This document shows positions 1 to 64,000 of a DNA stretch of 64,000 nucleotides, one piece after another. Below the pieces are notes generated by a model. That model was not told the origin of the DNA. It saw only the letters and a list, made by a program, of their open reading frames with translations, and searched no databases. The translations under genes and the position numbers were made by a program. The DNA lies in NCBI GenBank assembly GCA_964437445.1, contig CAYTGR010000014.1, positions 3,812 through 67,811 of the forward strand. Direction: 5' to 3'. Position 1 is the first letter of the stretch. Each line of letters begins with the position of its first letter. The stretch is from an uncultured Anaerolineales bacterium. Lineage in GTDB: Bacteria > Chloroflexota > Anaerolineae > B4-G1 > SLSP01.

Positions 1-35
1 CCTATACAGAGCGCATCAGCCTCAATCCGGCCGTC

Positions 36-233
36 ATGGCCGGCAAACCGGTCATTCGCGGCACACGCATCCCGGTGGAGCTGATCGTGCGGATGTTAGC
101 ACAGGGACTCTCGGAGCACGAGATCCTGGCCGAATATCCGCGCCTGGAACCGGCCGACCTGCACGCTGCATTGGCCTATGCCGCCGCTGTCCTGGCCGGC
201 GAGGACGTGTGGCTGCTACCTGTTCCGGCCTGA
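36..233 (+). CDS. DUF433-family small protein (antitoxin-like partner of a DUF5615 protein)
   Basis: 65-aa ORF whose stop lies 4 nt before the next ORF start; residues GKPVIRGTRIPVELIV resemble DUF433 as recalled from memory. The small, tightly coupled two-gene arrangement is typical of type II TA pairs. Confidence 0.55.
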   Translation: MAGKPVIRGTRIPVELIVRMLAQGLSEHEILAEYPRLEPADLHAALAYAAAVLAGEDVWLLPVPA

Positions 234-236
234 GCC

Positions 237-599
237 ATGCGCTTCCTCGTAGACGAATCCACCGGACAGGCCGTCACGGCCTACCTGCGCCGTGCCGGCC
301 ATGATGTGATGGCTGTGGCAGAGTCTCTCCCCCAGGCTGACGACATCACCGTCCTGCAACTGGCCGCCCGTGAATCCCGCATCCTGATCACGAACGATAA
401 AGACTTTGGCGACTTAGTCTACCGCAGTGGATTGTCACATCACGGGATCATCCTACTCCGGCTAAACGATGAAAGTCCGTCCCACCGGGTCGCCATGCTC
501 CAAACTGTGATAGAACACCATGCGGCCCAGCTCCCGGATACCTTCGTGATCGTCACCGAGCGCCACATTCGTTTTCGCTCCGCGCTGCCGCATCCCTGA
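237..599 (+). CDS. DUF5615-family (PIN/Mut7-C-like) putative toxin
   Basis: 120-aa ORF translationally coupled to the DUF433 ORF. Acidic residues (DES…D…ND) are consistent with a PIN-like fold. Confidence 0.5.
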   Translation: MRFLVDESTGQAVTAYLRRAGHDVMAVAESLPQADDITVLQLAARESRILITNDKDFGDLVYRSGLSHHGIILLRLNDESPSHRVAMLQTVIEHHAAQLPDTFVIVTERHIRFRSALPHP

Positions 600-634
600 G
601 CCGGTAAAAACGTCCTCCTTGCTCCAACTGGCCG

Positions 635-2446
635 TTACAACCCCAACGCCGCCAGCGCCTCCGGTGTGGGGAGACCCGTCTCCGCGTCCCAGCCGAGCTC
701 AGCGTAGAAGCCCGCCAGCATGACCGGCAGGTCGGGCACGCGGCCCTCGGTCCCGCCCTCCAACGGGCGGAGCAGCAGCGCCGGCAGCCGGTCGTTGGCC
801 CGCGTCAGCCCGCGCCGCAGGTTGAGCCCCCGCTTGAAGGTGACCAGCTGCTTGCCCAACGTGAGCAGGTCATCCAGCGCCAGCCCCCAGCCGGTCGCAG
901 CGTTGATCACGTCCAGCAGCACCGGGGCGGGCGGATTCTGGAACTCGCAGAGCGTCAGCGCGTTGTAGAGGTTGCGCCAGGCCTGCGAGCGGGCCGCGAC
1001 GTGCCCCTTTTCCTCGGAGGCCTCAAACCGGTCGCCCGGCACAATCCCCAGTTCCGGCGCGAGCGATTGCCCCGTATCCACGCCGAACATGTCGCCCTCT
1101 AAGTGGCAGGCGCCGCGCGGCGAGGTGGCGTAGATCGGCGCCATGCCAAAGAAGGCGCGCGGATCGTGCATCGGGACCTCCAACCGGTTCACCGTCACCG
1201 CCAGTTCGGGGACGCCGTAGTGCTCGGCTAAGGCCGCGTTGCCCTCGGCCAGCAGCGCGCCGAAGCCCTCGCGGTGCGCCAGCAGGGTGATCAACCGGTG
1301 CAACGTCTCGGCATCGCCGTAGCGCGGTTCCAGCCCGCCGGTCTCCGCCGGGGTGAGCAGGCCGCGGGCAAAGAGTTCGCAGGCCAGGGCCAGCGTCCCG
1401 CCGGTGCTGATCGTATCCAGCCCGTAGAGGTTGCAGAGATGGCCGGCGTAGATCACCGCCTCCAGGTCGTCCACCAGCACAAGCGAGCCGAGCGCGCCTA
1501 AGGTCTCGTACTCCGGGCCGTCCACCTTCTCCGCGCCGTAGCGCGGCGCGCGCGTCTCCCGCCCGCAGGCGATGGGGCAGCGGTAACAGGCAGTGGTCCG
1601 GGTCTGGTATTGCGTCGCCATCACCACGCCGGAGAGGTTGCTCCCGGCCTCCCATTCACCTTGCTGATAGTAGCGGATCGGCATATCGCCGTACATCAGC
1701 CCCATGTCCACGTAACCGGCGGTCCCGGCCAGCCGGAGCGCCTGGGCCGCCATGTCGTCTTTCACGCCGGCGGTGATCGTGCGGGTCAGCGCCTGATAGG
1801 CCGCCGGGTCGGCCAGCGGCACTTTCGCCGTGCCGCGCAGCCCGATGGCTTTGAGCTGCCTGGCCCCCATCACCGCGCCCAGGCCGGTGCGCGCCGCCGC
1901 CCGCCCGTGGTCGTTCATGATGGCCGCCAGTTTGACCCGTCGCTCGCCCGCCACGCCGATGCAGGCCACGCGCGCCTTCGGCTCACCCAGCAAGCTGCGC
2001 ACGCGCTCCTGGGTGGCGTAGGTATCCAGCCCCCAGAGCTCCGCCGCGTCGTGTAGCTCCGCCCGGCCCTCCACAATGGAGAGCCAGACCGGCTGTGGAG
2101 CCTGCCCGGTGATGATGATGCCGTCGTAGCCGGCAAAGCGGAGTTCCGGCCCGAGGAAGCCGCCGGTGTTCGCCTCGCCCCACAACCCCGTCAGCGGCGA
2201 GAGCGCGCCGACACTGCACCGTCCCGCCGAGGGCATAGAGGTGCCCACTAACGGCCCGGTCATGAAGATGAGGGGATTCTCCGGCCCTAAGGGATCGGTC
2301 GCCGGCCCGGCCAGGTCCGCCAGATAGCGGGCCGCTAATCCACTCCCGCCGACAAAGGCGCGGGCGTAAGCCTCGTTGAGCGGCTCGTCCCAGAGCCGAC
2401 CGGTGGTCAGGTCCACCCGCAAGAGTTTACCCAGGTAACCGTGCAT
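635..2446 (-). CDS. aor: Tungsten-containing aldehyde:ferredoxin oxidoreductase (AOR family)
   Basis: The N-terminus MHGYLGKLLRVDLTTGRLWDEPL…GGSGLAARYL is typical of AOR-family enzymes. There is a conserved Cys-rich region (CYRCPIACGRE) and the length is ~600 aa. The start is trimmed to the MHGY Met at 2446 because a GGAGG RBS lies 5 nt upstream on the minus strand. Confidence 0.85.
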   Translation of the reverse strand: MHGYLGKLLRVDLTTGRLWDEPLNEAYARAFVGGSGLAARYLADLAGPATDPLGPENPLIFMTGPLVGTSMPSAGRCSVGALSPLTGLWGEANTGGFLGPELRFAGYDGIIITGQAPQPVWLSIVEGRAELHDAAELWGLDTYATQERVRSLLGEPKARVACIGVAGERRVKLAAIMNDHGRAAARTGLGAVMGARQLKAIGLRGTAKVPLADPAAYQALTRTITAGVKDDMAAQALRLAGTAGYVDMGLMYGDMPIRYYQQGEWEAGSNLSGVVMATQYQTRTTACYRCPIACGRETRAPRYGAEKVDGPEYETLGALGSLVLVDDLEAVIYAGHLCNLYGLDTISTGGTLALACELFARGLLTPAETGGLEPRYGDAETLHRLITLLAHREGFGALLAEGNAALAEHYGVPELAVTVNRLEVPMHDPRAFFGMAPIYATSPRGACHLEGDMFGVDTGQSLAPELGIVPGDRFEASEEKGHVAARSQAWRNLYNALTLCEFQNPPAPVLLDVINAATGWGLALDDLLTLGKQLVTFKRGLNLRRGLTRANDRLPALLLRPLEGGTEGRVPDLPVMLAGFYAELGWDAETGLPTPEALAALGL

Positions 2447-2463
2447 GGTGCCTCCTTCAAAAA

Positions 2464-2496
2464 GCAGTGAGCAGTGAATAGTGAGCCGTGAGCCAG
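2464..2496. repeat. GTGAGCAGTGAATAGTGAGC-family repeat, copy 1
   Basis: Shares an exact 20-mer with 50553-50572. A partial inverted copy (GGTGCTCACCCGTGAG) lies nearby at ~2519-2535. Confidence 0.7.
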
Positions 2497-2595
2497 AAGC
2501 CTCCCTCAAAGAGCAGTGGTGCTCACCCGTGAGGGATTGGCTCGTAGTGCCGCGTTTCAGCGCGGCTAAGACAGGGCTTAAGTGCCTGATTGCAA

Positions 2596-2660
2596 ATGAC
2601 CACGGCCACAGGCCACCATTTTTGCGGTGGTCTGTGGTCCGTCGTTCGTGGTCTGCGGTC
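2596..2660. repeat. REP-like imperfect palindromic element, copy 1 (GACCACGGCCACAGGCCACC…GGTGGTCTGTGGTCCGTCGTTCGTGGTCTGCGGTC)
   Basis: Inverted repeat read from the sequence; same family as the elements at 4381-4443 and 10636-10676. Confidence 0.7.
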
Positions 2661-3834
2661 AGAAATCTACGTCCCGCCCGTCGTAGGCATAGAGGAAGAG
2701 CTGGCGCAGTTCCTCATACGAGGGCATCCGGGCCGCGGCGAGGATAGAGCCATCGTTGAAAGCGTTATCTACCAGCGACTCCAATGCCGCCTCGTAGGCC
2801 ACGCGGTCAATCCCCAGGTCGGCCACGCAGGTCGGGTTGCCGACCTCGCGGATAAAGCTTTGGAGGCGATCAGCCAGAAGACAGGCGGCGTCCTCGTCGT
2901 CCTGGTAGCGCAGGTGCAAGGCGTCGGCCAGGAGCGTGAACCGCTCCGGCGCTTCCTGGGCGATGAACTCCACGGTGTAGGGCAGGAACAAGCCCACCGC
3001 GCGCCCATGGGGGACGTGAAAAAGCGCGCCGAGCGCGTGCCCCATCGCATGAGCCAGCGCCGCCAGCGAGTTGCCAAAGCCCAGCCCGGCCAGGGTGGCG
3101 GCGTTGTGCATCCGCTCACGCGCCTCCAGATCGGCACCATCGCCCCGGGCGGTGGCGACGGCGCGCGGCAGGTAACGCAGAACCAGCTCAATCGCCTGGA
3201 GGCAAAGGCCATCGGTCATGTCGTTGTGCCAGGCACAAGTGAAGCCCTCCACGGCGTGCGTCAGCGCATCCAGCCCCGTGTCGGCGGTCAACTGGGGCGG
3301 CATGCCCGCCACCAGCGCCGGGTCCACAATCGCCAGGTCAGCAACGTTGGCGCGGTTGCCCAGGGGCAATTTGCGCTGCTGTTCGGGGTCGGTGAGCACA
3401 ATGGCCCAGGTGACCTCCGAGCCGGTGCCGCTGGTCGTCGGAATCGTGATCAGCCGGGCCTTGTCGCGCAAGCGGAGCGGGACCACCGGGTTGATGGCAG
3501 CCGGCTCCAGTTCCGGGTGCTCATAGAGGACCCAGATGGCTTTGGCAGCGTCCATTACCGAGCCGCCGCCCACCGCTACAATCCAATCCGGGCCGAATGC
3601 CAATGCCGCCTCCGCGCCCCGGCGCACCGTTGACACGCTGGGCTCCGGCTCCACCGCATCAAAGACAGAGATTTCCAGGCCGGCCACGGCCAGGTGCGCC
3701 TTGACCTGCTCCACAATCCCCAGCTTGACCAGCAGCGCATCGGTGACGATGAACGCGCGCCGGCCTTCCAGCTCATCCAGCGCGTTCAGCGCTCCCTCAC
3801 CGAAGACAATCTGCGGCGAGACAAAATACCACAT
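2659..3834 (-). CDS. Iron-containing (group III) alcohol dehydrogenase
   Basis: 391 aa with Fe-ADH motifs (GGGSVMDAAK; metal-binding His-rich HAMGHALG…H). An AAGGAGGG RBS lies upstream of the ATG. Confidence 0.85.
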   Translation of the reverse strand: MWYFVSPQIVFGEGALNALDELEGRRAFIVTDALLVKLGIVEQVKAHLAVAGLEISVFDAVEPEPSVSTVRRGAEAALAFGPDWIVAVGGGSVMDAAKAIWVLYEHPELEPAAINPVVPLRLRDKARLITIPTTSGTGSEVTWAIVLTDPEQQRKLPLGNRANVADLAIVDPALVAGMPPQLTADTGLDALTHAVEGFTCAWHNDMTDGLCLQAIELVLRYLPRAVATARGDGADLEARERMHNAATLAGLGFGNSLAALAHAMGHALGALFHVPHGRAVGLFLPYTVEFIAQEAPERFTLLADALHLRYQDDEDAACLLADRLQSFIREVGNPTCVADLGIDRVAYEAALESLVDNAFNDGSILAAARMPSYEELRQLFLYAYDGRDVDF

Positions 3835-3855
3835 CGCGCCCTCCTTTCATTGAGT

Positions 3856-3876
3856 AAGGATGAAGGATGAGGGATG
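3856..3876. repeat. Heptamer tandem repeat (AAGGATG x2, AGGGATG) upstream of the Fe-ADH RBS
   Basis: Read from the sequence. Confidence 0.6.
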
Positions 3877-3922
3877 AAGTCAAGAAGAGAAGTAGACAGG
3901 TGTAGATTTTTGGTTGATTCGT

Positions 3923-4333
3923 TTAGCCAGCGAACTCGGTGGGGACTTTAGCCGTGCAGGAGACGATCTCCTTGGCCGCTTTGGGGTAGCGCATCACCTT
4001 CATCATATCGCCCTGGAGCTTGAGCTGGCGCGTCATCATCCCCTGGATGGGGTCCAGCTTGCCCTCAATGACACGGCGCCAGGTGCTGTAGGGCGCGGTG
4101 AGGACAAAAGCGGCCCGCTTTTCGTCGGAGCTGCTCACCCGCATCGCGCTGGGGCTTTTCCCGTGCAGGAGATCCAGGTAAAGATAGGTAGTTTCAGGGC
4201 AGGCGGCATCGGCCTGCACGACAAAGAGAAAATCACCCTCCCAGTCTTTGGCCGAGCGCTCGTAGCTTTCGCTGGCATTGAGCATCCGGCTCAGCTCTTT
4301 GATCCATTCATCCGAAGGAAATCTGAACGCCAT
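3923..4333 (-). CDS. SCP2 sterol/lipid-binding domain protein
   Basis: ~136 aa; the ORF is trimmed to the Met of MAFRFPSDEWIKEL. The C-terminal MTRQLKLQGDMMKVM is typical of SCP-2 domains. Confidence 0.55.
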   Translation of the reverse strand: MAFRFPSDEWIKELSRMLNASESYERSAKDWEGDFLFVVQADAACPETTYLYLDLLHGKSPSAMRVSSSDEKRAAFVLTAPYSTWRRVIEGKLDPIQGMMTRQLKLQGDMMKVMRYPKAAKEIVSCTAKVPTEFAG

Positions 4334-4380
4334 GGGTTGCCTCCTTAAATTGAAAATAGTTGTGGATGTGTTTTTTTTGA

Positions 4381-4443
4381 CCACGGACCACAGACCACTT
4401 CACTATACTATCGGTGGTCCGTGGTCCGTCGTCTGCGGTCTGG
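4381..4443. repeat. REP-like palindromic element, copy 2 (perfect 13-bp arms GACCACGGACCAC / GTGGTCCGTGGTC)
   Basis: Read from the sequence; lies between the SCP2 gene and the alpha-oxoamine synthase gene. Confidence 0.75.
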
Positions 4444-4458
4444 ATTCCAGTAGCTGGC

Positions 4459-5637
4459 TTAGATGATCCCCAGATGCTTGCCCACCTGGGCAAAAATCGC
4501 CAGGACCCGTTCCAGCTGCTCATCCGTGTGGGTCGCCATGTAACTGGTCCGCAACAACGTCAGGTCAGGCGGGACGGCGGGTGGGAGTACCGGGTTGCAG
4601 TAGACGCCGGCCTCAAAGAGCGCCTTCCAGGTCAGCAGCGTCTTCTGGTCATCGCGGATGATGATGGGGATAATCGGCGTCTGGCTGACCCCGATGTCAA
4701 AGCCCAGCTCGCGATAGCGGCGGCGCATGAAGTCACCGATCTGGATGAGCCGCTGCACCCGCTCCGGCTCCTGCTCCATGATGTCCAGCGCCGCGAGCGC
4801 CGCCGCCGCGTTGGCCGGCGGGATGCTTGCGCTGAAGATGAGCGACCGCGCGTGGTGTTGAATGTAGTCCACCACCTCGGCGTCACCGGCGATAAAGCCC
4901 CCTAACGAGGCAAACGATTTGCTGAAGGTCCCCATGATCAGGTCCACCTGGTCGGTCAGGCCAAAGTGGGCCGCCGTGCCGCGCCCGCCGCCGAGCACCC
5001 CGATGGAGTGCGCGTCGTCCACCATCAGCCGCGCGCCGTAACGCCGGCAGAGATCCACCAGCTCCGGCAACGGCGCGATGTCGCCGCCCATGCTGAAGAC
5101 CCCATCCACCACCACCAGCTTGCCGGCCTCCTCCGGCAGCGCGCAGAGCAGCCGTTGCAACGCCTCCATGTCGTTGTGCGGGAAGCGCTTCATCTCGCCA
5201 TACGACATCTTGCAGCCATCCACAATGCTGGCGTGATCGTCTTTGTCGGTGATGACGTAGTCGCCGCGCTGGACGATGGCCGAGATCGTCCCCACGTTGA
5301 CCTGGTAGCCGGTGCTGAAGACTAACGCGGCCTCTTTGCCGACCCAGCGGGCCAGACGGCGCTCCAGTTCCAGGTGCAGCTCCAGCGTCCCGTTGAGGAA
5401 GCGGGAGCCGGTGCAACTGGTGCCGTAGATGCGCACCGCGTCCATGGCGGCCTGGCGCACCTGCGGATGGACGGTCAGCCCCAGGTAGTTGTTGGAGCCG
5501 ATCATGAGGAGATGCCGGTCACCGATGGAGACCTCTGTCCCTTCGTTATTAGTCAGGGGGATGAAATAAGGATAAACGCCAGCCGCCCGCGCCTCACGGG
5601 CGGTCGTAAACTCACCACATTTCTGGAAAATGTCCAT
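4459..5637 (-). CDS. Alpha-oxoamine synthase family PLP enzyme (AONS/KBL/serine palmitoyltransferase-like)
   Basis: 392 aa. Class-II aminotransferase motifs are present: SNNYLGL, DDAHSIG, and the TFSKS PLP-lysine region. Confidence 0.8.
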   Translation of the reverse strand: MDIFQKCGEFTTAREARAAGVYPYFIPLTNNEGTEVSIGDRHLLMIGSNNYLGLTVHPQVRQAAMDAVRIYGTSCTGSRFLNGTLELHLELERRLARWVGKEAALVFSTGYQVNVGTISAIVQRGDYVITDKDDHASIVDGCKMSYGEMKRFPHNDMEALQRLLCALPEEAGKLVVVDGVFSMGGDIAPLPELVDLCRRYGARLMVDDAHSIGVLGGGRGTAAHFGLTDQVDLIMGTFSKSFASLGGFIAGDAEVVDYIQHHARSLIFSASIPPANAAAALAALDIMEQEPERVQRLIQIGDFMRRRYRELGFDIGVSQTPIIPIIIRDDQKTLLTWKALFEAGVYCNPVLPPAVPPDLTLLRTSYMATHTDEQLERVLAIFAQVGKHLGII

Positions 5638-5770
5638 CGCAAAATTCCTTTCTGCTTACAGGTTAAATACAATAAGGCCATCACCCCAATCAGCGGAGCA
5701 AATATGCGCCCATTTTAAGTAAGAAACGGCAGGAGTCAAATGGCCGCCCGCTTTCTAACAATATCCCCCA

Positions 5771-6202
5771 TTGACATCCTTGGATCTTTCAAGTACTATG
5801 AATCATATGGCGCACGAACGAATGAGGCTGGGACAGCGCGGGGAGCTGTTAGCGGCGGAGACACTGGCCCGCCATGGCTTTATGGTGATCGCCCGTAACT
5901 GGCGCTGCCCGGCCGGGGAAGCGGATCTGGTCGCCGAGCGCGGCGGGGAGTGGTACTTTTTTGAGGTGCGGACCCGGCGGGGAGCCGCTCACGGGTTGCC
6001 GGAAGAGTCGCTGACCCCCGTCAAGCGAGCTCGCATGGAGGCTGTCGCCCGGCATTACCTGAGCGATCAGAGCAACGCCGCCGAGCTCTCCTGGCACCTC
6101 GGCTTCGTCGCCGTCGCTTTAGACGCCACTGGCCGGCTGTTGCGCATCACCCTGTACCCTGATCTGGCCGGTGAGCCGCTGCTGGACAGCCGACAACCCT
6201 AA
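5771..6202 (+). CDS. yraN: YraN/UPF0102 family endonuclease-like protein
   Basis: Residues GELLAAETLARHGFMVIARNWRC..GEADLVAERGGEWYFFEVRTRR match UPF0102. A TTGACA-N17-TACTAT promoter lies at 5741-5769. The true start may be an internal Met (5798 or 5807). Confidence 0.7.
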   Translation: MTSLDLSSTMNHMAHERMRLGQRGELLAAETLARHGFMVIARNWRCPAGEADLVAERGGEWYFFEVRTRRGAAHGLPEESLTPVKRARMEAVARHYLSDQSNAAELSWHLGFVAVALDATGRLLRITLYPDLAGEPLLDSRQP

Positions 6203-6210
6203 AAGTTGGG

Positions 6211-6238
6211 GATTCTTGATCCCTGATTCTTGATTCTT
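6211..6238. repeat. Heptamer tandem repeat (GATTCTT x3 plus GATCCCT)
   Basis: Read from the sequence; lies between yraN and the M20 peptidase gene. Confidence 0.7.
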
Positions 6239-6257
6239 ACAAGGAGCCGATGAAAAG

Positions 6258-7406
6258 ATGGACTACACGCCCTTGCTGGACTATTTACAGGCCCGCCAGA
6301 CCGCCATGGTAGAAGCAGTGGAATTCCTCGTCAATCTGGAATCACCGAGCACAGACAAGCTGCTGCTGGATCGCCTGGCGCTCCACCTGCAAGCGCGCTT
6401 CGTCGCGCTGGGGGCAGCTGCCACAGTGATCTCTAATCCGACCCACGGCAACCACGTGCAGGTCATTCTGGTGCCCGATGACGCAGCGCCGACGGCACGT
6501 CCGGCACTGCTCCTGGCCCACTTTGACACCGTCTGGGCGGAGGGAACGCTGGCCACCCGCCCCTTCCACGTGGCCGATGGCCGGGCCTGGGGTCCCGGTG
6601 CGTATGACACCAAGGGCGGGATCATCGTAGCCGAGTACGCCTTCCGGGCGCTGACCGCACTGGGTTGGGTGCTGCCCCGTCCCGTCATCCTGCTGCTCAA
6701 CTCCGATGAAGAAATCGGCAGCCACAGTTCGCGCGCCCTGATTGAGGGGCTGGCCCGCCAGGCCGAGTACGTCCTGGTGCTGGAATCCGCCGAGCCGGGA
6801 GATGTGCTCAAAACCGCACGGAAAGGGGTCGGGAGATTCAAATTGGAGGTCACCGGCCGGGCTGCTCACGCCGGGATTGAGCCGGAAAAGGGCGTCAGCG
6901 CAACCGTGGAGCTGGCCCACCAGATCCTGCAGCTGCACAGCCTCAACGATTTCACCCGCGGCACCACCCTCAACGTGGGGATTATCCATGGCGGCACCCG
7001 CGTCAACATCGTGACCGACCACGCCGAAGCCCAGATAGATGTACGGGCCTGGACCCCAGCGGAAGCAGAACGGATCACCGCCGCGCTCCAGCAATTAAGC
7101 CCGGTGCTGCCTGGCGCCCAGCTCAAGCTCAACGGCCGGTTCAACCGGCCACCCATGGAGTGCACCGAGCAGAGCGCCCGGCTCTTCCAGCGCGCTCAGG
7201 AGATCGGCCGTGACCTCGGTCTGAACCTCCAGGCGGGGGCGAGCGGCGGCGGCAGCGACGGCAACTTCACCGCCGCGTTGGGCGTGCCCACCTTAGACGG
7301 CCTGGGGGCCGTGGGCGAGGGTGCCCATGCCGAAAATGAGCAGATCTACGTGGACGCCCTGCCGACCCGGGCGGCCCTGTTAGCGGCGCTCATGCTGAAT
7401 CTGTAA
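6258..7406 (+). CDS. M20-family metallopeptidase (carboxypeptidase G2-like)
   Basis: 382 aa. Metal-binding motifs are HFDTV, GAYDTKGG and NSDEEIGS. Confidence 0.75.
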   Translation: MDYTPLLDYLQARQTAMVEAVEFLVNLESPSTDKLLLDRLALHLQARFVALGAAATVISNPTHGNHVQVILVPDDAAPTARPALLLAHFDTVWAEGTLATRPFHVADGRAWGPGAYDTKGGIIVAEYAFRALTALGWVLPRPVILLLNSDEEIGSHSSRALIEGLARQAEYVLVLESAEPGDVLKTARKGVGRFKLEVTGRAAHAGIEPEKGVSATVELAHQILQLHSLNDFTRGTTLNVGIIHGGTRVNIVTDHAEAQIDVRAWTPAEAERITAALQQLSPVLPGAQLKLNGRFNRPPMECTEQSARLFQRAQEIGRDLGLNLQAGASGGGSDGNFTAALGVPTLDGLGAVGEGAHAENEQIYVDALPTRAALLAALMLNL

Positions 7407-8347
7407 TGGGAGTGGCTGCGATCCCCCTGGTCGCCCTCGTCGGACCGACGGCAGTAGGCAAGACGGCGCTGGCCGTCACCGCAGGTGAGTCCCTCGGCGC
7501 GGAGATCGTCTCCGCCGACTCACGCCAGGTCTACCGCCGGATGGAGATCGGCACCGCCAAACCGACGCCGGAGGAGCGGGCCCGCGTCCCGCACCATTTG
7601 CTGGACGTGGTGGAGCCGGATGAGCCGTTCGGCCTAAGCGACTTTCTGCGGCTGGCCCAGGCCGCCATCACCGACATCGCCGCGCGCGGGCGACTGCCGT
7701 TCCTGGTCGGTGGCACGGGGCAGTACGTCCAGGCCCTCCTGAAGGGCTGGCAGGTCCCGGCCGTGCCGCCCGATCCTGCGCTGCGTGCCGCCCTGGAGGC
7801 CACCGGCCGCACCGACCCCGACGCGCTGTGGGCGCAGCTCCTGGCTTTAGACCCCGGCGCGGCAGAGTTCATTGACCGGCGCAACCTGCGCCGCGTAATC
7901 CGCGCGCTGGAAGTCTGCCTCAAGACCGGGGAACCCTTCTCTACCCAGCGGCGTGCCGGCCCACCCCCCTACCGCGCGTTGATCCTGGGGCTGACGTTGC
8001 CGCGCGCGGCGCTCTACGCCCGCGCCGACGCCCGCGTGGAGGCCATGCTGGCCGCGGGGTTGGCTGACGAAGTCCAGGCGCTGCTGGCCGCCGGCTACAG
8101 CTGGGAGCTCCCCTCCATGTCCAGCCTGGGGTATGCCCAATTCAAACCCTATTTTAGGGAACAGGCTTCATTGGACGACGTGGCGGCACGCATCAAGACC
8201 GACACGCACGATTTCATCCGCCGCCAGTACGCCTGGTTCCGCCCGGGCGACCCGACCATCCACTGGCTGGATGCGGCGGCCGTGACCGGGGCGGACGTGG
8301 TCGCGCTGGTCCAGGCCTGGCAGGCCGAGGCAAAACGTGAAACGTAA
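7406..8347 (+). CDS. miaA: tRNA dimethylallyltransferase
   Basis: A P-loop (GPTAVGKT) is followed by ADSRQVYRRMEIGTAKP, which is diagnostic for MiaA. Confidence 0.9.
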   Translation: MGVAAIPLVALVGPTAVGKTALAVTAGESLGAEIVSADSRQVYRRMEIGTAKPTPEERARVPHHLLDVVEPDEPFGLSDFLRLAQAAITDIAARGRLPFLVGGTGQYVQALLKGWQVPAVPPDPALRAALEATGRTDPDALWAQLLALDPGAAEFIDRRNLRRVIRALEVCLKTGEPFSTQRRAGPPPYRALILGLTLPRAALYARADARVEAMLAAGLADEVQALLAAGYSWELPSMSSLGYAQFKPYFREQASLDDVAARIKTDTHDFIRRQYAWFRPGDPTIHWLDAAAVTGADVVALVQAWQAEAKRET

Positions 8348-8367
8348 AACGTGAAACGTGAAACGTG
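8333..8367. repeat. Heptamer tandem repeat (AAACGTG/AAACGTA) x5, overlapping the miaA stop
   Basis: Read from the sequence. Confidence 0.8.
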
Positions 8368-8434
8368 TTGCGTATTCCGTCTTTTACACACTACGGAACA
8401 CACAACACACCTGGCGTCTCTCCCCAGCGGCTTT

Positions 8435-8461
8435 TTAGCACTCTCCCCCTTTGAGTGCTTG
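8435..8461. promoter_or_regulatory. CIRCE operator copy 1 (TTAGCACTC-N9-GAGTGCTTG)
   Basis: Inverted repeat seen in the sequence; matches the HrcA-binding CIRCE consensus with one mismatch in the right arm. It overlaps the -35 box of the groES promoter. Confidence 0.8.
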
Positions 8462-8487
8462 ACAAATCCCATGTACTATGGTATCAT
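8459..8487 (+). promoter_or_regulatory. sigma70-type promoter of groESL (TTGACA-N17-TATCAT)
   Basis: Hexamers read directly from the sequence and sit between the two CIRCE elements. Confidence 0.6.
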
Positions 8488-8497
8488 TAGGGCATGT

Positions 8498-8524
8498 TTA
8501 GCACTCAAGGCTTGAGAGTGCTAA
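8498..8524. promoter_or_regulatory. CIRCE operator copy 2 (perfect TTAGCACTC-N9-GAGTGCTAA)
   Basis: Perfect consensus CIRCE, 35 nt upstream of the groES ATG. Confidence 0.9.
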
Positions 8525-8558
8525 AAATTTCAACCCTAAGGACAACGGAGGTAAAGAA

Positions 8559-8864
8559 ATGTCCGTGAAAATTCGTCCGCTCGGCGATCGTGTCATTGTT
8601 GAACCCCTCCAGGAAGGGGAAACGACGTTTGCGGGAGGCATGTTGGTGCTCCCCGACACCGCCAAGGAAAAGCCCCAACAGGGCACCGTGATTGCCGTCG
8701 GCCCCGGCGCGCGCGATGAAGATGGCAAGCGCATCCCGATGGAAGTCAAGGCTGGTGACATCATCGTCTACGCCAAGTACGCCGGGACTACCTTCAAAAC
8801 CCGCGACGGCAAAGAACTGCTGATCCTGCGCGAAAGCGACATCCTCGGCGTGGTGGAAAGCTAA
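8559..8864 (+). CDS. groES: Co-chaperonin GroES
   Basis: 101 aa, [16 protein letters not shown]…. Confidence 0.95.
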
Positions 8865-8915
8865 CCACCGCAAACTAATCCCAGAGACTAAACAAGGCAA
8901 CTAAGGAGAGAAACA

Positions 8916-10559
8916 ATGGCAAAGCAACTGGTTTTCGGTAGCGATGCACGCGCTGCTTTGAAGCGTGGTATGGACATTTTGGCCCAGGCCGTCGTCACGA
9001 CCCTCGGCCCCAAGGGGCGCAACGTGGCGCTGGATAAGAAATGGGGCGCCCCCACCATCACCCACGACGGTGTGACCGTCGCCAAAGAGATTGAACTGCA
9101 AGACCCCTTTGAGAACATGGGCGCGCAGCTGCTCAAGGAAGCCGCCACCAAGACGAACGACATCGCCGGTGACGGAACCACCACCGCGACCCTGCTGGCG
9201 CACGTCCTGATTGAAGAGGGTATGAAGAACGTCGCCGCCGGCGCCAACCCGATGCTGCTGAAGAAAGGCATCCTGGCAGCCGCCGAGGCCGTCGCCGCGG
9301 CCCTCAAGGAAGCGGCCGTGGAAGTGACCACCCGTGAAGACATCGCCAACGTCGCCGCCATCTCCGCCCAGGACCGCGAAATCGGTGAGCTCATCGCCGA
9401 GGTCATGGAGAAAGTCGGCAAGGACGGCGTCGTGACCGTGGAAGAGTCCAAGGGTCTGGCCTTTGAGACCGAATACGTTGAGGGTATGCAATTTGATCGC
9501 GGCTACATCAGCGCCTACTTCATGACCAACTCCGACACGATGGAAGCCGTCATTGAGGAACCCTACATCCTCATCTACGACAAGAAGATCTCCGCCGCGC
9601 AAGACCTGGTGCCCATCCTGGAAAAGATGATGCAGCGCGGTTCCCGCAACCTGGTCATCATTGCCGAGGATGTGGACGGTGAAGCGCTGGCGACCCTCGT
9701 CGTCAACAAGCTGCGCGGCCTGCTGAACTGCGTCGCCATCAAGGCCCCCGGCTTCGGGGATCGCCGCAAGGCCATGCTGCAAGACATCGCCATCCTGACC
9801 GGTGGTCACGTCATCACCGAAGAGGAAGGCCGCAAACTGGAAAGCGCCACCTTAGAAGACCTGGGCCGCGCCGACAAGGTCATCGCCAGCAAGGACGAGA
9901 CCACCATCGTCAACGGCCACGGTGACGAGGCCATGATCAAGGCCCGCATTGACCAGATCAAGAAGGAAATTGAGGTCTCCACCTCCGATTACGACAAGGA
10001 GAAGCTGCAGGAGCGCATGGCCAAGCTGGTCGGCGGTGTGGCTATCATCCGCGTCGGTGCGGCGACCGAGACCGAGCTCAAGGAAAAGAAGCATCGCGTG
10101 GAAGACGCCCTGAGCGCCACCCGCGCGGCCGTGGAAGAGGGCATCGTCCCCGGCGGTGGGGTCGCGCTGATCAACGCTATCGCCGCCCTGGACTCCGTCC
10201 ACATGGACTACCCCGATGAGCAGACCGGTGTCACCATCCTGCGCAAGGCGCTGGAGATGCCGATCCGCCGCATCGCCGAGAACGCCGGCATGGACGGCGC
10301 GGTCATCCTCGCCGAGACCCGCCGCAAGCAGGCCGAGCAGGGCGACACCCACATTGGTTACGACGTGATCACCGGCGAGTACGTGGATATGCTGAAAGCC
10401 GGCATCATTGATCCGGCCAAGGTGACCCGGGGCGCGCTGCTCAACGCCGCTTCCGTCGCCGCGATGGTGCTGAGCACCGAGGCGCTCATCACCGACATCC
10501 CGGAGAAGGAAAAGCCGATGCCCGGTGGCCCCGGTGGCGGCGGCGGGATGGACTTCTAA
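8916..10559 (+). CDS. groEL: Chaperonin GroEL
   Basis: 547 aa with [15 protein letters not shown]…, the AGDGTTTAT motif and a C-terminal GGM-type tail. Confidence 0.97.
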
Positions 10560-10635
10560 GTCCTGACCTCCCCTGATCAGTCTACAGACCAGCCCTTGCT
10601 CGTGCGAGCAAGGGCTGGTTAGTTTGACCCCTGAC

Positions 10636-10676
10636 ACAGACCACTCTTTTTAACTGCCGGTGGTCCGTGGTTTCCT
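10636..10676. repeat. REP-like element, copy 3 (CACAGACCAC…GGTGGTCCGTGG)
   Basis: Read from the sequence; lies between the convergent groEL and feoC genes. Confidence 0.6.
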
Positions 10677-10710
10677 GTGAACGCCGTCTTAACCGCGCTG
10701 ACGCGCGTCC

Positions 10711-10977
10711 CTACAAACCTTTTTCGGCGGCCAGCGCCCGCTGACCGCGCTCCGTCAAAGTCCAGACCCGTGCCGTAGAGAAGAGTTGGCAGCCGGCCGC
10801 CACCGCGCAGCTGGCGCAACTCTCGGCGCAAGGCGTCACCGGGCGCAAATAGCCCTGCTGCTCCAGCTGGATCAACATCTGCTGCACCAGCGCCTCGGGC
10901 AGAGCCAGGGTTTGCGCCAGCGCCGGCACCGTTTGCAGCCCTCCGGCGCCCACCAGTCTCAACAGCTGCTGTAACAT
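10711..10977 (-). CDS. feoC: FeoC-like winged-helix protein
   Basis: ~89 aa after trimming to the Met of MLQQLLRLVG…; it starts 3 nt after the feoB stop. The Cys cluster (CAESCASCAVAAGC) plus a wHTH is typical of FeoC. Confidence 0.5.
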   Translation of the reverse strand: MLQQLLRLVGAGGLQTVPALAQTLALPEALVQQMLIQLEQQGYLRPVTPCAESCASCAVAAGCQLFSTARVWTLTERGQRALAAEKGL

Positions 10978-10979
10978 CG

Positions 10980-13280
10980 CTATCCCCCTCCCCACAGCAA
11001 GCCCACCTGGTAAACCCCCATCCCGACCCCCAGCGAGAGCGCCAGGAAAAAGAGCAGGCTCCCCAACGTCCACCCCCAGGAGCGCGTCTCCTGCCGGATC
11101 GTCGCCACGGTGCCAATGCAGGGAATAAAGAGCAACTGCACCACCAGGAAAGCCAGGGCCGCCAGGGGGGTTAACACCGTCGGCAACACGGTCTCCACAT
11201 CCCCATAGAGCACGCCTAACGTGGCAATGGTGTTCTCCTTCGCCACAAAACTGGTCAGCAACGCCACCAGCACCGGCCAGGGCAATCCCAGCCAGCGTCC
11301 TACCGGCTCCAAAGCGTGCCCTACCTGCGCCAGATAGCTCTCCGTCACCTCACCGCTGGGGAAGAACGAGAGCGCCCAGATCAACAGCGAGGCCACTAAG
11401 ATCACCGTCCCGGCCTTCTGCAAAAAAGCCACCACGTTCTTCCAGATGTAAAGCCCGATGGTTCTGAGGTTAGGCAGATGGTAAAGCGGCAATTCCATCA
11501 CAAACGCCACCACCTCGCCCTTGAAGAAAAACCGGTTGAGCAGGAACCCCAACCCCGAAAGCAGGCCCAGGTTGAGCGCCACCAATCCCCAGGTGACCCA
11601 GCCGGCTGCCCGGCCAAAGAAGAGCGGCGCCAGCACCGCCACCACCGCCATCCGCGCCGCACAAGGGATGAAAGGGGCCAGCAAAATCGTCAGCAGCCGC
11701 GCCCGCCGGGATTCAATGATCCGCGCCCCCAAGACCGCCGGCACATTGCAGCCGAACCCCAACAACAGCGGCAGGAAGCTTTTGCCGTGCAACCCCATCA
11801 GATGCATCCAGCGGTCGGTCAGGTAGGCCGCGCGGGCCAGGTAGCCGGTATCCTCCAGAAAAGCCAGCGCCGCAAAGAAAATCACCAAGATCGGCAGGAA
11901 GGTCAACACCAGCCCCACGCCCCCCAACAGCCCGTCGGCCACCAGGTCCACCAGCCAGACCGGTGCGCCGGCCAGCTGCCCACGCAGCGAGGCCGCCAGC
12001 GCCTCCACCAGCCCGCCCAGCCAGCTCTGAAGCGGCCCACCCACGGTATAGGTCAGCCAGAAGACCACCCCCAGCACCCCGATCAGCGCCGCCAGCCCCC
12101 AGAACGGATGGGTCAGCACGTGATCCAGGCGCGCGGTCAGCCCCACTCGCCCCACCCGGGGCCGGACAACCGCCGCGCGCACCATGCGGGCGATCCACTC
12201 ATAACGGGCGCCGGCAATGTCTAAAATGGCATCTTCATGCTGATAGAGCAGGGCGTGGACTTTCTCCCAGCGTTCCGGCGGGAGAGCGGCTTGCAGCAGC
12301 CCGGTCAGTTCCTCATCCCCCTCCAGCAGCTTGAGGGCTACCCAATCGGCCGGATAGGGTTCGGGCACGTCGTCGGCAATCAGCGTCAACAGCTCGGCCA
12401 GCACCAGCTGATGGGCCGGCAGGATGGTAGGGCGGCGCGGTTCGTAGGTGACTTCGCCCCGCAACAAGCGCCCCAACATCTCCACCAGCTCCTGCACGCC
12501 CTGATTGCGCGTGGCCGCCATCGGCACCACCGGAATGCCCAGCGCCGCCGACAGCACATGCGGTTCCACCTGGATCCCCTCCTGCTCAGCCACATCCATC
12601 ATATTGAGCGCCAGCACCACCGGCGCCGGTAACAACAACAATTCGGCCACCAGGTAGAGATTGCGTTCCAACGTCGCGGCATCCACCACTGCCACCACAA
12701 TGTCAGGCCGCTCACGCAGGATAAAATCCCGGGCGATGCGTTCCTCTTCGGAATTAGCCGTGAGGCTATAGGTGCCGGGCAGATCTACCAATCGGAAGGC
12801 CGTCCCGCCAACGGCAAACTGGCCCTCCTTCCGTTCCACGGTTTTCCCGGGCCAATTGCCCACATGCTGATTGAGACCGGTCAGCAGATTGAACACCGTA
12901 GACTTGCCCACATTCGGCTGCCCGGCCAGGGCCACCGTCACGGAACGCACGACCGGCTCAGTGGCACAGGTCTCCGTTTCGACCAAAGTCACCTGGATAT
13001 GCGCCGCTTCGCCCCGGCCGAGGGCCACCTGGGTTCCCCGCAGGGAGACGATCAGCGGACCGTGGCTATCATTGCGCGTCACGCAAACCAGCGCTCCCGG
13101 GGTAAAACCGAGGGCAGCCAGACGCGAAATAAAAAAACGATGGCCGTCCAGGTGACGCACCAGGCCACTCTGCCCCGGCTCTAAACTGAGTAACGAAACT
13201 ATCCCACCGCCAGGAGCCGGCGCAGTTCTCAAAGCCCTCCTGGAAGAAAAGATATGATCGTGAATATGACGATCTCTCAC
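10980..13280 (-). CDS. feoB: Ferrous iron transporter, FeoA–FeoB fusion
   Basis: The N-terminal SH3-like FeoA segment is followed by a G-protein domain (GQPNVGKSTVFN, DLPG) and the polytopic FeoB membrane domain. The start codon is uncertain: a GTG at 13280, or a downstream TTG. Confidence 0.85.
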   Translation of the reverse strand: MRDRHIHDHIFSSRRALRTAPAPGGGIVSLLSLEPGQSGLVRHLDGHRFFISRLAALGFTPGALVCVTRNDSHGPLIVSLRGTQVALGRGEAAHIQVTLVETETCATEPVVRSVTVALAGQPNVGKSTVFNLLTGLNQHVGNWPGKTVERKEGQFAVGGTAFRLVDLPGTYSLTANSEEERIARDFILRERPDIVVAVVDAATLERNLYLVAELLLLPAPVVLALNMMDVAEQEGIQVEPHVLSAALGIPVVPMAATRNQGVQELVEMLGRLLRGEVTYEPRRPTILPAHQLVLAELLTLIADDVPEPYPADWVALKLLEGDEELTGLLQAALPPERWEKVHALLYQHEDAILDIAGARYEWIARMVRAAVVRPRVGRVGLTARLDHVLTHPFWGLAALIGVLGVVFWLTYTVGGPLQSWLGGLVEALAASLRGQLAGAPVWLVDLVADGLLGGVGLVLTFLPILVIFFAALAFLEDTGYLARAAYLTDRWMHLMGLHGKSFLPLLLGFGCNVPAVLGARIIESRRARLLTILLAPFIPCAARMAVVAVLAPLFFGRAAGWVTWGLVALNLGLLSGLGFLLNRFFFKGEVVAFVMELPLYHLPNLRTIGLYIWKNVVAFLQKAGTVILVASLLIWALSFFPSGEVTESYLAQVGHALEPVGRWLGLPWPVLVALLTSFVAKENTIATLGVLYGDVETVLPTVLTPLAALAFLVVQLLFIPCIGTVATIRQETRSWGWTLGSLLFFLALSLGVGMGVYQVGLLWGGG

Positions 13281-13296
13281 TTTTCCTTAACCCTCC

Positions 13297-13944
13297 TCAT
13301 ATAAATTCAGAAGTAACCCAAACTACCTGGGCCAGCGCTCCCTCCAACGTCAACGGAACGCCTTCCCGCGCCACCGTCAACGTCCCCTCGGCGCGTCCGA
13401 TCAGCTGCAAATTGACGCCGGGAGTGATCCCTATGGCCTGCAACCGCCGTAACAGGTCCGGCAATTCGGGGCTGATGCAGGAGACCAGCAGGGGGGTGCC
13501 CAGCGGCGACTCGCTCAACCGCACGCCGCGCGTCGTCGCCGTCTGCGGCGGGATCGGGGCCCCGTGCGGACAGCGGTCCGGCTCCCCCAGCAGCTGCGCC
13601 AGCCGTTCCGTGACCAGCTGAGGAGCCGCGTGCTCCAACGCGCCGGCGATTTCGTGCGCCTCGTCCCACGGCACGCCCAGCAAGTCGGTCAAAAAGCGCT
13701 CCCACAGGCGATGGCGGCGCACCAGCGCTTCGGCCATTGCCCGCCCGGCCTCCGTCAACATCACGCCGCGGTAGGGCTGATAAATCACCAACGCGCGCTC
13801 GGCCAGCTTCCGCACCATCTCGTGGATAGAAATGGGGGAAAAGCCAAAGTACTCCTGCAACCGCGCCAGCGGGACCGGCACATCCGCCCCTTCCCACAGC
13901 CGGTAGATAGCACCCAAATAATCTTCAACACTTTCGTGGCTCAC
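13297..13944 (-). CDS. DtxR/MntR-family metal-dependent repressor with C-terminal FeoA-like domain
   Basis: N-terminal DtxR HTH (VEDYLGAIYRL…ARLQEYFGFSPISIHEMVRKLAERAL) and a metal-binding/dimerisation region. The C-terminal SH3-like FeoA fold appears as ITPGVNLQLIGRAEG. It lies directly upstream of feoAB. Confidence 0.8.
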   Translation of the reverse strand: MSHESVEDYLGAIYRLWEGADVPVPLARLQEYFGFSPISIHEMVRKLAERALVIYQPYRGVMLTEAGRAMAEALVRRHRLWERFLTDLLGVPWDEAHEIAGALEHAAPQLVTERLAQLLGEPDRCPHGAPIPPQTATTRGVRLSESPLGTPLLVSCISPELPDLLRRLQAIGITPGVNLQLIGRAEGTLTVAREGVPLTLEGALAQVVWVTSEFI

Positions 13945-14099
13945 CAGACTGCTCCGGACCGCTCTTAATGATAAGGTATACCTTATAATTGATTATAATT
14001 GGGTTAAAGAATATGTCAATAGCCCGGCCCGGACCTGCCGGAACTATCGTCGCCGTTGTAACGTCTAAGTTGAATATCCACTCACCAGGAGGCACGCCT

Positions 14100-14546
14100 G
14101 TGAACGCAAGAATTACCGGTATCGTATGGGTCATCCTTTTGTTGGCCGGATTGCTGAGCGCCTGCACCATGACGCCAACGCCCTCTCAATCGCCGGTCTC
14201 CCCGCCCCCCACCACCGGCAACGTGCTGCGCGGTCTGGCAGCGGTAGAGCGCGTGGATCTGATGCAGCTGGAAAGCTTCCCGGTCCAGGTTCACGCCCGA
14301 ATCCAGGGCGAGCTGAGCGATAGCTGCACGCAGCTGGGCCCCATTACCCAAACGCGCGAAGGGGGCACTATCACCGTGGTGGTGCCCACCGTGCGCCCGG
14401 CCGACGCCGTCTGCACCACCATCGTCGGCGAGTTTGACCAAACGGTCCCCCTGGAGGTCAACGGCCTGCCGGCCGGCGAATACACCGTGGACGTCAATGG
14501 CGTGCGCGCCACCTTCACGTTGACACGGGATAACCGACTGCCCTGA
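14100..14546 (+). CDS. Hypothetical secreted lipoprotein
   Basis: ORF trimmed to the GTG preceding the signal peptide ITGIVWVILLLAGLLSAC (lipobox LSAC), followed by a Pro/Thr-rich linker. No recognisable domain. Confidence 0.35.
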   Translation: MNARITGIVWVILLLAGLLSACTMTPTPSQSPVSPPPTTGNVLRGLAAVERVDLMQLESFPVQVHARIQGELSDSCTQLGPITQTREGGTITVVVPTVRPADAVCTTIVGEFDQTVPLEVNGLPAGEYTVDVNGVRATFTLTRDNRLP

Positions 14547-14576
14547 ACCGCTGTCAAAGGAAAAAGTTAAAAAACC

Positions 14577-14605
14577 TTGACGCAAATTATCTCCTGTGTT
14601 ATAAT
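14577..14605 (+). promoter_or_regulatory. sigma70-type promoter (TTGACG-N17-TATAAT, extended -10 TGTTATAAT)
   Basis: Read directly; 35 nt upstream of the yceD-like start. Confidence 0.55.
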
Positions 14606-14640
14606 GATCAATGTTAGTAGCCCGTTGGAGGGGCTTACTC

Positions 14641-15150
14641 ATGATCCGAATTGATCTGAGTGGACTGGTCAACGCCAAAGCCGGGCATCGCGAAGGGATA
14701 GCACTGGATTTAGGCGATTTGATCCTGGATGACCTGCATCTGGGGTATCTGAAGGGCGAAATTCGGTTCACTCGCCTGGCTAATGGCATCCTGGTAGAAG
14801 GTGTGCTGGATGCCGAAGCCGAGACAGAATGCACGCGCTGTTTGACCTCTTTTTTTGAACCGGTTACAATTGAGTTAGAGGATGTCATCAGTCTTCCCGG
14901 TGCGGATCTGACCCCTGAACGTCCGGTCCGAGTCACCGAAGACGGTTGGGCCGATCTCTCCCCCTTGATCCGCGAATATGCCTGGCTGGAGCTGCCCATG
15001 AACCCGCTCTGCTCCCCGGATTGCCAGGGGCTTTGCGTCCGCTGTGGCGGCAATTTGAATCGCGGAGAATGCACTTGCGACACGGCTGCCCCGATAGACC
15101 CGCGCTGGGAGACATTACGCCCTCTGCTGGGGCAAACCGACCGTCCCTAA
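14641..15150 (+). CDS. YceD/DUF177 family protein
   Basis: ORF trimmed to the MIRIDLSGL Met. A C-terminal Cys cluster ([23 protein letters not shown]) is typical of DUF177. Confidence 0.65.
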
Positions 15151-15188
15151 ACCCAAGCCGGCCTGTTGCCATTGAAGGAGGCCGAAGT

Positions 15189-16349
15189 ATGAATATCGTG
15201 AATGAGCTGTTGGAAAAAGCAGAAATTCAGGGCTATTTGACGATTGAAGATGTGTTGGAAGCATTGGAAGGCGTAGAAGAGGACGAAATTATAGAGGAAC
15301 TACTGGTAGACCTGCGGCGGGAAGGGGTGGAAATTGACGCGGCCGGGATAAAGGATGACGAAGAAGAAACTCCTCTCCCGGAAGATCTGGAAGCGGTGGA
15401 TGAAACCTGGGACGAAGAAGCTTACAACCTGGATGGGATCGGCGTGGACGACACGCTGGCTCTCTATTTACGGGAGATGTCTCGCGTTCCTCTACTGACC
15501 ACCGAAGAAGAGGTCGTGCTGGCCAAACGGATTGAGGCCGGGCGCGCCGCGGAGAAAACTTTACGCAACAACGGGCACGACCAGGAAGAACGCGGGCGGC
15601 TACAGACGACCATTGAACAGGGGCGCGATTCGCGCGACCACCTGATCCGCGCCAACACCCGGCTTGTGGTCAGCATTGCCAAGAAGTACATCGGCCGCGG
15701 TGTCCCGTTCCAGGATTTGATCCAGGAGGGGAACCTGGGGCTGATGAAAGCCGTGGAGAAGTTTGAGTACCAGCGCGGCTACCGCTTCAGCACCTATGCG
15801 ACCTGGTGGATCCGGCAGACGATCACCCGCTCCATCGCCGATCAGGGGCGGACCATCCGCGTGCCGGTGCACATGACCGACCGCATCCGCCGGCTCTACC
15901 GCCGGGTACAGGAGATTGAGCAGGAGCGCGGCTACCGCCCTTCGCCGGAAGAGCTGGCCGAGGAGCTCAACTTAGAGCCGCGCAAGGTCCAGTGGATGAT
16001 GCGCGTCTCGTGGCAGCCGCTCAGCCTGGAACATCCGGTCCGTGAGGACGACGAGGACAGCGAGCTGAGCAATTTCATTGAGGATGACCACACGCCGACG
16101 CCGCCCGACACGTTGTACCATGCCATGCTGCGCGAGAAAATTGAGGAGATCCTGACGACGCTCAGCCCGCGCGAGGTCCGCATCCTCCGGATGCGTTTCG
16201 GCCTGCAAAACGGGCGCAGCTACACGTTAGAGGAAGTGGGCCAAAAGTTCGGCCTCACCCGCGAGCGGATCCGTCAGATTGAAGGGCAGGCGCTGCGGCG
16301 CCTCCGCCATCCCAGCCGCAGCCGCGAGCTGCGCGAGTATCTGCAATGA
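15189..16349 (+). CDS. rpoD: Primary RNA polymerase sigma factor (SigA/RpoD)
   Basis: Start at [16 protein letters not shown] with a GGAGG RBS at 15176-15180. The acidic region 1.1, regions 2-4 (e.g. [17 protein letters not shown]) and a C-terminal HTH are all present. Confidence 0.9.
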
Positions 16350-16450
16350 ACCAGGGTTGGATTGACACCATGCTGATGTCGGGCGCGCCGGGGCGCTGGG
16401 GGAGTGAGGCCCCCTGAGCGCCCGGCCCGTCGTGAACGGGAACGGACCCA

Positions 16451-16477
16451 CCCGCCAGCCTCACTGGCGGGTTTTTA
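16451..16477 (+). terminator. Rho-independent terminator after rpoD
   Basis: CCCGCCAG-loop-CTGGCGGG followed by TTTTT. Confidence 0.6.
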
Positions 16478-16561
16478 TTGCCCGCCGACCGGCTTTTTTG
16501 AGATGAATTCATCACGACCCTGCAATTCACCAGGAGGGGATGAAAATTGGCTTGTAGCAAC

Positions 16562-16595
16562 GCGCTTGAGCGCCGCTCAGACGGCGCTCAAGCGC
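16562..16595 (+). promoter_or_regulatory. 14-bp perfect inverted repeat (GCGCTTGAGCGCCG-ctcaga-CGGCGCTCAAGCGC) in the metG leader
   Basis: Read from the sequence, 42 nt upstream of the metG ATG. Confidence 0.5.
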
Positions 16596-16637
16596 CTGAC
16601 CACTAACTCGGAGCGTTATTTTTATTAGGAGGCAATC

Positions 16638-18404
16638 ATGAGCAAGAAAATTTTAGTCGCCGTGGCCTGGCCTTATGCTAATGGGGATTTGCACGTGGGG
16701 CACCTGGCGGGTGCTTATCTGCCCGCTGACATCTTCGCCCGCTATCATCGCCTGGCGGGCAACGAGGTGCTGATGGTTTCCGGCTCCGATTCTCACGGGA
16801 CGCCGATCACCGTCCGCGCCGAGAAGGAGGGAATCAGCCCGCGCGAGGTCTTTGAGCGCTACCACCGCCGCTTTCTGGAGACGCAGCGCGCCATCGGTAT
16901 CTCCTACGACCTCTACACGCACACCGACACCCCCAACCATCATCAAGTCTCCCAGGACCTCTTCTTGCAGCTGTTGAAAAACGGCTACCTCTACACGGAA
17001 CGCCAGCAACAGTTTTATTCGGAGACGCTCCAACGCTTCCTGCCCGACCGCTACGTGGAGGGGACCTGCCCGCACTGTGGGTACCCAGAGGCCCGCGGCG
17101 ATCAGTGTGACAACTGCGGGCGGCTTCTGGATGCGCTGGAGCTCGGCAACCCGCGCTGCAAGATTGACGGCTCCGTCCCGGTGATTCGGGAAACGGAGCA
17201 CTTCTTCCTGGATTTAGCCCGGTTGGAGCCGCAGGTGCTCGCTTACCTGAGTGAGGGCAAAGACCACTGGCGTCCCAACGTCATCAAATTCTCGCGCAAC
17301 TACGTCCAGGGGGGACTGCGCGGGCGGCCAATCACCCGCGACCTGGAATGGGGCATCCCGTTGCCGTTGCCGGGCTATCCGGGCAAGCGACTTTACGTCT
17401 GGTTTGAGGCCGTCATCGGTTATCTCTCCGCCAGCATTGAGTGGGCCAAACACTCCGGCAACGCCGAAGCCTGGAAGGCCTGGTGGTATGACCCGGCCGC
17501 GCTGACCTACTACTTCATCGGCAAGGACAACATCCCCTTCCATGCCGTGATCTGGCCGGCCGAGCTGCTGGGGGCCGGCCAGCTCTACGAGTCCGATCCT
17601 ACCCGGCGCTTCAACCTGCCCTACGACGTCCCCGCCAACGAATTCATGAATATTGAAGGGGCGCAGGCCTCCAAAAGCCGCAACTGGGCGATCTGGATCC
17701 CCGACCTCCTGAGCCGCTATACCCCAGACGCCATCCGTTTCTACCTGGCGACGGCCATGCCGGAGACCAACGACAGTGATTTTTCGTGGACCGAATTCGT
17801 CCAACGGAACAACAACGAGCTGGTGGCCACCTGGGGCAACCTGGCACACCGCGTACTCTCGTTCACCTACAAGCACTTCGGCGCTGTGCCGGAGCCAGGG
17901 ACGTTAGACCTCACCGACCAGGCCTTGCTGGCGCAGGCCACGGCGGCCTTTGAAACGGTGGGCGCAAAACTGGCGGCGGCGCAGTTCCGCGCCGCGCTCG
18001 CCGACGCGCTCGCCCTGGCCCGCGAGACCAACCGTTACCTGGATGTAAAAGCACCCTGGTTCCAGATCAAAACCGACCGGGCGGCCGCCGGGACCAGCCT
18101 CTACGTTGCGCTGCGGGTCATCGACTCGCTCAAAGTGTTGTTAGCGCCCTTCCTGCCCTTCTCGGCGGAACAATTGCACCGGTCACTGGGTTACCCGGCG
18201 CCGCTCTTCGGCACCCAGGTGATTGAAGAAGTCACCGATGGAGCCGCCACCTACCCCGTCCTGCGGTACGACGCCGGCACCGCCACCGGCCGCTGGGAGC
18301 CGAGCCAGTTGCCGGTCGGCCAGACGCTGCAAAAACCGGAGCCGCTCTTCGTCAAGCTGGACGAAGCGATCGCGGCAGAGGAGTTCGCCCGCCTCGGCAC
18401 GTAA
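16638..18404 (+). CDS. metG: Methionyl-tRNA synthetase
   Basis: A HVGH motif (PYANGDLHVGH), a zinc knuckle (CPHCGY…CDNCG) and KSRNW in the KMSKS region. Confidence 0.95.
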   Translation: MSKKILVAVAWPYANGDLHVGHLAGAYLPADIFARYHRLAGNEVLMVSGSDSHGTPITVRAEKEGISPREVFERYHRRFLETQRAIGISYDLYTHTDTPNHHQVSQDLFLQLLKNGYLYTERQQQFYSETLQRFLPDRYVEGTCPHCGYPEARGDQCDNCGRLLDALELGNPRCKIDGSVPVIRETEHFFLDLARLEPQVLAYLSEGKDHWRPNVIKFSRNYVQGGLRGRPITRDLEWGIPLPLPGYPGKRLYVWFEAVIGYLSASIEWAKHSGNAEAWKAWWYDPAALTYYFIGKDNIPFHAVIWPAELLGAGQLYESDPTRRFNLPYDVPANEFMNIEGAQASKSRNWAIWIPDLLSRYTPDAIRFYLATAMPETNDSDFSWTEFVQRNNNELVATWGNLAHRVLSFTYKHFGAVPEPGTLDLTDQALLAQATAAFETVGAKLAAAQFRAALADALALARETNRYLDVKAPWFQIKTDRAAAGTSLYVALRVIDSLKVLLAPFLPFSAEQLHRSLGYPAPLFGTQVIEEVTDGAATYPVLRYDAGTATGRWEPSQLPVGQTLQKPEPLFVKLDEAIAAEEFARLGT

Positions 18405-18429
18405 CGCGGTCACCTCAGTGACGTCAAAC

Positions 18430-18462
18430 GTGACCCGCGAGCAACCGCACGGGTCACGTTTT
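18430..18462 (+). terminator. Rho-independent terminator after metG
   Basis: GTGACCCG-N12-CGGGTCAC followed by GTTTT. Confidence 0.6.
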
Positions 18463-18483
18463 ACGTTTTGCGTTTTACGTTTT
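18456..18483. repeat. Heptamer tandem repeat (ACGTTTT/GCGTTTT) x4, reverse-complement of the 8333 family; abuts a TATAAT box at 18483-18488
   Basis: Read from the sequence. Confidence 0.8.
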
Positions 18484-18534
18484 ATAATGGCGGGCGGGGT
18501 TGCGCCCCACACCTGGAACCTTAGGGAGCATGGC

Positions 18535-21500
18535 ATGTTGGGAGAACGCTTTAGCCGCTGGGAGCGGATTTTAATCGTGGTCATCCTGGTCCTGGCCCTC
18601 GCCAGCCGGTTTTACCTGCTTGGAGCCCGCACCATGAGCCACGACGAAAGCTTACACACGAAATATTCGTGGTATCTTTACAGTGGGAGCGGTTATCAGC
18701 ACAACCCGATGATGCACGGGCCAATCCTTTTCCACCTGACGGCCCTGGCCTATTTTATCTTCGGTGTGAACGATTTCGCCGCGCGGCTTTTCCCGGCCCT
18801 GTTCGGGATTGCCCTGATCTTCATGCCGCTGCTCTTCCGCCGTTATCTGGGCCGCAGCGGGGCGCTGATCGCCAGCGTCCTGCTGCTCCTCTCGCCCTCT
18901 ATCACCTACCACTCACGCTATATTCGCCACGATATCTTCCTCATGGCGTTCGGTGTGCTGGTAGTGTGGACCTTGTTCAAATACCTGGAGGAAGGGCGTG
19001 CTCGCTGGCTCTACTGGTTTGCCGGCTGCTTCGCGTTGATGTACACGACGATGGAAGGGTATTACATTTATACCCTGATCTTCGGCGCGTTGTTCTTCCT
19101 TCCACTGCTGGATTGGGTCTTGACGGCCCCCTGGCAGCGACCGCGCCTCTTCTATGCTTTCCTGGTGGTGATTGTGCTGGTAGTGGTACTCTTAGGGGCC
19201 TTCGGCCTGGCGCTGACCGGCGCAGAATCTCAGGAGCGCCCCCTGGACGCAGCGGGCAACACCCGCGTCGCCGACCTGGTCCTCCCTCTCTGGGGGCGGG
19301 CAGCCGCCGTGGCCGCCCTTGTGTTCCTGGTAGCAGCGGTGGTCCTGGTCTTCTACGGCCTGGGCGAAGAGACCATCCGCCACGCCCGCCTGTTTGACGC
19401 CTTGATGGTCATGGGGACGTTGGTGCTGCCGTTGGGGTCCGCGTTCCTCATCAGCATGGCAGGCTTTGACCCGCTGGATTATTCCACTAACGGGCTGCTC
19501 CACTCCGCGCTGATCATTGTGCCGATCTTCCTGGGGGCGATCATGTTAGGGCTGTGGTGGGACGCCCGGCGCTGGCCCATCATCGCCGCCATCTTCTACG
19601 CGATTTTCTTCACCCTCTACACCACCATTTTCACCAACGGCACCGGCATCGCCAGCGGCCTGGTCGGCGCCCTCGGTTACTGGATGGCCCAACAAGGCGT
19701 CCAGCGGGGCCAACAGCCCTGGTACTATTACCTGCTGACGATGTCACTTTATGAGTATCTGGTGGGACTCGGCTCTATCGGGGCAGGGATAGGGGTCATT
19801 GTCTGGCTCTTCCGGCGACCCGCCAACGGTGGCTCCCGGCCAACCGCCGAGGCCCTCACGGCAGACTCCCCAGCGCCGGCCTCTCCCGCCAATACGCCGG
19901 CTGTCCCCCACCCATCACCCGCCACTGCACTGCCCTCAGGAGACCGGCTATTCCCGTTCTTCCTGTTAGGCTGGACGGTCCTGGCGTGGATCGCTTTCTC
20001 TTATGCCGGCGAGAAGATGCCCTGGCTGACGGTGCACCTGGCGCTGCCGAGCAGTCTCCTCTCGGCCTGGGGGCTGGGCCGCCTGGTGGACAGAGTATCG
20101 TGGTCGCGGGTGCGCGAGCGCATGGGCTGGCTGGTACCGCTGGCGCTCCCCTTCGTCGTGACCGCGTTCGTCGTGCTGACGATGTCACTGAGCCAGCTCT
20201 TTCCGCTCCTGCGCCAGGGGGTCTCCCCGGCCGGGCTGTCGCTCACCCAATTAGAGCTGGTCGGACGCGCCCTGGGCGGGTTCCTGGCGCTCCTGGGCTT
20301 CGGCGGGCTGTTGCTTTGGGCCGCCGAGCGGATCGGGGTGGGAACGGCCCTGCGCCTGAGCGCTCTGACCGGGGCGCTCGTCCTGGCCGTCTTCACCGCG
20401 CGCACCATGGTGATGCTCAACTACATCAACTACGACCTGGCGAAGGAATTCCTGGTCTATGCCCATTCCACGCCGGACGTGAAGATCGCGCTGCGCCAGA
20501 TTGACGACGTCTCCTGGCGCACTACCGGCACCCCTCACGAGGTCAAGGTAGCCTACAGCGAGGACGGCTCCTGGCCCATCGGCTGGTACATGACGGCCTA
20601 CCCCAACGCTTACTTCTACGGCACCAATCCCGACCCCGATACGTTGCGCAGCTGCCCGGTGGTGATCGCCGGACGCGAACAATGGAACGCCGTGGAAACC
20701 ATCTTGGGCAGCCAGTATATCCATTTTGACTACAGATACCTCTGGTGGCCGATCCAGGATTACTTCAACCTGACCCCGCAACGCATCCGGTATGCGTTGA
20801 CCGACCCGACGATGCGCGCCGCCCTGTTTGACATCCTCTGGGATCGGGATTATCGCAAATACGCGCTGGCCACTAACCAGACCATTGATATGAATCAATG
20901 GCCGCTGCGTAAGGAGTTCCGGCTCTACGTGCGGCAGGACCTGGCCGAGCAGACCTGGAGCTATCGCCTGGGAGCAACGGGGGTGCAGGTCAGCCAACCG
21001 GCAGTGGTGGAGGCCACGTCGGCCCCTGATCCCTACGCCAGCGGGACGCGCGAGCTGCCCGTGGTCGTGAACATCGCGCTGCCGGGCGCCGGCTCTCGCG
21101 GCCTGGCCGTCGCCCCCGACGGTTCGCTCTACGTCTCCGACACCACCAACCACCGCATCTGGCACGTCAGTGCGCAAGGGGCCGTCCTGGGTTCCTGGGG
21201 CAAAGCAGGGACCGGGCCGGGCCAGTTCAACGAGCCGTGGGGCGTGGCGGTGGATCAGGATGGCAATGTTTATGTCGCCGATACCTGGAACCATCGCGTC
21301 CAGAAGTTTGATCCGCAGGGCACCTTCCTGCTGCAATGGGGGCGCAACGGGCTTTACGCCGTGGGAGATCCGGCCGGGGCGGGTGCTTTCTACGGGCCGC
21401 GCGGGATCGCCGTCGGCCCTGACGGCAACCTCTACGTGACCGATACCGGCAACAAGCGCATCCAGGTCTTCACACCAGAGGGACAGTTCGTGCGGGATTT

Positions 21501-21906
21501 CGGCGGGTCGGGCCGTGAATTGGGCCAGCTGGACGAGCCGGTGGGCCTCGCGGTCGGCACCGGCGGTGAGGTCTTCGTCGCCGATACCTGGAATCAGCGG
21601 GTACAGGTTTTCTCATCCGATGGCGTCTTCCGCCGGCAGTGGCAGGTCCCGGTGTGGGCCGCCAACCCGGAGGAAAAGCCCTACATTGCCCTGGACCGCG
21701 AAGGGCGGGCCTTCGTCAGCGATCCGCTCCGCGCGCGGGTGCTGGCCTTCGTCGGCGATGGCGCCTTCCTCTGGTCGGTCGGCAAGTACGGCGAAACCGG
21801 TGACACCCTCGGTTTCCCCCAGGGGGTAGCGCTCTCGGCCAATGGGGAAACGCTCTACGTGGCCGATGCTCACAGCGGGCGCATTTTAGGCTACCAGCTC
21901 CCCTGA
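18535..21906 (+). CDS. Polytopic membrane protein (TIGR03663/PMT_2 dolichyl-phosphate-mannose mannosyltransferase-like) fused to a C-terminal NHL-repeat beta-propeller
   Basis: Start MLGERFSRWERIL with an AGGGAG RBS 5 nt upstream. The N-terminal ~650 aa are highly hydrophobic with a GT-C-like loop (MSHDESLH). The C-terminal ~350 aa carry at least 5 NHL repeats (YV[ST]DT.NHR[IV]Q.F). Confidence 0.7.
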   Translation: MLGERFSRWERILIVVILVLALASRFYLLGARTMSHDESLHTKYSWYLYSGSGYQHNPMMHGPILFHLTALAYFIFGVNDFAARLFPALFGIALIFMPLLFRRYLGRSGALIASVLLLLSPSITYHSRYIRHDIFLMAFGVLVVWTLFKYLEEGRARWLYWFAGCFALMYTTMEGYYIYTLIFGALFFLPLLDWVLTAPWQRPRLFYAFLVVIVLVVVLLGAFGLALTGAESQERPLDAAGNTRVADLVLPLWGRAAAVAALVFLVAAVVLVFYGLGEETIRHARLFDALMVMGTLVLPLGSAFLISMAGFDPLDYSTNGLLHSALIIVPIFLGAIMLGLWWDARRWPIIAAIFYAIFFTLYTTIFTNGTGIASGLVGALGYWMAQQGVQRGQQPWYYYLLTMSLYEYLVGLGSIGAGIGVIVWLFRRPANGGSRPTAEALTADSPAPASPANTPAVPHPSPATALPSGDRLFPFFLLGWTVLAWIAFSYAGEKMPWLTVHLALPSSLLSAWGLGRLVDRVSWSRVRERMGWLVPLALPFVVTAFVVLTMSLSQLFPLLRQGVSPAGLSLTQLELVGRALGGFLALLGFGGLLLWAAERIGVGTALRLSALTGALVLAVFTARTMVMLNYINYDLAKEFLVYAHSTPDVKIALRQIDDVSWRTTGTPHEVKVAYSEDGSWPIGWYMTAYPNAYFYGTNPDPDTLRSCPVVIAGREQWNAVETILGSQYIHFDYRYLWWPIQDYFNLTPQRIRYALTDPTMRAALFDILWDRDYRKYALATNQTIDMNQWPLRKEFRLYVRQDLAEQTWSYRLGATGVQVSQPAVVEATSAPDPYASGTRELPVVVNIALPGAGSRGLAVAPDGSLYVSDTTNHRIWHVSAQGAVLGSWGKAGTGPGQFNEPWGVAVDQDGNVYVADTWNHRVQKFDPQGTFLLQWGRNGLYAVGDPAGAGAFYGPRGIAVGPDGNLYVTDTGNKRIQVFTPEGQFVRDFGGSGRELGQLDEPVGLAVGTGGEVFVADTWNQRVQVFSSDGVFRRQWQVPVWAANPEEKPYIALDREGRAFVSDPLRARVLAFVGDGAFLWSVGKYGETGDTLGFPQGVALSANGETLYVADAHSGRILGYQLP

Positions 21907-21935
21907 GCGCAGAAAGTTAAAGGCAGAGGGATTTT

Positions 21936-22682
21936 ATGGATCTGTTTGAGGCGTATCCCCACCTGCGCGACGTCCCGGCCTTACGCGGCCGGCGGCTGCG
22001 GCTGATTGCATTATCGGGCATCGGCTACGACGCTCAGGCCTTCTATTTTGAGCTCGCCGACGAACGGTTCTGGGCCCGCCCACCGGCCGGCGACATTTTC
22101 ATCGGCGTGGGTGGGGCGCAATGCCGGCCCGATCCGGCCACACCGCCGCTGGAACAGTTGCTCTCTAATGTGCGCCGCCAGTGGCAATGCGAACTGGCCT
22201 ATTTCCCGGCCGGGATCGCCTACGTCCTGGAAGAAAAGCCTTCCCAACGGGCGGCCAGCAAAAAATCACGCTCCCGCCATGGCAAAGCCGACGCCCGCCC
22301 GCCCGCCCCAACCCTGGCGGCTTTCACGCCCTTGCCGGCCAGCTCCACCCCCTTCCTCACCATCCTGACGCCGCCATTGTTGGGCGGCGGGGATGAAGTG
22401 CCGGATGCGCTGGCTCAGGCCGTTTACCTGATCCCCTTGCCGACACCGCCGGCGAGCGGGCGAGTCCCCGGCATCCTGCGGATTGAACAGGCAGCCCTGG
22501 GCGAGTTTCTGACGCCACCGACCTGGACGTTAGAGGCCCTGCAGGGCCAGCCCTGGGCCACCCTGGAAACGGCGCGCTCCCTCCCCCCCGCCGCGCAGCT
22601 GCGGGCGGTGCTGGCGCTGCGCGGCCTGCAACGGCTCTGGCAAGCCGGGGTGTTCCCTTTGAAAGACTCCGCGCATCCATGA
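21936..22682 (+). CDS. Hypothetical protein (Pro/Ala-rich)
   Basis: 248-aa ORF with GC-typical codon usage; no recognisable domain. Confidence 0.35.
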   Translation: MDLFEAYPHLRDVPALRGRRLRLIALSGIGYDAQAFYFELADERFWARPPAGDIFIGVGGAQCRPDPATPPLEQLLSNVRRQWQCELAYFPAGIAYVLEEKPSQRAASKKSRSRHGKADARPPAPTLAAFTPLPASSTPFLTILTPPLLGGGDEVPDALAQAVYLIPLPTPPASGRVPGILRIEQAALGEFLTPPTWTLEALQGQPWATLETARSLPPAAQLRAVLALRGLQRLWQAGVFPLKDSAHP

Positions 22683-22718
22683 ATCGGAAAGCCAAGACCA
22701 TACACCAAGGATTTAAAC

Positions 22719-23327
22719 GTGACCGCTAATGCTGTAACCCTGTCGCGCATCCCCTTGTTAGGATTCATCCTCTACCTGCTCTACCAGCCGCAGCCCACCT
22801 GGCGGCTGATTGCTGCGCCGTTAATCTTCATTCTCATCATCCTGGATACGGTGGACGGCATCTTAGCCCGGGCCTGGAAGGAGACCAGCTTGCTGGGCAG
22901 CGTATTAGATATCGCCGCCGACCGGGCGGTGGAATACGCCCTGTGGATCATGTTTGCGCACCTGCGACTCATCCCGGTACTGATCCCGCTGCTGGTCGTG
23001 ATCCGCGGGACCTTTGTGGATACCATCCGCTCCGTCGCCCCAACACGCGGCACCACCCCCTTTGAGATGATGCAGACGAAGCTGGGGCGCTTCCTGGTCA
23101 AATCAGCGTGGATGCGAACCGGCTACGGGATCGCCAAGGGGACGGCGTTCGTGCTGCTGGCCTGGGCGCACGGGGCCCTCACGGCCGGACAGGCCGCCGG
23201 GCCGGGACTGCACTTGGCGGCACAAATCGCCGCCTGGATCGCGCTGGTCATCTGCTTAGCGCGGGGGCTACCGGTGCTCATGGAGGCCCCCCGCGCGCTC
23301 CAGGAACCGCCGAAGCAAAACAGTTAG
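22719..23327 (+). CDS. CDP-alcohol phosphatidyltransferase family protein
   Basis: The D-G-x2-AR…G…D-x3-D motif (DTVDGILARAW…LDIAADRAVE) is present with multiple TM helices. Confidence 0.7.
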   Translation: MTANAVTLSRIPLLGFILYLLYQPQPTWRLIAAPLIFILIILDTVDGILARAWKETSLLGSVLDIAADRAVEYALWIMFAHLRLIPVLIPLLVVIRGTFVDTIRSVAPTRGTTPFEMMQTKLGRFLVKSAWMRTGYGIAKGTAFVLLAWAHGALTAGQAAGPGLHLAAQIAAWIALVICLARGLPVLMEAPRALQEPPKQNS

Positions 23328-23346
23328 GGAGTGTCGCGTCGCTCCG

Positions 23347-23979
23347 TTACAAGAGTTGCCGGCCCACCGCGTCGTAAGCGGCCAGCGCCGCGGCCGCAGC
23401 CGAGCTGGCAGGATACTCGTCCGCCAAAAGGGTCCACACCAGCACATTATGCCGCGAGCCGTCGGGATCGGTGATCCGCTGCCGGAGCGTGGTTTCCAAC
23501 GTGTAGCCCAGTTTGCGCGGGACAGCGGCGCTGCGGACGTTGCGCGCGTCGCAGCGGATCTCCACGCGGCTCATCCGATCTATCTCAAAAGCCACCCTGG
23601 TCAAAGCGGCTGCCACCTCGGTAGCGAGCCCCTGATTGATGTAAGCGGCGTGAATCCAGTAGCCGATCTCGCGCGCCTCCTCGCCAACGCGGGTATGCAG
23701 GCCGGTGCCGCCGAGCACCTGCGTTTCGGCGCGGTCCAGAATGCCGTAGGTGAAATCCTCTCCCAGGTCAAACCGGCCGCGGAAGCGCCGCAACAGGTCA
23801 ATTTTAGCCTGCAGATCGGTCGGTTCCTGATCAGCCCAGGGCATCCAGGGCCGGAGATGTTCCACACTGGCATCCACCGCTGCTTTGAGCAGCGGCGCGT
23901 CGGCGGGGTTCCAGCAACGGATGACCGTGCGGGCCGTCTCTACACGGTACGCAGGACCCGGAAACGCTAATAAGTTCAT
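23347..23979 (-). CDS. GNAT family N-acetyltransferase (RimJ/RimL-like)
   Basis: ORF trimmed to MNLLAF. An acetyl-CoA motif (R..GEEAREIGYWI, GLATE) is present. Confidence 0.7.
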   Translation of the reverse strand: MNLLAFPGPAYRVETARTVIRCWNPADAPLLKAAVDASVEHLRPWMPWADQEPTDLQAKIDLLRRFRGRFDLGEDFTYGILDRAETQVLGGTGLHTRVGEEAREIGYWIHAAYINQGLATEVAAALTRVAFEIDRMSRVEIRCDARNVRSAAVPRKLGYTLETTLRQRITDPDGSRHNVLVWTLLADEYPASSAAAAALAAYDAVGRQLL

Positions 23980-24059
23980 TTCATCTCCCCCATAAGTCAA
24001 ATTTAAACGCTGAGTTCACCGAAGCCGCAGAGATATGTTTGAATCCGCTGCAAAAACTC

Positions 24060-24086
24060 ACCGCAGAGAACGCGGAGAGCGCAGAG
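24060..24086. repeat. Nonamer tandem repeat (ACCGCAGAG-AACGCGGAG-AGCGCAGAG), 3' of hypF; a related AACGCGGAGGCCGCAGAG lies at 50778-50795
   Basis: Read from the sequence. Confidence 0.65.
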
Positions 24087-24136
24087 TTTTTCAAGTTATT
24101 TTTCTGTAACCTCCCAGGAGATCATTTTTGAAAACT

Positions 24137-26596
24137 CTACGCTCTGGTATCCCCGCCCAGAAACGGCGCGCGGGCTCGTCCCCCCGCTAGCTTCTGCCAG
24201 CGGGCCGCCGCCACCGCCACCTGTCCCAGGCTGATCCCACCGTCGTTCGGCGGGACCTGGCGGTGCAGGAGCACCTCAAAGCCGGCCGCGCCCAACGCCC
24301 CGGCCGCCCGCTCGGTCAGCCAGCGGTTCTGGAAAACGCCGCCGGTCAGCGCGACCCGGCGCTCGCCGACCGCGCGCGCGACCGCGACCAGCGCCGCCAC
24401 CAGCGCGTTGTGGAAGCGCGCCGCCATCCGGTCTGGTGTCATGCCAGCTTGCAGATCGGCAAGCACCGCCTCCACCAGGGGCCCCCAATCCAGGAGGGTC
24501 GCTGACGTTGGCGGCTGGACCTGCGCGGCGGATTGCGGATTCCGGGTTGCGTCATCCGTTCTGAGGGGCAACGGGTAAGCGTCCGGCTCTGCCGGATCGG
24601 CGGCAAATTCCAGCGCCATCGCGGCCTGTCCCTCAAAGCTGACCCGCTGGTGCAGGCCGACGAGCGCAGCGACGCCATCGAACAAACGCCCCATGCTGGT
24701 AGTGACCGGCGCATTGACGCCGCGCCGCAGCATCCCGGCGAGCAACCGCCGCTCGGCCGGCGGGGTGGCCTGCACAGGGGCCAGCTCGTCACGCTCAAAG
24801 GCCGCATCGCCATAGAGTTCCCACAGCAACGCCAACGCGACGCGGTGCGGCTCCTTGATTGCGCTATCCCCGCCGGGCAGCCGGAAGGGACGCAGATGGG
24901 CCACCCGCTCAAAACCGGCCGCGTCCCCTAACAAGAACTCCCCGCCCCAGATCGTGCCATCCAGGCCGTAGCCGGTCCCGTCCCAGGTCGCCCCCAACGC
25001 CGGGCCGGTCACGCCGTTCTCGGCCAGGCAGGCCGCGAGATGGGCATGGTGATGCTGCACCGGAATCAGGGGGGTGGCGAAATGAGAGGCCGGGGCCTCT
25101 TTGCCCCCCGGCTCCCCGGCTCCCCGGCTTTTCCCCTGTTCCAGTGCCCAGTGGGTGGAAAGGTAATCCGGGTGCAGGTCGTGCGCGATGGCGACCGGGG
25201 TGGCCTCATAGAGCCGGAGGAAATCGGCAATGACGCGCTCAAAAGCAGCCATCGCCTCCGGCGTCTCCAGGTCACCGATGTGCTGGCTGATAAAGACCTG
25301 GCGACCAACGCTCAGCGCGACGGTGTTCTTCAAGTGCGCACCGACGGCCAGAATGGTCGGCAGCTCTCGCTCAACCAGCACCGGCAGCGGGGCATAGCCG
25401 CGCGCCCGCCGCAGCAGGCGTGGCTCATCGTGCAGGATCCAGGCGACGCTGTCGTCTACGTGGCGGGCGATGGGTCGGTCGTGGACCAGGAAGCATTCGG
25501 CGACGTGGCCGAGCCGCGTCAACGCCTCGCGCTCATCGGTGCAGATCGGTTCGTCGGCCAGGTTGCCGCTGGTGGCGACGACGGGGAACTCTACGGCACG
25601 CAGCAGCAAGTGATGGAGCGGCGTATAGGGCAACATCACGCCAAGGGTCGGGTTGCCGGGCGCGACGTTCACGGCGACGGGCGCGGTGGCCCGGCGGCGC
25701 AACAATACGATTGGCGCTTCCGGGGAGGTCAACAGCGTCTCCGCCACCGGCGAGAGCTCCACCAGCGCGCCGGCCTGCTCCAGATCGCGGGCCATCAGCG
25801 CGAAGGGCTTCTCGTGGCGGGGCTTGCGCGCGCGCAGGCGCTCAATCGCGGCGGCGTTGCGCGCGTCCACCATCAGGTGAAAGCCCCCCAGCCCCTTGAC
25901 GGCGACGATCTGGCCGGCGCCCAGCGCTTCCGCCGCGCCGGAGAGAGCGGCGTCGCGCTCGGCCAGCACCTCACCGGCGGGGGTCCATAGCTCCAGATGC
26001 GGCCCGCAGACGGGACAGGCGTTCGGCTGGGCATGGAAACGGCGATCCGGCGGAGCTTCATACTCGTGCCGGCAGGTCGGGCAAAGGACGAAACGCCGCA
26101 TGGTCGTGTTAGGACGGTCGTAGGGCAACGCCTGGATAATGGTGAAACGCGGACCGCAGTTCGTGCAGTTGGTGAAGGGGTAGCGATAGCGCCGGTCGGC
26201 CGGATTGAAGACCTCGGCGAGACACTCCGAGCAGGCGGCGATGTCGGGCAGCACCAGCGCCGTCTTAGCTCCCTGCGCGTCGCTGTGGCGGATCTCAAAC
26301 CGGTCATAGCCCGCCGGCGCCAACCATTCCGTCGTCAGTGAATGGATCAACGCCCGGGGCGGCTTCTCGGCCGCGACCCGCGCCACAAAGTGTTCCAGGG
26401 CGGGCCGCGGTCCTTCAACCTCAATGAAAACACCGCGGGTGTCGTTGCTGACCCAGCCGGTCAGCGCCAGTTCGGTCGCCAGGCGGTAAACAAATGGCCG
26501 GAAACCGACCCCTTGCACTGCGCCGTGCAGCTCCACACGCACGCGGGCGGCGTCTGCCGCCCGCCCCTCACCTGCCCATCGCGCTTTGTCGTCCAT
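24137..26596 (-). CDS. hypF: [NiFe]-hydrogenase maturation carbamoyltransferase HypF
   Basis: ORF trimmed to MDDKARW. An acylphosphatase domain (VQGVGFRPFVYRLA) is followed by two CxxC zinc-finger pairs (FTNCTNCGPRF, LCPTCRHEYE), YrdC-like and Kae1-like domains. Confidence 0.88.
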   Translation of the reverse strand: MDDKARWAGEGRAADAARVRVELHGAVQGVGFRPFVYRLATELALTGWVSNDTRGVFIEVEGPRPALEHFVARVAAEKPPRALIHSLTTEWLAPAGYDRFEIRHSDAQGAKTALVLPDIAACSECLAEVFNPADRRYRYPFTNCTNCGPRFTIIQALPYDRPNTTMRRFVLCPTCRHEYEAPPDRRFHAQPNACPVCGPHLELWTPAGEVLAERDAALSGAAEALGAGQIVAVKGLGGFHLMVDARNAAAIERLRARKPRHEKPFALMARDLEQAGALVELSPVAETLLTSPEAPIVLLRRRATAPVAVNVAPGNPTLGVMLPYTPLHHLLLRAVEFPVVATSGNLADEPICTDEREALTRLGHVAECFLVHDRPIARHVDDSVAWILHDEPRLLRRARGYAPLPVLVERELPTILAVGAHLKNTVALSVGRQVFISQHIGDLETPEAMAAFERVIADFLRLYEATPVAIAHDLHPDYLSTHWALEQGKSRGAGEPGGKEAPASHFATPLIPVQHHHAHLAACLAENGVTGPALGATWDGTGYGLDGTIWGGEFLLGDAAGFERVAHLRPFRLPGGDSAIKEPHRVALALLWELYGDAAFERDELAPVQATPPAERRLLAGMLRRGVNAPVTTSMGRLFDGVAALVGLHQRVSFEGQAAMALEFAADPAEPDAYPLPLRTDDATRNPQSAAQVQPPTSATLLDWGPLVEAVLADLQAGMTPDRMAARFHNALVAALVAVARAVGERRVALTGGVFQNRWLTERAAGALGAAGFEVLLHRQVPPNDGGISLGQVAVAAARWQKLAGGRARAPFLGGDTRA

Positions 26597-26826
26597 TGGT
26601 CCGGCACTTCCACGCCCCATTATACCAGACTTGACAGCAAGCAAGTCAAGGGATGAGGGAATTTTCAGAGCTATCGCACTTGGAAAATAGCAGGGGCCGG
26701 CAGCCAGCCCGGCGCGGCACGCGGGAAGAAAAACGCTTCCAGGCCAAATGCAATCGCCCTTTCTTCGGGACAAAAACCCGGCTTCGTGACGAAGCCGGGT
26801 CTCAGTGCCAACTGTAGGAAGACGGC

Positions 26827-27309
26827 TCAGATTTTGCGCTTACCAAAATCAGCATGGATGCTGTCCCAGGCATCCCGATAGCGGGCGCATTCCGGAATCG
26901 GCTCGCGCCGGCGATCCAGCTCCAGCGTGAAGCGCCAGCGGGCCAGGCTGCCCGGCGGCAGTTCTTGCAGATCGGCCTTGGGCACAATATAGAAGGCGTT
27001 ATCGTCCATGAAATAAGCTACCAGGAAGTCGCAGGATTGGTATTCGTCCTCGGTCAGGGAGAACTTGATCCGCCGGCGTGGACGCCCGACCACGTACATC
27101 CCCTGGCGCGTCTTAACCTTGACGCGAATGCGGTCGCCGTTAGCGGTGTTCAGCAAAAGCAGGCTGTAGCTGGCCTCACCCAGGTTTTGAAAGACCTGCC
27201 AGGGAGTGTTCTGGACCAGCAAGAAGAAACGTAACAAGACCTGTTTTTCACCAATCTCCGCGGTCAGCGATTGGATGTTCTGCAATAGCTTATCTTCAGG
27301 ATTCAGCAT
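26827..27309 (-). CDS. Hypothetical protein
   Basis: 160 aa; no confident family assignment. Confidence 0.35.
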   Translation of the reverse strand: MLNPEDKLLQNIQSLTAEIGEKQVLLRFFLLVQNTPWQVFQNLGEASYSLLLLNTANGDRIRVKVKTRQGMYVVGRPRRRIKFSLTEDEYQSCDFLVAYFMDDNAFYIVPKADLQELPPGSLARWRFTLELDRRREPIPECARYRDAWDSIHADFGKRKI

Positions 27310-27370
27310 GGCCTTTCACTCCTCAGCACGCGCCCTGATGGTTTGCTTCTATCTGTCATTATATACGCAC

Positions 27371-28615
27371 TTACCCCCAACGCAACAGTACCAACGCGAC
27401 CAACAGCCGCAACAAAGCCGCCAGGGCCAAAGCCGGCCCCACGGTTAACCACTCTCCCAACCACGGACCGAGCAAAGAGGCCAGCAGGATCGCCCCATTG
27501 AGGGCCAGGTTGTACCAGGCGAGATGGGCCGGACGGTCATCGGCCGGCACTTTCTCCAGCAGATAATTCCCTACGGCGGCCCCCAGCAGCGACCAGGCCA
27601 GACCGCCCACTGCTGACGCGACCAGGAAGAGCCCCACCCCGCGGCTTAACGCCAGCAGGGCCGGATAGCCACTCAGCAGGGTGGCACCCAGGCCCACGAG
27701 TCGCCGGTTGCCCAGCCGCCGGGTCAGCCGTTCCAACTGTAGCGAGCCGAGAAAGACCATGACGTAGAAAAGCGCCGTGCCCAGGCTGATCTGTTGGTCG
27801 GAAAGGTGTAGCTGCCCCACCTGGTACAAAGGGAACAATGACATGGGAATGTACTGGACCAGGTGAAAAGCAAAGAGTCCCACCAATACTCGCGCAAAAG
27901 ATGTACGCAAGATATCAAGCCGGATCAACCGGGAACGGCGTGCCGGTGAGGCCGGCACCGGGACAGAGGCGTTTTCCGGTTCCGCCAGAGGATGTACGGC
28001 CTTCAGGTAAACGCTGCTCAACAGGGCGCCCAGAAAGCCAACACCGAAGACGAGCTGGTACCCCACGGGCAGGCCCAAGGTCGTCAAGACATGCCCCGAG
28101 ACGAGCGAGGTGATGATAAAGATCACGGCCGAGAGGGCATTGCGCACCCCGGCGACACGCCCTCGCCATTCATGGGGGACAGCACCGGCAAAAAGGGCGT
28201 TGAAGCCAATGGTCAGGGCCGTCGCCGGGATACTCCCCAACAACGTCAGGCCCACCAGCGCCCAGATCTGGGCCTGCGCTCCCAGGAAAAAAGGGAGCAG
28301 CGCCCACAGGAGGTAGCCGGACCGCTGCACCAGCGAAGTCCAGAAAACGGCCTTATCCACCGGACGCTTCTCCAACCACCGGCCGGCCGGCAGTGTGAGC
28401 AACAGGTTAACTACGGCCGGGCCAGCGTTAAACAGGCCCAGCTGGAAAGCGGTCGCCCCCAGCCGGGCCGCATAGACGGTGACAAAATTCAGCGCACTAC
28501 CGGCCAGCACACTGTACCCGGCTATATCCAGGTATAAATTTTTGAAGTTGGCGCGATGTTCAGCCGGGACCGGCTGGCCAGAACGACCGACGAGCAGAAA
28601 TTTGATGCCACGCAT
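27371..28615 (-). CDS. MFS transporter
   Basis: ORF trimmed to MRGIKF; ~12 predicted TM helices. Confidence 0.75.
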   Translation of the reverse strand: MRGIKFLLVGRSGQPVPAEHRANFKNLYLDIAGYSVLAGSALNFVTVYAARLGATAFQLGLFNAGPAVVNLLLTLPAGRWLEKRPVDKAVFWTSLVQRSGYLLWALLPFFLGAQAQIWALVGLTLLGSIPATALTIGFNALFAGAVPHEWRGRVAGVRNALSAVIFIITSLVSGHVLTTLGLPVGYQLVFGVGFLGALLSSVYLKAVHPLAEPENASVPVPASPARRSRLIRLDILRTSFARVLVGLFAFHLVQYIPMSLFPLYQVGQLHLSDQQISLGTALFYVMVFLGSLQLERLTRRLGNRRLVGLGATLLSGYPALLALSRGVGLFLVASAVGGLAWSLLGAAVGNYLLEKVPADDRPAHLAWYNLALNGAILLASLLGPWLGEWLTVGPALALAALLRLLVALVLLRWG

Positions 28616-28692
28616 ACAGGTTCCTCGCCAAACAAACACCCGGTAGGGTGCTACCATACCGGGTGTCTCGGTTAACCGAAATTATATCACAC

Positions 28693-30999
28693 TCAAGGGG
28701 TGAGAGGAACCGTCGGAGTGGGCGTCGGGGTAGGCGACGGTGTGGGAGTCGCGGTAGGTGATGGCGGCGGCGTATCCGTAGGTGGTGGCGTCCATGTCGG
28801 CGTGGGAGCGCTCACCGGGGGCGTTGAGGTCGGCGTCGGCACGCTGAGGGTCGGGGTAGCCGTCGGTGACGGCAGGGGCGTCACCGTCGGCGTGACCAAG
28901 TCCCCCACCCGATCCACCCAGACCTGGGCCAGCGCACCGCCGGTCCCCTCAAAGTATTCCACCACGACCGTATGATTGCCGGCCCCCAGCGGCAGATCCA
29001 CCACATAGGTCCGATCGCCGCTGCTGGTGTGCCACTCGCTGATGTACAGGGTATTATCCACGTAGAGCCGGATACCGTCGTCGGCCCGCGCCGAGAAACG
29101 ATAGACACCCGCCCCCAGGGCCAGGGTGCGGCTCCAGCGTACCGAGAAGTTGTCCGACGGCAGGCCACTGGCCGGCTCCTTCGTGCCCCACACGAAATCT
29201 ATCTTGGGATCGTTGCGGACCAGCACCGGATTGCCGCTCAGATTGGGGTTAGACCAGTATTCGCCTTTCCAGTCGGGGTAGGTGGGCTGGGCCACTTTCT
29301 CCCACCAGACCCGCAGGCGGGCATTCCCCTTCTTCTCGTAATAATCCACCTGTACAGTGTGCGCGCCTACACTGAGCGCCAGATCGGTCACTACCTCACG
29401 GGGCGAACCATCGCGCCACTCATCAATGATCGGCTGGTTATCCACCCAGAGCCGCGCCCCGTCATCTACCAGTATGTGGAAACGGTAGGTCGCGGCCTCA
29501 AAAGTCGCCGCACGGGTCCAGCGAGCAGAGAAGTTATCCACCGGCAGCACCGGGTCGGGTGCTGCCTGCCCCCAGGTGAAATCCAACGCCGTGTCGTTGC
29601 GGATCAGCACGGGGCCGCCCGCCTGACTGGAGTTCGGCCAGAACTCGCCGCGCCAATCGGGGTAAGTCGCGCCCTTTTCCCACCAAACACGGACGGCCGC
29701 CACGTCACTGGCCTCATAGTAATCTATCTGGATCAAATGGTAGCCAGCCGCCAGCCGGTAATCTACCACCATCTCGCGCAAGGTACCGTCGCGCCACTCG
29801 TTGACCAGCAACGCGCCATCCACCCACAACCGCACCCCATCGTCGGCCTGCACATGGAAGCGATACAGCGCCGCGTCAAAGGGCAACGTCCGGGTCCAGC
29901 GCACAGAGAACTGGTCGGCCGGCAAACCGGAGGCCGGACTGTTGCGCCCCCAGTTGAAATCAACGGCCACGTCATTACGCACTAACACCGGCGCGCCGCT
30001 GAATGCAGGCTGGTTAAAATATTCACCGCGCCATTGGGGGAAATCACCTAAACGCTCCCACCAGACCTGCAGGGCAGCACGCCCCAGGTTTTCGTAGTAC
30101 TCCACACGCAGGGAATGCGTGCCGGCAGTCAGAACCTGATCCACAGCGTAGACCACACCGGCGGCGTTATGCCATTGATCTATGACCAGTTGCCCATCCA
30201 CCCAGAGCCGCACGCCGTCGTCGCTCAGCGCGTAGAAGCGGTAAGTCCCGGCCGAGAAGTTGAGCGACCGCGTCCAGCGGGCAGAGAAAAGATCCACCGG
30301 CAATTCCGCGGCCGGACCGCCCTCCCCCCAATTGAAACTGAGCTCGGCATCGTCCCGCACCAGTGCCGGCGCGCCGGTCAGGTCACGGTTGGCGTAATAC
30401 TCACCTCGCCACCCCACAATCACCGACGGAACCGTGGGAGTCGGGGTGGCCGTGGGCAAAGTGGGAGACGGGGTGGCGGTGACGGTCAATGTCGCCGTCG
30501 GCCCGGCGGCCACGAGCCGGAAAAGCGCTTGCGCGCGCTGCGCCGTCGTCGGCGACCAGGCCACCACCGCGGCTTCGGGCAGCCCAGTCAGCGCCGGATC
30601 GGGGGGGAAGGCAAAGGCGGCGGCGAAGCTGCCATCCTCCTTGACCACCGCGCTCGTCAAGGCTGCCTGAGGTGCCCCCGTGGCCTTGGGGGCACTCACC
30701 CCGACAAAGACGGTTTCGCCCGGTTGCCACCGCCGTCCAATGGCGGTGACCAAGGTACCCGGGCCGCCTTCGGCCGGCAAGACGGTTAATGTCGGACCGG
30801 TACCCGGCTTAGGATTGGGGCCGGGGATCCAGCCACTGCTGCGCAAGGCAAAGACCGCCAACACGACAGCCGCCAGGATCAATACAAAGATCACCCCACC
30901 TCCCAGCAACAACAACCAGGGAAAGCCTCCTGGCGGCGCCGGGCTGGTCAATTCCTCCTCTTCTTCACCTAATAACTCAATCTCGTTTTCATCTTCCAT
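28693..30999 (-). CDS. Membrane-anchored protein with four tandem PA14 domains and a Pro/Thr-rich C-terminus
   Basis: An N-terminal acidic segment precedes one TM helix. Four ~140-aa repeats start [GD]W[RK]GE[YF][YFW].N…G.P and end …[LV][RQ]V[WE]. The C-terminal PTxTP low-complexity tail is ~70 aa. Confidence 0.7.
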   Translation of the reverse strand: MEDENEIELLGEEEEELTSPAPPGGFPWLLLLGGGVIFVLILAAVVLAVFALRSSGWIPGPNPKPGTGPTLTVLPAEGGPGTLVTAIGRRWQPGETVFVGVSAPKATGAPQAALTSAVVKEDGSFAAAFAFPPDPALTGLPEAAVVAWSPTTAQRAQALFRLVAAGPTATLTVTATPSPTLPTATPTPTVPSVIVGWRGEYYANRDLTGAPALVRDDAELSFNWGEGGPAAELPVDLFSARWTRSLNFSAGTYRFYALSDDGVRLWVDGQLVIDQWHNAAGVVYAVDQVLTAGTHSLRVEYYENLGRAALQVWWERLGDFPQWRGEYFNQPAFSGAPVLVRNDVAVDFNWGRNSPASGLPADQFSVRWTRTLPFDAALYRFHVQADDGVRLWVDGALLVNEWRDGTLREMVVDYRLAAGYHLIQIDYYEASDVAAVRVWWEKGATYPDWRGEFWPNSSQAGGPVLIRNDTALDFTWGQAAPDPVLPVDNFSARWTRAATFEAATYRFHILVDDGARLWVDNQPIIDEWRDGSPREVVTDLALSVGAHTVQVDYYEKKGNARLRVWWEKVAQPTYPDWKGEYWSNPNLSGNPVLVRNDPKIDFVWGTKEPASGLPSDNFSVRWSRTLALGAGVYRFSARADDGIRLYVDNTLYISEWHTSSGDRTYVVDLPLGAGNHTVVVEYFEGTGGALAQVWVDRVGDLVTPTVTPLPSPTATPTLSVPTPTSTPPVSAPTPTWTPPPTDTPPPSPTATPTPSPTPTPTPTVPLTP

Positions 31000-31380
31000 G
31001 TTTCCCCTCCTCTAAAAGCGTGTCGTAACCTGTGGCGTCTCTACTATGGGTGATGTGCGATGGATAATCCGTAAACACTCCTATCATACCACAAAAATAA
31101 CTGTTATGGGGGCGTTAGAATGACAGGGAAAAGAAACCTGGTATCCTTAGCTCACCTGAAAGTTAAATTAGAGTTACATAGTTGACCAAGAAAAGGCCCG
31201 TGATCAGCCGGCGGGTTGTCAGCTGCTTACCTGCTGGACTTGCATGTTTTGCACCTTGCCCCTGGCCCGTTCAAGGGTATAATAAAAGCGCACAAGAATT
31301 CATGCACGGGCTGAGGGTTGACTTTCTACCTGCTCAAACCCTCATCGGGGACCAAAGCCAGAAATAGCGAGGTAACAAGT

Positions 31381-31845
31381 ATGGAACTGCCACCCGGATT
31401 GCTACATACGATTGCTCAAACCCGGCTGTTTACCGACGCCCAGACTTACACCATCCTCAGTGTCCCGTTGACTCAGACCACGGAAGCGCTGCGTTTTTTG
31501 GTGCAACTGGACGAACCTTTCTCGGCCCTGGTGCGCGACAAAGACGAAGTAACCGTAGTGCTGCCCCGTGCGATCTGGGATGAGGCCCGGCCGGCCCTGG
31601 ATGCTATCGCCGAATCCGGTGACTACCGGCTCATCACCTTTGATCTGCCGCTGGACCTGGGACTGGTGGGCTACCTGGCGACGCTGACCTCCGTGGTGGC
31701 CGAACAAGGCGTCAGTGTCTTCCCTGTTTCCGCCTTTGCGCGCGATCACATCCTCGTACCGGTAGACGATTTTGACCGGGCCTGGGAGGCCTTGCGCGCC
31801 TTCATCCGCGCCTGCCGGACAAAGGAAGCTGCTGAAAAAGCCTGA
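31381..31845 (+). CDS. ACT-domain-containing protein
   Basis: ORF trimmed to MELPPG; weak ACT-like fold only. Confidence 0.45.
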   Translation: MELPPGLLHTIAQTRLFTDAQTYTILSVPLTQTTEALRFLVQLDEPFSALVRDKDEVTVVLPRAIWDEARPALDAIAESGDYRLITFDLPLDLGLVGYLATLTSVVAEQGVSVFPVSAFARDHILVPVDDFDRAWEALRAFIRACRTKEAAEKA

Positions 31846-31860
31846 GCCACGGAGCCAAGC

Positions 31861-33864
31861 GTGAGTAGTGTCCTCTTCCTCATCGGCAAAACGCTGGGTA
31901 AGTACCAGGTCGTTGAACATTTGGGCCACGGCGGCATGGCCGAGGTGTACAAGGCTCAACATGAACGCCTGGACCGCATGGTCGCGCTCAAAGTCCTCCA
32001 TCCTTTCCTGGCAGAAGACGAAGGCTTCATCACCCGCTTTGAGCGCGAGGCTCGCATCGTCGCCACCCTGCGGCACCCCAACATCGTCCAGGTCTTTGAC
32101 TTTGACCACAGCCAGGAGTTGGATCTCTATTACATGGTCATGGAGTACATTGAGGGGTCAACCCTCAAAGCACGTCTGACCGAGGGGCCGCTGCCGCCGG
32201 ATGAAGCTACCCGAATTGTGGCCGCCATTGCTGATGCGCTGGATTACGCGCATCGCCGCGGGATGATCCACCGCGACATCAAACCGGCTAACATCATGTT
32301 CACCGCCGATGGGCAACCCGTTTTGACCGATTTCGGGATTGCGCGCATCATCAGCCTATCAGGGTTGACCGCCAGCGGGGCCATGGTCGGAACCCCCGCC
32401 TACATGGCCCCGGAGGTAGGGCTGGGGCAGCCGAGCACCCCAGCCTCTGACATCTACTCGCTGGGGGTCGTCCTGTACCAGCTGATCACGGGGCGGCTGC
32501 CCTTTGAAAGCGACAGTCCCATGGGACTGGTGATGCAGCACATCAACGATCCGGTCCCACCCCCCTCACGTTTTGCCCCCAAGCTGCCGGGTCCGTTGGA
32601 AGCGATTATCCTCAAAACGTTGGCCAAACGGCCCGAAGCCCGCTATGCCAGCGCCAGCGCGCTCGCCTTGGAGTTGCGTAACGCGATGCGGCTGGAGTCG
32701 CCGGCCGTCACGACGACGACGGTTTCCATGCCCACTGTCGGTCAGGAGGCGGCCGCTCCCCCTACCCCGCCCACGCCGACAACGCCGGTGGTCAAAAGCG
32801 CCGCCCAGGCCGGCCTGGCAGCCGAAGAAGAGCCGCTGCTGCGCACCTGGCCGCCCCGTTCGGCCAGTGAAGCCACCCCGGCAACGCCTCGCCTTGAAGA
32901 GGAAAAGAAACCGGCCACCCCCGCGCCCCGGCCGGCGCGCCGCCGTCTGGGCTGGCTCCGTACGTTGGTAATTTTGTCGGCATTGGCGCTGGTAGCCCTC
33001 TTGGGTTGGCAACGCTGGGGTGACACACTCACCAGTTTATTAAGGGGCACCATGATTTTGACCTCGGTTCCCCCGGCGGAAGGCTTCACCCCGACGCCAA
33101 CTCCCAGGACCGAAAGACCTGCCGGTACCCTCACCCCGGCTCCAGAGACCGCCTTGCCGGCCACGGTAGCGCCCCCCACCGTCCCTTGCACGTTCCGCGG
33201 CGCGGCCGAACGGGTCTACACCACCCCCAGCAGTAAAGAGGTCGCTCCAGGGACTCAATTGATCGCCTACCTCACGTTGCGCAACACCGGCGAATGTGCC
33301 TGGCCGGCCGAGACCCAGCTGGCCTTTGCCACTGGCGAGCCGCTGAACGCGCCAGACAGCCTGCCGGTGGAACCACTGGCGCCGGGCAGCCTGATGCAGG
33401 TCGTGTTGCCCCTGCGCGCCCCGGCCGCGGTCGGCGTTTACACTTCCACGTGGGAGATCCGGTTACCCAACGGGGAAGCGGTGGGACCGCCGATTGTCCT
33501 CCAGATTGTGGTGAGCGACCTGCCGACTGCCACGCCCAACACAGTCAAGACGACGCCTCAGCCGACCACTACGTCGCTTCCCCCCCTGACCCTGGCCGCG
33601 CCCGCCCTGTTGGACTGGCAGGACGACCCGACCCAGGGAACATGGTCGGCCCGCTTAGTAGTGCAGCCCAGCGGCGGCACAGGCCAGTACCGCAGCTATC
33701 GGGGCGCCATTCACGCCGGGACCGAGCTCCAGCAGGGCATTGTGGAGATCCGAGGCACGCGCTGCCAGGAGGTCCCGCTCACGCTCTGGGTAGTCTCCGG
33801 CGAGCAAGTCGCGAGCTGGGATGGCCTGATCCCCTACCCCGCACCCGAGCGTTGTACCCCCTGA
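31861..33864 (+). CDS. Hanks-type Ser/Thr protein kinase with TM segment and extracytoplasmic C-terminal domain
   Basis: GxGxxG-like loop with AEVYKA, HRDIKPANIM, DFG and APE motifs. A Pro-rich linker precedes a TM helix (LRTLVILSALALVALLGW). Confidence 0.85.
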   Translation: MSSVLFLIGKTLGKYQVVEHLGHGGMAEVYKAQHERLDRMVALKVLHPFLAEDEGFITRFEREARIVATLRHPNIVQVFDFDHSQELDLYYMVMEYIEGSTLKARLTEGPLPPDEATRIVAAIADALDYAHRRGMIHRDIKPANIMFTADGQPVLTDFGIARIISLSGLTASGAMVGTPAYMAPEVGLGQPSTPASDIYSLGVVLYQLITGRLPFESDSPMGLVMQHINDPVPPPSRFAPKLPGPLEAIILKTLAKRPEARYASASALALELRNAMRLESPAVTTTTVSMPTVGQEAAAPPTPPTPTTPVVKSAAQAGLAAEEEPLLRTWPPRSASEATPATPRLEEEKKPATPAPRPARRRLGWLRTLVILSALALVALLGWQRWGDTLTSLLRGTMILTSVPPAEGFTPTPTPRTERPAGTLTPAPETALPATVAPPTVPCTFRGAAERVYTTPSSKEVAPGTQLIAYLTLRNTGECAWPAETQLAFATGEPLNAPDSLPVEPLAPGSLMQVVLPLRAPAAVGVYTSTWEIRLPNGEAVGPPIVLQIVVSDLPTATPNTVKTTPQPTTTSLPPLTLAAPALLDWQDDPTQGTWSARLVVQPSGGTGQYRSYRGAIHAGTELQQGIVEIRGTRCQEVPLTLWVVSGEQVASWDGLIPYPAPERCTP

Positions 33865-33873
33865 CGAGGCCTC

Positions 33874-34545
33874 ATGGTCGCCGTACCGGCCGCTCAACAA
33901 GAGGAGCAATGGACCGCCGAGCGGATTGCCATGGTGGAGTTGATCCGCTCCCGGGGCGTGCGGGACGTTGCCGTGCTCCAAGCGATGGCGCGAGTTCCGC
34001 GCCATCGTTTTGTTCCTGAGGACGTCCAACGTCACGCCTATGGGGATTATCCACTGCCCATCGGCCACCGGCAAACCATCTCGCAGCCCTACATTGTCGC
34101 CCTGATGACCGAGGCCCTGGCACTCAAACCGGGAGATAAGGTGCTGGAGCTGGGCACCGGCTCGGGCTACCAAACCGCCATTTTGGCCGAAATGGGCATG
34201 GAAGTTTATTCCATAGAGATCATTGCCGCGCTCCATGCGGGCGCGCTGGCACGGCTGACCGAGCTGGGATACACTACCGTCCATCTGCGATTGGGCGACG
34301 GTCACCAGGGTTGGGCTGAACAGGCCCCCTATGTCGGCATCATCGCCACGGCCGCGCCGCTGGCAGTCCCGCCCGCGCTGTTAGAGCAACTGGCGCAGGG
34401 GGGGCGTCTGGTCATCCCGGTGGGGGTCAGCGGCGATTACCAAACCTTGTGGAAAATCGTCAAAACCGGGGAGCATTTCCAGTACCAGGATTTAGGGGGT
34501 GTGGCCTTCGTGCCGCTGGTCCCCGGCTCGCCGTGGAGCGGATAA
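33874..34545 (+). CDS. pcm: Protein-L-isoaspartate O-methyltransferase
   Basis: VPRHRFVPE…TISQPYIVALM…LELGTGSGYQTA match PCMT. Confidence 0.85.
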   Translation: MVAVPAAQQEEQWTAERIAMVELIRSRGVRDVAVLQAMARVPRHRFVPEDVQRHAYGDYPLPIGHRQTISQPYIVALMTEALALKPGDKVLELGTGSGYQTAILAEMGMEVYSIEIIAALHAGALARLTELGYTTVHLRLGDGHQGWAEQAPYVGIIATAAPLAVPPALLEQLAQGGRLVIPVGVSGDYQTLWKIVKTGEHFQYQDLGGVAFVPLVPGSPWSG

Positions 34546-34588
34546 CCCCGCAGGGCGCAGCTCAGCCGGGCCAGCCGCGACCGGCGCA

Positions 34589-35479
34589 TCACAGGTCTAA
34601 CCGCATCTCCACCCGCCGGAAAGTCTCCAGAAAGTGAAAACTCTGCATGGCGGGCCAATGGGGATCATCGGCAGGCAGGTTCTCCATTTTGGTATCCAGC
34701 AGCGGATGTTGCGTATAAAGCGCGTGCAGTAACGCCCGTCCGACCTCAAAGGGATCGCCGGCTTCAGTCTGCAACACCATCCGGCCCAGCTGGAAGATCG
34801 TATTTTGGTAAACAATCCACCCTTGCCCGCCGTTTTCCAGTTCCACCATCAAACCGGCCATGTAGCCGGCCTTGTAGAGCGAAGGGGCCTCATCCAGCCA
34901 TGAAGGAATGCTGCGCCGTTGGGCCAGCAGTTCCAGTGCTGTGGATGAAGGCAACAGGCGGGCCAGGTAAGGCGGCACTTCCACGCGGGGGGGACCAGGA
35001 GGGCGCCGGACTACCAATAGCTCACGGACTTCCACAAAGCCCAGCTTAAGAAAGAGCCGATAGGCCGGCTCGTTGTGCTGAATGACTTCCAGAATGATAT
35101 GGTCGGCCCGCAAGCGGCAGGAATGACCGATCAGGTAGCGCATGAGCATCTCACCGGTCCCCCGGCGGCGGGTGGTGGGCAACACGCCCAGGCGGGTGAT
35201 CCAGGTGTAGCCAGGACGGACACCCAACATGGCCAGCCCCAACATTTCCCCATCGGCCATGGCGACCCCGGAGAGATCCAGGTCCACATCATAAATGTGG
35301 ATATACTCGCGCAAGCGCGCCACGTTCATCGGCATGGGCACGATGTAATCAATGCGCGTCTGGTTGTAAGCCTCCGTCAACTGTTCCAGCGTGAACCGGC
35401 TGGCAGGGAGCAAGGTCACGGCCTCATCGGCCGGCGGGTAGAAATCAAGACAGGGGGAACCAGCAAGTAGAGGGATCAA
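34589..35479 (-). CDS. GNAT family acetyltransferase
   Basis: A core acetyl-CoA motif (RRRGTGEMLM) is present; 296 aa. Confidence 0.6.
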   Translation of the reverse strand: MIPLLAGSPCLDFYPPADEAVTLLPASRFTLEQLTEAYNQTRIDYIVPMPMNVARLREYIHIYDVDLDLSGVAMADGEMLGLAMLGVRPGYTWITRLGVLPTTRRRGTGEMLMRYLIGHSCRLRADHIILEVIQHNEPAYRLFLKLGFVEVRELLVVRRPPGPPRVEVPPYLARLLPSSTALELLAQRRSIPSWLDEAPSLYKAGYMAGLMVELENGGQGWIVYQNTIFQLGRMVLQTEAGDPFEVGRALLHALYTQHPLLDTKMENLPADDPHWPAMQSFHFLETFRRVEMRLDL

Positions 35480-35564
35480 AATGACAATTCCTCATCAGGC
35501 TTTCTTACAGCGTTTTAGTTTTAACAATCACGGTTCACTTTTTACGCTAATTCACTTGCCACGC

Positions 35565-35942
35565 CTACTTGCCACTTGAGTCTCTGAAGAAAGAGGTCAC
35601 CTGGAGAGCAAAATCTTTGACATTAATGGGCTTAGAGATAAAACCAGTACAACCGTAGGCCTCGGCCATCTGGCGAGCGGTATCGGGCGGCCAGGCGGTC
35701 ACCACCACCACCGGCACATCGGTGAGCTCCGGCAACATTTTGATCAGGGCGGCCACCGTCTGCCCATCTAAATCGGGGAGTCCCATGTCCAGCAGAATTA
35801 AGTCCGGCCTTTCTTGCATCGCCATTTGCAGGCCGGCGTTGGCCTCTGTCGCATGGAGCATACGATATCCCAAAATTTCCAGTAAGCGGATAATCAAACG
35901 GGCATCGTAGGGGTTATCTTCCATCAAGAGAATAGTTTTCAT
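35565..35942 (-). CDS. Single-domain response regulator (REC only)
   Basis: DD…D phospho-acceptor (LLDMGLPDLDG), T, and K (ISKP). Confidence 0.85.
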   Translation of the reverse strand: MKTILLMEDNPYDARLIIRLLEILGYRMLHATEANAGLQMAMQERPDLILLDMGLPDLDGQTVAALIKMLPELTDVPVVVVTAWPPDTARQMAEAYGCTGFISKPINVKDFALQVTSFFRDSSGK

Positions 35943-36023
35943 GCCCTATCCTTCGTCAAGTGAAAAAAAGCCAAGAGGTCGGTTCGCCCATACCGGTCCA
36001 GCAATCCACGCGGCGACCGGGGT

Positions 36024-36401
36024 TCACTGAGGAGGCGCCAGGTAGAATCCTACCTTGGCCAATAATTCCATGGCCTGGACCGGTTTGGACAGGTAATCAT
36101 CGCAGCCAGCGGCCAGAAAACGTTCCCGGTCCCCCACCATGGCCGAAGCGGTCAACGCAATGACCAATGTCTGGCGCAGGTCGGGGTCGCTCTTAATGCG
36201 CGAAACCACCTCAATCCCGTCCATGCCTGGTAACCCAATATCCAACAAGACCAGAGCCGGCCGGAGCTCACGCACCATGGTCAAACCGGTCGGCCCATCT
36301 TCAGCCTCATGGAGCACATAGCCGCGCGACGAGAGGATTTTACGGACCAATCGGCGGTTATGGTAATTATCTTCGATATACAAAATGTTATCGTCTGGCA
36401 T
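36024..36401 (-). CDS. Single-domain response regulator (REC only)
   Basis: LLDIGLPGMDG…LTASA…YLSKP. Confidence 0.85.
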   Translation of the reverse strand: MPDDNILYIEDNYHNRRLVRKILSSRGYVLHEAEDGPTGLTMVRELRPALVLLDIGLPGMDGIEVVSRIKSDPDLRQTLVIALTASAMVGDRERFLAAGCDDYLSKPVQAMELLAKVGFYLAPPQ

Positions 36402-36406
36402 TAAGC

Positions 36407-38488
36407 CTACTCCGACAATAAATTTTCCACATAGGTCAACAGGTGGCTGCGATCCAGGGTCGTCTTGTCCCAGACCGATTCCACCTGTGTCCCGAGCTGC
36501 CCCCGCGCCTCCGGGGTGAGTTCCTTGCTCGTGATGACGATCACCGGAATGTTCCGGCTCTGCTCACGAGTTCGCAGGGCCGCCAACAGTTGCTCGCCGC
36601 TCATATCCGGCAACAACAAATCCAGCAGGATCAAATCGGGCAGCGTCTGCTCAACCAGTTCCAACGCCTCTTTGCCGGAGTAGGCCTCCAACACCTCAAA
36701 CCGCTGGCGGGACTCCAGCAACCGTCGCATGAGCCGCGACTCCCATACATTATCCTCAACTACCAGAATATGCAAACGGCGGGTCCGGCCAAAAGCAGCC
36801 ACCGGTCGCTCCTCGGCCGGATGAGGTGAGGTCAGGTGTTGGAAGGCAGCGTCGTCGTCGCCCAGCAATTCGGAAACATGCCGGACCAGTTCACGCCCGC
36901 TAAAGCTGCCCTTCTGCCAGACCGAATCGCTATAATCCCTCAAATAATCGGCCTCCTCCGACGTCAAGGTCTTGGCCGAAATGACAATCACGGGAATATC
37001 CCGGGTGCGCTCATCGGCCTTGAGCGCTGAAAGGACCGCCATCCCGTCCATGTCCGGCAGGGTGAGGTCCAGCAGGACCAGGCCGGGCCGGCGCTGGCGC
37101 ACGAGGTCAATTCCATCCACCCCCGTATAGGCTTCCAAGACGCGGTAGTTTTTGTAGCTTTGCAAGAGCCGGCGGATCAGCCGATTGTCGTGAGGATTGT
37201 CGTCAATCACCACTAACGTGGTAATCTGTTCATCCAGCTGCTCCAGGGCCGCCGCCAACCCCTCTACCGGGCGGCGACCGGCCGGGGCCTGGGGCGCTTC
37301 CAGGCTAACAAAGTAGCGATCCTCCAGAGCATGTTTTTCGGCGCTGAAGGTATGGCCGGAGCAGTTAATCACGACCCGTTCCCCAGGCCGAATGTGGCCC
37401 AGCGCCAGCAGCTTGTCCAGGCCGGCAAAGGCCACGCTGGCCGCCGGTTCCATGGAGAACCCCTCCAGGCGCGCAATCCGGCGCATCGTGCGAAAAGCGT
37501 CGCCATCACTGACCGCCACCATCGCCCCACCGTACTGATCCACCATCCGCTTCAGCAGCGAATACGAGAAACCGGGGTTACCGGTCGCCAACACGGTGAT
37601 GAGGCTATCGGGTTGCACCGGCGTCGCTTTATCCAGCCCCTGTTCCCAGGCGCGGACCATTGGCGCACAACCTTCGGTTTGCACGATCCCCAGGTGGGGA
37701 ACGCGGTCGGTCAAGCCGGCGGCGTGCAGCTCTATGAAGCCCTTGAGCACCCCCAGCGGGCCAATCCCGCCGGAGACAGCCTGAATGTACCAGTCGGGGG
37801 CCTGCCAGCCCAGCTGCTCGGCAATCTCAAAAGCGATCGTCTTCATACTTTCCTTGCACGGGATCGCCTTCGCCCCACCATCCATCAGGAGATGATGACG
37901 GGCGGCAAAATCGGCCGCGATTTCTTTAGCCTGATCGTAGGTGCCGGTAATTTTGACGACCTCGGCCCCGTAGAGCGCCAGTTCACGCATTTTCTCCACC
38001 GGCACGCTGCTGGTGAGAAAAACCCACAGTTTGATGCCCGCGCGGGCACAGTAAGCGGCGTAAGCCGCCGCCGCATTGCCGGTCGAGGCCAGCACTAATT
38101 CCTTGATCCCCTGAGTGCGCAGGGCGGTGACGGCGACCGAGGCTTGCCGGTCCTTGAAAGAGCCGGTCGGCTGCTGGCGTTCGTCCTTGATCCAGAGTTC
38201 CCCGTGGCCGCTTTCGCGCTCCAATCCTTCCGCGCGGGTCAACGGCGTCCACCCCTCCCCCAGCGAGAGCACGGAAATGTCATCGGGAAAGGGCAGCAGC
38301 TCGGTGTAACGCCAGAGCGTCGTGGCCCGCTGCTTGACCAGGGCCGGCCAGTCGGCCGGCAAGGCCGCGCAGTCATAGACGGCATCCAGCCAGGGGCTGC
38401 CACAACCAGCGCACTTGGTGATGAAGGGACTGGCAGCCATCAGCTGGCCACATTCCAGGCACCGCACCGCGGTTAAAAGCGTACTCAT
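36407..38488 (-). CDS. Threonine-synthase-like PLP enzyme fused to two C-terminal REC receiver domains
   Basis: An N-terminal zinc ribbon (CLECG…CAGCG) precedes the PLP-lysine motif TGSFKDRQASV, a Gly-rich loop (SGGIGPLG) and a tryptophan-synthase-beta-like fold of ~400 aa. Two complete REC domains follow (VVIDDNPHDNRL…LLDLTLPDMDG…VISAK and LVVEDNVWESRL…LLDLLLPDMSG…VITSK). Confidence 0.75.
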   Translation of the reverse strand: MSTLLTAVRCLECGQLMAASPFITKCAGCGSPWLDAVYDCAALPADWPALVKQRATTLWRYTELLPFPDDISVLSLGEGWTPLTRAEGLERESGHGELWIKDERQQPTGSFKDRQASVAVTALRTQGIKELVLASTGNAAAAYAAYCARAGIKLWVFLTSSVPVEKMRELALYGAEVVKITGTYDQAKEIAADFAARHHLLMDGGAKAIPCKESMKTIAFEIAEQLGWQAPDWYIQAVSGGIGPLGVLKGFIELHAAGLTDRVPHLGIVQTEGCAPMVRAWEQGLDKATPVQPDSLITVLATGNPGFSYSLLKRMVDQYGGAMVAVSDGDAFRTMRRIARLEGFSMEPAASVAFAGLDKLLALGHIRPGERVVINCSGHTFSAEKHALEDRYFVSLEAPQAPAGRRPVEGLAAALEQLDEQITTLVVIDDNPHDNRLIRRLLQSYKNYRVLEAYTGVDGIDLVRQRRPGLVLLDLTLPDMDGMAVLSALKADERTRDIPVIVISAKTLTSEEADYLRDYSDSVWQKGSFSGRELVRHVSELLGDDDAAFQHLTSPHPAEERPVAAFGRTRRLHILVVEDNVWESRLMRRLLESRQRFEVLEAYSGKEALELVEQTLPDLILLDLLLPDMSGEQLLAALRTREQSRNIPVIVITSKELTPEARGQLGTQVESVWDKTTLDRSHLLTYVENLLSE

Positions 38489-38695
38489 TGGTTATACCTC
38501 GTGGCGTCACTCTCTTTTGGGACGATTGCTTGCCTGCCCCGAAAAACCCGGCCCTGAACACGCAGCAGGCGCGGAGGTTTCATTTAAACAACAACCAACA
38601 ACCAATCTCTGCGTATTCAGCGCGCTCGGCGATAAAAAGGCTCTTGCAGCAAAATCAGCTCATGTCGTGCGCCGGCAACGACCTGAACGCTGCAA

Positions 38696-38745
38696 CGCAC
38701 TTCCGGTGGCCCCTACCCACGTTATTCTTCGCCACCGGAAGTGCG
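38696..38745. promoter_or_regulatory. Perfect 15-bp inverted repeat CGCACTTCCGGTGGC-N20-GCCACCGGAAGTGCG
   Basis: Read from the sequence. It lies in the 288-bp spacer between the REC-cyclase gene and the ThrC-REC-REC gene and has no flanking U-tract on either strand. Confidence 0.5.
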
Positions 38746-38775
38746 CCGCCCCCCAACAACCAGCGTCCACCGCCC

Positions 38776-39852
38776 CTATTCCGCGTAACCCGGCTTGAGG
38801 CCCAACACCTCATAGGCCCGGATCGGCGTCGTGATCCCTTTGCCGTACAAGGGTAACACTTCCCTGGCCTCGGCAACCGCTGTAACCGCTTCATAAGTCG
38901 GGCTATCCACCAGGATCTGACCGGCTTCGGCGTTTTCCTGCAACCGCTTGGCCAGATTGGGAATATGGCCGATCACGGTATAATCCATAAACTGATCCGA
39001 CCCAATGTTGCCCACCACGGCTTCGCCAGTGCCGATCCCCACCCCCAACCCCAGCTCTCGCATCAGCGGCCGCTCCCGGCAGAGTTGGGCAAAGCGCTGT
39101 TGCATGACGCAGGCCGTAATCACTGCCTGTTGGGCACCATTGACCAGGATCAGCGGGGCCCCGTAGACCGCCATGATGGCATCCCCCAGATATTTATCCA
39201 ACATGCCGTGATGCTCAAAGACCACCGGCGTCAACCGGTTGAAAACGTAATTGAGCATTTCAATGACCTCACCCGCCTCACGGGTCTCCGAAAAGTGGGT
39301 AAAGCCCCGAATATCGGCAAAGAGCACACTGACCGTGCAGCTCCGTCCCCCCAGTTGCAGGTTCTGTTCGGGATTGCTGAGGATCTCCAGGGCGACGTCG
39401 CGGGAGACGTACCGCGTCAGCACCCGCTCCAGCAGCGCGTTTTTGACCTGCAGTTCGTCGGTCAGCTGCTTGATCCGCAACAACGAACGGACCCGGGCCA
39501 ACAGCTCCACGGCGTTGAACGGCTTAACCAAAAAGTCGTCAGCTCCGGCCTCCAGGCCCCGGACCTTGTCCTCCATTTCCCGGAGCGCGGTCAACATCAG
39601 GACGGGGATGGCCCGGCTCTCCGGTGCACTCCGCAGAGCGCGGGCCACCTCATAACCATCCAATCCCGGCATCATCACATCCAGCACCACCAGGTCAGGT
39701 AGATTCTGGTGGACCATCTCCAACGCCTGCAGCCCATCGGACGCCGTGAGCACGACATAGCCCTGCCGGGAAAGCAACGATTCCAGCAACCGGATGTTGC
39801 GTTCGTTATCGTCCACTACCAGGACCTGGGCATGTCCATCTGGGTTGGGCAT
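38776..39852 (-). CDS. Response regulator with class III adenylate/guanylate cyclase output domain
   Basis: A REC domain (VLVVDDNERNIRLL…VLDVMMPGLDG) precedes a CYCc domain (VLFADIRGFT…KYLGDAIMAVYGAP…GIGTGEAVVGNIGS). Confidence 0.85.
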   Translation of the reverse strand: MPNPDGHAQVLVVDDNERNIRLLESLLSRQGYVVLTASDGLQALEMVHQNLPDLVVLDVMMPGLDGYEVARALRSAPESRAIPVLMLTALREMEDKVRGLEAGADDFLVKPFNAVELLARVRSLLRIKQLTDELQVKNALLERVLTRYVSRDVALEILSNPEQNLQLGGRSCTVSVLFADIRGFTHFSETREAGEVIEMLNYVFNRLTPVVFEHHGMLDKYLGDAIMAVYGAPLILVNGAQQAVITACVMQQRFAQLCRERPLMRELGLGVGIGTGEAVVGNIGSDQFMDYTVIGHIPNLAKRLQENAEAGQILVDSPTYEAVTAVAEAREVLPLYGKGITTPIRAYEVLGLKPGYAE

Positions 39853-39879
39853 AATTTGTCCGTATCCCTCATCCTGAGG

Positions 39880-42800
39880 TTATCCGGCACCGCCCTCAGG
39901 ATCTGCCGGGGCAGTTTGGATGGGCAAACGGACCGTAAAGACGCTCCCCTTACCCAACTCACTGCTCACTTCAATAGTGCCGCCGTGCATCTCCACCAGA
40001 TAGCGGGTGATCGCCAGCCCCAGTCCTGTCCCCTCGGCGCGCCGCTTGCTGGAACCATCTACCTGCCGGAACTTCTCAAAGATTTGCTCCAGCTGATTAG
40101 CCGGGATGCCAATGCCGCTATCGGCGACTTCAATGCAGACCCACGGATCGCTGCGGTAGGCGCGGACCTGGACGTAGCCATGTTCGGTGAACTTCATGGC
40201 GTTGCTGATCAGGTTGTTGAGCACCTGGTTGAGCCGGATGCGGTCGGCGTGGAGCAGCGGCAGGTCTGGTTCCGATGCAATCCGCAACTCCACCGCCTCG
40301 GTCCGCTGGTACTTGCGGAGCAACCCGGTGCCGCTGGATTTCACCTCATCCAGCAGCTGGTCTACTTCTACCTCTTCCATCTTGAGCACCATGCGGCCGG
40401 CCTCAATCTTGGCCAGATCCAACACATCGTTGATCATGCTGAGCAGGTGCTGCCCGTTTTCATGGATAGCCTTGACATCTTCCAGCGTATCCCCTTCCAG
40501 CTCACCATCAATGCCCATGAGCAGCACTTCGGCGTAACCGATGATAGAGTTGAGCGGCGTCCGCAGCTCATGGCTCATGTTGGCCAGGAACTCGCTCTTT
40601 AGCCGGTCCAACTCGCGGAACCGCTCGGCCACGTGCTGAAGTTCCTCTACGTAGCCGGCATTCTGGAAGGCGGTCGCGATCTGACCGGCCAGGGTGCGGA
40701 AGACGTCCAGCTCAGCTGGGCCGAAGCGAGCCGGTTCGTCGTCCTGCACATCAAAGACGCCCAACACCCGGTCGCCGTACACAGCCGGCACCGCCACCTC
40801 CGACCGGGTAAGTGGAAGCAACGGGTTCGGCAGGTGATCGGGAGACTTGGTGACATCGTCCACCACGACAACTTCCTTGGTGCGGGCCGCCCGGGCCACC
40901 AGACTCCGTTCCGTGTTGAGCGGGATGCGGTGCCCCCGGGCTACCATGACGCGGCCAGGCTCGCCGTATCCGGCTTGCAGCACTAACTCCTGGGTCTCCT
41001 CGTCTACCACGTATACCTGGACGTGGTAGATGTCAAACCGCTCTTTGATCAAGGAGACTACCCGGCTGAACAGGGCCTGCGGATCCAGGATAGAAGCGAC
41101 CTGAGTGGAGATATCCGCCGCCGTGCGCAACTGAGCCGTCAGCCGGGCGCGCTCCTCCTCGGCCCGTTTGCGGGCGGTGATGTCGCGGATGATAGAGACA
41201 AAGCCGCTGGGCGCGCCTGTGGCATCACGCAGCAGCGCCGCGTTCATTTCCGCCTCAAACTCACTCCCGTCGCGGCGCACCATCCGGTACTCGGCCGTCT
41301 GGCTGGTGCCGGTCTCCAGAGCCCGCCGGACACTCTCGGCAGCTTTGGACCAGAAGGGGCGGGTAAAGAGCTGCATGGAGCTGCGACCCAACAGGTCGTC
41401 GCGGCCACTGTAGCCATAGAGCCGCAGCGTCGCTTCGTTCAAGTCCTCAATCTTGCCCATCATGTTGGTGACGGTGATCCCTTCGGTCATCGCGTCAAAC
41501 ATGGCCCGGATCTTCTCCGCCGCCTCACGTTGAGCCGCTTCCGCCTGGCGCTGCTGCTCAAAGAGCCGGGCACTCTGGAAGGCGTTGGCGATCTGACCGG
41601 CCAGAGTCCGGTAGACATCCAGGTCCGATTCGGTGAAGTAGTCCGCCTGATCGGATTGGACGTCAAAGACGCCCAAGAGCCGATCACCGATCATGGCCGG
41701 CACTGCCACCTCAGCCCGTGTATCGGGCAGCAGCAGGTTCGGCATGAAGTCCGGGTCCTGCGTCACATCGTTGGCCAGCGCGATCTGCCGGGTGCGAGCC
41801 GCCCGGGCTACCAGGCTTTGTTCCTGATCCAGGGTGATCTTGAAGCCCTGCTGCCGCATGATCCGTCCTACCTGGCCGTAGCCGGCTCGCAGCACCAACT
41901 CTTGGCGGGCCTCGTCCATGACATAGAAGTGGACATGGTAGAGATTAAACCGTTCTTTCAGCAGCGGGATCACCTCGTCAAGCAGCTCGTCGGTATCCAG
42001 AATGGCACCGACCTGCGCGGAGATCTCGGCCGCGGTGCTCAGCTGGGTGACAAACCGTTCCCGCTGCGCCTCTGCCCGTTTGCGTTCGGTGAGGTCAATC
42101 CCGGCACCAACCAGGTAGACCTGGTCGCCCACCGCCAGCCGTGTCCCGGTCACGAGATAGGGAACCGGGCGACCCGTCTTGCTCAGAAGATGCGCTTCCG
42201 CCTCTGCATAACCGGTGGTAAACACCTCATTCATACGGGCGACGATCAGGGCGCGATCCAGCTCGGCAATGGTGTCCAGGACCTTCACCTGGGGCATCTC
42301 GGCCGGGGTGTATCCCAACACCTCTTCATAGCGGCGGTTCCAGCGCACCAGGGAGCCGGCCTGATCATAAAGGTAGAAGATGACCGGCAAACTGTTGATC
42401 AGAGCGTTAGAGAAGTCGCGTTCGCCCGCCACCGCCGCTTCCGCCTGCTTGCGCTCCGTGATATCGCGCACGTTAGCGAGTACCATGTCGCGCCCGCCCA
42501 ACGTGACCCGGCGCAAGAAAACCTCAGCGTCAAAGGTCGTACCATCATGAGGGCGCTTGGCTTTCCATTCAAAGAGCTGCGGCTGGCCAGCCATCACCCG
42601 CTGCCAGAGAACACCCAGCTGGTCCAATGGATTGTCCGGGCTGGAGTAATCATCGGCGATGGAGAGCCGAGTGGCCTCCTCCCGGCTAACGCCGTACATC
42701 TCCAGGATTTTGTCGTTCACGTCCACGATGGCCCCCTCCGCTGTGTGCAGGAAAATGCCATCGTAAACGCTGTTAAAGACTGTGCGTAAGAGCAGTTCCG

Positions 42801-45800
42801 ACCGCTGAATTCTCTCTTCCGCCTGCTTGCGCTCGGTGATGTCGCGGACCAGAGCGAGGGCCTGATCGGTGCCGACGCGGCTCATACGGGCCTCGTAACT
42901 GTGCATGGTCTCGCCGAGGGGAGCCTCGTATTCATAAGTGACCGGTTCGCCGGTCGCCAGTACCTGCTTCAGGTACTTCAACGTTGGCTCCGCAATCTGC
43001 GGCGGCAGGACCGTCCCCAGGGGCTTGCCCAGGAAGAGCTCGGGCGGCACCAGCAGTTCCTGCCCGGCCTCGGCCTTGAAGTCCTGGAAGATGCCCGCGG
43101 CATCAAAGACGAACATCATATCAGGAACCGTCTGCAACAACGCCCGGTTACGGGCGGCACTCGCCTCGGTAGCAACGTAGAGACTGGCATTCTGGAAGGC
43201 GGTGGCGATCTGCCCGGCCAGCGCCCGGAAGACGTCCAGGTCCGCCTCGGTGAAGTAACCCGGCACATCGTGCTGCACGTCAAACACCCCGATCACCTGC
43301 CCACCCGCGATGGCCGGCACCGCCACCTCCGACCGCGTCTCCGGCAACAACGGGTTCGGCAGGAAGTCCGGCGCGGCCGTCACGTCCTCCACCACCACGA
43401 CCTCCTGCGTCCGTGCGGCGCGCGCCACCAGGCTCTTCTCCGCCTCCAGCGGGATGCTGTGCCCCCGCTCCAGCATGATCCGTCCGGGTTCCCCGTACCC
43501 GGCCCGCAACTTCAGCGCCTCGCCCTCCAGCGTGTAGACGTGCACGTAGTACAACCCAAACCGCTCTTTGATCAGCGGGATCACCGCCTGCAACAACTCG
43601 TCCGGGTCCAGGATGGACTGCACCCGTGCTGCAATCTCCGCCGCTACACTCAACCGTTGCGCAAACCGCTCCCGCTCCGCTTCCGCTTGCTTGCGCTCGG
43701 TAATGTCAAAGAAAGCGGAAAGCAGCACTGGTTCCCCCTCCAGTTCAAACGGATCAATGGAGAGGTCGCTCCAGAACATCCGGCCATCATCCAACCGCTT
43801 GAGCCGTAGCTCGTAGTGACTCAGCCGCCCCTCGGTCTGGACTGTACTCACTACCTGTTGCCGCTCCGCCGGATCATAGTAGAGATCCACCGTCGTCTGG
43901 CCGAGCATGTCGGCCGCAGACTTACCGAACATCACACTGAATTGTTCGTTGGCGTAGAGGATCGTCCCATCAGCCACGCGGCTCACCACCAGACTTACCG
44001 GCACGGTCCCCAACACCTGCCGCTGCCGTGCCTCCGCCTCCCGGAGCGCCTGCTCGGCCCGCTTGCGCTCCGTGACGTCTTCAAAGGTGCCATCCAGATA
44101 CTCGGGTTGGCCCGCAGCATCGTAAACCAGGCGGCCACTGAGCGCAATGGTGATCACGCTACCATCGGCACGGCGGAACAGTACTTCAAAGTCGGTGACC
44201 GGACCCTGGGCCAGCGTCTCCAACAGCCGCTGGCGTTCCTGGGGATCAACATAGAGGTTGGACAACCCAACCTTATTGATCGCCGCCACCGAATCAAAGC
44301 CGAGAATGCGTAACATGGCCGGGTTGGCGGCCACTACCTGCCCGGCCGGGGTCGTGCGGAAGATGCCGACCAGCGCGCTATTCACCAACTCCTGGAATCT
44401 ACTCGCCGCCTCCGCCGCCCGCTCCCGCAATTGCGCCGCTTGCAGCGCGACCGCCCCCTCTTCTACCAACGCCCGATACAACGCCAGTTTGGCCTCATCA
44501 AAATACCCCGGAATGGCCGCGGCCAGAGAGAGCACTCCCAACCATTCCTCGCCCGCGGTAATCGGCAACAGCGCCAGGCTGGCCGAGCCCTGCTGCACCA
44601 GCAACTGCCGCGTCGCCTCATCCAAATGCGGATCGGTGGTCGCATCGGCAATCACAAAAGACCGATCCCGCCCGACCGCTCTGAGCAACGGCAGTTGTTT
44701 GGCCGTGAAGCGCGTACCCAAGGGAATGACCGCCGAAAGGCCGCTCTCCGCCCCTGCTGCCCGCACCAACACCGTGGTCAGCTCTTCCGCCGTAGCGTCT
44801 ATCAGGTGCAGCGTCACCCGTGCCGCCGGGAAAATGGTGGCCTGTTCCGCCAGCGTATCCAACACGGCCGCCTCGGTCTGGGCTCCCGCCAGGGCCTGGC
44901 TGATGCGCAGCCGCAACTGCGCTTCGGTGTACAACTGCGCGTTCTGGAAAGCGGTGGCGATCTGCCCGGCCAGCGCCCGGAAGACGTCCAGGTCCGCCTC
45001 GGTGAAGTAACCCGGCACATCGTGCTGCACGTCAAACACCCCGATCACCTGCCCACCCGCGATGGCCGGCACCGCCACCTCCGACCGCGTCTCCGGCAAC
45101 AACGGGTTCGGCAGGAAGTCCGGCGCGGCCGTCACGTCCTCCACCACCACGACCTCCTGCGTCCGTGCGGCGCGCGCCACCAGGCTCTTCTCCGCCTCCA
45201 GCGGGATGCTGTGCCCCCGCTCCAGCATGATCCGTCCGGGTTCCCCGTACCCGGCCCGCAACTTCAGCGCCTCGCCCTCCAGCGTGTAGACGTGCACGTA
45301 GTACAACCCAAACCGCTCTTTGATCAGCGGGATCACCGCCTGCAACAACTCGTCCGGGTCCAGGATGGACTGCACCCGCGCTGCGATCTCCGCCGCTACA
45401 CTTAATCGCTGCGTGTACCGTTCACGCTCCTCATCCGCCTGCTTGCGTTGGATGACCTGCCACAGCCCGGTCGCCAGCAACGTCAATTGCTGCACATCGC
45501 TGTCCGTATAGTCTTCTGGCTTGTTGCCTACCCCCACCACCATGACGATGTGTTCCCCGTCAAAGATCGGGGCATTCATGTGCCGCTTGACTTCTACGTG
45601 CCCCTGAGGATAGCCGCGCTTCCAGGGGTTGGGCTCGTCGTAATCGTTAGTGATAATGGCTCGCCGCTGGCGTATCGCCTCTCCCCACAGCCCGGTCGTG
45701 ACTACTGGATATACAATCGGCTTATCAATGATCTTGCACTGCGCCATGGCTCCACCCGACCAGGCATGCATGGTCATCACCGATTCATCGGCATTAACAA

Positions 45801-48366
45801 ATGCCAGGTAACTAATAGGGCTGTCGGTAATGTGCCCAAACTCTTCAATGGCGTAATCCAGGATCTCCTTGAGCGGCGCCTCCGCCATCTGGCTCAACCG
45901 CAACAGTGCTCGCTGGCGGATGTCATCCAACTGCATCGCTTTCTCCGCCTGCTTGCGCTCGGTGATATCCAGGAAGGCCCCCTGCGTGGCCGGCCGCCCC
46001 TCGTAGCTGATGATGGAGCTGTACATCATCACATCCATGGCGGTCCCGTCCTTGCGCAGCAAACGGGACTCGTAAGTATCTGGCACCGCTTCACCGGCAA
46101 CACGCTGGCGAGCAATGGTCCCCACTCGCTCTCGCTCATCGGGATGGATCAAGTCCAAAATAGAGCGGCCAGCCACTTCCGCCGGATCACTGTACCCCAA
46201 CAGGCGCGCGGCCTCATGGCCCAGGTATTTGATAATCCCATCTTGATGGACGAAAATCCCCACCGCAATGTTGTCCGCTAAAACCCGGAACTTTTCCTCC
46301 GATTCCCGCAACGCCTGCTCGGCCGCTTTCCGTTCGGTAACATCGCGGCTGTTCACCACAATGCCGGCAATGCCCGCTACGGTAGAAGCCTGTGCCGAGC
46401 CTTCCATGGTGCGCCAGGAGCCGTCTTTATGGCGGAAGATGTACTCGGCGTGAACTACTGCTCCCGGCTGCTGGCCTATCCCGGCCAGCAAAGCAGCGAT
46501 CCCCGGCACGGTTTCCGGCGGGATGAATTCCACGACTGAACGGCCAATCAGTTCCTCCGGTTCATAGCCCAGGATGCGTTTGAGGGAGGGGCTTTGGTAA
46601 GCAATCAGGCCTTCAGGGCTGACAATGGTGATCAGATCGGAGGAGTTCTCAATCAGCGCCCGGAACCGCTGTTCATTCTCGTGCAGGGCGGCCTCCGCCT
46701 GGACCCGGTCGGTGATATCGGTGATCAGGCCCTCCAAAGCAACAACGTTGCCTTCTTCATCCTCAATGCCACGTCCCTGCTCCCACACCCAACGGATGGT
46801 GCCATCGCGGTGCACAATACGGTAGGTAGCCTGGTAAGGTTGGTGGGCCTGAAGCGCGGCCTGAACCGTTTCCCAAACAGCGTTCTGATCTTCGGGATAG
46901 ATGAGATCCCCAAAGGAGATTTCTCCGCCCAGCATCAACGCTTCAGGGGCGTAACCAGTGAGCGCCAGGCTGCCCTCACTGACAAACTCTGCCGGCCAGT
47001 CCGGCCGGTTCAACATCCGATAAACCATGCCGACCAGGTTCCCCATCAGGGTCGTCAGACGGCGCTGGCTTTCACGCACAGTGGCCTCCGCCTGCCGCTG
47101 CGCCTCAAACAGTTGCGCGTTTTCCAAGGCCACCGCAATCTGCCCGGCCAGCGTTCGGAAGACATCCAGGTCCGCCTCGGTGAAGTAACCAGGAGTATCA
47201 TGCTGGACGTCAAAAACGCCCAATACTTTGCCTCCCGCGATGGCCGGCACGGCCACTTCCGATTTCGTTTGGGGGAGCAAGGGGTTGGGCAGGAAATCCG
47301 GCTCAGCCGTCACATCGTTTACCAGTACCGGGACCTGAGTCCGGGCAGCGCGGGCTACCAGGCTCTGCTCGGCCAACAACGGGATGCGGTGTCCCTGCGC
47401 CACCATGATCCGCCCCGGTTCACCGTAGCCGGCCCGTAGCTCCAGCGTTTCGCCTTCCAGCGTGTAAACATGCACGTAGTAGAGCCCGAACCGCTCCTTG
47501 ATCAACGGGATCACCGCCTGCAACAACTCATCCGGATCCAGGATGGACTGCACCCGCGCCGCGATCTCTGCCGCCACACTTAACTGCCGGGTATACCGCT
47601 CCCGTTCGGCTTCTGCTCGTTTGCGCTCGGTAATATCTTTGACGGTCCCCAAACTGGCAACCTGTCCGCCCAGCTGCACCAGGCCGACGGTCATATTGAC
47701 ATCCACGCGGGTGACCCCATCCTTGCGCAGCATCCGCCACTCGTAAGCGGGCGGCACCGGTTCACCGGCCTGCCGGCGCCGATAGCTCTCCGCCACTTTC
47801 GGCAGATCCTCCGGCGCAATCAACCGGGTGAATTCCATCCCGATGATTTCCTCCACGGTGTACCCGACAATGTCAGCAAAGGCCTGGTTGGCAAAGATCA
47901 TCTTCGCGTTTTGGATGATAAAAACGCCATCCTGGATATTTTCTGCCAACACGCGGTATTGAGATTCTGACTGGGCGAGGGCTATTTCGGCCTGTTTGTG
48001 TTCGGTGATATCCATCAAGGTAGTCAAATAAGCCGCTTCGCCCTGATAAGTGACCGCCTGTACAACCAGCGATAACCAGACCGGACTGCCATCGCTCAAC
48101 CGCCGGCCCCGCATTTCATAATCCTGCACCAGGCCGCGTTCCTGCAAAGTCGCCAACAACGCTGTGCGCTCGGCCGGATCGTAATAGAAATCTGGCGTGA
48201 CATGGCCGACCAGCTCGGCCGGCGGTTTGCCGGCCAGCGCCCCAAAGCGCTCATTGGCGTACAAAACCTGACCGTCCTCGCGGCGGCTGATCAGCGCCGC
48301 GACCGGTAAGGCCTCCAGCAGCCAATACTGCTGTTCAATCTCCTTGTTGACCTCAACAGCGTTCAT
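39880..48366 (-). CDS. Giant (2828-aa) multi-PAS/multi-GAF sensor histidine kinase
   Basis: About 9 PAS/PAC and about 6-7 GAF domains (GAF openers such as ERERYTRQLSVAAEIAARVQSILDPDELL recur five times) are followed by HisKA (NMSHELRTPLNSIIGY) and HATPase_c (DSGIGIP…GTGLGLAI). There is no REC domain. Long near-identical internal DNA repeats are present. Confidence 0.85.
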   Translation of the reverse strand: MNAVEVNKEIEQQYWLLEALPVAALISRREDGQVLYANERFGALAGKPPAELVGHVTPDFYYDPAERTALLATLQERGLVQDYEMRGRRLSDGSPVWLSLVVQAVTYQGEAAYLTTLMDITEHKQAEIALAQSESQYRVLAENIQDGVFIIQNAKMIFANQAFADIVGYTVEEIIGMEFTRLIAPEDLPKVAESYRRRQAGEPVPPAYEWRMLRKDGVTRVDVNMTVGLVQLGGQVASLGTVKDITERKRAEAERERYTRQLSVAAEIAARVQSILDPDELLQAVIPLIKERFGLYYVHVYTLEGETLELRAGYGEPGRIMVAQGHRIPLLAEQSLVARAARTQVPVLVNDVTAEPDFLPNPLLPQTKSEVAVPAIAGGKVLGVFDVQHDTPGYFTEADLDVFRTLAGQIAVALENAQLFEAQRQAEATVRESQRRLTTLMGNLVGMVYRMLNRPDWPAEFVSEGSLALTGYAPEALMLGGEISFGDLIYPEDQNAVWETVQAALQAHQPYQATYRIVHRDGTIRWVWEQGRGIEDEEGNVVALEGLITDITDRVQAEAALHENEQRFRALIENSSDLITIVSPEGLIAYQSPSLKRILGYEPEELIGRSVVEFIPPETVPGIAALLAGIGQQPGAVVHAEYIFRHKDGSWRTMEGSAQASTVAGIAGIVVNSRDVTERKAAEQALRESEEKFRVLADNIAVGIFVHQDGIIKYLGHEAARLLGYSDPAEVAGRSILDLIHPDERERVGTIARQRVAGEAVPDTYESRLLRKDGTAMDVMMYSSIISYEGRPATQGAFLDITERKQAEKAMQLDDIRQRALLRLSQMAEAPLKEILDYAIEEFGHITDSPISYLAFVNADESVMTMHAWSGGAMAQCKIIDKPIVYPVVTTGLWGEAIRQRRAIITNDYDEPNPWKRGYPQGHVEVKRHMNAPIFDGEHIVMVVGVGNKPEDYTDSDVQQLTLLATGLWQVIQRKQADEERERYTQRLSVAAEIAARVQSILDPDELLQAVIPLIKERFGLYYVHVYTLEGEALKLRAGYGEPGRIMLERGHSIPLEAEKSLVARAARTQEVVVVEDVTAAPDFLPNPLLPETRSEVAVPAIAGGQVIGVFDVQHDVPGYFTEADLDVFRALAGQIATAFQNAQLYTEAQLRLRISQALAGAQTEAAVLDTLAEQATIFPAARVTLHLIDATAEELTTVLVRAAGAESGLSAVIPLGTRFTAKQLPLLRAVGRDRSFVIADATTDPHLDEATRQLLVQQGSASLALLPITAGEEWLGVLSLAAAIPGYFDEAKLALYRALVEEGAVALQAAQLRERAAEAASRFQELVNSALVGIFRTTPAGQVVAANPAMLRILGFDSVAAINKVGLSNLYVDPQERQRLLETLAQGPVTDFEVLFRRADGSVITIALSGRLVYDAAGQPEYLDGTFEDVTERKRAEQALREAEARQRQVLGTVPVSLVVSRVADGTILYANEQFSVMFGKSAADMLGQTTVDLYYDPAERQQVVSTVQTEGRLSHYELRLKRLDDGRMFWSDLSIDPFELEGEPVLLSAFFDITERKQAEAERERFAQRLSVAAEIAARVQSILDPDELLQAVIPLIKERFGLYYVHVYTLEGEALKLRAGYGEPGRIMLERGHSIPLEAEKSLVARAARTQEVVVVEDVTAAPDFLPNPLLPETRSEVAVPAIAGGQVIGVFDVQHDVPGYFTEADLDVFRALAGQIATAFQNASLYVATEASAARNRALLQTVPDMMFVFDAAGIFQDFKAEAGQELLVPPELFLGKPLGTVLPPQIAEPTLKYLKQVLATGEPVTYEYEAPLGETMHSYEARMSRVGTDQALALVRDITERKQAEERIQRSELLLRTVFNSVYDGIFLHTAEGAIVDVNDKILEMYGVSREEATRLSIADDYSSPDNPLDQLGVLWQRVMAGQPQLFEWKAKRPHDGTTFDAEVFLRRVTLGGRDMVLANVRDITERKQAEAAVAGERDFSNALINSLPVIFYLYDQAGSLVRWNRRYEEVLGYTPAEMPQVKVLDTIAELDRALIVARMNEVFTTGYAEAEAHLLSKTGRPVPYLVTGTRLAVGDQVYLVGAGIDLTERKRAEAQRERFVTQLSTAAEISAQVGAILDTDELLDEVIPLLKERFNLYHVHFYVMDEARQELVLRAGYGQVGRIMRQQGFKITLDQEQSLVARAARTRQIALANDVTQDPDFMPNLLLPDTRAEVAVPAMIGDRLLGVFDVQSDQADYFTESDLDVYRTLAGQIANAFQSARLFEQQRQAEAAQREAAEKIRAMFDAMTEGITVTNMMGKIEDLNEATLRLYGYSGRDDLLGRSSMQLFTRPFWSKAAESVRRALETGTSQTAEYRMVRRDGSEFEAEMNAALLRDATGAPSGFVSIIRDITARKRAEEERARLTAQLRTAADISTQVASILDPQALFSRVVSLIKERFDIYHVQVYVVDEETQELVLQAGYGEPGRVMVARGHRIPLNTERSLVARAARTKEVVVVDDVTKSPDHLPNPLLPLTRSEVAVPAVYGDRVLGVFDVQDDEPARFGPAELDVFRTLAGQIATAFQNAGYVEELQHVAERFRELDRLKSEFLANMSHELRTPLNSIIGYAEVLLMGIDGELEGDTLEDVKAIHENGQHLLSMINDVLDLAKIEAGRMVLKMEEVEVDQLLDEVKSSGTGLLRKYQRTEAVELRIASEPDLPLLHADRIRLNQVLNNLISNAMKFTEHGYVQVRAYRSDPWVCIEVADSGIGIPANQLEQIFEKFRQVDGSSKRRAEGTGLGLAITRYLVEMHGGTIEVSSELGKGSVFTVRLPIQTAPADPEGGAG
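43181..43650. repeat. Intragenic direct repeat copy A (~470 bp, near-identical to 44933-45402)
   Basis: Identical antisense ORF translations at 43310-43537 and 45062-45289. Direct comparison shows only a handful of mismatches near the ends. Confidence 0.85.
44933..45402. repeat. Intragenic direct repeat copy B (1752-bp offset from copy A)
   Basis: As above; it encodes a duplicated GAF-PAS module of the kinase. Confidence 0.85.
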
Positions 48367-48492
48367 ATAGATCCACTCCTTTGCTTCTACTGGCGAAAGC
48401 AGTAAACGTCCTGGTAAAATGATGAGTTCAAACTATTTTCTATCATACAACAAATCAGCGGCCTTGTCCGTTCCAGTTCCGTTAAGGCACAA

Positions 48493-49602
48493 TTAACGGT
48501 CCTGGACCAGGCGGTTGACCAGGGCCAACAACGCCTCCATAGTCACCGGCTTTTCCAGGTAAAAATCAACGTCCAGCTCATTACAGAGCTCCCGATATTG
48601 AGCGTGGCCGGAGATGACGATCACCTGCACTTCGTTCTGTCGGAAGGTCATGAGCTGCTCCTGCAACAAATCGGTGCCCCGCTCATTGCCGAGGTGAATG
48701 TCGCACACAAAAACATCAAAGCGATGCTGAGCCAACAAACTGCGCGCGGCCTGCAGCGTAGTCGCCAGGCTAACCTGATATCCGGCTTTGGAAAAAGCCT
48801 TCCCGTAAAGCCGCTGGAGCGATTCGTCGTCTTCCAATACCAGAACCCGCCAGTGTTTCAAGTTTGCCAGGGCCTGGCAAAGGGTTGCAGCGGACTCGGG
48901 CCGATGGACGAGATCGCTCAACGTCAGGCTACCCAAGGCGCGCAGCTGGCCCAAGAGCTCCGGGGATTCAGGAGGATTCAACAAGACGATGCGCGTTGGC
49001 GGGCTGAGCTGGTGCGCCCGCCGGATGAAATCCAGCCCATTGAGGGACCCGATGTGCATCCCGGTGACAATCCAGTCAAACTGCTCCCGCCTGAGGCTAT
49101 TCAACGCTTCATCCAACAACATCGTGATTTTAACGTAATGTTCTTTGCTTAGCGCCTGGTAGAGCGTGATAGCCTCTTGGGGATCATCTTCTATGATCAA
49201 GACCTGTTGCCGTTTAACCTGGGTTGAAACCGGCGGTAATAACGCCTCCAAAGCTGCCTCGCGGATTTCCGCAATATCCAGGGGCTTCTGTAAGCAGCGT
49301 TGCACCGCCAGGCGCTGGGCGTCGGCGTCACGCCGGCCATAGGCGGTCATCCAGATCACTCTGGTCTCCGGTGCCACTCCCCGGATGGCTTCCGTCAAGG
49401 CCACCCCATCCATCCCTGGCATCCGCAAATCGGTAATGATCAGATCAAACGGAGCCGCACGGAACTTCTCCAGCGCTTCCTGGCCGTCCCGTGCGGTGAC
49501 AACCTCGTAATCGGCACCCAGCTTCATCAAGCTCCCGTTAACGACAAAAAGCACTCTTTCGTCATCATCAACAGCCAAAATTCGTTTTGGGGCGCTCATC
49601 AA
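48493..49602 (-). CDS. Triple-REC protein (three tandem receiver domains, the middle one degenerate)
   Basis: REC1 is ILAVDDDERV…ITDLRMPGMDG…MTAY. REC2 is LIIEDD… and lacks the canonical DxxD…D. REC3 is VLVLEDDESL…VCDIHLGNERG…ISGH. Confidence 0.75.
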   Translation of the reverse strand: MMSAPKRILAVDDDERVLFVVNGSLMKLGADYEVVTARDGQEALEKFRAAPFDLIITDLRMPGMDGVALTEAIRGVAPETRVIWMTAYGRRDADAQRLAVQRCLQKPLDIAEIREAALEALLPPVSTQVKRQQVLIIEDDPQEAITLYQALSKEHYVKITMLLDEALNSLRREQFDWIVTGMHIGSLNGLDFIRRAHQLSPPTRIVLLNPPESPELLGQLRALGSLTLSDLVHRPESAATLCQALANLKHWRVLVLEDDESLQRLYGKAFSKAGYQVSLATTLQAARSLLAQHRFDVFVCDIHLGNERGTDLLQEQLMTFRQNEVQVIVISGHAQYRELCNELDVDFYLEKPVTMEALLALVNRLVQDR

Positions 49603-49749
49603 TGTGTTTCCTCATGTAACTCACGCCAATACAGCCCTTGAAGCCAGGGCGACCTCTTACTATTTTAAAACAAAAACCCGCCCTAACGGTGATGCAGACT
49701 GTTAGGGCCGGGTTGAATTGGAGCAGGGAATCGTTAGGGTTTGGTTGGC

Positions 49750-50496
49750 TCAGGTTTGTCCGACCCCCTTAGCAACCGGCGAGGCCGGTGCGCCAGCCGC
49801 CCGGAACATGTAGCCGACTCCCCGTACATTGAGCAGGAATTGGGGATTGGCCGGATCAGGTTCCACTTTGCGCCGCAAACCGTAGACATACCACTTGACG
49901 ATGTCCCGCGCCTCCTGCTCGTGCAAGTCGGTGTACCCCTGCACCGCTTGCGCCAGTTCCGCGGGTGCCAGCACCTTCTCATTATGTTGCAGCAGATAGA
50001 CCAGCAGCCGAAACTCGGCCGGGGTCAGCTCCAATAACCGCCCGGCCAACCGCACCTCGTGCTTCTCCAGGTCGGCCTGGAAAAGGCCCTCCTGGAGCAG
50101 CGGCATTTCGCGGGCGGCGGTGCCGGCCAGCCGCCGGCGCCGGCCCTGAGCCTCACGCACGGCCTGACTGAGCTGTTCACGGCTCACCGGCTTTTTCAGG
50201 TAGCCGTCCACCCCTTCCTGGATAGCCGCCATGGCCGATTCCAGCGAAGCGTAGGCGGTGAGGATGATCACCACGGTCTCCGGCCAGCGCCAGCGGACCT
50301 TCTGCAGCAAGTCCTGACCATCCACCCGCCCCCCCAACCGCAAATCCACCACCAGCACGTCAAAGAAAGTGTCCCGTAGCAGTTCCAGCGCCTCTTCACC
50401 GCTGGCGGCAGTCACTGTCTGGTAGCCCTCTGTCTCCAGAATTTGGGCCAGCGTCAGCCGGATGTTTTTCTCATCGTCCACCACCAGGGCTCGCAT
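49750..50496 (-). CDS. OmpR/PhoB-family response regulator (REC + winged-helix Trans_reg_C)
   Basis: ORF trimmed to MRALVVDDEKNIR. VVDLRLGG…LTAY precedes a C-terminal wHTH (LTPAEFRLLVYLLQH…VYGLRRKVE…VRGVGY). Confidence 0.85.
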   Translation of the reverse strand: MRALVVDDEKNIRLTLAQILETEGYQTVTAASGEEALELLRDTFFDVLVVDLRLGGRVDGQDLLQKVRWRWPETVVIILTAYASLESAMAAIQEGVDGYLKKPVSREQLSQAVREAQGRRRRLAGTAAREMPLLQEGLFQADLEKHEVRLAGRLLELTPAEFRLLVYLLQHNEKVLAPAELAQAVQGYTDLHEQEARDIVKWYVYGLRRKVEPDPANPQFLLNVRGVGYMFRAAGAPASPVAKGVGQT

Positions 50497-50550
50497 AGCA
50501 TCAGCCACCTACGTTCCTCCTTGCTTGTTAAGTTTGTTAAGGTAGTAACG

Positions 50551-50590
50551 GGTGAGCAGTGAATAGTGAGCAGTGAGTGGTGAGTAGTTT
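50551..50590. repeat. GTGAGCAGTGAATAGTGAGC-family repeat, copy 2, with an inverted partial copy at 50688-50709
   Basis: Read from the sequence. Confidence 0.7.
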
Positions 50591-50803
50591 GGAGGTGGCG
50601 AACTCTGTACTGCTCATAGTTCTCCTCATAAAATATAGAAACCAGTTAAGGGGTGAGCAGAAAGCAACCGGTAGAAATTCCTGTTTCCTGCTCACCGCTC
50701 ACGGCTCACATTTTCATCCCACGGCTGGTAAACGCCCGTTCATGGGGAATTCCCCTGAAAGCCAGATTTAACACAAAAACGCGGAGGCCGCAGAGTCCTC
50801 TTC

Positions 50804-50838
50804 TTCGCCATTCGCCATTCGCCATTCGCTATTCGCTA
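50804..50838. repeat. Heptamer tandem repeat (TTCGCCA x3, TTCGCTA x2) immediately 3' of the MEDS-HK stop
   Basis: Read from the sequence. Confidence 0.8.
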
Positions 50839-50839
50839 T

Positions 50840-53800
50840 TCACCCAGGCCGGACCGGCAGCCAGACGATAAAGGTGCTCCCCTGCCCCGGCTGGCTCTCC
50901 ACTTCAATGCGCCCGCCATGCTGTTCCACAATCCCGGCGCTGATCGCTAACCCCAACCCGGTTCCCCCGGCTTTGGTGCTGTAAAAAGGTTCAAAGATGT
51001 GGGGCATCACCTCAGGCGCGATCCCGGTCCCCGTATCGCTAAACTGGACGGCGACACGCGGTGGGGCGGGGAGCAGCTGTGTCTTGATCTCCAACTGGCC
51101 GCCCTCAGGCATGGCAGCGACGGCGTTCAGCAGCAGATTCCAAAACACCTGCTTGACTCGCTCCGGCACAACCAACAGGGTGGGCAGGTCAGGGGCCGGC
51201 GACCAGACCAGCACGACACGATTATCACGGCAAAGTTTGTGGCTTAATTCCAACACCTCTTCCACCAGTTGGTTGATGTCGGCCGGCTCTTTTTCTTCGG
51301 ATTCCGGGCGGTAGAGATCGCCCATCCGGGCCACAATGCGGGCGATACGCCGCACTTCTTCAGCGGCGATCTGCAGGTAGGGACCGGCCGGCTGACCTTC
51401 CAACAACGCCTCCTGGGCCAACCCCAGACCGCCCAGGATAGATTGTAGCGGGTTGTTGATCTCATGAGCCACTGAAGCAGCCAGCCGGCCGGCCAGCGCC
51501 AGCCGCTCCACCCGGATCAGATCCTGCTCCAGCTGCTTACGCTGGGTGATATCCCGCGCAATCCCGCTGATGGCTGTCACCGCGCCCAGCTCGTCTTTGA
51601 TCGGGGAGAAGGAGACAGAGAGATAAAGCCGCTCTTCCGGCAACTCCAAGGCCCATTCAAACGTACAAGGGGCCCCCGTCTCAATCACCTGGCGGCTCTT
51701 GAGCCGATAGACCGCCAGAGAGTCAGGCGGCAATGCTTCCACCACCGGCCGCCCCAACATGTTGGTCGCGGACCAGCCGTAACGCTCCGGCACGTGCAAG
51801 AAGGTAAATCGCTCTTCCGGCAAACCGATCATGAAAATAAGATCGTCCGCCGAGGCAATGAGCGCACTCAACCGCTGTTCAGAGGCACGCAACGCCTCTT
51901 CCATCCACCGGCGCTCAGTGATGTCTTGCGCCGCGCCTAAGATCCGTACCACCTGCCGGCCGCTGGCATCCCAAACCGGGCGTTCGTGCTGGCGCAGCCA
52001 GCGAAGCTCGCCCTGCCTGGTGATGATCCGGAACTGGCTGACCTGTTGCTGACCGGCCAACAACAGCTGGAGATTCAGATGTAGGATAGGCAGGTCGTCA
52101 GGGGCCACCAGGGCCGCCAGCCCCCCCGCCGCTTCCAGTTCGTCCGGCGTGTAACCGGTGATCCGGGTAAAAGCATCCGTCACCCATTCAAAGTGCAGAT
52201 GGCCTTCAGCATCTACCGTCAGGGCATAAGCATAATCCGAAGTCAACTCTGAGACCGCCTGATATTGCTGCCGGGAGTAGCGCAGGGCCTGTTCCATCCG
52301 CCGCTGTTCGGTGACATCCATCCCAATGCCGATCAGGTACTCCGGCACTCCCTGGGCATCCCGCAACACCGTATCAGACCAGGCAATGAGACGGCGACTA
52401 CCGTCGCGCAGCAGACAATCGTTCTCATGGTATTGCGGGGCCGCCCCGGCCAGCAGATCGGCAAACCGCTCTTTGACCAGTTCTTGCTGTTCCGGCGGGA
52501 CCAGTACCTCCCAGAAACAACGCCCTTGCAATTCGGCGGTTGTCCAGCCGGTCATCTGCTCGTTGGTCCGGTTCAGACGCACCACCCGGCCCTGCCGATC
52601 TATCACGTCCAGCAAAACGCCAGCGCTGTCCAGCACGGCCGCGGTAAAGTCACGTTCCTGTCGCAGGGTTTCTTCCATTTGCCGGCGGTCGGTAATATCT
52701 TCCCCGATGCTGGCAACAGCGGTGATCCGCCCCTGCGGATCGCGTAACACGGCATTGTTCCAGGCAGTCAGCCGGCGTTCTCCGGCCCGGGTTACAATGG
52801 CATTCTCATAATAGGGCGGGATGATCCCCTCTGCCAGGCCTTGGCGGAACATTGCTCTCACCGTTTCACGTTGGTCGGCGGGCACAAAATAATCAAACCA
52901 GTTACACCCGCTGACTTCCTCCCATTGCCAGCCGGTCAGCTCCAGCACGAACTGATTGCAAAAAGTAAGCCCCCCTTCCTCGTCCAGGATCACCGCCGCC
53001 ATCCGCACGTTATCTAACAGCTTGCGGAAACGCTGCTCCGAGGCCCGGCGCGCTTCCTCGGCCCGCTTGCGTTCGGTGATGTCGGTCAACACCGAGAGGA
53101 GTCCCACCACCCGATCGCCCTCTAACAAAGGCTGGGCACTGACCAAAACAGAGATTTTGTCACCCCCTGTCGTCACCAGTTCCACCTCATCCTGGCTGGC
53201 AACGCCAGGCCGGTGAGGGAGAACTTCCGCCGCCCCCGGAGCGCGGGATTCCGGCGCTAAGAGCTGGCCCCAGGAACGCCCCCTGAGCGCCTCCGGCGTT
53301 GTGCCGAGCATGGCCGCGGCACTGGCATTAGCAAAGGTAATGTGCCCCCCGGCATCCTCCAGGATGATCCCCTCCTGCATCCCCTGGACAATGGTCTCAT
53401 TGAAGGCACGCAGCCGTTCGGTCTCCTGGTAGAGACGCGCGTTTTCCACCGCGGACGCGGCCGCGGCGGCCAGCGGCTCAATCGCCTCCAGGTCCTCCCC
53501 ACTGAAGCGAGCCAGTTCAGTATCCAACGCCTCCAGCACTCCGATGACGCGCCCGTGAACCCGCAACGGTACGCTCAGAATGGAGCGCATGATTAATCCC
53601 ACCTGCCGGTCGACACCCATAAAGTGGCGGCCATCCTGCACAGCGTCGGAAACGATCAGCCCCTCATTGTGCTGAAGTGTCCACCCCACCAGTCCCTGAC
53701 CAGGCTTCAGCCGCCAGCCGATCACCTGTTCATAACCGTAGCCGGTCGCCTGGCGACAAACCGCCTCGCCAGTCTGCGGATCAACCAGCCAGACCGAGCA

Positions 53801-55348
53801 GGCTACCACATGGAGCAGGCGGCGGGTCTCCTCCAGCATCGTCACCAGCACCCGATCCAGATCCAGCGTGGAATTAAGCGCCTGACCAGCCCGGTTAAGC
53901 AATGTCAAGAGCTGATTCTGGCGTGTAATCTTTGCTTCAGCAACTTTCCGCTCGGTGACATCTATCACCACCAGCTGTAAGGCCGGCCGGCCGTGGTAGG
54001 TTGCCCGCACAATAAAATGCTCCAGCCAGTGTTCCTTTCCCTGGCGATCCAGCACACGATATTCCTGGTGCAAGAACGGGAGGTGGCCAGCCAGACAGGC
54101 TTCCATCTTCTCAAGCACAGCGGGCCGGTCAGCCGGGTGAATCATGGCCGCAATTTCATCCCCGCTCAGGGCCGTCAAAGTGTCCACCGTATACCCTAAC
54201 AGATCGGCGAAGACGGTGTTGGCAAAGACAATGCGCTCATTCTGGAGAATAGCCAGTCCTTGCAGAGAATGATCCACGAGCAAGCGATACCGCTCTTCGG
54301 CCCATTGGCGCTTGGTGCTGTCCCGGTTGCTGGCCCGGCGTCCCAACCACCGGCCATCCCGCCCGTAGACCGGCTGACATTTGTGCTCAATCCACCGCTC
54401 TTCGCCATCGCGCGCGATAATCCGGAAATCCAGGCTGCCGACGTCAGTCAGCTGGAGCTCGGCGAACAGATGGTCAGCGACGCGGGCCCGGTCATCGGGA
54501 TGAACAATGGCCTCCAGCAGGCCGGGGTCGCGCATGAATTCTTCGGCCCGGTAGCCCGTCGTGCGTTCACAGGCCGGCGAAACGTAGTGAAAGCGGCCAT
54601 CCACGCCGGTCCAATATTCCCAGTCGTAATCAAATTCCACGGCCAGCCGGAACTGTTCTTCGCTGGCCTGCAGCGCATCTTCCAATTGTTGCTGCGCGAC
54701 GAGGCTCTGAAGCCATTGTTGCAGGTTGAGAGCTGCCTGGTCCTGATCCGCCAAACGTTCCGGCGGGACATAACCGACATTCTCGTAGACGGTGGAATCC
54801 AGCACTAACCAGGGGTGAACCCGTAGCCGATCCAGCAGCCAGGCCGGATCAAAACGGCGGCGGTCATAGAGGCACACGATCAAACCGGTCCCCTCAGCGG
54901 CGAGCTCATGCCAGCGAGCCTCCGCCGCCAGTCCGGCAGCCGTGTTCAGCCGCTCACCCACGGGTGCTTCAGCAATCACCCGCAAGGCCAGATAATTCCC
55001 AGCTGCCACCTGGGCCGTCGCGGTACGCAGCCAGTCCGGCAACTCGTGGGGCTCAGCGCCGCCGGACACACCCTCAACCGCATCCGCGATCAACACCAGC
55101 TGGCCGTTGCGCAGGGCCGGCTCATAGGCCACGTCCGCAGCACGCAACACCTGCAGCAGCACCTCCCCCTGACCGGGTGCGGCCAGGTGGATCACCAGTT
55201 CGCCCTGTTCCAGGCCCTGGCGCACCAGCAGAGGCACCACCGTCCCATACGCCTCGTCCGTTTCATACAAAAAACAGGCGTGGTCGCCCGCTCGCAGCTC
55301 GGCCACAGATCGGCCTCCGGTAGCGGTCATAGCACCTCCCCATCCCAT
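50840..55348 (-). CDS. MEDS-domain–multi-PAS–GAF sensor histidine kinase (1502 aa)
   Basis: The N-terminal ~190 aa resemble a MEDS domain (GDHACFLYETDEAY…). They are followed by about 8 PAS/PAC domains, one GAF (LDRVLVTMLEETRRLL…), HisKA (SVAHEINNPLQSI) and HATPase_c (DTGTGI…GTGLGLAIS). No REC domain. Confidence 0.8.
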   Translation of the reverse strand: MGWGGAMTATGGRSVAELRAGDHACFLYETDEAYGTVVPLLVRQGLEQGELVIHLAAPGQGEVLLQVLRAADVAYEPALRNGQLVLIADAVEGVSGGAEPHELPDWLRTATAQVAAGNYLALRVIAEAPVGERLNTAAGLAAEARWHELAAEGTGLIVCLYDRRRFDPAWLLDRLRVHPWLVLDSTVYENVGYVPPERLADQDQAALNLQQWLQSLVAQQQLEDALQASEEQFRLAVEFDYDWEYWTGVDGRFHYVSPACERTTGYRAEEFMRDPGLLEAIVHPDDRARVADHLFAELQLTDVGSLDFRIIARDGEERWIEHKCQPVYGRDGRWLGRRASNRDSTKRQWAEERYRLLVDHSLQGLAILQNERIVFANTVFADLLGYTVDTLTALSGDEIAAMIHPADRPAVLEKMEACLAGHLPFLHQEYRVLDRQGKEHWLEHFIVRATYHGRPALQLVVIDVTERKVAEAKITRQNQLLTLLNRAGQALNSTLDLDRVLVTMLEETRRLLHVVACSVWLVDPQTGEAVCRQATGYGYEQVIGWRLKPGQGLVGWTLQHNEGLIVSDAVQDGRHFMGVDRQVGLIMRSILSVPLRVHGRVIGVLEALDTELARFSGEDLEAIEPLAAAAASAVENARLYQETERLRAFNETIVQGMQEGIILEDAGGHITFANASAAAMLGTTPEALRGRSWGQLLAPESRAPGAAEVLPHRPGVASQDEVELVTTGGDKISVLVSAQPLLEGDRVVGLLSVLTDITERKRAEEARRASEQRFRKLLDNVRMAAVILDEEGGLTFCNQFVLELTGWQWEEVSGCNWFDYFVPADQRETVRAMFRQGLAEGIIPPYYENAIVTRAGERRLTAWNNAVLRDPQGRITAVASIGEDITDRRQMEETLRQERDFTAAVLDSAGVLLDVIDRQGRVVRLNRTNEQMTGWTTAELQGRCFWEVLVPPEQQELVKERFADLLAGAAPQYHENDCLLRDGSRRLIAWSDTVLRDAQGVPEYLIGIGMDVTEQRRMEQALRYSRQQYQAVSELTSDYAYALTVDAEGHLHFEWVTDAFTRITGYTPDELEAAGGLAALVAPDDLPILHLNLQLLLAGQQQVSQFRIITRQGELRWLRQHERPVWDASGRQVVRILGAAQDITERRWMEEALRASEQRLSALIASADDLIFMIGLPEERFTFLHVPERYGWSATNMLGRPVVEALPPDSLAVYRLKSRQVIETGAPCTFEWALELPEERLYLSVSFSPIKDELGAVTAISGIARDITQRKQLEQDLIRVERLALAGRLAASVAHEINNPLQSILGGLGLAQEALLEGQPAGPYLQIAAEEVRRIARIVARMGDLYRPESEEKEPADINQLVEEVLELSHKLCRDNRVVLVWSPAPDLPTLLVVPERVKQVFWNLLLNAVAAMPEGGQLEIKTQLLPAPPRVAVQFSDTGTGIAPEVMPHIFEPFYSTKAGGTGLGLAISAGIVEQHGGRIEVESQPGQGSTFIVWLPVRPG

Positions 55349-55420
55349 ATGACCCTCAGAAATTCAACCACGACTGTCCTGAAAAAACTCACCGCCGAGG
55401 TCGTGGAGGACACAAAGTTT

Positions 55421-56182
55421 TCAAGCGAGTTCACTGATCAAGGTCAACGTCCGGCGTCCCGGAATCTGGCTGAAGGTTGCCGCCTGGCTGACCGCCCAGA
55501 GCGCGCCGTGCGGATCGGTCAGCCGGGTGCCGGCGACGGCGCTCAATCCATATTCCAACAACAACGGCGTCAAGGGAGCGGTGCCCCCCAACATGACGGC
55601 AAAAGCGTCAGGCCGCCAGAGCGGCCACAACCCCTCAAACGTGTGGTTGAGCAGAGCCGTCCCGGTGATGGCGACTACATCGGCCTGGGGCAGGATCACC
55701 GCCGCCTGGGAGGCGGGGAGGTCGCCCTCGCGGGGGTGGAGTTCCAGCACCCAGAGCTCCGCCGCCAGCTCGCGCAGGCGCGGCACAAAGGGGAAATGGC
55801 CCACCACGGCGATGCGGCGGCCGGCCCCCCGCTCGGCGATCACATCAGCCGCGTTGACCGCAAGGCAGGCCCGCTCGTCCACGTCCAACAGGGCATTGAC
55901 GGTCGCCATGCCGACACTGGCTTCCACGGGACTCTCCGACAAAAGGAGCGCCGCCAGGTCCGTGACCGGCAGCTCTTGCAGCCGCCCCGCCGCCGTGACG
56001 GGCAGGCGGCCGCCCCAATGGTGGCTGCCGGGATCATCCAGCTGGGTGGCCGAGATACCGGCCCGAAGTTCACCGTTGAGTTCCACAGCCACCACCGTGG
56101 AATGCGTCCCGATGCGTACGTCCACCGCTTGCGCCCCGGCGGCCGCTCCGGCCACCTGCGCCAAAAGTGCTTCCAGAACCAT
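55421..56182 (-). CDS. DUF364/DUF4213-like (putative metal-chelation Rossmann-like) protein
   Basis: 253 aa; weak family-level resemblance only. Confidence 0.4.
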   Translation of the reverse strand: MVLEALLAQVAGAAAGAQAVDVRIGTHSTVVAVELNGELRAGISATQLDDPGSHHWGGRLPVTAAGRLQELPVTDLAALLLSESPVEASVGMATVNALLDVDERACLAVNAADVIAERGAGRRIAVVGHFPFVPRLRELAAELWVLELHPREGDLPASQAAVILPQADVVAITGTALLNHTFEGLWPLWRPDAFAVMLGGTAPLTPLLLEYGLSAVAGTRLTDPHGALWAVSQAATFSQIPGRRTLTLISELA

Positions 56183-56270
56183 ACCGTGCTTCTCCTTGAA
56201 AAAAGTAGTAATTTCTCCGAAGATAACGGGGCGTTGAATCGCCAGCCTTTGCTGCCCCGCTTTGGTTCTT

Positions 56271-56310
56271 TGATTCGTTGATTCCCCGATTCGCCGATTC
56301 TCTGATTCAT
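56271..56310. repeat. Octamer tandem repeat ([TC]GATTCNN x5), followed by a TATAAT box at 56314-56319
   Basis: Read from the sequence. Confidence 0.7.
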
Positions 56311-56326
56311 ATTATAATCTGACTCC

Positions 56327-56908
56327 ATGAAACTGCTACTGACACGCCATGGACAATCACGCTGGCAGGTAGAAGGCGACAGCGCCGGCCCGAACGCCCC
56401 CCTGACCGCTTTGGGGCGCTTACAGGCCCACCGGCTGGGCGCCTACCTCCAGCACCACGAACAGATAGAGCGCATCGTCGCCAGCCCACTGCTGCGCGCC
56501 CAACAGACCGCCACCATCATCGCCACCTACCTGGCGCTACCGGTGTTCACCGATCCCGACCTGCGCGAATATGATGACTGGGAAGCCGGCTATGCCCCCC
56601 GTCCCACCTCCCCCTGGGATCTGACGCCGGCGGAGGAGCAGGCCGAGGTCTATTGTGCCTTCCGCGCGCGGGTGGTCGGAGCCGTGCAACGGGCGCTGGC
56701 CGCTGAGAACGGCAGCGACCCAACCGTGCTGATCGTCGCCCACGGCGGCACCCTGGGAACCCTGCTGCGCCATCTCTTCGGCGCGGCCACGCTGCGCCTG
56801 TGGACTTCCAACACCGGGCTCCATGCCCTGGACTGGAATGGTGAATTCTGGTCGGCCCACTACCTCAACTGGCAGGAGCACCTGCCGTTTTACTTGCGGA
56901 GTTCGTGA
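56327..56908 (+). CDS. Histidine phosphatase superfamily protein (phosphoglycerate-mutase-like)
   Basis: The N-terminal catalytic LTRHGQS…W motif is present, with a second His in VAHGGTL. Confidence 0.75.
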   Translation: MKLLLTRHGQSRWQVEGDSAGPNAPLTALGRLQAHRLGAYLQHHEQIERIVASPLLRAQQTATIIATYLALPVFTDPDLREYDDWEAGYAPRPTSPWDLTPAEEQAEVYCAFRARVVGAVQRALAAENGSDPTVLIVAHGGTLGTLLRHLFGAATLRLWTSNTGLHALDWNGEFWSAHYLNWQEHLPFYLRSS

Positions 56909-56911
56909 GTC

Positions 56912-57745
56912 ATGGACCGGCCGACGTCTCCCCCGCCGTTTCCCCGGGCCTGGGCCTGGAGCGGCCTGCTCCTGGCACTGATCGCCGTCGCGGTTTTTGT
57001 TTTCGCACTGCCGCCCTCATTCTTGGGCCACCTGGATTACATAGGCGCGGCGGTCTGCCACCGCCTGCCGGAACACTCCTTCTTCCTCGGCGGCGAGCAG
57101 CTCCCCCTCTGTCAACGTTGCACAGGGACCTTCCCTGGGGCATTGACCGGGCTGCTGCTCCAGTGGGGTGTGCTGCGGCGTCGGCGGGCCGCGCGCTTCC
57201 CGGCGCTCTGGGTTTGGGGCGTGGTGATCCTCTGTGTCGGCCTCTTCGGGCTGGATGGGATCAATTCTTACACCACCCTGCTCACCGGCAACGCCCGCGG
57301 CCTGCTGGGGTATGCCCCCCAGCCCTGGCTGCGCCTGTTGACCGGCACGCTGACGGGGCTTTCCATGAGCATCGTGCTGGTGCCGGCCTTTAACCAGACG
57401 TTGTGGCGCGACAACGACCCAGAGGTGCGCACTCTGCGCAATGCGGGCGATCTGGCCGTGCTGGTGGGAGTGGAGCTGGCCCAGGCGGCGGTGATCTACT
57501 CCTTAGAACCCTGGCTGCTCTACCCCATCGCGCTTTACAGTACGCTGGGGGTGGTCGCGATGTTCGTTCTACTGGGCGCGATGGTTTTTGTGATGGCCCT
57601 GGGACGCGATGCCAGCTGCGCCGGTTGGCGTGAGGCGGCCGTCCCGTTCCTGTGGGGCGTCGTCTTTGCCGCGCTGCTCATCGGCGGGATGGACTTCTTC
57701 CGGCTCTGGCTGACCGGGACGCTGGTCGGGGTGCCGGGGCTATAA
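56912..57745 (+). CDS. DUF2085 family membrane protein
   Basis: The CHRLPEHSF…G..LPLCQRCTG motif is followed by several TM helices. Confidence 0.55.
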   Translation: MDRPTSPPPFPRAWAWSGLLLALIAVAVFVFALPPSFLGHLDYIGAAVCHRLPEHSFFLGGEQLPLCQRCTGTFPGALTGLLLQWGVLRRRRAARFPALWVWGVVILCVGLFGLDGINSYTTLLTGNARGLLGYAPQPWLRLLTGTLTGLSMSIVLVPAFNQTLWRDNDPEVRTLRNAGDLAVLVGVELAQAAVIYSLEPWLLYPIALYSTLGVVAMFVLLGAMVFVMALGRDASCAGWREAAVPFLWGVVFAALLIGGMDFFRLWLTGTLVGVPGL

Positions 57746-58159
57746 CGGCGACGGCCGGGTGGCAGCCGCAACCTTGACCTTCAGGCAGCCACCCATCCTA
57801 CGAGCAAACTCTTTTCACTACCGCGGGCGCTGAGTTTTCCTGGCGCTCTACCTCCTAACACCGAACGGACAGGCGCGGTGCCGCGAGTAGAATAGCCGGC
57901 TCCCACAACCGTGCCACTGCCAGGCGGGTTACGTTCCCACTACAAGATCGCACAAGTGCGTGTATAATAAAAGTATGCCCGTTTCAAACTGGGTAACCCA
58001 GATCAGCCAGTCACAGAGTTTACCGGCCAACCGGTAAGGGTTTCCCCGACACAGGGATAACCCCGGCGGCTGGAGACCACTGATTGACGAGGGGCCCATC
58101 CCATAGCGTGCGCCGGGTTGACCAGCGCAAGGTCGCCAGCATAAGGTGAGGAACCGTCC

Positions 58160-61100
58160 ATGAGAGATCTGGCCATCACGCTCCTCCTGATTGAAGATGA
58201 CCTGGCGGATGCCCGGTTGATTCGCACGCTGCTGGCGGAAGTCAACGCGGCCGAGCCCGCGCTGCTGCACACCAAGCTTCACGAAGCCTCCACCCTTGCG
58301 GCCGGGCTGGAACGACTGGCCGCCGGCGACATCCAGCTGACCTTGCTGGATTTGACCTTGCCCGACAGCGACGGCTCCGCAGCTTTCACCCAGGTCTTGC
58401 AGAGCTACCCCAACGTCCCCTTGATTGTGCTGACCGGTGTGACCGATGACGCCCTGGCTGTGTCCGCCGTTCGCGCCGGGGCCCAGGACTATCTGAGCAA
58501 AACCGGGCTCAGTGGGCCACTACTGGCACGGGCCATCCGTTATGCCGTGGAACGCCAGCACATCCTAACCGAGCTCCTCCAGAGCGAGCAACGCTTCCGT
58601 GCCCTGGTGGAAAACGTCTCCGACATTATCCTGGTACTGAACCCCGACCGGACCATCCGCTATGCCAGCCCGGCGGTGGAACGCCTCACCGGCCACCCGC
58701 CGGCAACGTGGGAAGGCCAGGACCTGCTCAGGATCCTCGCCCCGGAAGAGCAGGAACCGTTGGCCCTGCTCTTCAACCACCTCCTTCAGCACCCCGGTCT
58801 AACGCTGCCGGTCTCGGCACGGTTGGCACACGGCAGCACCTGGCGAACGGTAGAAGGGGTGGCCCACAACCTGCTGGCCGATCCGGCAGTGGACGGAATT
58901 ATCCTGAGCCTGCACGACGTCACCCGGCGCGTGCAGGCTGAAGTGGCCCTGGCCCACTCCCGCGATTTTTATCTGACCCTGTTTAACCATCTGCCCACCC
59001 TGATCTGGCGCTCCGGTCCCGATGCCAAGTGCACCTACGTCAACCAGACCGCCCTGGCCTTCACCGGCCGTTCCTCAGAGGCAGTGCGGGGCGACGGGTG
59101 GTTGAGCGACCTGCATCCTCAAGATCAGCAACGCTGCCTGGAGACCTACCTGGAAGCTTTCCTGGCCCGCCAGCCCTACACCATAGAATACCGCCTCCGC
59201 CGTCACGACGGCCAATACCGCCATGTCCTGGAGGTGGGACAGCCCTACGCCGACATGGACGGTCTCTTTGCCGGCTACCTCCGCTCGGCCTACGACATTA
59301 CCGAACGTTACCAGGCGGAAGAGCTGCAAGCCTTCCTGGCGGCCATCGTCACCTCTTCGGACAACGCCATCATCGGCAAAACGCTGGCGGGGGAAATTCG
59401 CAGCTGGAACGCCGGTGCTGAACGCATCTACGGTTACTCAGCCGCCGAAGCCATCGGCCGTCCGGTGACCATGCTCCTCGCCCCCGACCGGCCCGCGGAG
59501 GTCCAGCAAATTCTGGCCCGGATCCGCCAGGGGGAACGGGTAGAACACTATGAAACAGTTCGCCGCCGCAAGGACGGCACGGCCGTCATCGTTTCCCTGA
59601 CGACCTCGCCCATCTACAACGCGGCCGGGGAAATTGTCGGCGCTTCCACCATCGCGCACGACATCACCGCCCGCCGGCAAATGGAGCAGGCCCTGCACGA
59701 GAGCGAGGCCAGATTTCGCAGCATCGTAGAACAACTGCACGACGGTATCGTCATTACCAACCCGGAAGGGCGCATTTTAGAGTGGAACCCTGGCGAAGAA
59801 CGGCTCACCGGTATCCCCAGAGCCGAGGCCATCGGACGCTATATCTGGGAGCTGCAATGGCAGCTCGCCACCGAAGAACGCCGGGCCATCCTCACCTATG
59901 AAAGTTACGTGGCAAAGGTCAAAGAGTTCTACACCCAGGAGCAGGTCACCTGGCCTACCCAGCCCCAGGAAGCCGTCATCCGCCACCGTGATGGCAGCCA
60001 GCGCATTATCCAAACTCTGATTTTCCCCTTGCTCACCGCCCAGGGATTGGGTGTGGGCAGTGTCAGCCATGACATCACCGCGCAAAAAAAGGCCGAACAG
60101 GCCCTGCGGGAATCTGAGGAGCTCTACCGCAAGCTGGTCAGCACCTCGCCGGATGGCATCGTCCTCACCGATTTAGAGGGTGCTATCCTCTATCTTTCGC
60201 CGCGTACGCTGGCACTCTTCAACGCGACGCAGGCGGAAGGGGCCCTGGGCCATAATGTCCTGGAATGGATAAGCCCGGAAGATCGTCCCCGGGCGGCGGC
60301 CGATCTCCAAGCCGTCAGCCAGACCCCCCGGGTGGGCCAGACATACACGTTGGTGCGGCGGGATGGCAGCCGGTTCTATGGCGAGATCACCGCCGCCGCC
60401 GTGCTGGATGCCACCGGCCGCCCCTACCGGATCATCTCCACCGTCCGCGACGTCACCGAACGGGTGCACAGGGAGGCCGCCCTCCGCGCCAGCGAGGCCC
60501 AATTGCGCAGCATGATTGACCAATCCCACGACAGTATCATCCTGTGCGACGAGCAAGGCTTGATTGTGGAATGGAACCGGGCCCAGGAACAATTGAGCGG
60601 TCTGCCGCGCGCTCGCGCTCTCGGCCGGTATGCCTGGGACGTGATGTTTGAAATGGCATCCTCTGAAATGCGAACGCCTGAGGCTTACACCCGGCTCAAA
60701 GCTGATTTCATGGCCACCCTGGCAACCGGCCGGCCCCCCTGGTCCGAACCGCTCCATGAGCAGCTCATCCAGCGGCCCGACGGCAGCCGGCGCAGCGCAG
60801 AACTCCGCGTCTTTCCCATTCGTACCGACAGCGGATTCATGATATGCAGCATTAGCCGGGACATCACCGAACGCAAAAGGGCCGAGGAGGCGTGGCGTGA
60901 AAGCGAAGCCCGTTTCCGCAGCCTGTTTGAACATTCTCCCCTGGCGTTGGGACAATACGACGCCGAGGGCCGGCTGCTGGCGATGAATCCGGCCGGGCTA
61001 CGCCTGTTCGGGGCGACCGATCTGGCCGCGGCCCAGGCGACGCTGCCCTTGGCCGCCCTCAACGTCCCGCCGGCAGCGCTGCAACAGGGCCAACCGGTCC

Positions 61101-61630
61101 GGTATGAAATGGCGCTTGAGATAGGCCAGGCGCAGGGACCGGGTCTGCCAACGGCCCCCGGTAAGCTCAGCCGTCTGGATGTTCAAATCACTCCCCTCAC
61201 CGGGCCAGACCGCGGCTATCTGGTGCAAATCCAGGACGTCACCGAGCAACGCGCCGTTGAGGAGCAGGTCTGGTTCCAGGCGCACCTGCTGGATAAGGTA
61301 CAGGAGGCCATTATCGCTACCGACCTGCAGGGCCGGATCATCTACTGGAATCGTGCCACAGAAACACTGTACGGCTGGTCGGCGGCCGAGCTGTTGCACC
61401 GGGACGTGGCCGAGTTGATCGTGCCGCACCACGAGACGGCGAGGCTGCGCGCCGTGTTGAAACAGCTGGCCCAGGGCGGCACCTGGTCAGGAGAAATCCA
61501 CATCCGGCGCAAGGAGGGCAGCCCGGTGTTAGTGTTACTCACGGCCGGCCCGCTGGACAACGAAGCCGGGCAGCAGATCGGTATCATCAGCCTCGCCACC
61601 GACATCAGTAAGTACCCCAGGGAGGAGTAG
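58160..61630 (+). CDS. Response regulator with REC domain followed by an array of ~8 PAS/PAC domains, no recognisable output domain
   Basis: REC is LLLIEDDLADARL…LLDLTLPDSDG…LTGV…YLSKT. It is followed by repeated PAS/PAC signatures (DIT[AE]R[KR]Q[AM]E). The ORF ends without a kinase, GGDEF or HTH domain. Confidence 0.8.
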   Translation: MRDLAITLLLIEDDLADARLIRTLLAEVNAAEPALLHTKLHEASTLAAGLERLAAGDIQLTLLDLTLPDSDGSAAFTQVLQSYPNVPLIVLTGVTDDALAVSAVRAGAQDYLSKTGLSGPLLARAIRYAVERQHILTELLQSEQRFRALVENVSDIILVLNPDRTIRYASPAVERLTGHPPATWEGQDLLRILAPEEQEPLALLFNHLLQHPGLTLPVSARLAHGSTWRTVEGVAHNLLADPAVDGIILSLHDVTRRVQAEVALAHSRDFYLTLFNHLPTLIWRSGPDAKCTYVNQTALAFTGRSSEAVRGDGWLSDLHPQDQQRCLETYLEAFLARQPYTIEYRLRRHDGQYRHVLEVGQPYADMDGLFAGYLRSAYDITERYQAEELQAFLAAIVTSSDNAIIGKTLAGEIRSWNAGAERIYGYSAAEAIGRPVTMLLAPDRPAEVQQILARIRQGERVEHYETVRRRKDGTAVIVSLTTSPIYNAAGEIVGASTIAHDITARRQMEQALHESEARFRSIVEQLHDGIVITNPEGRILEWNPGEERLTGIPRAEAIGRYIWELQWQLATEERRAILTYESYVAKVKEFYTQEQVTWPTQPQEAVIRHRDGSQRIIQTLIFPLLTAQGLGVGSVSHDITAQKKAEQALRESEELYRKLVSTSPDGIVLTDLEGAILYLSPRTLALFNATQAEGALGHNVLEWISPEDRPRAAADLQAVSQTPRVGQTYTLVRRDGSRFYGEITAAAVLDATGRPYRIISTVRDVTERVHREAALRASEAQLRSMIDQSHDSIILCDEQGLIVEWNRAQEQLSGLPRARALGRYAWDVMFEMASSEMRTPEAYTRLKADFMATLATGRPPWSEPLHEQLIQRPDGSRRSAELRVFPIRTDSGFMICSISRDITERKRAEEAWRESEARFRSLFEHSPLALGQYDAEGRLLAMNPAGLRLFGATDLAAAQATLPLAALNVPPAALQQGQPVRYEMALEIGQAQGPGLPTAPGKLSRLDVQITPLTGPDRGYLVQIQDVTEQRAVEEQVWFQAHLLDKVQEAIIATDLQGRIIYWNRATETLYGWSAAELLHRDVAELIVPHHETARLRAVLKQLAQGGTWSGEIHIRRKEGSPVLVLLTAGPLDNEAGQQIGIISLATDISKYPREE

Positions 61631-61801
61631 AAGCAGCACAGCAGGGTATCTAAAGGTGGCTGCCGAGGGCGCCCAAAATCAGGCCCGACGCCGGGAGCCG
61701 CCCGCCCCATATCCAACGCCTGGGGAGTATCCCGGCCGTTGGACATGCAGACCCTCACACACCCGTCCAGGGGAGCCTCAAGTCAGGATGAGGAGTCGCC
61801 T

Positions 61802-64000
61802 ATGAGCCAGGAAATCGCGGATCAGCAATCGGACGAAGCGCAGCACGCGCAAGCGTTGGCTGCCAGCGAAGGCCGCTTCCGGATGCTGGCCGAGAGCAGC
61901 CAGGACGGGGTCCTCATCACTGACGGTGAGGGCTGCATCCTCTACGCCAACCCGGCGGCCGCGGCCCTGCTCGGCCATCCTCAGGCCGAACTGTTGGGAC
62001 AACCGTGCGGTTTTCCCCTCACCCCAGCACCGAGCGGCCCACTCTCGCTCCCGCCAGGCAACGGCCGGCTCCAGCTGGTTGATGTCCACCTCAGCGAAAC
62101 CGGTTGGAACAACGCGCCGGCCTGGCTGGTTCTGCTGCGCCCCCGGCCGCCCCTGCCCATCTCGGTTGCGCCGGAGCAGCACTTTGCCCCACCGCCGCCG
62201 TCAGTGGAACCGGCAACCTTGCGCTTCACCGACATTGTAAACACGGCCCGGCTCCAACAGCTGATGGGACTCTTCTACCAGGCCACACAAATTCCCATCG
62301 GGATCATTGATGTAGACGGCACCGTCCTGGTTGGCTCCGGCTGGCAGGAGATCTGCACACGTTTCCACCGTGTTCATCCGGTGACGGCAGCCCGGTGCCG
62401 GGAGAGCGATGCCTACATCCAATCCCACCTGAACGCAGGGAAATACGTCCAGTACAAATGTCAAAACGGCCTCTGGGATATAGCCATTCCCATCATAGTG
62501 GAAGGCCGGCAGCTGGCCACTCTGTTTGTTGGCCAGTTCTTCTATGCCGACGAACAGCCCGATGAAGCGTTCTTCCGTGCCCAGGCAGAGCAATTCGGCT
62601 TTGACGTGGAGGCCTATCTGGCCGCGCTCAAACGGATTCGGGTTTTCACCCGCGAGCAAATTCACCACATCATGGAGTACTACGCCGAGTTTGCACGCCT
62701 GCTCGCCGAACTGGGCCATAAGAATCTCCTGTTGGCCCGCGACATGGCCCGGCGCCAGCAGGCCGAACTGGCGCTGTCGGAGACTGAACAGCGCTTTCGC
62801 GCCCTCATTGAGCACGCCACCGATATCATCATCGTCATCGGGCCAGACCGGCAGATCCATTACGTGAGTCCCTCGGTGAAATGGATTCTGGGCTACGACC
62901 CCGACCAGGCGACTCAGTCCAATTGGTTGGCTATCCTGGCCCCCGAGGAAATAGCCAAAATCCGCCTGGTCGCCGCCCAAGCGCTCCAGCACCCGGAATT
63001 GTCTTTCCCCATTGAAGTACAGGTGCGCCACCGCGACGGCTCCTGGCGCGTGCTGGAAGGAACCGTGCAAAGCCGCTTGGAAGACCCGGTAGTGAACGGC
63101 ACCATCGTCATCCTCAACGACGCGACCCACCATCGGCGGACCGAGGCCGCGCTGAGCCGGGCCCGCGACTTCTATCTCTCATTATTGGATAAGTTCCCCA
63201 GTCCGATCTGGCGCACCACGCCCAACGGCAAGGTCAATTACGTCAATCAGGCCTGGATGGAGCTCACCGGCTACTCGCTTGAACAGGCCCGGGGCGACGG
63301 CTGGCTGGAAGCCCTCCACCCTGAGGACCAGCAATACTGCCTGGAAACCTACCTGGAAGCCTTTCACGCCCGGCAGCCCATTGAATTAGAATATCGCCTG
63401 CGTCGCCACGATGGCACTTACCGCCGGGTGTTGGACCTGGCCCACCCTTTCACCGACCTGGAAGGGCAATTTGCCGGCTACCTGGGCATCATCTACGACC
63501 TGACCGAGCGTTACGAGGCCGGGCGGGCACTCCAGGAGAGCCGGGATCTGCTAAACAGCATCTTCAGGGCCGCGCCGGTGGGGATCGGGTTGACCGCCGA
63601 CCGGGTGATACTGGAAGCGAATGACCGGCTCTGTGCGATGGTGGGCTATACCCGCGAGGAACTGGTGGGAAAGAGCGCCCGCCTGCTCTATCCCACCCAG
63701 GAAGAATTTGAGTGGGTCGGCACGGAAAAATACCGGCAGATCGCCGAACGGGGTACTGGCACCGTGGAAACCCGTTGGATTACCCAGGGAGGACAGCTGC
63801 TGAACGTCCTGCTGAGCTCAACGCCACTGGATCCGCACGATCTAAGCAAAGGAGTTACCTTCACCGCGTTAGACATCACCGCGCGCAAACAGACGGAAGC
63901 GGCACTCCAGGCCAGCGAGGCCCAATATCGCCTGCTGGCAGAATCCATCAACGACGTAGTCAGTCTGGTAGACCTGGAAACGACACTCTTATACATGAGT
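61802..64000 (+). CDS. PAS–PocR–multi-PAS sensor protein, 3'-truncated by the window end (likely a sensor kinase)
   Basis: Open reading frame from the ATG at 61802 to the window end with no stop; I translated it manually. It is absent from the ORF track because it has no in-window stop. A PocR-like sensory domain (IGIIDVDGTVL…ICTRF…CRESD…YKCQNGLWDIAIPI…GQFF) is flanked by PAS domains. One of these is a close paralogue of a PAS domain in the 58160-61630 protein (…IWR[ST].P[DN][AG]K..YVNQ…GDGWL..LHP[QE]DQQ.CLETYLEAF.ARQP…EYRLRRHDG.YR.VL…). Confidence 0.7.
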   Translation, partial: MSQEIADQQSDEAQHAQALAASEGRFRMLAESSQDGVLITDGEGCILYANPAAAALLGHPQAELLGQPCGFPLTPAPSGPLSLPPGNGRLQLVDVHLSETGWNNAPAWLVLLRPRPPLPISVAPEQHFAPPPPSVEPATLRFTDIVNTARLQQLMGLFYQATQIPIGIIDVDGTVLVGSGWQEICTRFHRVHPVTAARCRESDAYIQSHLNAGKYVQYKCQNGLWDIAIPIIVEGRQLATLFVGQFFYADEQPDEAFFRAQAEQFGFDVEAYLAALKRIRVFTREQIHHIMEYYAEFARLLAELGHKNLLLARDMARRQQAELALSETEQRFRALIEHATDIIIVIGPDRQIHYVSPSVKWILGYDPDQATQSNWLAILAPEEIAKIRLVAAQALQHPELSFPIEVQVRHRDGSWRVLEGTVQSRLEDPVVNGTIVILNDATHHRRTEAALSRARDFYLSLLDKFPSPIWRTTPNGKVNYVNQAWMELTGYSLEQARGDGWLEALHPEDQQYCLETYLEAFHARQPIELEYRLRRHDGTYRRVLDLAHPFTDLEGQFAGYLGIIYDLTERYEAGRALQESRDLLNSIFRAAPVGIGLTADRVILEANDRLCAMVGYTREELVGKSARLLYPTQEEFEWVGTEKYRQIAERGTGTVETRWITQGGQLLNVLLSSTPLDPHDLSKGVTFTALDITARKQTEAALQASEAQYRLLAESINDVVSLVDLETTLLYMS

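Follow-up and report, generated by a model that had tools for sequence, protein, structure and literature searches.

What are the imperfect palindromes that recur between the genes of this uncultured Chloroflexota bacterium, and what keeps them next to stop codons? For the stretch of DNA analysed here (64 kb, referred to as the window), a preliminary description had recorded the same palindrome at three intergenic sites; we confirm this with slightly refined coordinates (2598-2660, 4379-4440 and 10633-10671, all read on the minus strand), and it is well supported that the three are real copies of one intergenic hairpin family. The sites can be aligned with one another as direct repeats over 42 nt (79%) and 37 nt (78%). 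Their described location at gene 3' ends or between convergent genes is borne out by the stop-codon distances, which put each of the sites 0-40 nt past a stop codon.

Site 1 (left arm 2598-2617, GACCACGGCCACAGGCCACC; right arm 2626-2660) is a hairpin of GACCACR/YGTGGTC heptamers whose last unit overlaps the Fe-ADH stop codon (2659-2661), with the AFOR start (2446) approximately 150 nt downstream. Site 2 (left arm 4379-4398, a loop of 14-15 nt, right arm 4413-4440) is the best-preserved hairpin, possessing three heptamers plus a degenerate outer unit in each arm, and extends from 18 nt past the aminotransferase stop to 45 nt short of the SCP2 start. The perfect 13-bp arms previously ascribed to it do exist, but are out of register, since 4379-4391 belongs to the outer left arm and 4414-4426 to the inner right arm; repeat comparison gives 20-nt arms that are 90% complementary, and the in-register stem contains one A.C mismatch (G.U when read on the minus strand). 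Site 3 (left arm 10633-10644, GACACAGACCAC; right arm 10659-10671) is short and decayed, with about 1.7 units per arm and a left arm one base shorter than that of a sister strain, where the sequence is GACCACAGACCAC. It lies between converging genes, with the groEL terminator on one side and the 3' end of the feoAB-HTH operon on the other, 73 nt past the groEL stop (beyond groEL's own terminator hairpin at about 10588-10620) and 39 nt past the stop of an 88-120 aa HTH ORF, the last ORF of the feoAB operon.

Whether these palindromes stand out from chance depends on how they are sought. The 12-mer of the preliminary description, searched with two mismatches, gave 10 matches against 11.4 expected, whereas the extended 23-base signature CACAGRCCAC-N6-20-GGTGGTCYGTGGT, which was built post hoc from sites 1-3 themselves, lies far above chance with three matches (exactly sites 1-3) and none in 100 shuffles. 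The proposed secondary structure was likewise upheld in part: sites 1 and 2 fold far better than shuffled sequences (z from -4.4 to -7.3) into stem-loops of -32 to -41 kcal/mol, the minus strand of site 2 reaching -40.6 kcal/mol (z -7.3), but site 3 alone folds no better than shuffles (z -0.2 to -0.6). For site 1 the antisense strand gave the better fold.

What the preliminary description did not contain is the composition of the arms, each of which repeats the heptamer GACCACR (complement YGTGGTC) in tandem. Tandem Repeats Finder (TRF) reports the arms of sites 1 and 2 as period 7 with 2.9-3.9 copies, while site 3 has fewer than two units per arm. The 64 kb window holds three GACCACR hairpins, and they are far from its only heptamer arrays: we found 12 period-7 arrays where 0.45 are expected from shuffles, 10-12 of them intergenic and drawn from at least seven different heptamer units, other periods (5-6 and 8-12) being near or at chance, or absent. 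This corresponds to 18.8 period-7 arrays per 100 kb, compared with 57.8 in relatives with an approximately 70% identical Fe-ADH, and with 1.2 and 0 in control loci from Actinomycetota and Proteobacteria, respectively.

The arrays often abut a ribosome-binding site, a -10 box or a stop codon, and they supply the stop codons of miaA, a sensor kinase and Fe-ADH. On the minus strand, AGCAGTG on plus (CTCACNG in sense; 2463-2493) ends 9 nt before the AFOR ribosome-binding site and has about 4 extra units in strain L132, while AAGGATG on plus (3856-3879) lies just upstream of the Fe-ADH ribosome-binding site with one unit more in two sister strains. On the plus strand, GATTCTT (6211-6238) lies just upstream of the M20 peptidase ribosome-binding site and is two units shorter in sister strains, AAACGTG (8333-8367) includes the miaA stop codon and occurs as 4, 5 and 7 units in three strains, and ACGTTTT (18456-18484), of the complementary family to the latter, ends at a TATAAT box. 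An AACAACC-type array (38585-38606) sits within the spacer 38489-38775. Upstream of a response-regulator gene, a minus-strand array of the GTGAGCA family (50552-50588) has 20 identical bases in common with 2463-2493, including the variant unit GTGAATA; heptamers of this family (GTGAGC/GCTCAC) also form a small hairpin (50654-50709) inside a 130-nt conserved non-coding block. Close by, TTCGCCA (50804-50841, minus strand) begins where the 1502-aa sensor kinase has its stop codon (50840-50842). One array of period 8 (GATTCNCC; 56262-56308, plus strand) ends at a TATAAT box, with the ATG (56327) following after 8 nt. Our data show that the GACCACR hairpins are one form of a lineage-wide heptanucleotide repeat system that fills the gene spacers.

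How the system changes is seen from three strains that are 95-99% identical in DNA. All four direct arrays of the common region differ between them by whole heptamers, and slippage of direct arrays in 7-nt steps is thereby shown directly, whereas none of six hairpin arms has changed its unit number. Site 1 is identical in strain L149 and has one substitution in strain L132. At site 2 the loop has been rewritten while the stem has undergone single substitutions, two of which preserve the structure (A.C to G-C, and C-G to U.G on the sense strand); stems are better conserved between strains than loops and flanking spacer. The hairpin arms are also short (at most three units) and impure, the direct arrays having 3.4-5 units, and shortness and impurity alone could account for the lower slippage of the arms.

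Further copies exist outside the window, as the preliminary description anticipated. A solo array lies 5 kb to its left (L001 16247-16268), and the metagenome Ga0067045, which contains a strain 95-97% identical to the window, carries at least nine further hairpin loci on other contigs, with the same stems but different loops, behind unrelated genes (confirmed by Pfam). In an alignment of 12 copies the arms comprise 1.5 to 4 or more heptamers and have frayed ends and no common flank. The 5' arm is built from GACCACR and its variants GACGACR and GACCGCR, the 3' arm from the complementary YGTGGTC. The loop is variable (8-16 nt), with a tendency on the sense strand to be rich in A. Variant heptamers in one arm often lack an in-register counterpart in the other, so the pairing is not a strict one. 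Site 1 and L138 have a loop and inner stem in common (27 nt), as site 3 and its paralog at L123 8465-8513 have a loop (cNgcagttaaaaa) and 3' flank (AGGGGTCA); these two loop subfamilies indicate that hairpins have probably spread by duplication.

A stop codon adjoins 11 of the 12 copies in the lineage. In same-direction spacers six of seven copies lie closer to the stop than to the next start, and the loop-polarity trend is likewise 6/7, neither being significant alone; a broader survey, based on crude gene calls, gave a distribution over spacer types no different from background. Of 12 same-direction cases, 8 have the better fold on the sense rather than the antisense strand (Wilcoxon W+ = 15, one-sided about 0.03), the copy at L144 having 13 G.U pairs in its sense fold and 2 in its antisense fold. 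This sense/antisense bias is marginal, and we regard it as a hint of possible selection on the hairpins at the RNA level.

Relatives with an approximately 70% identical Fe-ADH provide a longer view. In four of them the Fe-ADH to AFOR spacer holds a hairpin whose arms each consist of 3 to about 22 RACGTGA/TCACGYN units and which begins -3 to +3 nt from the stop codon, just as site 1 of the window sits on that stop. Other spacers in these relatives use TGCGTAC or GCTATCA units, and altogether at least five unrelated heptamers make up the same hairpin architecture, a pattern for which a sequence-specific transposase cannot account. As far as the sequences tell, the architecture of the Fe-ADH stop-codon hairpin is kept across lineages while its sequence is replaced.

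On balance, we consider it somewhat probable that these elements are slippage-built stem-loops acting in the 3' or intercistronic region of mRNAs in an uncultured Chloroflexota (Anaerolineae/Thermoflexia-like) bacterium. Replication slippage in 7-nt steps would lengthen and shorten the arrays; for arrays that lie opposite their complement, the match between the two arms would be upheld by within-strand template switching; and now and then a whole hairpin would be duplicated into another intergenic site. As part of the transcript tail of the upstream gene, the element would then form a very stable stem-loop that could hold up 3' exonucleases, or insulate or couple neighbouring cistrons. Such a role would be comparable to that of REP hairpins in E. 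coli, without a RAYT and without canonical hairpin-plus-U-tract termination, and a function as mRNA stabiliser would be plausible. A more ambitious version, which we put forward as an unlikely one, is that the hairpins are a selected class of intercistronic RNA 'zippers' in Chloroflexota, spanning from a stop codon to the next ribosome-binding site. Slippage and template switching would again match the arms, and structure and position would persist while the heptamer and the number of its units (3 to about 22 in an arm) are replaced over time; stop and start, joined by the stem, would become translationally coupled or insulated, with cargo in the loop being tolerated. On this view the GACCACR family of the window would be a lineage of this kind that had in addition gained the capacity to disperse.

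Slippage-built stem-loops acting in mRNA must be weighed against a neutral origin, in which heptamer slippage and palindrome-correcting template switching in unconstrained spacers yield functionless hairpins that are tolerated outside coding regions, ribosome-binding sites and promoters. We rate this as possible, though rather doubtful. It would fit the filling of spacers right up to functional boundaries, with arrays even providing stop codons, as well as the fluid unit number (one orthologous site ranges from 3 to about 22 units per arm), the variant units unmatched between arms, the decay of site 3, the functionally unrelated neighbouring genes and the weakness of the positional statistics. 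It fits less well with a heptamer hairpin that is kept at the Fe-ADH stop codon with its sequence replaced, despite only about 70% Fe-ADH identity, or with arms that are stable where all nearby direct arrays vary and stems that are more conserved than loops and flanking spacer; the sense-strand G.U bias, marginal as it is, argues in the same direction.

The preliminary description had called the elements REP-like and suggested that they are targets of a RAYT transposase. The former holds insofar as this is a lineage-specific repeated extragenic palindrome at gene 3' ends, but copies vary in unit number and in length, and there is no conserved flanking tetranucleotide outside the arrays. A classical REP/REPIN system, in which the hairpins are recognised, cut and spread by a RAYT (Y1 transposase) whose gene lies elsewhere in the genome, is in our judgement very unlikely. 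In its favour, the elements are extragenic imperfect palindromes with many near-identical copies at gene 3' ends, the loop subfamilies indicate duplicative spread, and the GTGG within every unit of the 3' arm resembles the REP head, which is GT[A/G]G. However, the 12-copy alignment contains no fixed unit with a conserved head of this kind, GTGG occurring only as part of the repeat unit; the number of 7-nt units differs among copies, which lack fixed ends and a conserved flank; one architecture is built from at least five unrelated heptamers in relatives; and slippage is clearly the mode by which the system's direct arrays evolve. The transposase-target claim also finds no counterpart among the neighbouring genes, as no Y1_Tnp (PF01797) or other transposase domain was detected in the 42 window ORFs scanned or in 15 genes flanking nine other copies. 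More improbable still are protein-binding sites at the DNA level (an operator, nucleoid-protein or gyrase site) with the GACCAC hexamer as recognition unit. The inverted hexamer cores do look like operator half-sites, but the copies follow stop codons of unrelated genes rather than lying in promoters, no promoter-like site overlaps the elements, unit number varies, and a 7-bp spacing places successive units on different faces of the helix. The likeness to sites of Streptomyces SARP regulators, which reportedly bind heptameric direct repeats (PMC5930380), speaks for this possibility.

Three known classes of element were also considered. With Rho-independent terminators and intercistronic stabiliser stem-loops the hairpins have in common a GC-rich stem-loop directly past the stop codon; the transcription terminator proposed earlier is nevertheless not of the canonical intrinsic type, since the terminator scan calls no site, the loops measure 8-15 nt where 3-8 nt would be typical and a U-tract is absent, the sense-strand tails being AUUUGCAA (site 1), A8 (site 2, from the T8 at 4371-4378) and CAGGGGUCA (site 3). 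groEL is followed by an ordinary hairpin and then the T-rich TTAGTTT (about 10588-10626). A MITE was rejected: the ends of the aligned copies carry no direct duplications, and the 'internal sequence' would be just the variable loop of 8-16 nt. Rfam 15 gave no match at the gathering threshold in the whole window.

Comparison with described repeat systems places the direct arrays on familiar ground and sets the hairpins apart. As summarised in PMC4679880 and PMC4692102, the heptanucleotide 'long SSRs' of Mrazek et al. (2007) and the cyanobacterial STRR likewise have 7-nt tandem units, a strongly intergenic distribution with several families per genome, positions 0-50 nt from start or stop codons and strain-variable unit numbers, with polymerase slippage as proposed origin. 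Those reports concern direct arrays (a single inverted case was noted among 170 sets; MacGregor 2015, PMC4679880), whereas the elements flagged here are inverted arrays that form long hairpins, which recur at orthologous stop codons and have arms of stable unit number. The TAACTGA repeats of Beggiatoaceae, cyanobacteria and Bacteroidetes (MacGregor 2015, PMC4679880) and the heptamer repeats near promoters and start codons in Nostoc (bioRxiv 10.1101/2022.06.06.494920) resemble the direct arrays at 2463, 3856, 6211 and L001 16247, which end a few bases before a ribosome-binding site or start codon; as with TAACTGA, the same heptamer is present in distant phyla among the matches listed. These repeats have other units and a predicted lack of structure, whereas the flagged elements have a strong structure and follow stop codons. 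With the REP, BIME and REPIN elements and RAYTs of enterobacteria and Pseudomonas (PMC3116915) they have in common the form of a short imperfect palindrome, many copies of which occupy extragenic DNA at gene 3' ends or between converging genes, a probable stem-loop role at mRNA 3' ends and signs of duplicative spread, and differ in their internal 7-nt periodicity, variable unit number, lack of a fixed head and sequence-independent architecture. Our literature search found no description of such heptamer repeats for this Chloroflexota lineage.

Heptanucleotide repeats were reportedly described in cyanobacteria by Mazel et al. in 1990. They were later recognised as over-represented among the long repeats of many bacterial genomes, with detailed literature being absent according to PMC4692102 and functions only proposed in PMC4679880. 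In practical terms, heptamer elements break metagenome assemblies, can supply or shift stop codons (e.g. that of miaA), and, as hairpins, risk being mistaken for REPs or terminators during annotation. The lineage described here is a tractable one, in which freely slipping direct arrays lie beside inverted arrays that do not slip, and it makes testable whether selection on structure or pure mutational drive maintains the hairpins, whether their stems serve to stabilise mRNAs or to couple them, and what accounts for a step of 7 nt.

The preliminary description had proposed that three intergenic sites of the window carry one and the same palindrome, and this is real: compared in pairs, the sites align over 37-42 nt at 78-79% identity. 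Site 1 consists of a left arm at 2598-2617 (GACCACGGCCACAGGCCACC), a loop of 8 nt and a right arm at 2626-2660 (GGTGGTCTGTGGTCCGTCGTTCGTGGTCTGCGGTC), site 2 of arms at 4379-4398 (GACCACGGACCACAGACCAC) and 4413-4440 (GGTGGTCCGTGGTCCGTCGTCTGCGGTC) around a loop of 14-15 nt, and site 3 of arms at 10633-10644 (GACACAGACCAC) and 10659-10671 (GGTGGTCCGTGGT) around a loop of 14 nt. Because the 12-mer first put forward as the motif, with 2 mismatches allowed, gave 10 window matches against 11.4 expected and was thus not above chance, a longer signature was used instead (CACAGRCCAC-N6-20-GGTGGTCYGTGGT); built post hoc from sites 1-3 themselves, it matched the window 3 times, at exactly these sites, and gave 0 matches in 100 shuffles. 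Palindrome copies beyond sites 1-3 were found nowhere else in the 64 kb window. Folding energies of sites 1 and 2 are -32 to -41 kcal/mol (z -4.4 to -7.3), and the fold of site 3 by itself is not significant.

Gene positions, taken from Pfam and from the gene calls of the matching metagenome contig, bear out the placement first described, at gene 3' ends or between convergent genes. Site 1 overlaps the stop codon of Fe-ADH (2659-3834), which is flanked by AFOR (635-2446) and SCP2 (3923-4333), all on the minus strand; site 2 begins 18 nt past the stop codon of an aminotransferase gene (4459-5637, minus); and site 3 lies between the terminator hairpin of groEL (groES and groEL, 8559-10559, plus) and the end of the feo operon (feoAB, 10980-13280, minus), near a short HTH ORF (10711-10977/11073, minus). 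Among named Fe-ADH homologs the closest belong to MAGs of Anaerolineae, Thermoflexales, Thermoflexia and Chloroflexi, and from these source names the window is assigned to an uncultured Chloroflexota bacterium. Across the entire window Rfam gave no match at gathering threshold, and no tRNA or tmRNA genes were found. Upstream of groES are two CIRCE-like inverted repeats (TTAGCACTC-N9-GAGTGCTWR; 8436-8461 and 8498-8524) with a near-consensus promoter (TTGACA-17-TATCAT) between them, which we take to be an ordinary HrcA-type heat-shock operator arrangement. The window also holds a cluster of very large PAS/GAF sensor proteins (39880-48366, minus; 50840-55348, minus; 58160-61630, plus), the 2828-aa and 1502-aa members being histidine kinases, amid five receiver-domain genes that include a receiver-PLP enzyme fusion (36407-38488) and a receiver-adenylate cyclase (38776-39852).

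The arms of the hairpins are period-7 tandem repeats of GACCACR and GTGGTCY (TRF), and the window as a whole is rich in such repeats. At a criterion of at least 3 units and at least 85% match it contains 12 period-7 arrays against 0.45 in composition-preserving shuffles, 10-12 of the 12 being intergenic, while arrays of periods 5-6 and 8-12 are either missing or at about chance level. The array counts were the informative measure, lag-7 autocorrelation over intergenic DNA giving only a weak signal (0.276 vs ~0.26). Array density is 18.8 per 100 kb in the window and 57.8 in relatives whose Fe-ADH is ~70% identical, compared with 1.2 in control loci of Actinomycetota and 0 in those of Proteobacteria. 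The unit varies by spacer (AGCAGTG, AAGGATG, GATTCTT, AAACGTG, ACGTTTT, TTCGCCA and others), and some units recur at distant loci: the arrays at 2463-2493 and 50552-50588 have 20 identical bases in common, a variant unit included. Many direct arrays stop a few bases short of the ribosome-binding sites of AFOR, Fe-ADH, an M20 peptidase and an ABC transporter (at 16247 of comparison locus L001), and others start on the stop codons of miaA and of the sensor kinase at 50840. Heptanucleotide simple-sequence repeats have been reported from cyanobacteria, Xanthomonas and Beggiatoaceae (PMC4679880, PMC4692102, bioRxiv 10.1101/2022.06.06.494920), and the window arrays are the same phenomenon; our literature searches on heptamer repeats in Chloroflexota found no description.

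Two short tandem arrays, at 56262-56329 (period 8) and 18456-18492 (period 7), run directly into TATAAT boxes and so end at a -10 box. The ATG at 56327 is 8 nt past its TATAAT box and has no ribosome-binding site, an arrangement that suggests a leaderless mRNA with a -35 region built of repeat units. Separately, a non-coding block of ~130 nt in the spacer between sensor kinase and response regulator (50622-50753) is 87% identical to positions 11684-11813 of comparison locus L123, an unrelated spacer on another contig, lying ahead of a class-III aminotransferase, where it directly follows a GACCAC hairpin. The block holds a GTGAGC/GCTCAC heptamer hairpin, has a T/A-rich end and gave no Rfam match; a mobile non-coding element and a small RNA are both conceivable.

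Outside the window the palindromes belong to a dispersed family. A JGI metagenome scan returned 25 stretches, among them contig Ga0067045_1029547 (loci L132 and L139), 95-97% identical to window 1-16476, and 9 further hairpins were found on 7 other contigs of metagenome Ga0067045, downstream of Pfam-confirmed genes for a sodium:solute symporter, saccharopine dehydrogenase, guaA, DegV/radical-SAM, methylmalonyl-CoA mutase, heliorhodopsin, PIN/GlyRS and Lit. Aligned in one orientation, the copies read (GACCGC/GACGAC/GACCAC)n - C - loop - (GTGGTC/GCGGTC)n, with 1.5 to at least 4 units per arm, frayed ends and differing loops. Site 1 has 27 nt of loop and inner stem in common with locus L138, and site 3 has its loop (cNgcagttaaaaa) and 3' flank (AGGGGTCA) in common with L123 8465-8513; the two loop subfamilies show real paralogy among the hairpins. 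A stop codon adjoins 11 of the 12 copies. In same-direction spacers 6/7 hairpins are closer to the stop than to the next start, which is suggestive and not significant, and a survey of every locus by crude gene calling likewise gave no significant spacer-type enrichment. The loop is A-rich on the sense strand in 6/7, again suggestive only, and the C-rich arm precedes the G-rich arm by 60 to 0, but 57 of these 60 overlap matches to our own scan patterns, leaving an unbiased count of only 3 to 0.

A scan of genomic contigs with the palindromic pattern gave, among the matches listed, mostly unrelated GC-rich palindromes of Actinomycetota, together with true heptamer hairpins in MAGs of Anaerolineae, Ardenticatenaceae, Verrucomicrobiota, Gemmatimonas and Acidobacteria. 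Among these loci (L033, L050, L061, L068, L075, L089 and L090), MAGs of Gemmatimonas, Opitutales, Verrucomicrobiota, Pyrinomonadaceae and Acidobacteria have long inverted GACCACN arrays, and Chryseolinea MAGs have a related palindrome of 7-nt period (GTCCACAGACCACAGTCGAC...). One GACCACN heptamer across distant phyla resembles MacGregor's report on TAACTGA.

The relatives with ~70% identical Fe-ADH retain the gene order SCP2, Fe-ADH, AFOR, and four of them (L146, L148, L150, L151) again have a heptamer hairpin as the spacer between Fe-ADH and AFOR, here of RACGTGA/TCACGYN units. Its start lies -3 to +3 nt from the Fe-ADH stop codon and its end 28-48 nt ahead of the AFOR start, just before the ribosome-binding site. 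The arms hold 3 units in L148 and ~22 and 18 in L150, where the 318 nt from stop codon to start codon fold at -206 kcal/mol; in L146 the loop contains a 380-nt insert. Other spacers of these relatives use TGCGTAC/GTACGCA or GCTATCA/TGATAGC units, and MAGs of Ardenticatenaceae and Anaerolineae display the same architecture with further heptamer units. In these spacers, then, the hairpin keeps its architecture and its place although its sequence has been exchanged.

Several other repeats occupy the spacers of these relatives. In L144 a 125-aa GxxExxY / PD-(D/E)XK_3 (PF13366) gene (L144 2019-2580; also L152 1128-1625 and L158 1123-1650) stands where sister lineages have the heptamer hairpin, downstream of the Fe-ADH stop codon and ahead of the AFOR ribosome-binding site. 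At all three loci, which are unrelated in genomic context, the gene is bordered by the same inverted repeats, 25-36 nt long and composed of three 9-nt units (RACGCAAAG ... CTTTGCGY). We rejected these flanks as heptamers on account of their period of 9 and regard them as a separate element; the gene and its conserved terminal inverted repeats together resemble a small mobile cassette. Its gene has >7900 homologs at E <= 1e-20, many on short contigs, the best 120 being 72-98% identical. A GC-rich palindromic repeat (CCCCGCC..GGCGGGGAAGGGGGTCGGGGGGATGGGG) recurs at L146 5385-5425 and 7528-7580, L144 1-60, L151 1-30 and 120-150, and L150 2320-2365, once inside a heptamer-hairpin loop; the window is without it. 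Upstream of SCP2, L148 2948-3440 carries five tandem copies of a unit of ~100 nt (GAGCCGGGTTGTGAAACCCGGCCTACG...CGTGCACCGTAGGGYGGCTTTC).

Three strains (the window, L132/L139 and L149) set the direct arrays apart from the hairpin arms. The AGCAGTG array has ~4 more units in L132, AAGGATG 1 more and GATTCTT 2 fewer in two strains, and AAACGTG 4, 5 and 7 units in the three, whereas unit number is constant in all 6 hairpin arms (change in 4/4 vs 0/6; Fisher p ~0.005). The shorter and less pure hairpin arms could explain part of this contrast. In site 1 a single base is substituted, within a bulge; in site 2 the loop has been rewritten and the stem shows single substitutions, of which two keep the pairing; and site 3 has lost one base in the window. 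The AAACGTG array (8333-8367) encloses the miaA stop codon, which is TAA or TGA by strain, and thereby supplies the last five miaA codons and the stop. The T-run adjoining site 2 (4371-4378) measures 8, 7 and 6 bases across the strains, and L149 carries a duplication of 8 nt next to the ribosome-binding site of SCP2, which shows that slippage in this spacer also takes steps other than 7 nt.

It is well supported that the hairpins are a lineage-specific extragenic stem-loop family made of inverted arrays of a heptanucleotide repeat, and equally that they belong to a genome-wide heptamer system evolving by slippage. Of the REP interpretation in the preliminary description, the repeated extragenic stem-loop family stands, and membership of REP/RAYT fails in the tests run here: Pfam found no transposase domain, RAYT included, among the 42 window ORFs scanned or among the genes beside the 9 other hairpins, and an architecture that persists under sequence replacement cannot be explained by a sequence-specific transposase. 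We accordingly consider true REP/RAYT elements improbable. The same persistence can be explained by local slippage growth with template switching between arms, by which the heptamer hairpins would grow, whether or not selection acts. A purely neutral by-product of slippage is a possibility we take seriously while thinking it the less probable outcome.

Folding bears on selection at the transcript. The sense strand folds better than the antisense in 8/12 same-direction cases (Wilcoxon W+ = 15, one-sided ~0.03), with the largest gaps in L150 (-17.5 kcal/mol) and L144 (-22.7 kcal/mol; 13 vs 2 G.U pairs), and site 1 runs against the trend; we read the bias as a hint of such selection and no more. 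Protein-binding sites at the DNA level are very unlikely, and an operator or regulon was rejected, as the genes beside the hairpins are functionally unrelated. The suggested terminator role was not upheld in its canonical form: the scan called no canonical terminator inside the elements, and on the transcribed strand a run of A8 comes after site 2. Nor was a promoter called there, and the TATAGT that the loop of site 2 contains is not conserved in the sister strain.

In mode of work the heptamer elements would resemble REP hairpins. Once transcribed, such an element would form a stable stem-loop in an mRNA 3' or intercistronic region, where we infer that it acts as a decay barrier, an insulator or a coupler.

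Follow-up and report, generated by a model that had tools for sequence, protein, structure and literature searches.

In the first 35.5 kb of the window (the whole 64,000-nucleotide stretch of DNA analysed here), no open reading frame was matched by HMMs for REC, kinase-core, PAS or GAF domains. Across the remainder, positions 35,565–64,000, genes for REC, histidine-kinase, PAS or GAF proteins occupy 24,450 of the 28,436 bases (86%). This coding share, together with the confinement of the HMM matches to 35.5–64 kb, indicates that the clustering is real; the ∼28 kb concentration of signalling genes noted in a preliminary description of this DNA is borne out, and Pfam agreed with every domain call made there. 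The gene order needed correction. Three small genes, which had been placed after the REC-PAS gene, sit between the MEDS kinase and REC-PAS genes, and the PocR gene directly follows REC-PAS. The strand flips at ∼56.2 kb, and in place of nine signalling genes in a row we find an unbroken minus-strand run of eight, followed later by two plus-strand genes. The term island holds for a dense cluster and fails for a compositional or mobile element: GC is 0.56–0.64 within the region and 0.58–0.68 outside, a search for tRNA genes found none, and housekeeping genes lie on both sides. We place the region in the core chromosome of an Anaerolineae (Chloroflexota) bacterium. The ten genes between 56182 and 34589 are all co-directional, with gaps of 5–331 bp. 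Promoter and terminator scans gave no signal over shuffled background, so that the transcription units described below stay predicted only.

Table. Genes and sequence features of the signalling cluster (positions in the window).
Feature	Coordinates	Strand	Evidence
Tandem two-domain GNAT acetyltransferase, 296 aa	34589-35479	-	Pfam Acetyltransf_1, aa 69-148
Single-domain receiver RECa, 125 aa	35565-35942	-	Pfam Response_reg 6.7e-19
Single-domain receiver RECb, 125 aa	36024-36401	-	Pfam Response_reg 1.1e-26, full catalytic set
Zn-ribbon + ThrC-like PLP domain + REC1 + REC2	36407-38488	-	Pfam PALP 1.1e-69, two Response_reg
REC-class III adenylate cyclase, 358 aa	38776-39852	-	Pfam Response_reg + Guanylate_cyc
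Soluble sensor kinase, 2828 aa: 11 PAS + 7 GAF + HisKA + HATPase_c	39880-48366	-	Pfam, domain map
GAF no. 5 coding segment	43187-43670	-	∼100% DNA-identical to 44939-45420
GAF no. 3 coding segment	44939-45420	-	Twin of 43187-43670
REC / pseudo-REC / REC protein, 369 aa	48493-49602	-	Three Pfam Response_reg stretches
OmpR/PhoB-family response regulator, 252 aa	49750-50508	-	Pfam Response_reg + Trans_reg_C
MEDS + 2 PAS + GAF + 5 PAS + HisKA + HATPase_c kinase, 1502 aa	50840-55348	-	Pfam, domain map
DUF4213/DUF364 protein, non-signalling	55421-56182	-	Pfam
Histidine-phosphatase superfamily (branch 1) protein, 193 aa	56327-56908	+	Pfam His_Phos_1 5e-36
DUF2085 membrane protein, 277 aa	56912-57745	+	Pfam; four hydrophobic segments
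REC + 8 PAS protein, 1156 aa, no recognisable output	58160-61630	+	Pfam, domain map
PAS-PocR-3xPAS N-terminal kinase part, clipped by window end	61802-64000	+	Pfam PocR 8e-52

All ten REC domains previously counted in the region were recovered. They outnumber the kinases ten to three, and several stand without an output. Degenerate receivers had been named beforehand as evidence against a phospho-signalling network; nine of the ten domains carry the acidic pair, the acceptor Asp, Thr/Ser and Lys, and only the middle domain of the triple-REC protein (residues 127–249) is degenerate, with Gly, Asn and Arg in place of the acceptor Asp, Thr and Lys. RECa has the E-D pair, the acceptor D, T and a K followed by P, and the acceptor Asp is retained in 89 of 90 homologues of the single-REC genes. 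The domains group weakly by unit: identities between units are 20–31%, as against 43% for the two receivers of the fusion protein (ThrC_R1/R2), 45% for RECb and the cyclase receiver (RECb/Cyc_R) and 36% for the pair REC3_1/OmpR_R.

Unit A (55348 to 48493, minus strand) comprises the MEDS kinase, the OmpR-type regulator and the triple-REC protein. It is an ordinary two-component system plus one extra receiver protein; the MEDS/PAS/GAF kinase, with the H-box AHEINNPL, would phosphorylate the OmpR-type transcription factor, whose REC catalytic set is complete. The unit was found again in ∼15 metagenome loci (50–66% identity) without an adjoining PAS/GAF kinase or ThrC-like gene. Elsewhere, too, the regulator adjoins MEDS kinases at 55–61% identity, and the kinase/regulator pairs in the metagenome loci are followed by homologues of the first REC of the triple-REC protein. 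The MEDS-kinase orthologue in one locus (L100) is 619 residues long, leaving no room for a PAS/GAF array.

Unit C runs on the plus strand from 58160 to beyond 64000. Its REC-8xPAS protein has an intact REC catalytic set. The gene after it had been described as a PocR-PAS sensor; PocR and PAS domains are indeed present, and the protein is more than a plain sensor, being a third histidine kinase as judged from the 93%-identical homologue P0392, in which we located HisKA (844–907) and HATPase_c (958–1059). P0392 and a second homologue, P0393 (88%), are each 1060 residues long and carry HATPase_c. In the closest relative (L113) the REC-PAS and PocR kinase genes overlap by 4 bp, and the two proteins form a predicted paired unit. 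Among the small genes between units A and C, that for the DUF4213/DUF364 protein gave no tblastn matches in related loci and is not conserved with unit A or B, and the His_Phos_1 protein had just sub-threshold NCBIfam matches (CobC, SixA).

Unit B extends on the minus strand from 48366 to 34589 in the order PAS/GAF kinase, (REC-adenylate cyclase), ThrC-like-REC-REC, REC, REC, tandem GNAT. The giant kinase has the H-box FLANMSHELRTPLN of the SHELRTPL type and N, G1, F and G2 boxes; it contains no hydrophobic segments, hence no transmembrane segment, and neither REC nor HPt. The two large kinases had been described as non-hybrid, which we confirm: neither has a Response_reg or Hpt match in Pfam, and their H, N, G1, F and G2 boxes are intact. 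Five of the seven GAF domains are recent paralogues, 60–100% identical to one another. The coding segments of GAF no. 3 and no. 5 are 99% identical in the repeat search and 100% over ∼480 nt in an offset scan, with unrelated flanks, and the two domains are 100% identical in protein sequence. No LOV, bilin-Cys or CxxCH motif was found in the kinase. The proposal of multiple sensory inputs is weakened by the near-copies among the GAF domains, and light sensing finds no support in the motifs.

The REC-cyclase, whose nearest structure is Pseudomonas aeruginosa CyaB (3r5g), has kept the complete class III catalytic set of six: the two metal-binding Asp, the Lys/Thr pair, which specifies ATP, an Asn and an Arg; the cAMP output proposed for the region is consistent with these residues. 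The tandem GNAT has an AcCoA motif RRRGTG and an AF2 model of pLDDT 90. Its best Foldseek matches in the PDB are all tandem GNATs (3ddd, 2wpx, VipF 7wx5, MAB_4324, Eis and MshD), and it belongs to a separate Anaerolineae family at 60–68% identity. This last gene of unit B lies just beyond the range of the preliminary description.

The hallmark of unit B is the ThrC-like-REC-REC fusion gene. In its product a Zn ribbon and fold-type II PLP domain (together residues 1–∼400) precede REC1 (418–547) and REC2 (568–693). The top PDB matches are threonine synthases (2zsj, 2d1f, 1uim; ∼1e-45), with Foldseek TM scores of 0.80–0.84 normalised to those targets. The protein had been labelled ThrC; it is ThrC-like and no demonstrable threonine synthase. 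It scores under every NCBIfam thrC cutoff (277 < 303; 160.8 < 167.1). The ThrC motif N-S-x-N-P-x-R-x-E-G-Q-K-T is swapped for D-x-G-A-K-A-I-P-x-K-E-S-M-K-T; the portion N-S-x-N-P-x-R-x-E-G-Q, which in Thermus thermophilus ThrC includes the residues that bind the substrate phosphate, has been lost from all 74 members of the family. The replacement motif otherwise occurs only in stand-alone relatives of 375–435 residues (43–52% identity), and two genomes (L036 and L047) have canonical ThrC genes (NSxNPFRLEGQKT) less than 10 kb away. The substrate of the PLP enzyme is most likely other than O-phosphohomoserine. Invariant or nearly so among the 74 members are K112 (SFKDR), the STGN loop, the four Zn-ribbon Cys and both acceptor Asp. 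Annotation of the family differs: JGI has "threonine synthase" and NCBI just "pyridoxal-phosphate dependent enzyme". Both fused receivers are without the usual aromatic switch residue and Lys-Pro motif, and their output mechanism may therefore be atypical. The linkers (380–411 and 549–569) are predicted by AF2 to be disordered, and the model (pTM 0.59) contains no confident contact between a REC and the PLP domain, hence no structural hint of how phosphorylation would act.

We followed unit B through 80 species-level Anaerolineae genomes. Of the 69 loci with enough upstream sequence to be informative, 59 have a same-strand kinase gene upstream, no more than 2 kb from the fusion gene; the other ten have no such kinase, which indicates that the pairing is not obligatory. 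These kinases vary from 465 to >2940 residues, and their cores are 47–69% identical to that of the 2828-residue kinase, other kinases there reaching 23–48%. In 71 of 76 informative loci the next gene after the fusion encodes a single REC (in the window, RECb lies 5 bp downstream), and a GNAT gene occurs downstream in 36 of 68, about half. The REC-cyclase separates kinase and fusion genes in 14 of the 69 loci, which are among the most window-like (57–71% identity); it is an accessory gene that unit B has gained in the window's lineage, to which it is specific. We found no literature on a ThrC-like-REC-REC operon, and unit B is a predicted and apparently undescribed operon kept across the class Anaerolineae, in which the kinase and fusion genes are joined by one or two single-domain receivers and often by the tandem GNAT.

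Comparison with other genomes resolves the cluster into a mosaic: three kinase/regulator units, each inherited separately, lie side by side and do not make up a single relay. A strict phosphorelay requires an HPt or Spo0B-type module. In the region Pfam gave no Hpt match, no ORF contains HxxKG, and neither the proteins nor the gaps between genes leave an unassigned stretch that could house such a module; the lack of an HPt means that the system is not a His-Asp-His-Asp relay, and the proposed phosphorelay, taken strictly, falls. Of the branched or phosphate-sink network also proposed, the layout stands, a kinase with several stand-alone receivers being what is expected, and the single linked unit does not. 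For unit B we infer that, most likely, the kinase passes phosphate from its His straight to the Asp of four or five receivers, without an intervening HPt. Once phosphorylated, the receivers tethered to the PLP enzyme would alter how active it is or how it oligomerises, and in the window's lineage phosphorylation would also switch cAMP synthesis. The free receivers would vie for phosphate as sinks or adaptors, and for RECa and RECb no role is simpler than such competition. The GNAT may acetylate an amino-acid product of the PLP enzyme. A mosaic in which unit B works as a one-kinase/many-receiver control of a PLP enzyme is the best explanation of the data as a whole, and we regard it as probable.

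Tight packing and mostly common direction of the genes, with the surplus of receivers over kinases and several of them output-less, could instead reflect one branched phospho-network spanning the whole 28 kb, in which all kinases cross-feed the ten receivers towards cAMP, one transcription factor and the PLP enzyme. Units A and B do lie side by side once more, in one of the 80 genomes (L007, Ca. Aquidulcis, a more distant relative at 71% identity), where unit B has MEDS-like kinase, OmpR and multi-REC neighbours, and because of this recurrence a functional link between A and B is possible in the window's lineage. About three further genomes have multi-REC genes upstream of the kinase without the rest of unit A. 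However, nearly every other genome examined has the two units apart, contrary to the single unit first proposed; their H-boxes are of different types (SHELRTPL and AHEINNPL), no HPt joins the branches, the receivers cluster, if weakly, by unit, and adjacency by itself is no proof of cross-talk. We consider one network quite improbable.

The part played by the PLP domain can also be read differently. In both sequence and fold the domain matches genuine threonine synthases best, its PLP Lys has been kept, and JGI gives family members that name, as would suit a housekeeping Anaerolineae threonine synthase with added receivers through which the system adjusts threonine synthesis; plant ThrC, with SAM allostery via an added N-terminal region, offers a precedent. 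The scores under all NCBIfam equivalog cutoffs, the generic NCBI name, the phosphate-site motif replaced in 74 of 74 members and the canonical genes nearby in two genomes make this very unlikely. The domain might alternatively be an input that binds an amino-acid-type metabolite and tunes the readiness of the attached receivers to take up or shed phosphate, making the fusion a metabolite-gated phosphate sink. In GabR/MocR regulators an aminotransferase-like PLP fold serves as a sensor. The PLP domain is N-terminal, like usual sensor modules, with the receivers C-terminal beyond flexible linkers; the canonical substrate-phosphate site is gone while the PLP site is invariant, and the free single-domain receivers could be the true signal carriers. 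Against this, the SFKDR, STGN, SGGIGP and GAKAIPxKESMKT loops are conserved as strongly as in a working enzyme, the common downstream acetyltransferase suggests a small-molecule product, and no sequence evidence tells catalysis from mere binding in this domain. An input role therefore seems unlikely to us, and we retain the reading of unit B as kinase control of an enzyme.

Among known systems, the DivJ/PleC-DivK-PleD branch of Caulobacter offers a close analogy to such control, with a non-hybrid kinase serving a stand-alone receiver and a co-encoded tandem-receiver enzyme, and direct His-to-Asp transfer without HPt. The NCBIfam PleD family model is among the best matches of the fusion and REC-cyclase receivers, far under its cutoff. 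In PleD the enzyme is a C-terminal GGDEF domain and the second REC is a non-phosphorylated adaptor, whereas in unit B a fold-type II PLP enzyme lies N-terminal to the receivers and both of these retain the acceptor Asp. Unit B also differs from the Caulobacter branch in that its one kinase is matched by as many as five receivers and carries 18 cytoplasmic sensor domains. Phosphate sinks of chemotaxis-like pathways, such as CheY1/CheY2 with CheA in Sinorhizobium, share several output-less single-domain receivers encoded beside one kinase, but unit B is without CheA, CheW or MCP, its kinase is of the HisKA type, and the sink role is a predicted one.

A PLP enzyme is joined to a CheY-like "wing" in the AAT-fold Lys/Orn/Arg decarboxylases LdcI, AdiA and SpeF (PMC8503589). 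We found no other well-described fusion of a PLP enzyme with a CheY-like receiver in the literature. The wing is a single N-terminal REC-like domain on a fold type I enzyme; it serves oligomerisation, not phosphorylation, and we know of no dedicated kinase gene adjoining it. The fusion, in contrast, is of fold type II and has two C-terminal RECs with complete catalytic residues and an adjoining kinase. With the threonine/cysteate synthase family (TIGR00260, NF006050, TIGR03844) it shares the fold, the SFKDR PLP-Lys and the STGN loop, and its N-terminal Zn ribbon resembles NF006050-type proteins; it differs in falling under every family cutoff, in its clade-specific phosphate motif and in coexisting with canonical ThrC. 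Units A and C, the giant kinase and the REC-cyclase have ordinary architectures known from cyanobacteria, myxobacteria and Chloroflexota, the giant kinase differing from known multi-PAS/GAF kinases mainly in the scale of its sensor array.

The two-component and PAS/GAF genes that the preliminary description placed at 35,565–64,000 are indeed densely clustered: signalling genes cover 86% of this interval, and the first 35.5 kb of the window gave zero matches to REC, kinase-core, PAS and GAF HMMs. The domain assignments and the count of ten REC domains agree with Pfam, with a REC HMM of our own and with an alignment. The gene order is mostly as had been described, except that three small genes separate the MEDS kinase gene from the REC-PAS gene; the strands diverge from 56.2 kb. 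We distinguish unit A (MEDS kinase, OmpR-type regulator and triple-REC protein), unit B (2828-aa PAS/GAF kinase, REC-cyclase, ThrC-like-REC-REC fusion, two single RECs and GNAT) and unit C (REC-PAS protein and PocR protein).

Genes of the signalling cluster and its immediate neighbours, from the ORF listing and Pfam
Feature	Coordinates	Strand
GNAT	34589–35479	-
REC	35565–35942	-
REC	36024–36401	-
ThrC-like PLP domain-REC-REC, 693 aa	36407–38488	-
REC-class III cyclase	38776–39852	-
PAS/GAF histidine kinase, 2828 aa	39880–48366	-
Triple-REC protein	48493–49602	-
OmpR-type regulator	49750–50508	-
MEDS-PAS-GAF histidine kinase, 1502 aa	50840–55348	-
DUF4213/DUF364	55421–56182	-
His_Phos_1	56327–56908	+
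DUF2085	56912–57745	+
REC + 8 PAS	58160–61630	+
PAS-PocR-PAS protein	from 61802, past window end	+

The term 'island' used for the cluster is apt for gene density only and not for origin: with GC within the window's range, no tRNAs and housekeeping genes on both sides, a horizontally acquired genomic island was rejected. The upstream flank is core chromosome (AOR, MiaA, GroEL, FeoAB, DtxR, RpoD, MetRS and HypF). The far end of the cluster was read through P0392, a homologue of the PocR protein; in the relative with this 93%-identical protein the same layout is kept, and serine-pathway-like genes and an rplL-rplJ-rplA-rplK-nusG-secE cluster lie downstream. Close homologues all belong to the class Anaerolineae of the Chloroflexota, and the same genes are present on JGI and Logan metagenome contigs; an exact-sequence look-up left the REC-PAS protein unmatched and placed the His_Phos_1 protein on one 1.3-kb contig only. 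At 31861–33864 on the plus strand, 1.7 kb from the two-component cluster, is a gene for a Ser/Thr protein kinase that has a single transmembrane segment and a domain resembling N_BRCA1_IG. It adjoins a small ACT-domain gene (annotated as ACT_7 on the JGI contig L001) and a PCMT repair methyltransferase gene, and shows no conservation with unit B, being present in 3 of 80 loci.

Both complete kinases possess the phospho-acceptor His and full H, N, G1, F and G2 boxes (HisKA plus HATPase_c), with H-boxes of different type (SHELRTPL vs AHEINNPL), and no transmembrane segment was found in either. As had been noted, neither is a hybrid kinase: the 2828-aa and 1502-aa proteins contain no match to Response_reg or to our own REC HMM. 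The supposed PocR-PAS sensor does carry a PocR domain and, judged through P0392, is a third kinase; its homologues of 93% and 88% identity are 1060 aa long with HATPase_c, and P0392, which was scanned, has HisKA as well. The receivers are for the most part intact: nine of the ten keep the acidic pair, Asp57, Thr/Ser87 and Lys109 when aligned to E. coli CheY; the sole degenerate one is the middle REC of the triple-REC protein, with Gly, Asn and Arg at the acceptor Asp, Thr/Ser and Lys positions. The REC and winged-helix Trans_reg_C domains of the OmpR-type regulator were confirmed (Pfam 4.2e-27 and 1.8e-18). In the cyclase the six class III catalytic residues are all present, namely two metal-binding Asp, transition-state Asn and Arg, and a substrate-specifying Lys/Thr pair as in ATP-specific enzymes; its motifs FADIRGFT, DKYLGD, DYTVIG and NLAKRL align with P. 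aeruginosa CyaB (3r5g), the closest structure.

The phosphorelay that had been suggested would require an HPt or Spo0B-like module, and none was found. There is no Hpt match in Pfam at E ≤ 0.01 in any protein and no HxxKG-containing ORF of at least 70 aa in 34–64 kb; the large proteins are fully tiled by domains (11 PAS and 7 GAF; MEDS, 7 PAS and 1 GAF), and the intergenic gaps, at most 414 bp, are too short to conceal a gene. A His-Asp-His-Asp phosphorelay is thus not encoded here.

Ten co-directional minus-strand genes with gaps of 5–331 bp permit, by their layout alone, the single integrated network of the preliminary description. The counts from sigma-70 promoter and intrinsic terminator scans of 34–64 kb did not clearly exceed those of shuffled sequence, and most sites were intragenic, which makes the scans unusable for defining operons; Rfam at a permissive E-value gave no match in the same interval, so that no known riboswitch or leader lies in the 287-bp or 331-bp gap. 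Comparative genomics argues against a single network. We scanned one genome per species with the fusion protein and mapped the window's domains onto the best 80 loci of 572 matching stretches, in all of which the fusion is full length and the host a member of the Anaerolineae. A co-linear core is conserved: in 59 of the 69 informative loci the fusion gene has a same-strand kinase gene no more than 2 kb upstream, and the kinase cores beside the fusion gene are 47–69% identical to that of the 2828-aa kinase (23–48% for other kinases in the same loci). Directly downstream of the fusion gene is a single-domain REC (71 of 76 loci), and a GNAT lies downstream in 36 of 68; the REC-cyclase occurs in only 14 of 69 loci, among those most similar to the window (57–71% identity). 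MEDS, DUF364, His_Phos_1, DUF2085 and PocR were never seen with the unit-B core in the mapped loci; an OmpR C-terminal domain accompanies it once (locus L007), and in about four loci the kinase is preceded by multi-REC genes. When 900 ORFs from 81 loci were clustered all against all, no conserved unit-B neighbours emerged other than the kinase, REC, GNAT and REC-cyclase; the rest vary by lineage (PA14/SH3 proteins, membrane proteins, acyl-CoA dehydrogenase, a NarL-type pair).

A metagenome scan with the triple-REC protein recovered about 15 loci in which MEDS kinase, OmpR regulator and REC protein occur together at 50–66% identity, with no unit-B genes nearby; in the locus L100, convergent genes follow the REC. 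The REC-PAS/PocR-kinase pair of unit C is kept, with a 4-bp overlap, in the closest relative, and the REC domains group by unit, weakly. Taken together, the synteny of the units, the weak grouping of receivers and the differing H-box types indicate that the cluster is best read as three units placed side by side. Units A and B may still be functionally linked in this lineage, because the two adjoin again in L007.

In one sub-lineage (L033, L035, L037, L041 and L045) the fusion gene is not preceded by a PAS/GAF kinase gene. L037, L041 and L045 carry a single REC upstream, together with a gene resembling acyl-CoA dehydrogenase; a NarL-type regulator is found downstream on the opposite strand in L033, L035 and L037, and a GAF-HisKA_3-type kinase downstream in L033, L035, L037 and L041, L045 being cut off shortly behind the fusion gene. 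It therefore seems that the fusion gene can exchange its kinase partner. Within the window, the His_Phos_1 gene stands between signalling units, and its product shows sub-threshold similarity to the phosphohistidine phosphatase SixA at its N terminus (45.9 bits against a cutoff of 74.5) and also to CobC; such a phosphatase role towards the adjoining kinases is conceivable.

Multiple sensory inputs, including light, had been proposed for the cluster. The 2828-aa kinase has eighteen sensor domains, but their number overstates the distinct inputs, because five of its seven GAF domains are 60–100% identical paralogues. Two segments of about 480 nt, 43187–43670 (GAF no. 5) and 44939–45420 (GAF no. 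3), are ∼100% identical in DNA with unrelated flanks, which suggests a recent intragenic duplication, gene conversion or metagenome assembly collapse; the same 2828-aa ORF is found on an independent JGI contig, L001. Searches of the PAS/GAF arrays for LOV (GxNCRFL), bilin-binding Cys-His and haem c (CxxCH) motifs were empty, and in view of the first two results light is unsupported as an input. In relatives (L005–L084), kinases beside the fusion gene can be as short as 465 aa or exceed 2940 aa. Far shorter orthologues exist for both large kinases, whose forms in the window are PAS/GAF expansions: the MEDS kinase has 1502 aa here against only 619 aa in L100 (8141–10000), and in L100-type loci the triple-REC protein is apparently a single REC. 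The cluster is a clear example of sensor-kinase growth by internal PAS/GAF duplication.

The unusual component of unit B is the fusion protein, whose N-terminal 400 aa comprise a Zn-ribbon and a fold-type II PLP domain. In sequence and in fold it is closest to genuine threonine synthases (Foldseek TM 0.80–0.84, normalised to the ThrC structures). Among 74 family members the PLP-binding K112 in SFKDR is invariant, and the STGN loop and Zn-ribbon cysteines are invariant or nearly so. The fusion is nevertheless very unlikely to be the housekeeping threonine synthase, in view of sub-cutoff scores, replaced motifs and nearby canonical ThrC genes. None of the NCBIfam threonine-synthase cutoffs is reached (277 vs 303 for NF006050, 160.8 vs 167.1 for TIGR00260, others far lower), and NCBI names the relatives only 'pyridoxal-phosphate dependent enzyme'. 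The motif N-S-x-N-P-x-R-x-E-G-Q-K-T, present in five of five solved ThrCs aligned, comprises what we take, from T. thermophilus ThrC structures, to be the residues holding the substrate phosphate; in all 74 sequences of the fusion clade it is replaced by D-x-G-A-K-A-I-P-x-K-E-S-M-K-T. The Thr after STGN in ThrC, which we assign to the same phosphate site, has likewise been replaced (STGN-T to STGN-A/K, 74 of 74), and GNAGN has become SGGIGP in the fusion family. In a search of 1.84 billion representative proteins the replacement motif occurs in the fusion clade only, a related version is found in stand-alone relatives of 375–435 aa (43–52% identity), and canonical ThrC surfaces only at about 33–35% identity to the fusion domain. 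Two genomes carry a canonical ThrC gene within 10 kb of the fusion gene (L036, ∼13566–14532, and L047, ∼21338–22625, both minus strand), with NSxNPFRLEGQKT, GNLGN and SFKDR. In L028 a third kind of ThrC-like paralogue, 38% identical and without the canonical motif, lies directly downstream.

The acceptor Asp is kept in both fused RECs in 74 of 74 sequences. Neither has the aromatic switch residue, and the Lys of REC1 is always followed by Gly, not Pro. In an AF2 model of the complete fusion protein the individual domains are confidently predicted, but the linkers between them are disordered and their packing against one another is not reliable (pTM 0.59). Some relatives of the ThrC-like domain have a single REC (P0243, P0245, P0246 and P0248; 552–566 aa), and more distant ThrC-like proteins of ∼610–630 aa (P0277, P0282, P0319 and others) have an extra domain; the clade thus seems prone to regulatory fusions. 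The GNAT of unit B contains two GNAT folds in one chain (AF2 pLDDT 90); its top Foldseek matches are all tandem GNATs (E 1e-12 to 1e-14), the AcCoA motif RRRGTG lies in the N-terminal half, and the type is that of MshD, Eis, VipF and the clavulanate pathway. This fits, without proving, modification of a small-molecule amine.

In the mechanism that we consider most likely for unit B, the soluble kinase would integrate cytoplasmic signals, and its direct phosphotransfer targets would be the pair of RECs tethered to the PLP domain, the one or two free RECs and, in this lineage, the REC-cyclase. The PLP enzyme and the cyclase would change in activity or assembly once phosphorylated, and the free RECs could serve as adaptors or compete as sinks, as DivK does beside PleD. 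Unit A would be a standard kinase/OmpR pair with an auxiliary multi-REC protein, and unit C would pair a PocR-sensing kinase with a REC-PAS protein that has no recognisable output. The main rival for unit B, drawn by analogy with GabR/MocR, is that the PLP domain may be a metabolite sensor gating the receivers; the sequence data accommodate either reading. The enzymatic reading in its full form is put forward tentatively, at rather less than even chances: unit B might be an unrecognised, class-wide signalling-to-metabolism device of Anaerolineae, in which a cytoplasmic multi-PAS/GAF kinase phosphorylates two tethered receivers and thereby switches a ThrC-derived PLP enzyme of new substrate specificity, whose amino-acid product, which in many lineages the tandem GNAT would N-acetylate, serves as a regulatory or protective metabolite. 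If so, the fusion would provide the first example of a fold-type II PLP enzyme serving as the output of a response regulator.

In Chloroflexota, closely packed two-component genes and giant PAS/GAF kinases are to be expected, and we therefore rate the cluster as a whole as ordinary. Unit B we rate as a response regulator whose enzymatic partner is new and which is conserved throughout the class: a ThrC-like PLP enzyme with two catalytically complete RECs, encoded beside a dedicated kinase, is found in no fewer than 80 species-level genomes and in over 120 protein clusters. Should phosphorylation control the enzyme, this would constitute a new output class of response regulators, direct amino-acid-type chemistry and not transcription or cyclic nucleotides, and would open a way into the signalling of a large bacterial class, most of which is uncultured. 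The fusion protein is named neither in NCBIfam nor in the searchable literature, where we found no ThrC-like or other fold-type II PLP enzyme fused to functional receivers, an absence of evidence only, given incomplete coverage. To our knowledge, the REC-like 'wing' of AAT-fold amino-acid decarboxylases has neither a functional acceptor site nor a partner kinase. This wing is the nearest described case (PMC8503589), and it differs from the fusion in fold type and in the position and number of RECs.

Follow-up and report, generated by a model that had tools for sequence, protein, structure and literature searches.

Two-component systems have mostly been seen controlling transcription, second messengers and motility. 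Fold-type II pyridoxal-phosphate (PLP) enzymes can carry appended regulators of another kind: IlvA has a C-terminal ACT-like module, cystathionine beta-synthase has a C-terminal CBS pair, and the N-terminus of plant threonine synthase (ThrC) binds S-adenosylmethionine (SAM), which activates the enzyme. Cysteate synthase, also a PLP enzyme of the ThrC branch, acts on an O-phospho-amino acid. The joining of receiver (REC) domains to metabolic enzymes is an acknowledged general trend (PMC5847659). MetM is a ThrC paralogue that functions as an O-phosphohomoserine / MetO-thiocarboxylate-dependent homocysteine synthase (PMC12172450; GapMind 2026 preprint) and is ‘often misannotated’ as ThrC (GapMind 2026 preprint); the ‘unique ThrC’ of Microcystis is 51.6% identical to it (PMC12172450). 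The characterised relatives ThrC and MetM both use O-phosphohomoserine (PMC12172450; GapMind 2026 preprint). A third ThrC paralogue, ThrC3, is mentioned for Planktothrix tepida; it shares 34.5% similarity with the Microcystis enzyme, and no function has been assigned to it (PMC12172450).

The gene considered here lies in a 64-kb stretch of DNA, called the window throughout, and joins a PLP enzyme of this branch to two RECs (Table 1). We read the product as a response regulator that has a phospho-controlled ThrC3-type PLP enzyme as its output, with a reaction that is likely to take place on an O-phospho-amino acid, and attach to this reading a probability of roughly 0.55. The open reading frame (ORF) is intact, and its ATG start is preceded, at a distance of 9 nt, by a GAGG ribosome-binding site. 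An earlier note on this DNA had described an N-terminal threonine-synthase-like PLP enzyme followed by two complete RECs with intact Asp pockets, and this layout is borne out: the protein matches Pfam PALP with 235 bits, where 35 would suffice, and Response_reg (PF00072) in two stretches (E 9.5e-37, 126 bits against a gathering score of 30.2). The AlphaFold2 (AF2) model has a confident ThrC-like fold and two (beta-alpha)5 receiver folds. In Foldseek its best PDB matches are threonine synthases (TM, normalised to the target, 0.83-0.87), and among its structural neighbours are 1TDJ, 9D2Q, 6ZS7 and 2C2B, which are fold-type II PLP enzymes that bear appended regulatory modules.

Table 1. Features of the fusion gene and of its conserved surroundings (window coordinates)
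Feature	Position	Strand	Remarks
Whole fusion gene	36407..38488	-	693 aa + stop; zinc ribbon, ThrC3-type PLP enzyme, REC1, REC2
Cys4 zinc ribbon, N-terminal	38393..38467	-	residues ~8-32; C10, C13, C26, C29
PALP (fold-type II PLP) catalytic domain	37355..38266	-	residues 75-378; Pfam E 1.1e-69
Schiff-base lysine K112 codon (SFKDRQ)	38153..38155	-	aligns with K61 of T. thermophilus ThrC (1UIM)
Post-PALP segment (H379-R391), variable spacer and pre-REC helix EGLxxALEQLDEQ	37220..37354	-	residues 379-423
REC1	36863..37219	-	residues 424-542; phospho-acceptor D474, codon 37067-37069
Inter-REC flexible linker	36776..36862	-	residues 543-571; poorly conserved; pLDDT <50 at 549-569
REC2	36413..36775	-	residues 572-692; phospho-acceptor D623, codon 36620-36622
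Probable cognate sensor kinase	39880..48366	-	2828 aa; PAS/GAF arrays, HisKA and HATPase_c, without REC (Pfam)
REC + class III nucleotidyl cyclase	38776..39852	-	Pfam
Stand-alone receiver RECa	36024..36401	-	Pfam E 1e-26; begins 5 nt past the fusion stop codon
Stand-alone receiver RECb	35565..35942	-	Pfam E 7e-19
Tandem-GNAT acetyltransferase	34589..35479	-	Pfam Acetyltransf_1; last conserved gene of the module

The identical 693-aa protein is found on four independent contigs from three samples, more than 100 homologue clusters (62-99% identity) align over the full length as a continuous ORF, and full-length orthologues are present in at least 80 species-level Anaerolineae genomes. The metagenomic origin of the sequence and the many REC genes around the locus might suggest an artefact in which an assembly chimera, a read-through gene call or a frameshift (the objection foreseen in the earlier note) had joined thrC to response-regulator genes, but against this recurrence and the conserved linker helix such an origin has practically no chance of being right, and a frameshift or assembly artefact is excluded. 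The fusion family is large, conserved across Anaerolineae and unstudied, and its members are annotated automatically as ‘threonine synthase’ or ‘pyridoxal-phosphate dependent enzyme’. No isolate with the fused form was found in cluster look-ups, and every named member comes from metagenome-assembled genomes. The same note had held the architecture to be undescribed. This stands in so far as a full-text literature search of incomplete coverage found no paper describing a PALP/ThrC-REC fusion; it does not stand as a claim of rarity, given the size of the family, the known trend of REC-metabolic-enzyme fusion and the existence of a one-REC sister family (~548 aa) that has a REC-kinase and an EamA transporter as neighbours.

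Conservation was counted in a 101-sequence alignment of the fusion family. The zinc-ribbon cysteines and K112 are invariant (101/101), as are, entirely or nearly, S110, D113, R114, the STGN loop, G240, G241, G243, S377, G378 and H379; the glycine loop 238-VSGGIG-243 is invariant save for I242, which is I in 93 members and L in 8. The clade signature of the catalytic domain reads STGNA, D-x-G-A-K207, ESMK, VSGGIG and NCSGHTF. In the segment and helix that follow PALP, H379, T380, F381, E384, K385, L388, E389, D390 and E420 are invariant, with G410, L415, L418, D419, Q421 and T423 conserved in at least 90% of the members. The pre-REC helix (EGLxxALxQL) is kept in both fused families, and stand-alone enzymes stop before it. 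D430, D474, S504 and K526 of REC1 are each found in all 101 sequences, and the REC2 counts are 91 for D579, 98 for D623, 99 for S/T653 and 101 for K675; the acidic pairs are D429/D430 and E578/D579, respectively. REC2 is 45% identical to REC1 and is, judged from the sequence, its tandem duplicate. REC1 and the single REC of the sister family have the beta5 motif QKGSF in common, and in the fused RECs beta5 reads S-[VI]-W-x-K-[GA], which is atypical in that the usual K-P is missing. The alignment indicates strong purifying selection on the catalytic lysine, the PLP-anchoring loops and both phospho-acceptor pockets.

The PLP domain is 52% identical to P. tepida ThrC3 (A0A1J1LK38 / WP_222425234.1) and 50-53% identical to the relatives P0558, P0419 and P0124, whereas its identity to the canonical, MetM-like and PRK08197 enzymes is only 31-38%. 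‘ThrC3-type’ is used here as an informal name for enzymes with an identity of at least ~45% and a shared set of motifs: FKDRQ, STGN[AV], D-x-G-x-[KR], E-x-MK, VSGxxGP and NCSGH. The window protein has the set, and by both measures its PLP domain belongs to this uncharacterised clade. In three loci, stand-alone Planktothrix-type genes of the clade have as neighbours an SDF transporter gene and those for an amino-acid-binding protein and a dCache cyclase.

Sulfur chemistry has arisen repeatedly among ThrC paralogues, with MetM and cysteate synthase as examples (GapMind 2026; PMC12172450), so a phospho-controlled enzyme of either type, joining an O-phospho-amino acid to a sulfur nucleophile, has to be weighed. 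C274 and C376, invariant in the family alignment and close to conserved motifs, would suit such an enzyme, and the searches do pick up the cysteate synthase CapA2 (9K3C), if only as a distant structural relative (E 2.6e-14). The comparison with MetM was made by proxy, with the Microcystis thrC_1 sequence from a paper supplement standing in for S. albulus MetM; it gave 32% identity, no closer than canonical ThrC, and the pocket motifs of the Microcystis enzyme (STGNL, NLRPYYSEGSK, ASGSL and KSIAIGNP) are different ones. The cysteate synthase model TIGR03844 scored 127.1 against a cut-off of 324.9. As to the genomic company by which MetM would be recognised, a SAM riboswitch and the MetO sulfur carrier, a search of 34000-40500 at E<=1 yielded no riboswitch or other Rfam element upstream of the gene, the sole match being a chance-level one to a snoRNA model (E 0.79) inside RECb, and the module, all conserved genes of which are accounted for, holds no sulfur-carrier-like small gene. 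Sulfur incorporation is for these reasons considered very unlikely.

A genuine threonine synthase (EC 4.2.3.1), which converts O-phosphohomoserine to threonine with its flux placed under two-component control, is also unlikely, if less so. The best NCBIfam and PDB matches of the protein are threonine synthases, as is its annotation in public sources, the stand-alone relative P0124 marginally passes both ThrC cut-offs, and the divergent MetM-like Microcystis enzyme has ThrC activity in vitro (PMC12172450). The window protein nevertheless misses both curated models (TIGR00260, 160.8 against a cut-off of 167.1; PRK08197, 277 against 303), as do its relatives P0012, P0121 and P0123, whereas the co-resident canonical ThrC of locus L043, which also carries a zinc ribbon, scored 258.2 as a control. 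Identity to canonical ThrC is just 33-34%. A second, canonical thrC, for which the earlier note had proposed to look, is encoded no more than 10 kb from the fusion in each of two related genomes, L043 and L032, and the 64 kb of the window hold no other thrC.

The active-site pocket points the same way. Canonical ThrC, represented by the solved enzymes of T. thermophilus, A. aeolicus and M. tuberculosis and by three other canonical sequences, has the constant motifs STGNT, NSxNPxRxEGQK, GN(A/L)GN, TAIRIGNP and TG(H/N)GLKD. None is kept in the fusion family, the counterparts of which (STGNA, DxGAKxIPxKESMK, VSGGIG, TVLATGNP and NCSGHTFS) are equally conserved among the 101 members. T88, N154, S155, R160 and N188 of T. 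thermophilus ThrC, which we take to be phosphate ligands (the assignment is reportedly that of Omi et al. 2003), align with A139, G204, G205, C211 and G240 of the window protein; G204 is variable across the fusion family, and the C211 position is G in most members. A reading of the phosphate pocket as lost was softened: the pocket Arg of MetM-like enzymes is at most one column from the clade-conserved K207, a position occupied by K or R in most clade members. Because this basic residue lies so close to that Arg, the enzyme may use O-phosphohomoserine and may even have residual threonine-synthase activity. The sequence evidence establishes the fusion enzyme as a paralogue of canonical ThrC rather than an orthologue, and it is probably not the housekeeping ThrC. 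The suggestion in the earlier note of a role other than threonine biosynthesis thus gains real support from the missed cut-offs, the clade-specific pocket and the canonical thrC of two relatives.

The neighbours of the gene were said to be orphan RECs and REC-less giant kinases, and this description is accurate: next to the two REC-only genes and the 2828-aa kinase, the window has a triple-REC protein and another PAS/GAF kinase that lacks a REC (1502 aa). The gene order is conserved between loci: a PAS/GAF histidine kinase comes first, in some loci a REC-cyclase next, then the fusion with a single REC or two behind it, and often the module closes with a tandem GNAT. A kinase core is found upstream on the same strand in 50/60 related loci, and also in L084, and a single REC is found downstream of the fusion in 69/74. 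It is very likely, because of these two frequencies, that the fusion is a phospho-acceptor of the adjacent kinase network, as had been supposed. Single-REC genes total 106 in 72 loci, with a second one present in many. A REC-cyclase orthologue (57-69% identity) lies directly upstream of the fusion in 13/60 loci and a GNAT orthologue (43-66% identity) downstream in 36/70; with the GNAT in about half of the loci and the cyclase in about a fifth, neither is obligatory. The module is rich in receivers and has no DNA-binding output.

The GNAT family is restricted to Chloroflexota and occurs on the same contigs as the fusion. Its AF2 model (pLDDT 89.5) has a fold like that of the tandem GNATs MshD, CBG, VipF and Eis, at modest TM values of 0.55-0.67 that do not fix the substrate. 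In L091 an upstream GNAT is unrelated to that of the window. Intergenic spacing is 2-5 nt in L084 and in the window, and the flanks beyond the module differ. Between the cyclase gene of the window and the fusion lie 287 nt that include a 13-bp inverted repeat, and this makes co-transcription of fusion and kinase uncertain there; a promoter and terminator scan gave counts not convincingly over shuffled expectation. The sister-family fusion is followed by a REC-HisKA-HATPase kinase, and an EamA transporter is present in all four sister-family loci and absent from all two-REC loci examined.

If the protein is a response regulator with an enzymatic output, the adjacent kinase would phosphorylate D474 in REC1 and probably D623 in REC2. 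Phosphorylation would then rearrange or dimerise the REC module, and the change would be passed through the pre-REC helix to the PLP domain, which is normally dimeric. The reaction switched in this way would be a beta- or gamma-replacement or an elimination on an amino acid. The substrate is likely to be an O-phospho-amino acid, for example O-phosphohomoserine or O-phosphoserine, because the characterised members of the branch that were considered (ThrC, MetM and cysteate synthase) use such compounds. The single-domain RECs would serve as competing phosphate sinks or connectors, and the REC-cyclase is proposed to give a parallel, second-messenger output. The product of the enzyme, which is less likely to be bulk threonine than a specialised or signalling amino acid, would be handled by the GNAT or, in the sister family, by the EamA exporter. 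The phosphorylation-gated chemistry and the possible signalling metabolite of the earlier note are likewise proposals. The allosteric route between RECs and enzyme is conjecture, because the AF2 monomer shows no confident contact between them: structure prediction, which the earlier note had proposed as a way to see whether a REC packs over the active site, gives no confident packing of this kind (pTM 0.59), and both linkers (residues 385-421 and 549-569) have pLDDT <50.

The order enzyme-then-REC is less common among response regulators, and the enzyme could be the input. Binding or turnover of an amino acid by the PLP domain would in that case gate the phosphorylation or dephosphorylation of the protein's own RECs, and the fusion, as a phosphate sink or connector under metabolite control, would tune the other outputs of the kinase, namely the REC-cyclase and the single RECs. 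An N-terminal enzyme with C-terminal RECs has the order of an input, the module offers many receivers and no DNA-binding output, the position of the sister fusion ahead of a REC-HisKA-HATPase kinase suggests a relay, and the beta5 motif of the fused RECs is atypical. The full catalytic apparatus is however invariant, which is more than ligand sensing alone would require, plain stand-alone enzymes exist in the same clade, and the linkage to EamA or GNAT points to export or modification of a product. An input role is accordingly held to be improbable.

A phospho-controlled output enzyme, the reading preferred here, can be extended to a scheme that we offer as speculation, with the odds well against it. 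The ThrC3-type enzyme would make or destroy a new non-proteinogenic amino-acid signal, switched directly by the kinase through the fused receivers in Anaerolineae and either acetylated by the GNAT or, in the sister family, exported by EamA, with a counterpart circuit in filamentous cyanobacteria formed by the stand-alone enzyme, the SDF transporter, the amino-acid-binding protein and the dCache cyclase as receptor. If true, an amino-acid-based signalling circuit would be shared by two phyla of filamentous bacteria.

The family would couple PLP-dependent amino-acid chemistry directly to a sensor kinase across a whole class of bacteria, the Anaerolineae from sediments, wastewater and the subsurface, which are abundant and poorly studied. 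An annotation as ‘threonine synthase’ can mislead metabolic reconstructions, as happened for MetM. Solving the reaction of the clade would extend the ThrC superfamily by a new activity and show how a receiver can gate a PLP enzyme that is dimeric, and it could bring to light a specialised metabolite under regulation. The stand-alone members in cultured Planktothrix are a tractable entry point.

Among known enzymes, canonical ThrC (1UIM/1V7C, 2ZSJ, 2D1F, 6CGQ) has the same fold as the fusion, the same SFKDR lysine motif and STGN carboxylate loop, and likewise an S/T-G-H motif near the cofactor. The fusion departs from it in its low identity, in scores under the curated cut-offs and in two extra C-terminal RECs. 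MetM and the Microcystis ‘unique ThrC’ are comparable as ThrC paralogues with a new reaction that are routinely misannotated, and they illustrate how new activities in the superfamily arise around substrates of the O-phospho-amino-acid type; no REC is fused to MetM. P. tepida ThrC3 and the stand-alone cyanobacterial P0419 and P0502 are of the same clade as the window domain (50-53% identity) and have the same motifs, which in these enzymes read FKDRQ, STGN[AV], D-x-G-x-K, E[SG]MK, VSGxMGP and NCSGHT[FY], and the genes of these stand-alone enzymes are tied to transporters and a class III cyclase in a manner akin to the fusion module. P. tepida ThrC3 itself is without REC, its chain ending right after SGHTYPVEE.

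Among regulators, CheB, PleD/WspR, RpfG and RssB follow the same principle, in which a REC lets the environment control an enzyme (PMC5847659); the fusion shares with them RECs that have intact acceptor sites, are joined to an enzyme and are encoded beside a histidine kinase, and PleD has tandem RECs as well. In contrast with these enzymatic-output response regulators, the fusion has its RECs C-terminal to the enzyme and an unusual beta5 without K-P, and a fold-type II PLP amino-acid enzyme was not among the response-regulator outputs in the literature searched. The modules appended to IlvA, cystathionine beta-synthase and plant ThrC sense metabolites directly, whereas that of the fusion is a phospho-receiver module wired to a sensor kinase.

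The gene that joins a PLP enzyme to two receiver (REC) domains is an unbroken open reading frame for 693 aa, which starts with ATG and has a GAGG ribosome-binding site 9 nt 5' of it. Pfam places PALP at residues 75-378 of the product (E 1.1e-69), together with two stretches of Response_reg (E 9.5e-37). In the AlphaFold2 model, built from 101 homologues (mean pLDDT 83, pTM 0.59), the PLP domain is confident and two receiver folds of the (beta-alpha)5 type follow it, the residues that link these parts (385-421 and 549-569) being of low confidence. The closest PDB structures to the model in Foldseek are the threonine synthases of M. tuberculosis, A. aeolicus, T. thermophilus and B. subtilis (TM 0.83-0.87 on target), followed by plant threonine synthase (ThrC), cysteate synthase CapA2 and serine/threonine dehydratases. 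The earlier note had described a threonine-synthase-like PLP enzyme with two REC domains, and the reading frame, the profile matches (Pfam and NCBIfam) and the predicted structure together show this description to be correct.

The best NCBIfam matches of the fusion are threonine-synthase models, every one of them scoring under its curated cut-off (PRK08197, 277 against 303; TIGR00260, 160.8 against 167.1); the cysteate synthase model is matched at 127 against 325. Aligned to solved ThrCs, the fusion keeps the elements that anchor the cofactor, and every pocket motif constant in canonical ThrC is swapped for another, equally conserved one in the window family: STGNT for STGNA, NSxNPxRxEGQK for DxGAKxIPxKESMK, GN(A/L)GN for VSGGIG, TAIRIGNP for TVLATGNP, and TG(H/N)GLKD for NCSGHTFS. 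The earlier note had asked whether a second, canonical thrC lies elsewhere in the genome; in two related genomes one exists, and it serves as a control: less than 10 kb from the fusion in L043 (an Aggregatilinea MAG) and L032 lies another ThrC-like gene with all canonical motifs, which in L043 also has a zinc ribbon and scores 258 bits against TIGR00260. In these genomes at least, the fusion thus occurs as a paralogue alongside a housekeeping thrC. That it is a genuine ThrC brought under phospho-control, as its fold and best profile matches might suggest, is unlikely beside the exchanged motifs and this paralogy.

In the related locus L024, the fusion and its REC gene are followed by a further ThrC-like paralogue (PRK08197 type, 588 bits; motifs SFKAR, EPYRVEGKK and TGGGTG), where other loci place an acetyltransferase (GNAT) gene. 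This paralogue fails TIGR00260 (162.6 against 167.1). The pocket motifs of the clade under the 'threonine synthase' equivalog NF006050 (PRK08197) are unlike those of canonical ThrC, and the name may be an over-annotation, as with MetM. A separate ThrC-like clade of 611-633 aa (P0157, P0162, P0199, P0209, P0227, P0238, P0247, P0262) has the motifs VFKDR and GD-YxFRxEGQK; P0157, the one member scanned, ends in a LeuA_dimer allosteric domain, another regulator appended to the fold. Protein P0218 is an RNase H/RVT_3-PALP fusion.

Across a 101-sequence alignment of the fusion family, the four zinc-ribbon cysteines, the Schiff-base lysine K112, S135-T-G-N138, G240, G241, G243, C274, C376, G378 and H379 are invariant, as is the SxKDR context of K112 (position 111 is F or L). 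In REC1, D430, the phospho-acceptor D474, S504 and K526 are kept in 101/101; in REC2, the acceptor D623 is kept in 98, S/T653 in 99 and K675 in all 101. Because the catalytic and acceptor residues are conserved, both enzyme and receivers look functional, judged from sequence. REC2 is a duplicate of REC1 (45% identity), and beta5 of both reads S-[VI]-W-x-K-[GA] in place of the usual K-P; an unusual beta5 motif, QKGSF, is common to REC1 and the single REC of a sister family. Strong conservation extends to the segment H379-R391 and to the helix EGLxxALEQLDEQ directly before REC1. Conserved, present in both fused families and missing from the stand-alone relatives, which end upstream of it, this helix is the best candidate for the coupling element.

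In a scan that took one genome per species, at least 572 stretches matched; the 80 best loci, which were analysed further, hold a full-length fusion (48-71% identity). In the window, every gene from the MEDS-PAS-GAF kinase to GNAT lies on the minus strand, and RECa starts 5 nt past the stop codon of the fusion. Among those of the 80 loci with sufficient flank, a kinase core lies upstream on the same strand in 50/60 (directly adjacent in 37), a REC-cyclase orthologue immediately upstream of the fusion in 13/60, a single REC downstream in 69/74 and a GNAT orthologue downstream in 36/70. Flanks beyond this block vary, so the syntenic module consists of kinase, fusion and single REC(s), with the cyclase and GNAT as optional members. 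GNAT belongs to a Chloroflexota-restricted family found on the same contigs; its tandem-GNAT fold occurs in both small-molecule and protein acetyltransferases, and so does not fix its substrate.

Features of the window and of two related loci (L024, L081), with positions and strands
Feature	Position	Strand
MEDS-PAS-GAF histidine kinase, 1502 aa	50840-55348	-
OmpR-type regulator		-
Triple-REC protein, 369 aa, without output domain	48493-49602	-
PAS/GAF kinase, 2828 aa	39880-48366	-
Kinase repeat copy	44939-45238	-
Kinase repeat copy	43187-43486	-
REC-cyclase	38776-39852	-
Inverted repeat	~38694-38742	-
Fusion	36407-38488	-
RECa	36024-36401	-
RECb	35565-35942	-
GNAT	34589-35479	-
Ser/Thr kinase, ACT_7 and PCMT genes	31861-33864	+
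L081 stretch listed with these genes	16644-17108	
PRK08197-type paralogue in L024	12621-13772	+

In the gene for the 2828-aa kinase, whose kinase core takes up residues ~2570-2828 of the product, a 300-nt repeat unit occurs five times. Two copies 1752 nt apart share 99% identity, a sign that a GAF-containing module was duplicated internally very recently, or perhaps of assembly collapse or expansion. The gap between the REC-cyclase stop and the fusion start is 287 nt, against 2 nt for the same gene pair in locus L084, and contains a perfect 13-bp inverted repeat (CACTTCCGGTGGC ... GCCACCGGAAGTG, loop ~22 nt) without a U-tract that could be a terminator, an attenuator or a protein-binding site. 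The region with the triple-REC protein and the MEDS-PAS-GAF kinase is an unusually dense phosphorelay neighbourhood, in which no Hpt protein was seen. Past GNAT lie genes for a Ser/Thr protein kinase with N_BRCA1_IG, a small ACT_7 protein and a PCMT repair methyltransferase; relatives do not keep these genes with the module.

The sister family (~548 aa, single REC, NCBI name 'threonine synthase') was found by searching with the nearest stand-alone enzyme and numbers more than 100 clusters. An orthologous EamA-family transporter (47-59% identity) lies just downstream in 4/4 of its loci (L086, L089, L090, L091), with a REC-HisKA-HATPase gene in between in three; PLP-REC, REC-HisKA-HATPase and EamA form a conserved module of their own. 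None of the 80 two-REC loci carries EamA.

The reading that we favour, at a probability of roughly 0.55, is that the fusion works as a response regulator whose output, switched by a kinase, is the PLP enzyme, probably not for bulk threonine synthesis. The neighbouring PAS/GAF kinase would phosphorylate D474, and probably D623 too, upon which the REC pair would rearrange or dimerise. The pre-REC helix would relay this change and so switch a beta-/gamma-replacement or elimination reaction, probably of another kind than bulk threonine synthesis. The single RECs may act as sinks or connectors and the REC-cyclase as a parallel output, while the product may be handled by GNAT or EamA. The same parts could also carry control in the opposite direction, with the enzyme as a metabolite-sensing input gating a phosphate sink, a reading that we regard as improbable.

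MetM, which forms homocysteine from O-phosphohomoserine and a protein thiocarboxylate, 'is often misannotated' as ThrC (GapMind 2026 preprint), and both ThrC and threonine-deaminase activity are reported for a MetM-like enzyme of Microcystis (PMC12172450). The window PLP domain is just 32% identical to the latter (both Microcystis sequences being taken from the proteomics table of PMC12172450) and 33-34% to canonical ThrCs, against 52% to Planktothrix tepida A0A1J1LK38 (WP_222425234.1). This protein was matched to 'ThrC3', unstudied there, because its 35% identity to the MetM-like enzyme agrees with the published 34.5% similarity (PMC12172450). On these sequence identities, the domain belongs to a fourth clade of 'ThrC3-type', uncharacterised so far and marked by motifs of its own.

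Cysteate synthase acts on O-phosphoserine. ThrC and MetM act on O-phosphohomoserine (GapMind 2026 preprint; PMC12172450), and K207 of the fusion, K or R in most clade members, lies at most one column from the pocket Arg of MetM-like enzymes. The substrates of these relatives and the retained basic residue make an O-phospho-amino acid the best guess for the electrophile; with K207 so placed, loss of the phosphate site in the clade is not claimed. Sulfur chemistry of the MetM or cysteate synthase kind, with which such an electrophile would agree, is doubtful at this distance from both enzymes.

The stand-alone ThrC3-type gene lies beside SDF transporter, amino-acid-binding protein and dCache-HAMP-class III cyclase genes in complete Planktothrix genomes (L092, L093) and a cyanobacterium-like contig (L087). 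It is convergent with the SDF-family gene (10-nt overlap in Planktothrix), followed by the SBP_bac_3/PG_binding and dCache_1-HAMP-cyclase genes; the arrangement is conserved among cyanobacterial loci, and its transporter and cyclase echo neighbours in the Chloroflexota loci.

An artefact, such as a frameshift joining two genes, is refuted by the 100% identical protein on four contigs (a JGI metagenome and two SRA runs) with constant neighbours, and by more than 120 full-length clusters (62-99% identity, each PALP plus Response_reg) in a search of 5.8 billion proteins. The clusters come from Anaerolineae, Thermoflexales and other Chloroflexota MAGs. Nearly all of the 80 loci are likewise named Chloroflexota (Anaerolineales, Thermoflexales, Ardenticatenales, Caldilineaceae, Aggregatilineales, Phototrophicaceae), two being titled just 'bacterium'. 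JGI labels the homologues 'threonine synthase' and NCBI 'pyridoxal-phosphate dependent enzyme'. The earlier claim of novelty holds in that the searched literature yielded no ThrC-superfamily PLP enzyme joined to receiver domains, but such fusions are not rare: they are frequent in genomes, uncharacterised and mis-annotated. Some two-REC members (P0067, P0099, P0101, P0102; 773-799 aa) are ~85-100 aa longer; in P0099, the one scanned, the PALP match falls into two separate parts, which points to an insertion within the catalytic domain or behind it. In P0137 (492 aa), HATPase_c and PALP occur together, either through read-through or a frameshift between kinase and enzyme, or as a rare case of the upstream kinase being fused directly to the enzyme.

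That REC domains can be fused to ordinary metabolic enzymes is already recognised as a theme (PMC5847659). For experiments, the present family gives clear access to a new enzyme activity and to a new kind of two-component output. Appended regulatory modules are frequent on fold-type II PLP enzymes, and IlvA, cystathionine beta-synthase and plant ThrC, structural neighbours of the fusion in Foldseek, each carry one.
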